Origin: Paraspadella gotoi
Taxonomy: Eukaryota; Animalia; Chaetognatha
Reading direction: 5' to 3'
Assembly: GCA_051294375.1 (NCBI GenBank)
Contig: JBJCIZ010000205.1
Location: 1 to 41,717 of the forward strand
DNA length: 41,717 bases
Shown in pieces: positions 1 to 41,717 of this stretch. Below the pieces are notes generated by a model. That model saw only the letters and a program-made list of their open reading frames with translations, did not search any database and was not told the origin of the DNA. A program made the translations under genes and the position numbers. Positions within the stretch are counted from its first letter, which is position 1. Each line of letters starts with the position of its first letter.

Positions 1-399
1 TGCGAGGCTCGAGATCATTTTGGAATGCGGAACTTGATGATAAGAAAATCATGTTAAATGTGAAACGGAGGTTTTTTTGAAATAGTCAAGGGAATGACGA
101 GAAATATGTGCCACCCGGAAAACGGGAGTACCGCAAACACTGAATTAAAAAAAGCACCACCGAACTTGAAGGGCTGTTTGAGAAAAGAGAAACCTGTTCT
201 TTATTGTTGTGGACGCGCAAAACCACAAACAAAGGCTCATAGCTTTGAATAGGAATGGTCCTTGTTTGTTTCAGGATTTATAGGATATGTTTCGAAAAAA
301 ACCTTTAGCCTTTCTCAGCATTACCTGAAAAACGTATTAAAAAAAACGCGAACTCTTAAGACAAAGCTTTTACATGTTTACACGCAAGAGAAAGACGAA

Positions 400-430
400 A
401 GAAAGAGAGGGAGAGAGAGAGATGAGAAGA

Positions 431-482
<52 letters not shown>

Positions 483-510
483 AGAGATAGAGAGCGAGAG
501 ATTGAGAAAG
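400..510. repeat. (GA)n microsatellite
   Basis: Direct inspection. Similar imperfect GA/CT tracts at ~1290-1440, 2470-2570, 2820-2970, 5240-5338, 5735-5820, 7170-7245, 7409-7465 and 9800-9915. Confidence 0.95.
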
Positions 511-3489
511 AAAAAGATTTTCCAATATTGAAAAATCGCGGTCCCTTTTTGCAGAAAGGCCCTTTCTTCACTCTCGCTCCAACCAATCCCCAAAACAATT
601 CCTTCTCCGTTTTACTTTGAGATTTTTTTCCTTTTTTTTTTTCTCTTTTGATTGGAAGAGAAAAAAAAAACGGAGAGAAAAAAATGTGGGGAGGCCTGAG
701 AGGAAGGATGAGGGCGGCGCGGAAATTAAAAAAATTTTTACGATGATGCATTTTTCGAGTTAGTAATGAAGAATATTTTTAAAATATTTGGGTTAAGAAA
801 CAATTCTCTTTTGTCTGAGGCCGATTTTTTCATAAAATTTTTCAGGCTTTAAAATTTTTTTTTTTAAATGTTCGGCATTTCAGGATGCCTTAGTTGTTGT
901 TCCGCTAGTTTTTGTAGAATATTTTCTGAAACTTGCAATTGCATAGTTTTCCCCCTTGAATATGCTGCACATTGGTCGAAAACAAATTCGTTGGTGATCT
1001 TTATCACGCTAGTTCAGCACGCTCAGCGGTGATCTCTCTTCCACCGGGGCGGCTGTTCACTTGCTGCCAATCTTATTCCAGTCCTGATGCGAAAGTTTCT
1101 TCGGTTCCTCTGAAACCATAAATTATTCGCCTGTCGGCATGAAAGATGTTTATGCCGTCGTAAATACTTCGACTCCGCCGTCAGAACCATGGCTTCGAAA
1201 ATCACAGTCATAACATAAATTTAGTTATGTGTGTAATTGAAATTGGAGGCATTTGCGTCTCGACAAAACTAGGAAATCCTACGCATGCAAAAGAAGAGAG
1301 GAAGTAACAACGAGAGAGAAAGACGAGAAAAAAAAGTGAGAGAGAGCAAAGAAAGAGAGGAGAGGAGAGAGAGAGTAGAGTGAGAGAAAGAGAGTGAGAG
1401 AGAGAGAAAGAGAGGAGAGAGAAAAGTGTGAGATGAGAGAATGTTTCCAATCACTCAACGACGAAGGCCGAGGGAAAGCGGGGAGAAAAGACGAAGGAGA
1501 GAGAGAGCAGGCAATGCAGTTAAACTGTAAATAAGGTCTGTAAAAGTGTGTATGCAACGAACTGTTGCGCAGGTTTGTAATAAATGGCGGGGGCTTCGTC
1601 TCCGGACTTGGCACGACCCGGCTAAGTCATACAACCAAACGATCCACTGGAGAAAATGAGCGCCGTCTTTCTTCCTTGCCCTTTTTAGTTTAGAGCTTGA
1701 ACCATTGGGAGTAGCATTCTTGATTGTTGGTGTGATTGCTTAGGGTATACAAGGAACAAGCGCTTGATTAACACTATTAAGCAAGCTGACGTTGTCATTG
1801 AAAATTTATAAGAAAAGCAGTCGCAATTTAAATCTGTGGTAGGCAATGAACACGTCGTAGCTTATAGTGGCTAATACTGTTGCGTAAGTCGAGACCGCAG
1901 ACCTGGTTATGGTTATTTTGCAACGCCTGCTCGGAGTCGATGTCGAAGCGGCGCTAGGCAGTTTCCCGTTTTAGCGCGGATCCTGTTTTAACCTTTTGAG
2001 GCCCGGTCTTTCCCCTTGACTTTTACTCGTCTCTCTCCTTGGGACTCAGCGTTTTGTTTCCGTTTCACCTCTATTTTTTACTTTGTTTCCTTCCCCACAT
2101 CTTTTTGTTTTTTTTCTTTTCTTTTTTTTTCTCCTTCCAGCTCCGTTCGTTCGTTCTTTTGAAGACGGATGACGACGACGACGATCGAGCGGACGACGAT
2201 TGACACAGCAGCTTGGCAAATGGGCGATCTTCGTGAGTAATTTCTCACCTAAACGAATAGATTAGAGGTTTTACTTTACAGAGAGAAGTATAATATCAAC
2301 GCGGCTTAGTAAAAAAGTCCCTTATTTCTTTTCTAGAACTCCCGTCTTTAAATTTGTCAACGATAGTTAAAAACATTTCTTACGTATAACTTCTCTTTTC
2401 CGCACCTCATGACGTTCACGTTTTCTAAAACGTTCGTCGCAGCCGGATTGGAACGCCCCTTCTTCAAGATATCCCTCTCTCTCTCTTCTCTCTCTCTCCT
2501 CTCTCTCTCTCTCCTCTCTCTCCTCTATCTCTCGCCAGCTCTATCTCTTTTTCTATTCTCTTCTCTATCGTTTTTCGTAAGGTCTGTCGAAGAAGTCAAG
2601 ATCGTTCCACCGTCGTCTTACCCGTAGCGTTCATCTTTTTTTTTTATTCACTTTTCGCTTTCTTTCTCGTGAAAGGAACGTCAATTACTAAAAGATGTGA
2701 GCCTATTTATTGGAGTGTTCATATACGAGAGCACTTGCTTCCCCGCCGCGTTAAGTCTAATCTCGCTGCCGCAGGCTCACCGGTTCTCCCTATTTCAAAA
2801 GCCTCTCCTTTTATACCCCCCTCCCTCTCTCTTTTCCACCTTTTTCACTTCTCTCTCTCTTCTCTCTCCTCTTCTCTCCTCTCTCTTCTCTCTCTCTCTA
2901 ATCCAATCTTCTCTCTCTCTCTCTTCTCCTTCTCTCTCTTCCTCTCTCTTCCTCTCCCTCTCTTTCCTCACGTCTTCGAAGGACGAGTCGCGTGAGAGGA
3001 GAGAGAAGAGCGCGTTTGCATTTGCAGAATTTATTTATTTTCTTTTCGTTGTTTTTTTATTTCCGCTGCTTTCTGAGGGTCGAACCATCCCGCTCTTCCT
3101 TCTCGTTCTCTTACCTCCCCTTCCTTTCTCTGTATTTCTATTTTAATTTCCCTTTCACAATTTTCCCTACCGTTCCTGCTAATTACAGCGTACTTCTATC
3201 AGGAATGATACGAAAAAAAGCTTGTTAATATAATCGAAACGAAGAGCAATCAGGTTATATGACCCGCGCTTGGCAGAGCCACTGTGATTTATGTACAATT
3301 TAGGAAATTTTGAAACATTGTTTCGGTCAAAATAAATGTGCAGGTAGTTTTCTAAACTAAAATATGTTATGAATATAATATACAAGAAAGAAAATTTTTA
3401 CGAGTTTAATCAAAGTCTTTTCTATCGGTCCAGATTGACAGTTCCTGTTATCTTCTTTCCGATATTCCCTTTATTGTTAAGCTGTTATC

Positions 3490-3730
3490 ATTTCCGTCCC
3501 TTTTTATTCTGATTTCCATTCCTTTGCTACTTGTCCATCCTTCCCGATTTCTTCCTTTCTATTCCCTTCCATTTTCTCTCTATTTCCTCCTTTCTATCCC
3601 TTTCCATTTCTCTCTATTTCCTCCTTTTCTATTCCCTTTCCATTTCCTCTCTATTTCCTCCTTTCTATTTCCCTTTCCATTGTCCTTCTCTATTTCCCCT
3701 CCTCCTTCCCTCCTTCCCGTTCCTTCACTT
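3490..3730. repeat. Pyrimidine-rich low-complexity repeat (~35-40-bp period: ctctatttcctcctttctattccctttccattt)
   Basis: Recurring tctatttcctcc / ttccctttccatt blocks. Confidence 0.75.
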
Positions 3731-4634
3731 CAACCGCGCAGCTGTTTCACTCAAGAAAAAGGGCCCAACTCCGACCCGCTGCCATTTTTTGAACCAGAAC
3801 TTTTGGTGTTGGAGTTTTTTTCAGCGTTTTAAACAGACCATAATAACGTGTCCCGCTAGTACAATATTCGATTACTATGGCTCTTGAAAAAACGAAGATA
3901 GTATATAAAGCGTTTAATTGATACAGCTGAGAAAACCTAATCACTTAACTATTAAGTAGAGGTCACTAAAGTAGAGAGAAGTAGACTGATGAGAAGAGAT
4001 AAAAGAAGAGCGAAGCAGAACAAGAGAAAAGAGAGGGAGAGAGAATAGACAGACAATTGAGAGTGAAAGAGAACGTGAAGAAAGAGTGAGAGAGAGTCAA
4101 AATGTATTCGTCTTGCAAGGTGAACTGATTTGATACGAAAGTCGCCTCTTCCTGATTACCTCGACTTTTGCTTCAAAAATCTTTAAGCTTAAGAAAACGA
4201 AATGAAGAATAAAAAAATGGAAAGGAAGAAAGAGAGCGAAAGGAAAAAAGAAGAGATTAGTCTTTGGGAAAAAAAGAAGTGAACCAGAAAAAAGTTAAAA
4301 AAGTAATTACAAGATATTATTCAAAAAATGTCAGAAAAAGCCAACCAAAATTAAAAGAAGACGTTTACGAGAATAATATTAACAAAGCTGTAAGGGAAAT
4401 ATTCCAGATACCGCGAAAAAAAAGAGATAAATTACGCGAGCGAGAAACTTAGAGTTTAAAGAACTTTGACAATCGAGGGAAAAAAATTGTTTCCCCTTTA
4501 GCGCGTTAGCTGGCAACAGCGACCTTTGAAGCTTTAAACTTTAGCGACTAACGTGGCTGCGCGTCTCTCCGGGGGTACGGGCGCACATTTAAGTAGAAGA
4601 CAATTTGAGATACTTCGCTAATAGCTGAAAACCT

Positions 4635-4662
4635 TTCTCTTCTCTCTCTCTCTCTCTCTCTC

Positions 4663-4706
<44 letters not shown>

Positions 4707-4722
4707 TCTCTCCCCCTCTCGC
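4635..4722. repeat. (CT)n microsatellite
   Basis: Direct inspection. Confidence 0.95.
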
Positions 4723-6025
4723 TCTTATCCTTTTACCCGTTTTCCATAATGGATGCTTAAAGTCTTCCAATCCTCGCCAAAATTTTTTTCCCCGAGTTCT
4801 CTTCGAGAGTTTGGGCACGTTTCCCTTTCCTGGGCTTTCGATTTTAGTTCTTCCAGTTTTCTAAAATATTAATTCAGAGACGTCTATTGCTCCCGCTCCC
4901 TTTTCTTTCCTTTCCTTTGGCGACCTTTTACCGGCTACTCTCTTTCAAAGCCATGCGGCAAATTTAAGGCTCCTTTTTGGCCAGTGAGCAGGTTTTTTTT
5001 CCTTCTGGTCATGTTGATCGATCGGGCGCTTGAGATGGTTTCCTCTTAGAAACATCAAGTTCGAGCAACACGAATCATTTTGATTCTTTTAGTTTTTGTT
5101 GGATTTTTTTTCGACTTCTGAGTAAAGCCGAAAAATTACTTAGCGTATATGGGAATTTTTCTAAGTTTGAGCTTGTGATCTCCTTAAGCTTAGAATGTCA
5201 ACGAAAGGCTACATTTTTAAGTACATAATATTCAGATGGAAAGAGAGAGAGAGAGAGAGAGACGAGAGTAGAGAGTACGAGAGAAGAGAGGAGAGAGATT
5301 GAGAGAGAGGAGAGAGAGAGAGAGAGATGAGAGAGAGCGTATTTTCTTTCAGAAAGGATCATGACGAAGCTCCTGGGCCCCGGGTATATCCGCGTGGGTG
5401 CCTTTGAACACTTTCATATTCTAGCCAGAGCTTCTTTTTAATTTTCTTGTCGGCCGGAAGCCGGCGTCTTCTCCACAGCTGAGCGACAAAATTTATCCCC
5501 CGTCTTTCACAACCCCCCCTCGCCCCTTCCTCCCCTGTCCGCTCCCACAACTACCCGGGATTCTCCCTTTCAACATTCGCGAAAACTATTCTGTTTAAGC
5601 CAATGCCAATTTTCTCCCCATTGCCCTTTTTTCTCATTAACTTGTGGAGCAAGCGTCCGGAACGGCGCTTGAAAAAGCATTGATAACGGAAAAACGCCCA
5701 TTAAATAAACAAAACAAGCCGCGAGGATAAAAGTAGAGAAGAGAGAGAGAGAGAGAGAGAAGAAGCAGAAGAGGAGAGAGAGGAGCAGAGAAGAGAGAGA
5801 AGATGGGAGAGAGAGAGAAATCTATTACCTGAGAAAAAACATCGCAAAGAAGAACAATTTCCATAGTAATGGCTGCGTTTTCGAATGTTCACTTCACGCT
5901 CTGACCGAGTCCTTCCTGCGTCCTTATCTTCATATTCGGGTTATTTGTAACTCAGCCCAGATGAAACAAAAATACGTTCCTACAGAAATGTTTCCTTTAA
6001 TAAATTTTAAAATTTTGAATGAGGA

Positions 6026-6110
6026 TAATAATTAATAATAATAATATAATAATAATAATAATAATACATAATAATAATAATAAAATAATAATCAATAATA
6101 ATAATAATAA
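6026..6110. repeat. (AAT)n microsatellite
   Basis: Direct inspection. Confidence 0.95.
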
Positions 6111-7311
6111 AAAAAATCGCTGATTCCTGTTGCATAACCTTCTAATTTTTCTGTTAATAAATTAAAAAGAAGTTCATTTAGAATTTTATAAATGCATCAA
6201 AACTCTCTTTTTCTGACTATTTTTCCCAAAAAAAAACTTCCCTTCGTCTGTCCATTCAAAATAATTTAAAGAATATTTCTAAATAACCTAATAAGATTTT
6301 ATAAGCACAAGCTAAACGCTGTCGGTTCTTTAAACTGTTCTCGTTTGATATTCAGTTATCAACCCACGTCCTTTCCTTCGAAGACCATAATTCACTTCCT
6401 GTCCCCACCTCTCGATCTCCCTCCCCCCCTCCCTCCTTTTCCACCCCTCTGTCTTCCGCCTTCCTCTTGGTTCCTCCTCCTCCTCCTCTTTCTCCCCCTC
6501 CTCCTCTTCTGCGCCTTTCCCATTCAGCAAACCAGGTCAAGCCCACGCCTTTTCCGAATACAATGAGAACCTCCAGATTTCGAAAAGACGTTAAAAAAAA
6601 GAAGTTTAACAATTCATGGGTGTCTTTCTCTCTTCTTTCTTTCATTGACCTATTCGCTACTTAGAGATCATGACAACTCTCTCTTCCATTTCTTCGCGGG
6701 GAACCAACTCGTTTTAAGAAGTTCGAAGGAAACAAACAAGGAAGATTAAAGAGAAATAAAAACTGAATTTTCTACCTAAAAAAATTGACCAAGCGGCCGC
6801 TCGTGTTATAACTTTTTCTTAACAATATTATCAAAAATAACGTTCTTTTAGAATCACAACGACAATGTTAGTGACATAAATTATATCTATACTATTACTA
6901 TACTACTATATTAGACTACTGTTACTACTTACTATACTATTTTTGCTTAAATTGTTTGTCTTTTGTTTTCATCTAAATCAACAAACAGGTGAGCTTTTCT
7001 TTTTATCTTTTACTTTGCATCGTAAAACGTTGCCCTTGGCCAGAGTTACAACGAGGAAGAGGAATAGTTATAGGACAAGAGAGTAGTAAGAGATGGAAAT
7101 GTACAAAGAAAGTCGAAAGAAGATACCCGTGGAAAGATAGAATAAGAATGAGACGAGGATAGAGATAAGGGAGAGAGAGAGAGAAGGGAGAGATGAGCAG
7201 AGAGAGAGACGAGAGAGAGAAGAGAGAGAGACTGAGAGGCGAGAAGAAGTCTAAAAAATCCAAATTTATTAGGAATTTTGAAAATATGTATAAAATAAAG
7301 GGGAAAGAGCG

Positions 7312-7408
7312 AATATATTATATATATTATAATATATATATTATATATATACTATATATATATATATTATATATATAACTATTATATATATATATATAGA
7401 ATATTATA
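7312..7408. repeat. (TA)n microsatellite abutting (GA)n
   Basis: Direct inspection. Confidence 0.92.
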
Positions 7409-9840
7409 GAGAGAGAGAGACGAGAGAGAGAGATGAGGGAGAGAGAGACAGTTGAGAGAGGAGAGATTAACAAATGGCGGTCTTAGGGAGGCAATTTGCT
7501 GGCGGACATTTTCGTTGGGATTTATTGCCCGCTGCTTCGGCTTTTTTGGGCTTCTAAACGGCCAATGGTAACCAACGAAGGCATTCAAAACCCTAATGGC
7601 ACCATCAATGAAGATGGCGTCTAATTAATGGAAACAGGGAAAAGTTGCCAATGCAGTTAAATAGGCAAGCAGAGCGTCTCGAACCTACCATGCTTTCAAG
7701 GATGTTTCCTCTTCCGGAAAATGCGACGAAACTAACCAAATGCTTTGCGATCTTTGTACGTACATTTCCCTGAAAATAATTTTCTAGCTGGACGTATACC
7801 GATTTCAAAGGAATCTTCCTTCAATCAAGCTGTTATTCCGCAGTTACAGTTCAAACAGTGGGTCCTTCCGAATTAAACCCTTACGCCGGACAACGATGAG
7901 GACAACGATAACAACTTTACAAGACAAACGCGTGGTGTAACGAGGGTGCAAATGGTCCGGGGGCTTTTTGCGTCGAGACCAAGGTCGATGAGTAAATTAA
8001 AGTCTGGAGCCGAAGAGGGGCAGTCGAATTGGCTAGAAAGTTTCGAACTGAGAGTTTAAAATCGCATTTCGAGACAAAACAACCTTTGAAATTGTCATGG
8101 CCATTGAATTTTTAAGCTTAATAATTCGACAAAATATATTTTTGAAAGTCATCCGCTTTAGAGCTTTCACATGGTAGAAGGGTCGTTCCTTTATCGTTCT
8201 GGTTTCTTGTCGATCATTCCATGTTAATCTCAATCGCGCAGGACCTCGTCTCCTGGGCCCATTTTCCAGTCGCCACCCCTTATTTTCAATCGAGCTTCGG
8301 CCGCCGCTATCCCCGAAAAAAGGGGGGGGAAACCAAGGGGGGGAATTTTGTAATGGACGCTCAGGCCGGCGCCGGCCCGGCATGCAATGGGACCTCAGTC
8401 GCAATGGGCGCGTGGTCGTCAAGGGACGAGACCTTTTCCGCCGATTATTTCTCTGGCGAACAAAAAAACAAAAATGTTTTGGAATTCTCTTCGGGAATAA
8501 TAAATTCGGAGAGGAAACAGGTGAAACCTTTTTGCTAAACACAAGCGCAACAACATGCATGGCTAAAAATTGGTTGCTAATTCTCAGTCGGCAAGTCTTT
8601 GAAATATTTCATAAATTTTTAACTTACAGATACAAAAGATTACGTTACAATTACTTTACAATACATGTCATATTTGCATAATGTGTTAGATTACTGCCTG
8701 GAAAAAACTTTCGGAAAAGAATCAATATTGTTCTGGCGAACAGAAACCAAACAGACAAAGGACAAACCTAAAAAAAATTGCTTGCTCTTTGTAAAGGTAT
8801 AATATACAGCCCTTAAAAAAGCAAACCCCAACATATCCAAGTTATATCCATGTTCGATTGTTCCTGTCCATAAAAAGAAGAGTTTAGTAGAATCAAACCA
8901 GGGGTTAGGAATCTTAGGTGTCCAACTTTTTCTCGGAGCGACCGTTCCATTGGCATTTCGGTCCACTTCCCTTCCGGGCCGTTGGCCTCAGCTTATCGGA
9001 TTCCTCAGGAATTCCCGCTCTCAAAACACTCAGTTCACTGAGGACCGCTTCAATAGTTCCTTTCTTTCTTTTCTTTCTTTCTTTCTTCTTCTTTCTTTTC
9101 TTTTCTTTCCTGGCTTCTTTTTCCTTCATTTTTCCTTCCTTTTTCTCCTTTTTCCTCCTTTCTCCTTTTCGACATGGAATCTGGGCTTCGTGAGCGTCGA
9201 AAAAAATGGGGCGTTCCATCCCGACATCGAACCTTTTGGGGAATGCTATTGCTTTTTTTCTTCTTCTCAAGCCCGTCGGACCCTGCCCCCACGCGCCCCT
9301 TCAAAAAAAAAAAAAAGAAAAAAAAAGTTCCTGTTCGGAAGCCACAAAGGGTGGGCTTAGGAAGGCGCGGGTTTAAAAAAGGGAGAGGGGATGCGGAAGG
9401 GGCGTTGAGTTCGAAGGGGCAGTGGGCGTTAGACAAAGGGCGGTTTGGCGTTTCGAGCTCCCAACGCGCGCGGGCGCAATGGCCGTCATCGGCGCCATTG
9501 GTTTCTCTTAGGCGCAATTTGCGGGTTTACCAAACGCCACATTCGGGGTGCGGGGTCAGGGTTGGAATGAATAGCCCGTTATTGGTGGCGGAAGGAGAGA
9601 ATTCCATAAGCGGGTCCGTTTAGTTCAATAACGGGATGGAGGGAAGGAAAAGGTGGCGCGGGAGGCAGGGCGTGGTTTGAGGTTGAGGAAAAGCGAAGAG
9701 ATTGGAGGGGGCGTGCGTTTTCAGAGTAGAAGAGATCAAAGGATGCGAAAATAGAACGAGATGGAGGCAAAGCGATGGAGAGGACTGAGCAGGGACAAGA
9801 GACAGAGAGAGAGGAGAGACGACCTGGATGAGAGAGATTG

Positions 9841-9890
<50 letters not shown>

Positions 9891-10182
9891 CTGAGAAAGA
9901 GACTGAGAGAAAGAAAAAACTCGATTACTCATTTATCTCGTTACCAAAGTAGTATTAATAGTATTATTAAATGCTACCACTCAGTTTTCTATGGAAATTG
10001 TAGGTACAAAATTATAAATTTGCAATATTAAACGGACGACAGAACATTTCGTCTGCTTTAAAAAATACCAACACGGAATGAATCGCCGATCCTCGTTGTT
10101 TGTTTTTGTGCAACCAGACGTTCGTCACGGTTGTCGTCATTGTGGTTAGAAATTTTCGCTCATTGGTCGTCCTTGTCAAGGG

Positions 10183-10740
10183 AATGTTCATCATTATCAC
10201 TGTCATTCATGGGATCTTCATCATTTTTATGTCATTCAAGGGTATCTTCGATCATTATTACTGTCATTCAAAGGGAATCTTCATCTTATCACTGTCATTC
10301 AAGGATCTTCATTATTATCCACTGTCATTCAAGCGATCTTCATCATTATCACTGTCATTCAAGCTGATCTTTCATCATTATCACACTGTCATTTCAAGCA
10401 ATCTTCATCATTTTGTTCCACTGTCATTTCGGGCGATCTCATCAATATCAACGTCATTCTAAAAGCGGATCTCTCACATTATTCAGTCATTTCAAGCGAT
10501 CTTCATCATATCGCCGGTGTCATTGCAAAGCAATCTTCATCATTATCACTGTTCATTCAAGCGCATGCTTCCATCAGTGGCACTGTCATTCAACGATTCT
10601 TCATCATTATCCCTGTCATTCAGCAATCTTCCGTATCATTTATCACTGTTTCATTCAGCGATCTTTCATCAGGTATCACTTGTCATATCAAGCGATTCTT
10701 CATCCATATCACTGTCATTCAAGGATCGTCATGCATAATC
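10183..10740. repeat. 30-bp minisatellite, roughly 18 degenerate copies
   Basis: Consensus atcttcatcattatcactgtcattcaagcg. Confidence 0.93.
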
Positions 10741-11062
10741 ACGCTCGTTCGTCTGGCTTGCGTTTATCGTCCTCGCTTCGTTGCGCACGAGTTGCCGGAC
10801 ATTGCCGCTCGTAGTTCTGCTATCAACTCTGCAAAGGCCACTTAGCGGAATTCAAAAACAGTGCCGCGAGCGCCAGGGAAAACTCGTAACTGTCATATGG
10901 CACAGTGAACGAGTAGAATATGGAAATCACATTTAGTACAAAGTAGATACTCTTGATATGAAGCGCTTCATATTCATCATAAAATATTCAAGTAAAAAAA
11001 AAACAAAAAACTGAAAGATATAATGAGGAAAGACGAATAAAAAAAAAAAAAAATAAAAAAAA

Positions 11063-11104
<42 letters not shown>

Positions 11105-11109
11105 TAATA

Positions 11110-11184
<75 letters not shown>

Positions 11185-11192
11185 ATATTAAT
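11063..11192. repeat. (AAT)n microsatellite switching to (TAT)n
   Basis: Direct inspection. Confidence 0.95.
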
Positions 11193-13696
11193 AAAGAAAA
11201 TTAAAATAAAAAGTGAAAAAATATAGGAAATAAGAAAAAAGGGAAGAAATTGCGAGCTGTTCCGGAAGAAGAAGGCATGAGTTCATTTCGAGATGCATCT
11301 TTTTTATATGAAAAGATCGTCTAAGTTGTGCAGTGTCAACGCCAGTCCCGTGTTTCCTCCATGCCTACAAATCTTCTCATTGAATACGACGCTGGATCCA
11401 CCATCTCCAAAGAAGGACGCCGCGAAACATTGGCTAAAAAAAGTATATGCTGAACGGGAATAAAAATCACGAAGTTGAAGACAATGGGAGACCGCTAAGA
11501 GCCGATTGACTGACTAATTTAAGCCTGATTGTCCAAAAATGTGTACCTTATCAAAATGTAACAATTAACTGCTTGAAAAGGGAAAAATCGGTAGGTGCTT
11601 GCTATAAACGCCGGAATATCCTTTTTTTTTCAACCCCAAAACCTCTCATAAACATTGATTGATTTGATTTGAATGCTATGAGCAAGGCGGCTAAATTGAA
11701 ACCTAACCTTAAAAAAAGAATCTTTTATTTTCTTCTCTCGCCCTTCTTTTTTTCATTTGTAAAAAAACAAAAGTCCTATAATACTAAAGAAATAATTCCT
11801 TTTTCTTGGGTATTTCTATGGTCATTTTGGTTTTTCACTTGTCCTCGCGATTGTCGTCGTCGTCGGATGTTCTCGTTCCATCATCGTTCGTCGTCAGTCC
11901 TCGTTCTTGCGCAAAGGATTCTTGAGGTAAGACGGGGTGGGTTGTGGGCTCCAAAGAGACATTACGCCGCGATTCGAGCCTAAGTATTTCCCATCGTATG
12001 CGTCTGGCTCTTCGCGCTGGGGCGGAATCGCCGCCGCGTCCCAAGGTTTCAGATTGAAATGCAATCTCCGACGGCATTATCTGGTATTAATGAAACAATA
12101 GTAATATTAGTTTATGTTACGTTATGTATGTATAAAATAATCTTCATTAATTTCGATAAGATATATACCGCAAATAAAGGCCCGCTACTATATATTAGTA
12201 ACGTCCCCTCCCGCAACGACGCTATCTCCAACCGCGCGTCTTTCCATCGAATGTGTGAATCATCTATATCTCTCCACTCCAGTTCCACTCCAGTCCCCAT
12301 ATCTATATCGTTTGCGTTACGAATATAAATTCTTTCCTGGGTTAACTCTATCTATGAGTTAGAAATTCCGGTTTTACGACGAGATTCGAGCCTCGTCGCC
12401 CGTTACCGGCGACACCCGGCTGCGCCTGCCGCCGTCTCAAATCTCAATCGCCACAAAAATTTTATGTTTCACTCTGAGTTTGTGGAGAACAGAAAGCCGA
12501 TGTTCACAACCGCTGTCTGACCGATCGGCCGTAACGCGGCCATGCTTCCCACGCTTTGGGTTCTTGTTTTCCAGATTGTAAAACGCGTTCTTCAGCTGTG
12601 ACTCTATAAGTATTCTTCTCTGTATGTCTGTCTTTCTTGGCCGTCTGACGGTTGATCGACCTATAACTAATATATATTAATTAATATTATAAAGTAAGGA
12701 AATTCGTCATAAAAAAATTATATCTGCGAGTCAAAATTATTCGTTTTGGAGAATCCATTGAAAAACAAAAAATATATCTATAACAAAAACAACATATATC
12801 TATATATAATTCTATAATATGTTGTCGGGCATTGCATTTATATGTTCACCCCGCCATTTTATAGAATGACACTTCGGTAGTCTCCCGCGTGGCCTCATTG
12901 AGTATTAAGCCATCATCAGCGGGTTCGATCCATAACCCTCTATCTCTATATCTCTCTCCTGGAAGCAGTGAGGCCGCGACGTAACCGCCTTATCTTGGTG
13001 GAAAACCCTTCAAGCCTGATCCAAGCCCAGGACCCGATCTCATGACTGCGAGAGTTTGCGTGATTGCACTCTTCAGGCCCCACTAAGCGCCTTACTCCAC
13101 AAATACAACGAGAAGGTAAGTAAAGAGTTGTGAGCAGGAGATAGGATCAGGGGGAGTGGAGATGGAAGACCGTGCGGCCGCCGGAATACGCGAAATAAAA
13201 TGACCGATTGATAACATTCGTAATAACGATTCCGCGATTATATCTATATCTATATATATATGAAAAGCAATAATTTATAATATATAATATATATTCTCAT
13301 ATCTGTAAAAAAAAAATAATAAAATCAGAAACAAAAAAGATACGTCGGGCGGCGAAAAAAAAAACGTAACTCTACCTTACCAGTTACGCAGCTCTAGATG
13401 AGATATAAAGTATGTAATATATAAAATATTAATATCTCATTTACAAAGAACAAGAAAAAAATGCGTGGCTCGCGAATGCGTCGATCGGGTCGTCAGCGGC
13501 TGTCGATGGTATCGACGGCGTCATTGCCAGATGCGCCATTTTATTTTCTGGATGTATTCGGCACTGAATGTGGCGTTTATTGACCAATCTTCTGCTTCTG
13601 TGTGCGAAATCAGGAGGAGACACCAATGGGATTTCGCTCTTTAAAGAAGTTTTTTTCATTTTTTGCGAATACTATATACCAGTGGACTTACTGATT

Positions 13697-13917
13697 AGAG
13701 GTTTATTGTATGCTCTGTCACCTCCATAGCAAGCCCTCAACTTCGTCAGTCTACTGTAACCAGGTAAACTCACTGCTTAAGGCGATTACATTTTCATTCA
13801 GCTCGAGCGTCTCTCCATCCTCTCTTGCGTTCATTCAATATCTGCTAGTCACTCTTGGGGGCAATCCGCTGCTGCACTTTTGAGGACATCAACTGTACCT
13901 TCTCGTCGAATAGATTC
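13697..13917 (-). CDS. Possible host exon, product unknown
   Basis: Balanced-composition patch bounded on the minus strand by tacag| and |gtaagt; begins NLFDEKVQLMSSKVQQRIA, then the frame breaks. Confidence 0.3.
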
Positions 13918-15307
13918 TGTAATTGGATTATAAAATAATTATATCTATATTATACTCTTATAAAAAAAAACCAATTGATTAGACGATTATTTAATTGTTA
14001 AAGAATAGCAATAACGAAATGTCAGGACATTGCGATTTATCCAATTTCTTCAGTGTCGTATGAAACTGTACTTCATATGAATCAAAGTGACTTCGACGAC
14101 AGAAATATTAAAAAGATAAAACAATTTCGCTTAAAAATAAAGGAGCGATTGCAACTGACAACAAATGTAACGAAAAAAGTTAGAAGTAGAAAAACAACGT
14201 ATTGAAAGAGACGGCGACAACGACAACGGACAAAAGATGAATACAAAAAAAAAATAAAATTCGACCCCGAAGTCGGTTCAAGATGCAAACCACAACTCTC
14301 TGCAAGTAACATGATCTTTCTAACTTCTCTTCTTTCAGTAACATTGGTCTTAACTAACAGTTAATGAAAGAAAAGGCATTTTCTCACTGAAGGGACGACG
14401 AATGTGGAAGACGACTGACATACGACTTAAAATACACCAACCGCAGCAATCGTTCTTATCGTATTTTTTTTCATCCTCTCAAGAAGAAAAAAAACAAGAA
14501 CGGTTCTAAGCTTGAAACTGTTTGTCATTACCATGTGATCTCCATGCCATTTCCTGCCTGATTTCCATTGTGATTTTCAAACTAATCCCCCTGAGTCGCC
14601 GTTCTGCGCCGCTTTTTTTTTTTTCAGGCAGACGGATATCATCTTTTCTCGTTCTTATCGTCTTGCAACAAACTAACTTGTCTCCCGCTTTTTTCTCTTT
14701 TTTCCTCACGCGTCATTAAACTTTGTGACTTAGAGGCGCTTCAACAAAGGCGGATTCGCCGCGGTGTTCCCGTTAATTTCAATATGCCTCAAGACACTCA
14801 CAGCTACAAGAATACAGAAGAGTGTCTAAAAATAAAAAGAATAAATAAATAAATAAATAAATAATATAAATAAGCTTAAAAGAAAAAGAAGCTAACGGTT
14901 GTTTAAATAGCAGATCACGTTTTCTTTATTTATTTTTATTTTTGTCCTAATTTAAAATCGGGAAATAAAAATCTTCCAGAAGTTTAACCTCCGAATGAAA
15001 TCAAACTTTAGACGAAGTGACTGCTTCCTTGTTGCATAATGAGATCATCAAGGGCTGAAGTGAGTGTTTTTCATGTGCATGGCAATAGCAATAAAATATC
15101 ACTCCGGATGAATCATTTGCACATAGAGGGGGCCAGGATAGGCAATTTTTCTCTCGTCACCAGGACGTCATCGATTGAGTAAATCGAGTTCGATTTCCAT
15201 CCGGGATTCAAGGTATTTCTCCTTCCCGATAAAAGAAGAAGAAGAAAAATCGGTTGGAACCAGAAATAACCATTCATCTATCCACATTAAATATTTTTCA
15301 AAGACAA

Positions 15308-15309
15308 CT

Positions 15310-15380
<71 letters not shown>
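15308..15380. repeat. (CT)n microsatellite
   Basis: Direct inspection. Confidence 0.95.
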
Positions 15381-17678
15381 ATTACTCTTTTCTTCATTTA
15401 TTCCCTCATTTTCTTTGTTTCTTTAGATTGAAAATTTGGCAGTATGTAGAAAAGCATTTGCAAGTAACTTCCGTACTTTGAGAACTTTTAATTTGCAATT
15501 TTGTAAATGGCGTTTTTTGAGAAGCAGAAAAAATGTGTTAGAGGGTCTTCTTTGTCTGTGTATTACAAGTTGTTAAGTAACTAACGAAATTGCTTGTTTT
15601 TCGTCGAACATTTCTTGCCAAAGTACGCGTTCATAGAATATATTAATTTTTTAAATGATTTTTTCAAACCTTTTATTTTCAAACATAGTCATATTTTAAG
15701 TGTAGGACAGAAAAGTTTAAGTATAAATCGACAAATACAAAGAGGAAAAGCGAGTGAGACCTTGAAAAAAGATTAACTTTTGAACCTCGGGAATAAGATG
15801 CAGCGAAGTGTTGCCAGTTTGGTTCGTAAATAAAAAGGTTTTAAAATGTGTTTGTTGAAAATCTCGTACGTTTGTAAGAACCTTTTCGGTTGGAGTTCAC
15901 AGAGAATATTTTCGTTCCATGCAATTAAAAATGGCATCCATAAATAAGCCGAATATAAATATTTCAGATTGGAACTTTAAACCCATACCACTACTCCTCT
16001 ACCCCTAGTTTATTTTAAACCATCTCCCCCCAATTTTTCCCACGTGGCACACTCTCACCCTTGTAATATCCAAATCGCCTAGAGTGGAAGTTGCCGATGA
16101 AAGAAGCTCAATCGTGACCGGTTTGTGCCCTATTTTAGCAGAGGCGCTGCGCTCTATCCCTGCCTAACTTCCGTTTTTGGGCGTGACATAATAACAAAAA
16201 AATATGCGAAAAACAAACTGATGAATGGCGACCAAATATAAAACCAAATATAAAACCAAAATATAAAACCAACATACTCGTTTAGAAAAATTGTTTTACA
16301 TACATTTCCCTATCCAGATTGGTTACCGTTTTTTTTTTTGTGATCTCGCTGTAAATCCCAGTCTTTTAGAATCTTATTGAAGGTCAAATGAAAAAATGTC
16401 TGTCAAGTTGCCTCTTATATCATTGAATGCATAAACATTTCTAAATTTCGAATGAAAAAATGTTTTGTTTCCATATAAGAGGTTTTATTCTCTGATACAA
16501 AAAAAATTTTTGATCCGAAAAAAAAACACAAATTTTATTTTGACATGATTCTACGTGGAGGTTGAGTTTAAAATTATAAAGGCAAGAAATGAATCACATT
16601 ATAAAAAAAATAGGAAAAGACAGAGAGCAGAAAGCAGAAAAATGAATGGAAAACAAAAAGAACTCTAAGAGAAAGATAACTGTGATGAAAAAGGGAACGT
16701 GAGTGGAAGTCGAAGAATAGGATGAAAGGCGGGGAGGCGGAAAACTCTGGGCGTCGTCCTCCGCTCTCGAAACACAATTGCGAAGCCGAATTGACGGCGC
16801 TCTTCATCGCCGCCTTCAGAATCTCTGAGGCACCATCACAGGGAACGCAGTTCCACAGTGATGGATCAAACACGTCGCAATCTTTGATTGGCGTTAGACG
16901 CCAACGGGAATGGGAAGGAGCGGGGGAGAGATTATATAGGAAAAGAGAGAGAAGGAAATGAACGAAAGATAGAAGTGGAAAGAAAGACAGAAATAAACAA
17001 AAGACCGAGAGTGAGAAAAATAAGGGACAGGAGTAAATCGAACTCACGAGTTTCTCCGATTTTTTTTCTTGTGCTTTTAACGCCTTCGATTTTTTTTTTG
17101 TTTTTTTTTAAGTGAGAATATAAAAGAAAAGATGGCAAAAAAAAAATACATATAGGTGAAGAAAGGTTGTGAATGGACGAGACCCGGCGATGCTAACAAA
17201 AAGTGTAGAGAGAGAAACAGAGATCTACACTTTCGATTTTTTTTCACGCGATTTTATAAGAATTTTCTGGGAGCTCTCATTCGATTTTTCCTTCAAAATC
17301 GAAAGACGAAAAAAAAAGGGAGAAAAAAAAATCTATTACTTTTTAATTTCTTATTTTTTTCTTTCTGAATTTATTTTGATTTCGCATCCTCCGCGATTTC
17401 GTCGTTGGCAGATTTTCGTACGTTTGGCAGATTTTCGCTCGTGGAGATTCTCGTCAGATAGAACCATTATCGATGACGTTGCGAGAGTTTTCGACGTCTC
17501 CGGTAAAAAAATTGTGAGGTGAAAAATAAAATACTCAAAGTATCAACGCGTCTCTTTTTCAAGATTTGCGTGTTTTTGTCATTATTAACATCGTCAAAAG
17601 ACCAAAATTGCGTCTTTCAGCACTTCCATTTTTCTCGGTGCGTCTAAAACCTTAATATTTTTTTTCTTTAATCCTATC

Positions 17679-18034
17679 AATTACGTAAATAGGACAAGGG
17701 ATTTTCTAGGCGGAAACCAAAGTGGATTTTATGTCTTTCAGAATTAAAGAGCAAATTATATACCAAGAAGGTTGTCATCTAGTAGCAATATGAAGTGGCA
17801 GAAGTGAATAATACAAGTTGGGTCATCCTATTTTTGATACCCTGGAATCGGATCGGAGGTCAAGGGTAAAGTGTACAGCCGGAAAGAAGCAGTGCCATCT
17901 GCCCATTGTGCGATGCATTTGTGTCTTTCAACCAATGAGAATGTTCCATTCTAACTATCCCGGCGGAGTTTGCGTCGCGTCGCGCGATGCCGATTTCGAT
18001 TCTGTTGGAGTCGTTGATTGCCTCTGACGATGCG
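17679..18034 (-). repeat. 3' LTR (~355 bp) following env
   Basis: Inverted homolog of 26220-26545. Preceded on the minus strand by a PPT; ends ...tatttacgtaatt, after which host-like DNA begins. Confidence 0.85.
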
Positions 18035-18046
18035 TCCCCCCCCTTC
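18035..18046 (-). promoter_or_regulatory. Polypurine tract
   Basis: GAAGGGGGGGGA on the minus strand, between the env stop codon (18069) and the LTR start. Confidence 0.8.
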
Positions 18047-18068
18047 GCTCAGACGACGGCGTACGCGG

Positions 18069-19936
18069 TCAGTCGGTAGCTGGAGTTGCAACCGCGAGGG
18101 GGACGAAGATCCTGTTCTGAACCTGTTCAAGGCTCAGCATCTCCGGTTGTCGTGGTGCCCATCTGGACGAGCAGGGCGGGCAGCAGTAGCAGGCGATGGC
18201 TATGCCTATTATTATTATTAAGGCGATAGTGACGAATGGTATGAGATTGGTTTGCGCATCGGCAAGCGCAAGCCCATCTTGGTAGATCTCCAAATATTCT
18301 TTTGATTGTTGTATATGAGGATCCCCTCACAATTTCTCCAGCGTGTTTCGTGAGCTCCTGCTGGTTTTTTGNNNNNNNNNNNNNNNNNNNNNNNNNGAAA
18401 TTCCCCGAACCTTGAGGTATATTTGTTGGCTGTAAACGGAGACTCGAGTCGTGGATGGTCCGGGATATTTGCGCTGGTTAAGCGGACATAATCGTCGTGT
18501 TTTTTCGCCGTCCATGGGTGGGCGGTAATCACCACCCATGAGGTAGCCATGAGGTAGATGGGCGGCGGTGAGCATTCGGTCGTTGTTGATGACTGTATCA
18601 CATGATGATGGATGGCATGCCGGAATGCTTCCTGTCCTCTGAAGGTTANNNNNNNNNNNNNNNNNNNNNNNNNNNTTTTTCGAATGTGAGCGAGCGTCTG
18701 GTCACATTTGGCAGTGACCAATAATTCGCCTCTTAGGATTGCGATTACCCCTCTTTTTANNNNNNNNNNNNNNNNNNNNNNNNNCTACTTAGATATGAGA
18801 TTCCCACACTTTTTAGAAATGTTGTCGAGGAGGGGTTGTTACGGCGAGCGATGCTGCACTGCTTGTGCTTCTGCGACCTTGAGGTCGCAGATCTCTTTCG
18901 CATCGCTTTGGAGAGCACATGAGTTTTCCAGTGTTGTCCAGCGCCAGCTTGATCCTTCTTCCGCAAGGCCTGTTACGAGTTCTTTCGTCGGAGCGTCCAG
19001 ACTCACGCGTCGCGTGACGTGTGTTGTGAAATAGAAGTGAGGAGAGCTTGTCTCCTCGACGCTGATGTCACACCCAGGCACGTTCCTTTGTTTTCCATCC
19101 ACGCGGAGCGTAAAAAGAATCTTATTGTCTGTTTCACAAATGGGTGCGCAGCGTTCATAATTGCTCAGTGATCCCGGTCGGATGAAGGAAGTGAGGCATT
19201 GTTTCCANNNNNNNNNNGCATCTTCTTTAACTGCCTTACTGTCTTTGCATGGTGTTTTTCGGTTTCTCAGGGTGCAGTTCTTCAGTGCTTGCTCTCTATC
19301 TCCGTCGGTGAGGCTCCGGATGACTACTTAGATATGAGATTCCCACACTTTTTAGAAATGTTGTCGAGGAGGGGTTGTTAGGCGAGCGATGCTGCACTGC
19401 TTGTGCTTCTGCGACCTCTGAGGTCGCAGATCTCTTTCGCATCGCTTTGGAGAGGCACATGAGTTTTCCGTGGTGTCAGCGCCAGCTTGATCCTGTCTTC
19501 CGCAAGGCCTGTACGAGTTTCGTCGGAGCGTCAGATCACGCGTGACGTGTGTGTGAAATAGAAGTGAGGAGAGCTTGTCTCCTCGACGCTGATGCTTCAC
19601 ACCAGGCACGTTCTCTTGTTTTCCACTCACCGGAGCGTAAAAAGAATCTTATTGTCTGTCCAAAATGGGGTGCGCAGCGTTCATAATTGCTCAGTGATCC
19701 GTCGGATGAAGGAAGTGAGGCACATTGTTCCAGCCAGCTGAAGCATCTTCTTAACTCGTACCTGTCTTTTGCATGTGTTTTTCGGTTTCTCCAGGGTGCA
19801 GTTCTTCAGTGCTTGCTCTCTATCTCCGTCGGTGAGGCTCCGGATGAAACCGTCGGCGCTGCGAGCTATTGGTCCCTGCAAGGCCCGAATATGCTCGACA
19901 AGTTGGATTCTCCAGGCAAGGATTCACTCCGCGGGT
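18069..19936 (-). CDS. env: Envelope glycoprotein, central and C-terminal part with TM anchor (frameshifted; contains a 539-bp duplication)
   Basis: WENPTC (reconstructed across indels), KILFTL, PGCDISVEETSSPHFYF, EICDLKVAEAQ, GVIAILRGELLVTAKC, TFRGQEAF..TTTECSPPPIY..W, TM LIPFVTIALIIIIGIAIA followed by CYCC and a short tail. Parallels recalled chuvirus G motifs CGxxxxxTEHPKL, KCxLE, AGEVxHIIKC, GTxxxCxxxxPxxY. Confidence 0.78.
18785..19847. repeat. Tandem duplication of ~530 bp (18785-19323 and 19324-19847) inside env
   Basis: Both units run ctacttagatatgagattccc...gaggctccggatga and differ mostly by indels; flanked by 25-N gaps. Confidence 0.93.
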
Positions 19937-20060
19937 NNNNNNNNNNNNNNNNNNNNNNNNNAACCGTTCGGGGCGGCCTTTGCCGATTATTTGGTCCTGC
20001 AGGCCCGATGATTGGGCTCGACAAGTGATCTCGCCAAGGCAATCAAAGGGGAATTCCCCT
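19848..20060. repeat. Noisy ~90-bp duplication either side of a 25-N gap
   Basis: aaccgt..ggtcc(c)tgc..ggcccga..gctcgacaagt occurs at 19848-19936 and again at 19962-20060. Confidence 0.75.
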
Positions 20061-23000
20061 CGCCCTCGACACGCTCGCCTTTTGTTTTGCCTCTGTCGGG
20101 TTAGTAGATCTCGAATATTTCAAGAGAAAATTAAACAAAAAAAAACATAGGGAGTCAAAGAATTGGAAAAAGTCTGGAAATGTTGTTTCCTCCCTTTAAC
20201 AAAAAGGAATTCCCCTCGCTCTGCTCCCCCATTTCCTCTTTCTTCATATGGCCCATCATTCCCCTCAATCTCATTCCTCACCATCGTCCTTGGGTGACCG
20301 TTGATGAGTGCTTTCTCCCGGCGTCATTCACCCGGCAATCCGAAATCTTCGGCTGTTGAGCGCTTCAATAACGCTCGGAAGACGCAGTCTTATCTGGGTA
20401 GCCACTCTTGCCGGGTCGACAGCTTACGAAGCTTGTCTGTTCTCGTGCAAAGGATGAGTGACGGAAAGTTTACGCTCGGGCCGGCGTCGATTCGCGCTGG
20501 CAACCGCGGGCTCAATGGCGGTCCTGTCTTCCTCCGTTCGGGCGACCGCTAAAAACGGCTCTCGCGCCACGGAACGGAAAGAAGCACGCTGCCGGGCGCA
20601 CGCCGCCGATTGCTGGGCAACAAAACAGCGTCGTTTCGAAAGGGAAAAAAAGAAAAAACAACTGCAGAAGAAATTCCTTGAAAAGATGTCCAATAAAATG
20701 AAAGGCCGGGAATCATTTATTTGTGTTAGCGTTTTTATAATAAAGCTGAACCCCGTCCTTCCCTTCCTCTTCCCTTCCTTCTTCCCTTCCACTTCCTCGT
20801 TCCTCCTTCCATGTAATTCCACTTCTCCTTTCTCCAACATTCTTTATTTCTTCACTGTCGCCTTCGCCAACGTACATTTTCCTTTGTTTAGTTTTTTACT
20901 ACTATCGGGAAATTATTTTGTTGTTTTTTGAGAAATAATTTTTTTTGTATACATAGGAGTTGAATTCATCGCGCGATTCAATTTATGTTCAATTTATAAA
21001 CGAAAAAAAAAAATCGTCGGGCGCCATTTTTTTTTTTTACGCTCGAAAGATCATTTAATTGCGCCGCTACTTTGCTGTTTTTCTGCTTTTTATGCTTGTT
21101 GACAGTGAATGAATGTTGAAGTGGGGAATGTGCCTGGATTCATTGTTTTACGATAAATAAGAGGACAATTGTAAATAGTGATCAAAAATATTAATGTTAA
21201 TCTAATCATGAACAATAAATCCACGACGAAGCTTGACAGATTACAAACAAAAAAAAAGCGTATTGCGACCGGAACTTAGTCCAGCGTTCACCAAACCCTT
21301 TTTTTTTGTTTTTGGCTTTTTAGCTTATTAATTTGCAAAATTAAAGTCTATCTGCCATCGTTTTTGCCATTCTAAACGTCGTTGTTAGGAAGGAGTTTTT
21401 TCTTAAGTGTTTCTGATTTGCACCATCGAGTGTTGGGTCTTTTTTCCCCCGAAAGACTGAGTTGTTTTTTTTTTGAACTACGTCACCCTAGTCGATGGCT
21501 ATGCCGCCAACCGTCTCTTCATTCCGTAATCGTTTTTTATTTAAAAAACATGACGCCTTCTTTCTTATCTAACAATTACGTGAGAATTTTTTTCAAGAGA
21601 AACTGTATCTTGAACCTCCCAATATTCTTATTCATGAATTTTTTTTTTTTTCGGTTCGTCGACAAAAGAGTTGAATTACAGTTCTTTTCTTAGTCAAGAC
21701 AAAAGGTGCAATCAATTACGAAACTTAAGACCAAGAGATTTCACCTCGTTTCGTGGGTCACAAAGAAATTGTGCCGACGATATCTTTCCACGAGGTCCAG
21801 ATCCAAAAGGGAATCTTCCCGATTCAGATTCGTTAAGCAAAAGTCGTGCGTCTTTTCGTCGTCTCTCTTAACGAGTGAGTACATCGAGTCGGTCGTTTCG
21901 TCGTCGTCGTTGTTGTCACCGTTTGTGAGGACGATAAAGTTGAGGAAAAAACCTGGGAAGAGATTTGCGATTCCTTGTGTTTTCGGTATCGGAGATGGAT
22001 GGACGAGAAGGAAGAAGAAAGTTTTTTTTCTCTCAACTTCTCGCCATCGTCTTCAACAAGACCCCCCCCCCCCAAAAAAAAAGTAAGTATGGTTATGATT
22101 CGGGATTTATGATTAAAGACGGAATCTATGACTATGACCGCTCTGCTATGCTTCTCCACCAGATGTGTTATGTCTTAATCTGAATCATATACTTTCAATA
22201 TCAAATTTATCCCAAGTTTCTTTGCCTCTTCTTCCTTTAGGCATCCGAATGCTCGTGTTGTCAAACAAAACACAAACAATAAGAGGCAGAAAATCAACAA
22301 ATATTCGATTTCCATTCCTCCGTGAATACCCAAACAAGAGCATCATCTTCCTGTCGCTTCTTCCATATACTCGATCCTAATCTCCTCCAACGCTACTGGG
22401 ATGAAACATTGTCTGTTGTACCGCAGGAGAGCGGGACAGCCTGCAGGATCCCCACCGGCTGGAATAGGCTCGTGCTCGCCGTATAACCTTCTGGCGCGAC
22501 CTGTCATCTAACGAAGACAAATGAAGCAGTTCGCCGTGCTCGAGTGATGCCGCCAGTCTGCTTCAAGGTAGACACTGCGGCCGCCGTCCCTCACACAAGG
22601 AACACCTTCCCCTGCTGCTGGGTGTCTCCGAGCTTCCTGGGCGGCGCTGAAGCTTTCGGCCACAGCAGCGAGAAGGATGATAGGAATGAAGGGCCGAGTC
22701 GGGTCACTCGTTTAAGGGACGAGGATGAGGTGACGGGTTGTGAGCTGAATGTGGTCCAATTTGGATCCTGTGGCTGGAATTTGTCGTGGGATTGTGTGGG
22801 GTTTGTGATGCCGCAGATTTAGGATTTAGGGTGTAGTGAGGTGACTTTTCAGTGTTTGAGTGATTAGTGGTGATGGATAGTGTATCAACCTTTGTAGCAT
22901 ATATTAGATATTAGACGCCGCCAGATATTTGTCCAGCGTTCTGTGCAGCAAGATCGGGTGCGCGTCTTACTTGAATCCCTTGGGGTTTGAAACGATAGAT

Positions 23001-25018
23001 ATTGATCGTTTGTAAGATGTGCTCTAGTGTAGGGAATATCCCTCATACAGAACCTGCCAAATAATATTAAAAAAAAAAAAATAAAAACACCAAAGAAAAA
23101 CTTGCCTCTTTCTATTCTTTCCTTTTTCCCTGACCTCCTTGCCACCGACCCACGGCGGCGGCGGACGGAACTCCATACCACGCCTTTCCTCAACCCCCGC
23201 CGCCGCGCATCGCCACTTCCGTCCCCAGCCCCCGCGAGGTGAGAGGACGCGCCTCTCACCCGGGATATCCGGGCGTGTCCCCCGACGTGGCGTCGCGTCA
23301 AACTAGGATATCTGACGATCTGATTAAAAACGAAGATCGGGAACGGAGAGAGGAGTCTCTCACGCCGCGACCTGAGAAGGAGAAATGGAGGAAAGAAAAG
23401 ACGACGACGTAGGCATGAGGAGTATCGAGGTAGCGATGGAGGAAAGAGGGAGAAGAAAGAGAGGCCAAGAGCTGATCGGAAGTGAGGGAGATAGGGTGGG
23501 TTCTACAGCGAGGCTCGATCGATACGGCTTCGTCCCAATCGGCGATCGAAGTGCCACGAGCGATACGATCGCGTCGACGCGTCGTAACGTCTCGATGGGA
23601 CGCGAGATCCTGTCCGCCAGCGCAATACGAATACCGCGACGCCGAGACGCGATATACTCGTCGCGCGGCGCGACTTCTCTAATAGCCAGGATGAGCGTCG
23701 ATCTCGCGAGACACGCCCTACTATTCACATTAAGTTGGTGAAGACGACTGACTGACGATTCGTCTGCGCCCAGTTGTTCCTCCGCCCTCGTGTATGTTCG
23801 CCGTCCACCTGGGATGTTTGTCGACCTCCCCTACGCGTCCACGGCGGCCCCGCGGGCTTGTTTCGCTGCAGCTGGAGGAGCGGCCTCCGTCTTACTCCCG
23901 CGCCGCGAGTGGCTTTGGTCAGACGGCCGCGGAGAGGGGAGTCGTCGGGGAAGCAGACTGTCGTCTATGCGCCGCACGCAGTAGTGGACCCAGAATCGAG
24001 GATGACGGGGCAAGCGATCAGATACTGGAACGACTGATGGCGACAGAATCAAACTCCTCTCCGGCCGCCGACGCCCTCGTCTCATTTCAGTATCATAACG
24101 ATATATGCGCTTTCGGAACGCTTCGAACCCACGCTTGTTTTTAGTGCAGAAATAAGTCTAAAAACAGACTTTTGAGCAGCCAAGTACACGTGCCGTAAGA
24201 GGGATCCGTTCCTGTTAAAGAGAGGAAGAAGGCGCCGGCACGTCTGTTATATGCCGGTGTATCAGTTGACGGAGACGAGAGTAAGGCTCAGAAATTGGAC
24301 GTGAAGGAAATCAGATAGAGACACTCGAAATATTCGTCTCTCTGAGTCTTGGATCTTTTGTGTATCGGACTCGACGAAGGATTACGACGACGGAGAAGAA
24401 TCCCTACGGCCGTAGTCTGAAGAAAGACTGCGTTCGGACTGAGTATAATCTTGATAAGGACGAGGAAAGAGTTGATTTGTGTTGGGCTGGCTCGAGCTAG
24501 GAAAAGAAGAGGACTGTCGCCGAGACCGAAGGGATTCATCAACGCGGACAACGAAAAGTTAGTAGAGGAATTAGAACCGGATGATTTTCTCTTGCTCCGA
24601 CTGGTTCGTTCTCAGGTTGTATTTTATTTAGCCGGATTCGTTCGATTTTTACTTGGGATTTCGAGGGAGGAGGAGCAAGTGAGGGTGCGTGTGATGTGGG
24701 CGAAAAAGACATTTGGTGGGGAGGCGGGGCTTGGAGTCGCGCAGGTATTTTATAGGAAGAGAAAAGAGAAAAGGCGCGTTTGGAATTTGTTTCTGGGTCT
24801 TAGTGTGAGGTATGCGGTAGGAGAAGAGCAGGAGCAGAGAAAGAAGAAAGAGGAAAAGAAGAGGAACAGGACAAGAAAGAGGAAAAGGAAAGAAGAGGGC
24901 ACGGAAGAGAGAGGAGAGGAAGAGGAAAGGAAAAGAAAAGATGAGAATTAGAAAAAATGTAAGAATGACCTCTCATTCTTCATTTTTATGTGGACATGAA
25001 TTAAATAAAATCTCTCTC

Positions 25019-25684
25019 TTAGGTGCATGATTGTGCTGCTCTGTCACAATCGGTTTGTCTCGGCATGTTGTTGAGGTTTGATAGCTGGATCTTTTGCTCG
25101 TAGAGGGTGAGGTTAATGTTGAGTGTTGCACGCTCACCATCATACATATAGTCATGAAAAATTAATTTTTCGCCGGTACAGTAACCATCCGCGTCGGTTG
25201 TGCCCACTTCGTAAGTAGCTTGATTAAGTCCAGATTTGCTTCCCTTGATCCTTAGTGGTTCCATCGTTCCAGCTCGATTTGCCAANNNNNNNNNNATGTT
25301 CTCCAGGGAGACGCTTTCTCCTTTGTGGAGGTTCAGGCATTGGCTTCTTGTGAGNNNNNNNNNNTCCACAGCTTTTAGATTTGGGTACTGGATGGACCAC
25401 CATCCACACACGCTTCCAGAGGCCATGATTGTGAGATCACAACCTTTCCCATCGTGTTCTTCTTTTCCGGGGATAAAAACTAACTCGCCACGCATGATCT
25501 CTTCTGTGACTNNNNNNNNNNTATCGCAGTGGTGCGGGTCGAGCATAGTCGCGGCGTGGTTTGACGTCTTGTTGCAATCATATATTTGTATGACGTCTGT
25601 TGTTTGTTTGTCCTCTTTTTCTGGGGTTGCTGAGCTCTCGGTGACGAGGAGTGAGGCCCAGGCGAAGATGACGACAAAATTCAT
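25019..25684 (-). CDS. env: Envelope glycoprotein, N-terminal ~220 aa (chuvirus-G-like, gB-type class III fusogen)
   Basis: Signal peptide MNFVVIFAWASLLVTESSA, then IYDC..LDPHHCD..GCDLTI..VCGWWS..LTRSQCLNLH..GTTDADGYCTG..ATLNINL..TDCDRAAQSC. Same cysteine and motif order as chuvirus glycoproteins as I recall them (GYDC..ECD..CKIEI..CGMHS..CxxMH..GSxxxDGxCxG..CxxxxxxC). Sequons NKT, NLT. Confidence 0.8.
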   Translation of the reverse strand: MNFVVIFAWASLLVTESSATPEKEDKQTTDVIQIYDCNKTSNHAATMLDPHHCDXXXXVTEEIMRGELVFIPGKEEHDGKGCDLTIMASGSVCGWWSIQYPNLKAVXXXXLTRSQCLNLHKGESVSLENXXXXLANRAGTMEPLRIKGSKSGLNQATYEVGTTDADGYCTGEKLIFHDYMYDGERATLNINLTLYEQKIQLSNLNNMPRQTDCDRAAQSCT

Positions 25685-26219
25685 CTTACCTTTCATATTT
25701 TTTATCAAAACAAAGGGGGATGTCTGTCTCTCTGTCTGTGCCGTCCGTCCTCCGTTCCGCCGTCCGTCCGTCCACCTTAACAATAAACAATAATTACTCT
25801 TATTGATGGATAGATTGGAAAATGAAATTTTGTTATGTGGTTAGGGAAAGTGTGTGATTGCAGCTGGATATGAAGTTTCGATGAATCGTCGAGTGGAAAG
25901 TGAGTTTAATTTGAAAAACAACACAAAACCTGTTTTCACTAAATTCGTTAGTGCTTCTTTTTGCTTTTTAGTATTAAATGTAAATGCAAGATGATATTAA
26001 ATTTAATCAAATAATTAATCAGTTAAGTTAATCAATTACGTCAATTTACATAAACAATTAATTACTTAATCAGTCAATTTAATCAAATCAAAAAGAACAG
26101 TTTGGGATTAAGTTAATTAATTGTTGACTTAAATTAATTATTTATTATTAAGTTTAATTATTAATTATTTATTACCGGATAATGATCGGGTCGGGAGATC
26201 GCGAGATCGGTTGTTGTTT

Positions 26220-26545
26220 CATCGCAGTAGGAATCAAACGTCCAGAATCGAAATCGGCATCGGCGACGCGAGCAAACTCCGCGGGAAGTAGAATGGGAAC
26301 ATTTCTCATGGTCGAAAGACAGAACTGATCGGCCACATGCCGGCAGGGATGGGCTTCTTTCCGGCTGTTAAACTTACCTCTACTCGATCCGATCGCAGGG
26401 CCTATTTATAAATAGGGGACCCATAAAACCCATTCGCTACTTGATTTACTTGCCTCAGAATTGGGACACGTCTTGTATATCATTGTCTGATCTGAAGAAA
26501 TAAAATCCACTTTGGTCTAGAAAGTCCTCTGCATATTTACTTAAT
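26220..26545 (+). repeat. 5' LTR (~330 bp) of the plus-strand copy
   Basis: Homologous to the reverse complement of 17679-18034 (shared blocks: cagaatcgaaatcggcatcg, aaactccgc, cttctttccggctgt, ataaaatccactttggt, tatttacNtaat). Contains TATAAATA (26407-26414) and AATAAA (26499-26504) and is followed by a PBS. Confidence 0.85.
26401..26416 (+). promoter_or_regulatory. LTR TATA box within a perfect 16-bp palindrome
   Basis: cctatttataaatagg is its own reverse complement and lies ~90 nt upstream of AATAAA inside the LTR. Confidence 0.55.
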
Positions 26546-26546
26546 G

Positions 26547-26566
26547 TGGGTGACAGGGTGGATTCG
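26547..26566 (+). promoter_or_regulatory. Primer binding site, tRNA-Leu-like
   Basis: tgggtgacagggtggattcg directly after the LTR resembles the complement of tRNA-Leu 3' ends (TGGTGNCAGNNGTGGGATTCG), allowing for indels. Confidence 0.7.
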
Positions 26567-29500
26567 ATACACCACGTTCTCCGGGGAAGACAGAACGCAA
26601 GCTTACGCGCCAACAAGAACACGCACCCTTCATATGAAGATGGATTCGCCCGCGCCCAACGATTCCCACCTTGCCGAACCAGGTGGAAGAAAGGGCTGCG
26701 ACGCCAATCAAGCTGCCGCGCCAACACAGACTGGTTGAGCAGAGCTCGCCCTGCGGATCATCGAGTTTCCACACATCTCGAAACTACGAGCTATTTGCAG
26801 CGCACTGCCAACATTCGGGCAATTTGAGCACGGCGAGGAGGTCACCCTCCAAATGCTCCATAGCATCATCAACTGATTGTCAAACTTTGCAAACAGGCAA
26901 GAAATGGGCTGTCCTCAAAGTCGCGTTAAGGACTTGTGAGGCCGGCCTTGGATCAGAAGCATTGACGATCTCCGCATGGCATGATGAAAAGATTGATGAC
27001 CCAAGGTCAGCAGCAACAGCCAACGGAGACCGGTTCAATAAAGACTCAAGGGTTGGCCCAAACCGACCCCTCCCGGAGATCTCCCACCTTCGCGACGCCT
27101 GGCACGCCATGAAGTCAACCCCCTAGAACCTTCCTCAGCGCAAACCACAGACAGTGTTTTTGCCAAATCCTCGCGGAAAACCCACCATCGAGGGTGGAAG
27201 GGAGCGACCCCACCTTCACTATTCCCCGTGCTGAGCAGCCGAATAAAGCTCGAAAAAAGGAGGTCACGACGAATCCTCCGGGGCGGAATTCTCAGAAGTT
27301 TTTACGAAGGCCTTCAAGGGACTCACGACGCCAGATTAAAGCTGGGACAGAACTCGCGCCCTTCTCGCAGAGATAAAATCGCCAGCGATACCGTCGAACC
27401 TATAAATCAATCAATGTGGGTGGGACAGCTAAGGGCATTCTGCGAGGGGCCTTCCACCATAAGCGCTTACCGAGGCCTCGCCGACTGGCAAAAAAATCGA
27501 AGTGGGACGCGCAGATCCCACGCAAGAATATGGCTGGCACTGGTCAGCACGCCGCCCAAGGAGAATTTCGCGGCAGTCAGGGAAAAAGACAGGGCTCCAT
27601 TCCCTGACTTATGTCACCTAAATTGCTCGTGGAAGCCCTTGAACCCTACGTGCCCTGAATCACGTCAGAGACTTTGGAAGTGGACGACGCTGCTCTAAAC
27701 AATGGCGAAAACTCGTCGCTTAGGAAAGCGACTAGAGTATAAACTAAGAGGTACTCACAAAAGACCTCCGACGTCGGCTGTCAGGAAAATCGTCAGACTG
27801 TGTTGGAAGAACGATAAAGAAAATGTCGCAATGCTCTGGTGCAAAAGGGGGCAGACCGACAAGGGATCCGTACGCCAGCGCCACATTCATGTTTATCCAA
27901 GGTCAATGTTGCAGGAAGGGATGACAAATGAGCGAGAGTGCCATGAAGAGCTCAAGGAAGGAGTTAGGGAGGAGACGGACGTCAAAGGCCGACGTCGAGA
28001 GGACGCTTACTGGAGACGCCGGGAGCGACGTTGAGCCCCAAACAGGGGCAACAGGAAAAAAAGCTCTGTACAGAATCGGCGCTGGAAAACGACTCAAAAA
28101 GCAAGCGTTGGCCGACGTGACGAAAGAAAAGAAGGAGAAAGCGCATTTCGGGGAAAAGGAGAGACATTGTTTAAATATTTAACCATGCTGTTGATGTTGA
28201 CTCTGCCTCTGATCTTGTACAATAAAAACGATTTTTATTACAACCGTGTCATATAGCAAAGAAAATGAGGAGAGATGAGAAAGAAAGACAAGAAAAACAA
28301 GCTAAAAGATTACTTACTAAGGAGCTGGAGAAAAAAGTGGATGGCCGATTAACACAAGGATGTTAACACCACCTCAGAGGAAAAGTAACCTGGTGGCACA
28401 GCAAAAAACTAAGGGCAAATCTACAGCATCGAGAATGTTCAAGCTTTTCAGACCCCTTGACGCCAACGAAATTTGCCCTCGCAACAAGATGTCATCACAA
28501 GATGGGTTGGAAAGAGTGGTCCCTCGCAGATATGGCTGGAAAGGAAGCATCATGTTCGCAGATCAAAGAGCCTGCGCCATAGTTACGAGGAGGGAAAAGC
28601 GAAACGACGCCAAATCATCTTAATCGCCAATCATCCAATCAATGCCAACAGCCGGATAAATCAAAGTCAAGCTCAACAAATCAAGTTACTCGACTCTCCC
28701 AATTCTACTGACCATCACTCGACCATATCAATCAAGGTCACCAGATTGTTCTCGCCCGATCGCCTTTTCCTCACCCACAAAAAAGGAAATAGGCAAACCC
28801 AACAAATAAGCGGGGAAAGGTTGGGCTTGGAAACTAAGGCCAGCGGCTAGCAAAGACATCCACATATTGCATAATAAGCGCGGCGAACAAACTGGAGAAA
28901 TCGCGTTCACCAGGCTACAATCAGACAGTAGCACACAGGAGTGTCACCAACCCGGAAACCTTCTCTACCTGTAAAAACCAAAGCGGAAAACCTACGAGAG
29001 ACGAAAGACTTGCCTGGCCTTCCGGAAGTCATCACCCACACATTGCAAGAGACCTGGACCCAAACCAGGGACGAGCAAGAACCTCGCTTGCCACACAGGA
29101 CGGCAAAGCTACATGCCCGCGGTTAATCGCGAGGGGCGCCCGCTAGACTGCTTATCATCGATACGGCGCGCTCAATCAACACGGTGCCAAGAAAATTTCG
29201 TTAGAAAAGTGGGGATTTTGTCTAGCCACAATCTACCGACGGAACGCCGCTAACGCATTACCACGGCCCACCCGGGAAACATCAACTTTAAACAGAAGGA
29301 AATCAACCTAAGGGTGATGTTTCAAAATGGGGTATTACGGAAATTTTTTAGTGTCAGCTGACGAAAACGACAATGACATTAATTCATTGAACCGCCATCA
29401 CCAACCAGGCCCGCCGAACCAACCTGGGTAGTACAAATCCGTCCGACAAAAGGCAAGATTTGCAAATCAGCTTCAATGGATAATGCAAACCACGGTCACA

Positions 29501-32500
29501 CACTTGTTCGAGAACAAGTATTGAGGCGTGGAAAGCTGGCAAAGATGGCTTGCCACGAGCGAAGCATAGGATGAACAAACAACTTGCCTCTTACACGCCG
29601 AAAGGAGACCAAGATGAAAGATTGGTTACATCCAACAAGGCCTTCTGAAACTCCTGATCGGGACGCGATTGGATCATCGGGCCCGAAATATGAGATAAAA
29701 TTAAATACAACTCTTTTACGGCGGGCGGATGAAGAGGGGCGCCTCTCCCCATAGTGCAGGACGCTCTCTCGCGACTGTTCACTGCGGAGAGCGGCTCGCA
29801 CCTTAATCACCTTTAATGCATGCTCCGCTAGTCTTATTTCTTTTCTTCACTTCTCGTCCTTCTATTGAATGCTGGTGCCTCTTATTTAATTGTATTCGGT
29901 CTTTTACACACACTCGTTTGCCTCTGTAACTTGTCGTATTCTAGCAAAAAAACTGTAATTACACTCGAAACCGACCGGGACACAGCCGACCAGTAACAGC
30001 TGACCTATACTGGATTGAGCCTCATCTCAGTAATAAGTCGCGCGATACATAATAATCTCTGTGGTGGTTCTATCACTCACGTGACTTCATAAGCCAAGTG
30101 GTATACTCCTCAGTTATTAGAGGAAGCTCGAATAAAAGGCGAAAACAAAATTCCACGACGACCAGGGAAAGAGCTTTTCATAAAGCCAGTGTGCTCATCG
30201 ACCTTGTCTCGCAGTGAGATAAAAAAGCCCACACTTGTCTGGACATAGTCATCGAGAAATATATCCGAGACTGTACTTTGGAGAGTGCGATCCAATCTGA
30301 CTAGTCAAAGAGTGGAGGTCAGCTCTATGTCTATGTCCCTTCGTCAGCACCAATGAGGAATATCTCCGAGGCCAAGTAAATTATTTTGATCAAGAGCAAT
30401 CGTTATATGCCGCTCCCTCAAATCTGGCGCTCTTTATTTAGACTCGCATCTTCCTTGTCTCCAGGACAAGAACGAGGTCCCATCCATTACGATTAATGAC
30501 CTCGCTCTCCCACATATAAAGCCAGACATATCGGCCGCCACAAAGACCCTAAGCAAAGTAATGAGATGACGCAATACCACCTGTGGGTCTGCGAGTTAAG
30601 GTCTGTGGATCTCTGCGAGCTCTCTCTGGTGGTGTGTTAATTAAACAATAGCATGATTTATACCCGACCAGTTAACCGCCAGATCTATATGCGTCCCAAA
30701 TATAGTGTAGGCCTGGTTGTAATAATATCTATAATACTTAAGCAGGATGCTAGAGTAGTGGATCTGGTGGTCGATCGTGTGTGACGCGTGGTCGCTCGGT
30801 GGAGTCGAGCGCTGTGTCTGGTATATCGTCTTTCAGGCGGATGTGGGTGTTTATGACTCTGGAGGTTATTGAGATCTCGTGGCGCACGGTTCGGCTGGGG
30901 CTGGGCGCGAGGTAGACTGGTGGTCGCACGATAGCTCCGTGACTCTCGAGCTGCGCTCTCCCGTATAAGTGACAGCTTCCTCTGGTCAGTATATGCGTAT
31001 AAGCTAGTGTACAAAGGCCTTGCTGGTCATACAGTCGTCCATGGCAAATTCTGTACGAAATCTTTTCCTCTATACAGACCCTGTGTCCGGGAGAGTCCTC
31101 GATCGTGAAATGTTCGCTGTTACGTGTTATGATGTGATCTTGACAGCAATATCTCCACGTAGGACATCGTATATACTTACTCTCAATACTTCTTACATTA
31201 TATATGCACTCAGATCTTGAGACGCTCACTCCACCTCGCTGACTATAAGATTGGTAGGTGATTGGCTGCACACTCATTGGATATCAAAATCCTGGGCTTT
31301 GCATCTCCAAAAGGCAAACCTGGCTTACCCACAAAGGATATATAGCTTCCGGATGCCCGTCCGACAGTGCAGACTGAAGCCACGCTCCAAAACGCAAAAG
31401 AGAGCCGCCTGTAGGGTCCTCGGACAGACTCTGAGCTCAACTCTCTGTATCTCTATTATGCTCTCGTCTCTAATCTGTACAGTGCGCCTACCCTCAACTC
31501 TTCCTCACAGCGTCAATGCACCCAATAGCTCCAGTTCAGTGAGAGCCAAATCTTACTCGCTCCTCTCCTCTCTAGCTCGAAGCTCTCTAAATCGTTCATT
31601 CAGCCGATGGTGACTAATAGTGTTCTACTTCAATGACGCAAGGATCAAACATGGATACATGATTTATTGCCGAACGCCTCTGCGAAGCTGCATCTCCTGA
31701 CTACTACTCTTTCGCCACGCTCGAGCTAGTGTCGGATGGGTCCATATAGCGTGGTCCTCAATCTGGCCAGCATAGAAATAGATAAAGCATATCATACGTG
31801 CCCACTCACCGCTCCGCTCTATATTGATGTGGTCAACTGTCATCTCCGAAGGAGTGGATCCATCTATTAATCGGGCGATAACAAGTCACCTCCACTTCAG
31901 GCAATCAACACTCTATATATCCAAGAGGGTGATCCTCTATACAACTTAACAGGCAATCTGTGGCTCTCGTAGCACATATCTCGGATGTGATAACAGAGAT
32001 CAAACAAGAATGCCAGCCAAAAGAGGTCATTCTCGTCAAGAGTGTGATAGACAACCACGGGATGCACTTCTAACGATTCAGCAGATCAGGGAGTCATGGT
32101 GACGCCTCTCGACACACTTTCTTCCCAGCGGGTTTTTGATGTTAACGGAGATTACGAAACCAGGCTTTGAGAAAACCCTTGTATACGACAGCAAAACCCC
32201 AGAACACCTGCTCGAGTCATGCACGGAGATCCACTACTGGCAAAGTGGCAAAAGTGTTAGTGGAAGACGCCAAATACTGTTCAGAGCAAGAATTCTTTTG
32301 AGTTTCGTAAGACAAAAAAATTCTACAAAGAAGGCCATATCGAAAAATTATTATGGCAAGCCAAAAACGCAGGATTCCTGACACCCTTTTCAAGGACCAT
32401 ATCGGCCCAAAGACTGGAGTCTCGGTCACTCGAATTAGAACCATGGCTCAGCGACTGATGCGGTGGATAGACCATTAGTAGTGATGGATTGAAGATTTTC

Positions 32501-34861
32501 CACCAAGGAGGACAGTTGCAATTCGAGAGAAGTATATGGCTCCCCCAACAAACAAAAGGACCTAAAAATATTCAGCAGACCACATAAACTGGGCCAAGTC
32601 AGTAGTCTGATGATGAGAGCCGGCCACACCCACTCTGGCACCCGTCAGGCCTGGACCCATCCAACAATATTAAAACATCTGGATTCCCTTCAAAATACCC
32701 GGAACAGCACGTGACTAGTGCCATAAAAGTTCAACGGCAGCCAGCTACCGACACATTACGATCGGATCTCCCCGATGACTTCATTAATATCTAATTGGGA
32801 CCAGAGGCCACGAAAAATCCTCCAACGCCACCTCGCCCAAACCTCTCACAACCATAGAGGTTCGTGGAGGCGGCGCCAATCATGGAGCTTATTGATAGAT
32901 AGCACCCTCAGAGGCCGACGGTCATGGGTCGTCGAGCAATATCCGAGGTCGCCATGGAAATGCTGAACCACAGAAAAATGCTGAACTGTCCCGCTTGGCC
33001 AACCGAGATTAATAAAGATGGCAAAGTGAGGACGAATCTTTCAAACAATTCGAGCTTCTAAAGAGGCGACCGCGAAAAAGGCGAGAAAGACTTAGAACAA
33101 GAAAATTGCAAAAACGCCAAACAATCACGAAAAATATGTCCAATGCCAGTACGTGGACTGGACATCACCAACAACGACATTCTTATCATTAAAGGATTCA
33201 AAAGCTGACACGCCTCAAAGAATTCGCTTACTCCGCCACACAAAAAGCCGGAACATCCATCACCCAAACGTTTTCCGATGAACGAACTTTGGACATCCAG
33301 GCGCGAGTCGGAACAGCATTCATTACCGCTCAGGTATATCTCTGGCCCCTGGATTCATCAGCTGCTTTGCAAGCAAAGAGCCTCAGAAACGGATTAACTG
33401 CGCAAGAACAGACAACAAGACATAATGGGAGACGCGTCAGCCCCAAACCTCGCCATTCACACGCCTTGGAATCGCTAGCAATTGAGTTCATTGTGCATCT
33501 CCCGCTAGTTGGGCCGGATCATGAGTTACGATATTGGTCAGCGTCACACTACTGTAACCGCAGATTCTGCTACACCGCTTCGGGGCGCATCCATTATGCG
33601 TCGGTCTGATTGCCGCGCACGAATAGTAAAGAACCCTCGACGAAGAAGATCTTCATCAGACACGCGGATCCGTTTACATGCGATACGTCGAAATTTCAGC
33701 ATCGCGAGTGCATACACAGTAAACGGAATCAGCATGAAATCATACCATTCGTGCCGATACTGGGAAATGAAGGCGTCCTCGTTAGGGCGAAAAGACTAGT
33801 AATAGGGGAGAGTAGGGGACATAGGCGATCCCAAGCTCTGCCGGCAAAGCTGTGGATGATTCAACCCAGCAGAGGCGTCGGACAGGCTGCGCCACATTTG
33901 ATGTACTGCCTCCCTGCAACCGACTCCTATAGTTGGGCTGGAAACACGGACATGTCGCCACATGGAATGCCTCCGTTTGGTTTCACAGACGAGAATAGCT
34001 TAGAAGCGCAGACGATTTCACAAAGAGGAAACTTATTCGACTTCATCAGACAAAGGGCGACAAACAGGAAGGCCCAAGCACAGCTGGGGGAGACCAAGTA
34101 TGTCAGGAGAACGAATAACTGCTACAAACCAATCATGGCCAGAAGGAAACCCATATAAGAAACCTGGAAGAAATCAAGCGTCGGGTGTCTGGGTCCTAGC
34201 CAGACGAGATCGTGATACATGATCGGGACCTAGGCCACAACCGGAAATAAGTGTTAAAAAGGATAATATTCAGGCCCTCAAAGGTTTATAGAAAGATGAC
34301 GAAATCACCTATGTGTCTCGTGATTAGCTGGTGTCGAAACCTGAATATATCACAGACGTCGCCTCAAGACTAACACGAAAAAGAAGCCAGGCCCGAATAG
34401 GATAATCCCATCTCTCGATGTAAATACCAAAAGAGTATAATAGAAGTTAGAGACACAAAAAGGACGCGAGGCGAAAAACAAAAAGAAACAAAAAAAAAAA
34501 AGCCAGAAAAACAAGATAACAAAAGACGTCCAAAACGATACACAAAAGACGCGACGGTCGAAAACCAGAGAAAGCCACGAGAACAAGATGGAACAAAGAG
34601 ACGTCCAAAACGACGCGAGACGGAAGAAGAACCAAAGCATCAACGTAAGCCCCGTCTCACACATAATAATAAAGCCAAAAGACAGAAACACTAAAGGCCA
34701 ACACCGGAACCATGTCGAGTATAAAAAAGGGACCAGGAGAGACAAGCAAACTTTGCATTCGAGGATATGCTCCTCTCATACTCCACCTCTCCAGAGAAAC
34801 AAAAAAAATATAAATTGGTATTCTCTCTTCTCGCTCTCAAGAAGAAAAGAAGAAACAAATC

Positions 34862-35086
34862 AAAAGTCTTTTTAAAGACTAGCCAACGTCTTTTCAAGAC
34901 TATTCTCTAAAAAGATCCAAAAACAAAACTATATATTTAATAACCAAAGGTCTTTTTTAAAGACTAAGCCCAAAAGTTTTTCAAGACTATTCTAAAACAA
35001 GATCAAAAAAAATATAATAATAACCAAAGAGTCTTTTTTAAAGGGACTAAGCCCAAAGTTTTTTTAAGGATAATTCTAAAAAGATC
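34862..35086 (+). repeat. ~80-bp tandem repeat, about 3 copies, downstream of integrase
   Basis: Unit aaagtctttttaaagactaagcc..aagttttcaagactattctaaaaagatc..aaaa..tataataacc repeated until the N gap. Confidence 0.88.
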
Positions 35087-35111
35087 NNNNNNNNNNNNNN
35101 NNNNNNNNNNN

Positions 35112-36355
35112 GAGGGCCTGAATATATCCTTTTTACTTTATTTCCGGTTGTGGCCGTCCCGGTCATTATCAGATCTCGTCTGGCTAGGACCAGATCACCG
35201 ANNNNNNNNNNNNNNNNNNNNNNNNNNNNNNNNNNNNNNNNNNNNNNNNNNNNNNNNNNNNNNNNNNNNNNNNNNNNNNNNNNNNNNNNNNNNNNNNNNN
35301 NNNNNNNNNNNNNNNNNNNNNNNNNNNNNNNNNNNNNNNNNNNNNNNNNNNNNNNNNNNNNNNNNNNNNNNNNNNNNNNNNNNNNNNNNNNNNNNNNNNN
35401 NNNNNNNNNNNNNNNNNNNNNNNNNNNNNNNNNNNNNNNNNNNNNNNNNNNNNNNNNNNNNNNNNNGATTGAGTATTGATTTCATGGCTGATCCGTTTAG
35501 CTGTGTTGCACCATCGAAATTCACTTCCATGTAAGATCCGTGTTGGAGGAAGATCTTTTCGTCGANNNNNNNNNNNNNNNNNNNNNNNNNNNNNNNNNNN
35601 NNNNNNNNNNNNNNNNNNNNNNNNNNNNNNNNNNNNNNNNNNNNNNNNNNNNNNNNNNNNNNNNNNNNNNNNNNNNNNNNNNNNNNNNNNNNNNNNNNNN
35701 NNNNNNNNNNNNNNNNNNNNNNNNNNNNNNNNNNNNNNNNNNNNNNNNNNNNNNNNNNNNNNNNNNNNNNNNNNNNNNNNNNNNNNNNNNNNNNNTATGT
35801 CTTTGTGTGTCTGTTGCTTTGGCGCAGTTATCACAGTTTCTGAGGCACTTTGCTGCAGCAGCTGATAATCCAGGGGCCGAGATATACTNNNNNNNNNNNN
35901 NNNNNNNNNNNNNNNNNNNNNNNNNNNNNNNNNNNNNNNNNNNNNNNNNNNNNNNNNNNNNNNNNNNNNNNNNNNNNNNNNNNNNNNNNNNNNNNNNNNN
36001 NNNNNNNNNNNNNNNNNNNNNNNNNNNNNNNNNNNNNNNNNNNNNNNNNNNNNNNNNNNNNNNNNNNNNNNNNNNNNNNNNNNNNNNNNNNNNNNNNNNN
36101 NNNNNNNTGAAAACGTTTGGTGATGATTTCCGCTTTTTGGGCGGGTAAGACGAATTTCTTTGTAGGCGTGTCAGCTTTGAATCCTTTAATGATAAGAATG
36201 TCGTTGTTGGTGATGTCCAGGTCGTCTAGGCAATTTGACAAGTATTTTTCGGTGATTGTTTTGCNNNNNNNNNNTTTCTTGTCTAAGTCTTGTCTCGCCT
36301 TTTCGCGGTCGCCTCCTTTTAAGGCGTCGATAATTAGTTTGAAAGATTCGTCCTC
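35112..36355 (-). CDS. pol: Integrase (zinc finger, DDE core, GPY/F module), largely N-masked
   Basis: EDESFKLIIDALK; KFVLPAQKAEIITKRF(H); APGLSAAAAKCLRNCDNC (CxxC 35824-35835); IFLQHGSYMEVNFDGATQL; GDLVLARRDL..KVKRIYSGP. The plus copy shows GHPGASR at ~33290. Confidence 0.9.
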
Positions 36356-37028
36356 NNNNNNNNNNNNNNNNNTCTCGGTGGCAAGCGGGACGAGTTCAGG
36401 CCGTTTTTCCTGTGGTTCAGCAATTTCCATGGCGACCTCGGCTTCTGTGGCATCNNNNNNNNNNTCGAGGGTGCTATCTATCATAAGCTCCTGATTGGCG
36501 CCGGCCTCCACGACCTCTATGGTGTGAGAGGTTTGGGCGAGTGGCGTTGTGGGATTTTCGGTGGCCTCTGGTCCCAATTGGATATTAATGAAGTCATGTG
36601 GGAGTGCGTCAATGTGTCGGGTGTCTGCCTTGAAAACTTTTGGCCGTCCCCTGCGTTCCGGGTATTTGAGGGAATCGATTTTTATATTTTGGATGGGTCC
36701 TAGGCTGACGGGTCGCAGTGGGGTGGTCCGGCTCTCATNNNNNNNNNNGCTGACTTGCCCAGTTATCGTTCTGAATATTTTTAGTGTCCTTTTGTTTGTT
36801 GGGGAGCCATATATTCTCTCGAACTTGCAACCTGTCTCCTTGGTGGNNNNNNNNNNNNNNNNNNNNNNNNNTTGGAATCTTCAATCCATCATGAACAATA
36901 TGGTTATCCCGGTAATCTCGCCTGAGGCATTTCTTAATTCGGTGGTGACCAGAGGACTCCAGTCTATTGGTCCGATAATGGTCCTGATAAAAGTGTCAGG
37001 ATCCTTCGTTTTGGCTATTGCCATATAA

Positions 37029-37285
37029 TTTTTTCAGATATTAGGCCTTCTTTGTAAGAATTGCTTACAAACTCAAAGAATTTTGCTCTGAAAAGTTTTA
37101 GGCAGTCTCCTTCCACTAACACTTTTTGCCACTAATGCCAGTGGTTGGGGCATGATATCTCTCTCTTTTTCGATATTGGCCTTCTTTTGTAAGAATTTTT
37201 GTCTTACAAACTCAAAGAATTTTGCTCTGAAAGTTTTGGCGTCTTCCACTAACACTTTTGCCACTAATGCCAGTGTTGGGGCATG
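37029..37285. repeat. ~120-bp tandem duplication within pol (37029-37154 vs 37166-37285)
   Basis: Direct repeat of ttttc(a)gatatt...ttggggcatg; present only once in the plus copy (32230-32350). Confidence 0.88.
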
Positions 37286-37431
37286 TCCCGTGATGAGCTC
37301 CAGGTGTTCTGGGTTTTGCTGGTCGTATACAGGGTTTTCTGCAAAGCCTGGTTCGTAATCTCCGGTTACATCAAAACCCGCTGGGAAGAAAGGTGTGTCG
37401 AGAGGCGTCACCTGACCCTGATCTGTGAATC

Positions 37432-37835
37432 NNNNNNNNNNNNNNNNNNNNNNNNNNNNNNNNNNNNNNNNNNNNNNNNNNNNNNNNNNNNNNNNNNNNN
37501 NNNNNNNNNNNNNNNATCTCAGCACGTTTGTGGGTAACAGCTGTTGTCTGTCATGTTGTAGATCCATCACCCTCTTGAAATATTGTGAATCTGTGACTAG
37601 AGTGACGTTTCGCCCGCAGGTGTAGCCTTTGAACTTACGAACCATCATATTAAAAGNNNNNNNNNNTAGGACGTTGATATGCTTTATCCTATATTCATCT
37701 GGGAAAGATTTTGAATGGAATGACAATGGATATTCGACGCCATCTGCCGTGGCGGTAATTAGTCNNNNNNNNNNNNNNNNNNNNNNNNNNNNNNNNNNNN
37801 NNNNNNNNNNNNNNNNNNNNNNNNNNNNNNNNNNN
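37432..37835 (-). CDS. pol: Ty3/Gypsy-type RNase H domain (partly N-masked)
   Basis: GVEYPLSFHSKSF...HINVL...MVRKFKGYTCGRNVTLVTDSQ matches the Gypsy RNase H pattern P(I/V)AFxSRxL...KFxxYLxGxxFxLxTDH. Confidence 0.88.
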
Positions 37836-37938
37836 AAGTTTAGTCCAGGTGATGACCTTATCTCTTCGACGAGCAGCTGTAGCATCTCCATGTGCTTTGC
37901 TGTCAGCTTGAACTCCTTTTNNNNNNNNNNNNNNNNNN

Positions 37939-38880
37939 CGTGAAGAGGTTGGGCAATGTAGGAAAAACGATGTGTGAAGCATCTGTAGTAATTCAGTGAT
38001 GCCAACATTGCCCTAAGCTCCTTTTGCGTTTTGAGCGTCTTCAGTTTGACTTCGACGGCATCGAGCTTTTCCCTTTGTGGTAAGAGTTTGCTTTTGGAGA
38101 TGCTAAAGCCCAGGATTTTGATATCTTCCTTGCGCAATAGCACACTTTTTGTCCATTTGAGGACTACGTTCTCGTCTCTGCATCTTTGTAAGAGATCACG
38201 TAGCCTTTGAGCCATGTCCTCTGGAGATTTTGCTGTCAAGACTCAGACATCACGTACGTAGACAAAGGAAACTCTACGTCGGTCCCCAGTAGGTCTTGAG
38301 AAGATTTCGTCAGAATTGACTGGAGGACGTTGACGCTGTTTACTCCTCCCATGGGCAGCTTGTTCATCACACAGTTGTGGCCGGCTCCGGCGAAGGTTGT
38401 AACTGGTTTGCATCGGTCTGAGAGATTGACCTGGTGGAAGCAAGCTAAGATATCCACTGAACATTGGAGTTCGTGTGGCTTATNNNNNNNNNNTATTGAC
38501 GCTATGGTCTGCGGTTCTGTCGCGTAAGTGGAAATATTGTTATTAACGGCTGAGAGATCACAGATTAATCGCCACTGTTTTGCAAAGGTCTCGTCATTCA
38601 TTTGGTCTTGGCCTTCGGCGATATGTCCTGGCTTTTNNNNNNNNNNNNNNNNNNAATAGGCCTCGTTCCTTGTCCTGGAGACGATGCCAGCCTTCTCATA
38701 AACTTCCAGATATCGTTTGAGGGCGGCCTTTTTGACGGGTCCTTGATTGGCGAATTTTGGCTTCGGGAGATCCTCATTGGTGTAGCCCAGGTCTACTCTG
38801 TAGTTNNNNNNNNNNTCTTTGCAGTCATTGATCGACTCTCCAAATACATCTCGATAATCCCATACTATGTCCCAGACAAG
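37939..38880 (-). CDS. pol: Reverse transcriptase domain (frameshifts near 38880 and 38245, probably sequence errors)
   Basis: WRLICDLSAVN, CSVDILACFHQV, PVTTF, KLPMGGVNS, LKWTKS, ILGFSIS, NYYRCF. The YxDD motif is garbled at ~38245-38260. The plus copy at 31121-31148 (tacgtgttatgatgtgatcttgacagca) suggests YVDDVILTA. Confidence 0.93.
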
Positions 38881-39529
38881 TTGGGCTTTTCTCTGAGGCT
38901 AGGGTCGACGTCCTTAAATGGCTTTAGAAAAGCTTCTTTTCCCCGGTCGTCGTGCTTTTGTTTTCGCTTTTTCGAGCTTCCTCTTGCTTCGAGTTCCTCG
39001 GCACTTGGCTTATGATGCACTATGGTTGTTGCCGGGATGTGATCTTTTCTGACTTTTCTGAGATGAGGCTCTTTCCCTGTTAGGTCAGCCTGTACTGGTT
39101 CGGCTGTGTCGTCGGTTTCGAGGTGTAATTCAGTTTTTGCCTCATTAGTGATTAAGGGGCGCGCTGTTCCCCAGTGACCTGGCTCGGCGTCTAATTCTAT
39201 CCCCTCTTTCAGTTGGTCACCTTCCGCGATGTATATTTTATCTTCATTTTCGGCCTCGATGATCCATCGCNNNNNNNNNNATCGCGTCCCGGTTAGAGTT
39301 TTCCAGAAGGCCTTGTTGGATGTTAACCTAATCTTTCCATCTTGGTCTCTTTCGGCGTGTAGAGGCAAGGTTGTTTGTTCATCTATGCTTCCTCGTGCAA
39401 GCCATCTTGCAGCTTTCAGCGCCTCATACTTGTTCTCGAACAAGTGTGTGACTGGTTTATTATCCATTGAAGCTATTTGCAAATCTTGCCTTTTGTCGGA
39501 CGGTTGTACTACCCAGAGTTGGTTCGGCG

Positions 39530-39813
39530 GGCCTGGGTTGGTGATGGCGGTTCCAATGATTATGTCATTGTCGTTTTCGTCAGCTGACACATAAAAAATT
39601 GTCCGTAATACCCAGTTTTGAAACATCACCCTTAGGTTGATTCTTTCTGTTAAAGTGATGTTTCCGGTGGCCGTGGATAATCGTAGCGGCGTTCCGTGGT
39701 AGATGTGGCTAGACAATCCCCACTTTTCTACGAATTTTCTTGGCACCGTGTTGATTGAGGCGCCGGTATCATATAAGCAGCTAGCGGGCGCCCCTGCGAT
39801 TACCGCTGGGATG
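39530..39813 (-). CDS. pol: Retropepsin-type aspartic protease domain of pol
   Basis: IPAVIAGAPASCLYDTGASINTV (DTG at 39762-39770), flap LSTATG, closing motif DIIIG. Confidence 0.93.
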
Positions 39814-39829
39814 NNNNNNNNNNGTCCTG

Positions 39830-41717
39830 TGTGGCAAGCGAGGTTTGTGTCGTCCCTGGGTTTGGGTCCAGGTCCTTCTTGCAATGTGTGGGTGATGACT
39901 TCCGGAAGGCCAGGCAAGTCCGTTTCGTCTCTGTAGGTTTCCGCTTTGGTTTTTACAGGTAGAAAGGTTTCCGGTTGGTGACACTCTAGTTCTACTCGTC
40001 TGATTGTAGCCTGGTGAAGCGATTCTCCAGTTTGTTCGCCGGCTATTATGCAATATGTGGGATTGTCTTTGCTACCGGCTGGCCTTAGTTTCCTCAAGCC
40101 CAACCTTTCCCCGCGTTTTGTTGGGTTTGGCCTATTTCTTTTTTGTGGGTGAGGAAAGGCGATCGGGAGAACATCTGGTGATTGATTGATTGGTCGAGTT
40201 GATTGGTCGAGTAGATTGGGAAGTCGAGTAACTTGATTTGTTGAGTGACTTGTTGATTTATCCGGCTGGTTGGATGATTGGATGATTGGGCGATTAGATG
40301 ATTTGGCGTCGTTTCGCTTTGCCCTCCTCATTAACTTGGCGCAGGCCTTTGATCTCGAAATGATGGCTTTCTTTCCAGCCATATCTGCGAGGGACCACTC
40401 TTTCCAACCCNNNNNNNNNNTGAATTTGTTGGCGAGGGCAATTTCGTTGGCGTCAAGGGGTCTGAAAAGCTTGTACATTCTCGATGCTGTAGATTTGCCC
40501 CTTAGTTTGTTTGCTGTGCCAGCCAAGGTTTTTACTTTTTCTCTGAGGTGGGTGTTAACATCCTTGGTGTTAATCGCCATCACTTTTTCTCCAAGCTCCT
40601 TGTAAGTATCTTTTAGCTGTTGTTGTTGTCTTTTTTCTANNNNNNNNNNNNNNNNNNNNNNTATGACACGGTTGTAATAAAAATCGTTTTTATTGTCATC
40701 AAGATCAGAGGCAGAGTCAACATCAACAGCATGGGTTAAATCTACAATGTCTCTCCTTTTTCCGAAATGGCTTTTTCTTCCCTTTTTTTCGTCACGCCAG
40801 CTTGGCTTTTTGTCGTTTTTCCAGTCGCGATTCTTGTAAGGNNNNNNNNNNNNNNNNNNNNNNNGGCTGCGTCGCTCCCGGCGTTCGTAGCGGTCCTCTC
40901 GACGGTCGGTTTGACGTCCGTTCCTCCCTAACTCCTTCTTGAGCTCCTTCATCATCTNNNNNNNNNNGTTCATTTCCTGCAACATTGAGCCTTGATAAAA
41001 TGATGTGGCGCTGGCGGTCGGATCCTTGTCGGTCTGCCCTTTTTGCACCAGAGCATTGACCAATTTTTCTTTATCGTCTTCAGACACAGTCTTGGCACGA
41101 TTCAACTGAAGGACTGCACGTTTGACAGCGATCACGGAGCACAGTCTACATATTCTTCAGAGGTTAACCTCTTGTTAGTATTATATACTACTGATCGCTT
41201 TTCCTAAGCGACGAGTTTCGCCATGTTCGAGCAGCGTCGTCCACTCCAAAGTCTCTGACGTGATTCCAGGCACGTAGGGTTCAAGGCACGAGCATTTGTG
41301 CGACATAGTCAGGGATGGAAGCCCTGTCTTTTTCCCTGACTGCGCTCGAAATTCTCCTTGGCGGCGTTGACCAATGCCAGGCCATATTTGGCGTGGATCT
41401 GCGGGTCCACTTCGATTTTTGCCTCGGCGAGGGCCTCGGTAATGCTTATGGTGGAGCCCTCGCAGAATGCCCTTAGCCCAGCCACATTGATTGATTTATA
41501 GGTTCGACGTATCGGCTGGCGATTTTATCTCTGGCGAGAAGGGCGCGTAGTTGCTGGTCCACTTTATCTGGCGTCGGTGAGTCCTTGAAGGCTTCGTAAA
41601 AACTTCTGAGGAATTCGGCCGGAGATTCGTCGGACCTCCTTTTTTCGAGCTTTATTGGCTGCTCAGACGGGGAATATGAAGGTGGGTCGCTCCTTCCACT
41701 CTCGGATGGTGTTTCCT
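39830..41717 (-). CDS. gag: Gag-like protein, partial; frameshifted above ~41135, in frame with protease below
   Basis: N-terminal part of ORF 38865..41135 is helical and basic (RREDRYERRERR, KKGRKSHFGKRR) and lies directly upstream of the protease. No CCHC knuckle visible. Assignment is positional. Confidence 0.7.

What the first reader, a model, noticed from the sequence alone, without database searches (positions are those of the whole stretch)
17679..41717. Candidate invertebrate endogenous retrovirus: Ty3/Gypsy element carrying a chuvirus-like (gB-type) envelope
Seen in sequence: a signal-peptide, Cys-rich, TM-anchored glycoprotein gene stops 23 nt before a PPT and LTR, and the same LTR recurs ahead of a PBS and Gypsy gag-pol. 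Reconstructed layout: LTR-PBS-gag-pol-(repeats)-env-PPT-LTR. Established: classical insect errantiviruses use a baculovirus-F-related env, and chuvirus glycoprotein capture is best known from BEL/Pao elements. Inference: this Gypsy lineage uses a class III fusogen related to that of negative-strand RNA viruses and may form enveloped particles. gB-type env has been reported in some invertebrate retroelements, so novelty of the family needs checking. Pol and env are not cleanly contiguous in this assembly.
Basis: partly seen in the sequence, partly recalled or inferred. Interest (0 to 1): 0.9.

Follow-up and report, generated by a model that had tools for sequence, protein, structure and literature searches.

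The report
Gypsy retroelement with chuvirus-type envelope
The same terminal repeat sits in front of a Ty3/Gypsy jumping gene's gag-pol and behind a broken glycoprotein gene related to chuvirus and xinmovirus envelope proteins, so these are likely one retrovirus-like element predicted to move between cells; this kind was described in 2026, and this copy is likely scrambled by assembly errors.

Summary
The parts are real. A ~350-nt LTR lies behind a glycoprotein gene and purine tract (18032-17680, minus) and recurs before a tRNA-Leu-like primer site and gag-pol (26220-26545, plus; score 246, shuffles at most 36). Pol is Gypsy-type (best solved relative Ty3 RT, E 3.6e-11); integrase is seen only as motifs. 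The env pieces match Pfam Monjiviricetes_fusion below cut-off, line up in order on a 717-aa homologue that passes it, and a model of the N-terminal 202 residues finds xinmovirus and chuvirus glycoproteins (E 1e-6) and, weakly, herpes gB. Env is in pieces, and the two gag-pol copies differ by 12-15% indels but 1-2% substitutions, as raw long reads do, so the window is probably an assembly mosaic. No contig bridging pol and env was shown; the link rests on the shared LTR and collinear order. The kind is published: Chary and Hayashi (eLife 2026) report Ty3/gypsy elements with Chuviridae-like, gB-type env across invertebrates. Verdict: new, divergent member of a known kind; low interest.

The parts
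17680..18032 (-). 3' LTR (about 350 nt, error-rich)
   Evidence: aligns with 26220-26545, score 246 vs shuffle max 36
18036..18046 (-). polypurine tract
   Evidence: GAAGGGGGGGG, 3 nt before the LTR alignment starts; one of 6 such G-runs in the window, so its position is what counts
18069..18757 (-). env C-terminal part with transmembrane segment and Cys cluster, in at least two frames
   Evidence: 18221-18757 matches homologue P0013 residues 463-543, E 5e-9 and PF24664 positions 367-449, E 0.014; hydropathy 2.9 in 18072-18326; that last frame has no significant match to P0013
18785..20040 (-). env middle part, error-rich, with a 540-nt tandem duplication (19847-19324 and 19323-18785)
   Evidence: P0013 residues 348 onward match from 19156 (phmmer E 0.005); copies differ by 0.6% substitutions and 7.6% indels
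20040..25021 (.). 5-kb unrelated, low-complexity, error-rich stretch that splits env
   Evidence: no Pfam match above cut-off, no match elsewhere in the window
25022..25696 (-). env N-terminal 225 aa with signal-peptide-like start
   Evidence: PF24664 Monjiviricetes_fusion E 9.2e-6, 24.3 bits, cut-off 27; 34% identity to P0013 79-270; model matches xinmo/chuvirus glycoproteins
26220..26545 (+). 5' LTR of the inverted, error-rich copy
26547..26567 (+). primer-binding-site-like sequence, tRNA-Leu type
   Evidence: 2 edits from the complement of a 12-nt tRNA-Leu end listed in PMC13524379 supplement 1; 1 of 8 such matches in the window, and the one at the LTR end; Rfam and ARAGORN found nothing
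26634..34480 (+). error-rich inverted copy of gag-pol (limits approximate)
   Evidence: aligns with 41711-35112; 1.1-2.1% substitutions, 12-15% indels
34858..35086 (+). about 84-nt repeats after pol
   Evidence: self-alignment
35112..41717 (-). cleaner gag-PR-RT-RH-IN copy, broken into several frames, cut by the window end upstream and by an N run downstream
   Evidence: Asp_protease_2 32.9 bits over cut-off 24.3; RVT_1 E 6e-5; RT_RNaseH E 0.006; Ty3 RT 4OL8 E 3.6e-11; integrase by position and motifs only

Best explanation
A Gypsy-type gag-pol and a broken glycoprotein gene related to chuvirus and xinmovirus envelope proteins share one LTR, so they are likely parts of a single LTR-gag-pol-env-LTR errantivirus family whose pieces were likely scrambled in this assembly. 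Shown: the LTR pair, purine tract, primer-site-like sequence, PR-RT-RH order, Ty3-like RT, and env homology. Inferred working: RNA from the 5' LTR is packaged by Gag, reverse-transcribed from a tRNA-Leu primer and the purine tract, and integrated; env is likely read from a separate (spliced or internally started) mRNA, enters the ER by its signal peptide, and is predicted to form a membrane-anchored class III trimer on budding particles that would fuse with neighbouring cells, most plausibly germ cells, as Drosophila gypsy does with a different Env. Total length would be roughly 11-12 kb.
For: Same LTR after env+purine tract and before primer site+gag, both alignments ending at the expected signals. 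On the minus strand the cleaner blocks run gag-pol (41.7-35.1 kb), env-N (25.7-25.0), env-middle/C (20.0-18.1), purine tract, LTR: the canonical order. Env pieces map in order on P0013 (79-270, 348-541), which passes PF24664 at 76.6 bits. Model of env-N (14-row alignment, pLDDT 61.5): 13 BFVD matches at E<=0.001, 12 of them named glycoproteins of xinmo-, chu- and related negative-strand RNA viruses, 1 unnamed; herpes gB fills 22 of the top 23 VIA rows. Duplicated segments differ by indels, not substitutions. In runs X6 and X7, 5 contigs each run on past the junction near 35.1 kb with letters unlike the window (table 7). Contigs of all 4 runs laid cover env-N as well as pol.
Confidence: 0.75

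Rival explanations
1. Env and gag-pol belong to different members of the family: a sibling subfamily, or a non-autonomous env-only element that shares the LTR and is mobilised in trans; the assembler pulled them together through the shared LTR.
For: LTR copies differ by 5.3% substitutions; many diverged subfamilies in the runs; no bridging contig shown; spacer and pre-env DNA do not match.
Against: Both LTR copies are error-rich, which inflates mismatches; cleaner blocks are collinear gag-pol-env-LTR on one strand; the layout and a Leu-type primer site are common in published gB-type elements (15 of the 18 rows shown with this tRNA end are ENV_HSV).
Confidence: 0.1
2. The layout is biologically real: an old, dead env-bearing copy into which a second copy inserted in reverse and host DNA inserted in env.
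For: Nested LTR insertions are common (established knowledge); env-N is bordered on both sides by non-element DNA, and the stretch before it has very high contig depth.
Against: The inverted copy differs by 12-15% indels with 1-2% substitutions and no transition bias (14 ts, 15 tv), unlike decay; it lacks a second LTR; junctions coincide with N runs and short duplications; contigs leave the window's sequence at the junction.
Confidence: 0.1
3. The glycoprotein is an endogenised gene of a chuvirus or xinmovirus that was copied into DNA by the Gypsy RT and joined to an LTR by template switching, a one-off fossil and not a working env.
For: Best structural matches are exogenous negative-strand RNA virus glycoproteins; PMC10084718 found such fossils beside fragmentary Gypsy copies without clear capture (passages).
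Against: Env ends just before a purine tract and LTR; closest sequence relatives are unnamed metagenome proteins at 26-39% identity, BFVD matches at E<=0.001 are only 14-22% identical; no other viral gene in the 88 flank frames scanned.
Confidence: 0.05

Closest known systems
GAG-POL-ENV Ty3/gypsy errantiviruses with HSV/gB-type ENV (Chary and Hayashi, eLife 2026, PMC13524379)
   Same: Gypsy-type pol, env after pol, signal peptide plus C-terminal anchor, Cys-rich gB/Chuviridae-like ectodomain, LTRs, tRNA-Leu primer site, size of order 11-14 kb.
   Different: This copy is broken and would fail their intactness filter. Its proteins are divergent from what my searches reached (pol 24-35%, env 26-39% identity). 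I could not place it in their tree or tell whether the family is among their 1512 elements, because their sequences and the host are not available here.
Anakin, mosquito BEL/Pao elements with chuvirus glycoprotein (Dezordi et al. 2020, PMC7642597)
   Same: A chuvirus-related glycoprotein inside LTR boundaries.
   Different: Backbone is BEL/Pao there; here RT-RNase H is closest to Ty3 and no BEL/Pao Pfam family was hit.
Drosophila gypsy/ZAM/Idefix errantiviruses
   Same: gag-pol-env between LTRs; the model for soma-to-germline spread.
   Different: Their env is F-type (baculovirus F related); here env matches Monjiviricetes_fusion and gB-like folds.
Xinmovirus and chuvirus glycoproteins (Monjiviricetes; Pfam PF24664)
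   Same: Profile and predicted-fold similarity over the N-terminal part.
   Different: Those sit in negative-strand RNA genomes; identity is only 14-22%. Similarity does not show which side was the donor.
Tor elements of Oikopleura (Henriet et al. 2015, PMC4402516)
   Same: Non-insect Ty3/gypsy elements with a membrane-bound glycosylated Env; env read from the LTR or an internal promoter.
   Different: No sequence comparison was made; cited only as the experimental precedent for how such env genes are expressed.

Membership tests
Ty3/gypsy LTR retrotransposon | two LTRs with primer site after the 5' one and purine tract before the 3' one | tested here: met
   the two LTRs are in opposite orientation in this assembly
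Ty3/gypsy LTR retrotransposon | RT and RNase H closest to Ty3/gypsy | tested here: met
   Ty3 RT 4OL8 E 3.6e-11, ahead of caulimovirus 4e-9 and foamy virus 1e-6; RT_RNaseH E 0.006; both database hits are Gypsy-type polyproteins. No tree or GyDB profile test.
Ty3/gypsy LTR retrotransposon | domain order PR-RT-RH-IN | tested here: inconclusive
   PR-RT-RH order shown; integrase seen only as a CxxC and a core-like motif read by eye (motifs recalled), no profile hit
Ty3/gypsy LTR retrotransposon | target-site duplication | not testable with these tools
   the two LTRs do not flank one intact insertion here; no genome is held
errantivirus with HSV/gB-type ENV (Chary and Hayashi) | env with signal peptide and C-terminal transmembrane anchor | tested here: met
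   hydropathy and position; no dedicated predictor was run
errantivirus with HSV/gB-type ENV (Chary and Hayashi) | ectodomain homologous to Chuviridae-like glycoprotein | tested here: met
   PF24664 E 9e-6 and 0.014 on two pieces; homologue P0013 above cut-off; BFVD matches E down to 1e-6
errantivirus with HSV/gB-type ENV (Chary and Hayashi) | five-domain gB-like trimer with fusion loops and cysteine bridges | tested here: inconclusive
errantivirus with HSV/gB-type ENV (Chary and Hayashi) | gag, pol and env in one element | tested here: inconclusive
   shared LTR and collinear order, but no bridging contig among the rows shown
errantivirus with HSV/gB-type ENV (Chary and Hayashi) | uninterrupted ORFs, copies over 98% identical | tested here: not met
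   not met for this copy as assembled; other copies not examined
GAG-ENV-POL variant (nematode, bryozoan, flatworm) | env between gag and pol | tested here: not met
   one 763-aa frame runs from the gag region through the protease with no env match
BEL/Pao Anakin | BEL/Pao-type pol | tested here: not met
   Pfam hits are Asp_protease_2, RVT_1, RT_RNaseH; best solved relative is Ty3

The most novel reading that the evidence does not exclude
A deep-branching Gypsy lineage, with no close relative in the protein collections searched, that took up a xinmovirus/chuvirus-type fusogen independently of the published gB-type clades, in a host group where only F-type errantiviruses are on record (for example, all 15 Malacostraca elements in the published table are F-type), and that is still spreading as enveloped particles in several subfamilies.
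Probability: 0.12. Interest if true: 0.5.

Novelty: new member of a known kind. Interest (0 to 1): 0.2.

Why it matters
As a kind it adds nothing new: gB-type env on Ty3/gypsy elements is published as widespread and ancient. How these class III proteins mediate entry, and whether the elements are infectious, is stated as open in that paper, but this broken, mosaic copy does not make the question easier to test. Its modest value is as a divergent data point for the pol/env trees, and possibly a new host group.

Full report
Setting. The window is microsatellite-rich eukaryotic DNA (63 tandem-repeat rows) with 30 N runs and long error-rich stretches. No genome is held and no host gene was found in 88 flank frames, so the host is unknown; 'invertebrate' is an inference from the kind of element.

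LTRs and priming signals. 18032-17680 (minus) aligns with 26220-26545 (plus) at score 246; 200 base shuffles give mean 21, max 36. No third copy exists in the window. The minus copy starts 3 nt after GAAGGGGGGGG (18046-18036). The plus copy ends 1-2 nt before a sequence two edits from the complement of a tRNA-Leu 3' end listed in the supplement of PMC13524379; 8 places in the window match that well, and this is the one at the LTR end. The bases that follow resemble the complement of a tRNA T-loop (recalled, not tested; Rfam and ARAGORN gave nothing). Termini and target-site duplication cannot be read.

Gag-pol. The cleaner copy runs on the minus strand from the window end to 35112 in several frames. 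Pfam finds an aspartic protease above cut-off and RT and RNase H below it, in that order. The RT-RH frame is closest to Ty3 RT among solved structures (E 3.6e-11), then caulimovirus and foamy virus; the two database hits are Gypsy-type polyproteins at 24% and 35% identity. Gag and integrase got no profile hit; integrase is inferred from position, a CxxC and a core-like motif, much of it lying in N runs. A second copy on the plus strand follows the 5' LTR and continues into about 84-nt repeats. It differs from the first by 1.1-2.1% substitutions and 12-15% indels, the profile of an uncorrected long read (established knowledge), not of an aged copy.

Do pol and env belong together? For: the same LTR bounds both, with the right signal on each side, and the cleaner blocks read gag-pol, env-N, env-C, purine tract, LTR along the minus strand. 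Contigs of four runs laid on 25365-41717 cover env-N and pol, and in X6 and X7 five contigs each leave the window's sequence at the junction near 35.1 kb. Against: none of the 15 joints shown (135 hidden) links pol to env; more than half of the contigs laid in each run are under 90% alike, so subfamilies exist; the LTR copies differ by 5.3% substitutions; and the spacer after pol does not match the DNA before env. I put the single-element reading, with a scrambled assembly, at 0.75.

How it likely works. Replication by LTR transcription, tRNA-primed reverse transcription and integration follows from the family. Env export, anchoring and class III fusion are predicted from sequence and partial fold. 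Separate env mRNA and membrane location have been shown for Tor elements (PMC4402516, passages); soma-to-germline infection is shown only for Drosophila gypsy (as stated in PMC13524379, sections 3 and 11). Nothing here shows expression or particles.

Prior work. PMC13524379 (abstract; sections 3, 5 part 1, 6, 7, 9 part 1, 11, 14, 15; term searches in supplements) reports 1512 env-bearing Ty3/gypsy elements, says the Chuviridae-like glycoprotein of mosquito BEL/Pao elements also lies next to gypsy pol, and found 114 such elements in one search. 'HSV' occurs 221 times in its Supplementary file 1; the 30 places I saw were all ENV_TYPE cells, from annelids, branchiopods, bryozoans, cnidarians and beetles. 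Of 18 rows shown with the same tRNA-Leu end, 15 are gB-type. All 15 Malacostraca rows are F-type. The element sequences are in a repository I could not reach, so this family may already be listed. PMC7642597 (abstract) describes the BEL/Pao case; PMC10084718 (passages) saw such glycoproteins beside Gypsy fragments without clear capture. Five paper searches were run. Two earlier scan notes on flatworm elements point to the same paper; they are not independent support.

Verdict. Observation confirmed; interpretation right in kind but already published; linkage likely, not proven. New, divergent member of a known kind; interest 0.2.

Noticed in passing
window 10187-10742: Minisatellite of a 30-nt unit, 17.5 copies, 75% matches, with a 99-nt higher-order period.
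   Followed up: no
window 3538-3711: Pyrimidine-rich 35-36-nt repeat, about 4.5 copies.
   Followed up: no
window 36110-37430 (minus): Long stretch, roughly 350-400 codons, between RNase H and the integrase zinc-finger region with no Pfam match; published errantiviruses carry mini or pseudo RNase H domains here. It includes a 120-nt local duplication (37031-37154 vs 37166-37285, 87%), probably an assembly error.
   Followed up: partly
window 25700-26180: DNA before env: AT-rich 20-24-nt repeats and a GGAC/AGAC microsatellite; contig depth reaches thousands near 26000, suggesting a high-copy host repeat. The microsatellite recalls Helitron-derived interspersed elements (recalled, not tested).
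   Followed up: partly
window 19850-20015: A short stretch of env is repeated on both sides of an N run, as when a gap is extended from both ends without merging.
   Followed up: partly
P0013 (ENA, 5582-nt contig): Full-length 717-aa env homologue; its contig is long enough to show whether an integrase lies upstream, but its DNA was not obtainable here.
   Followed up: no
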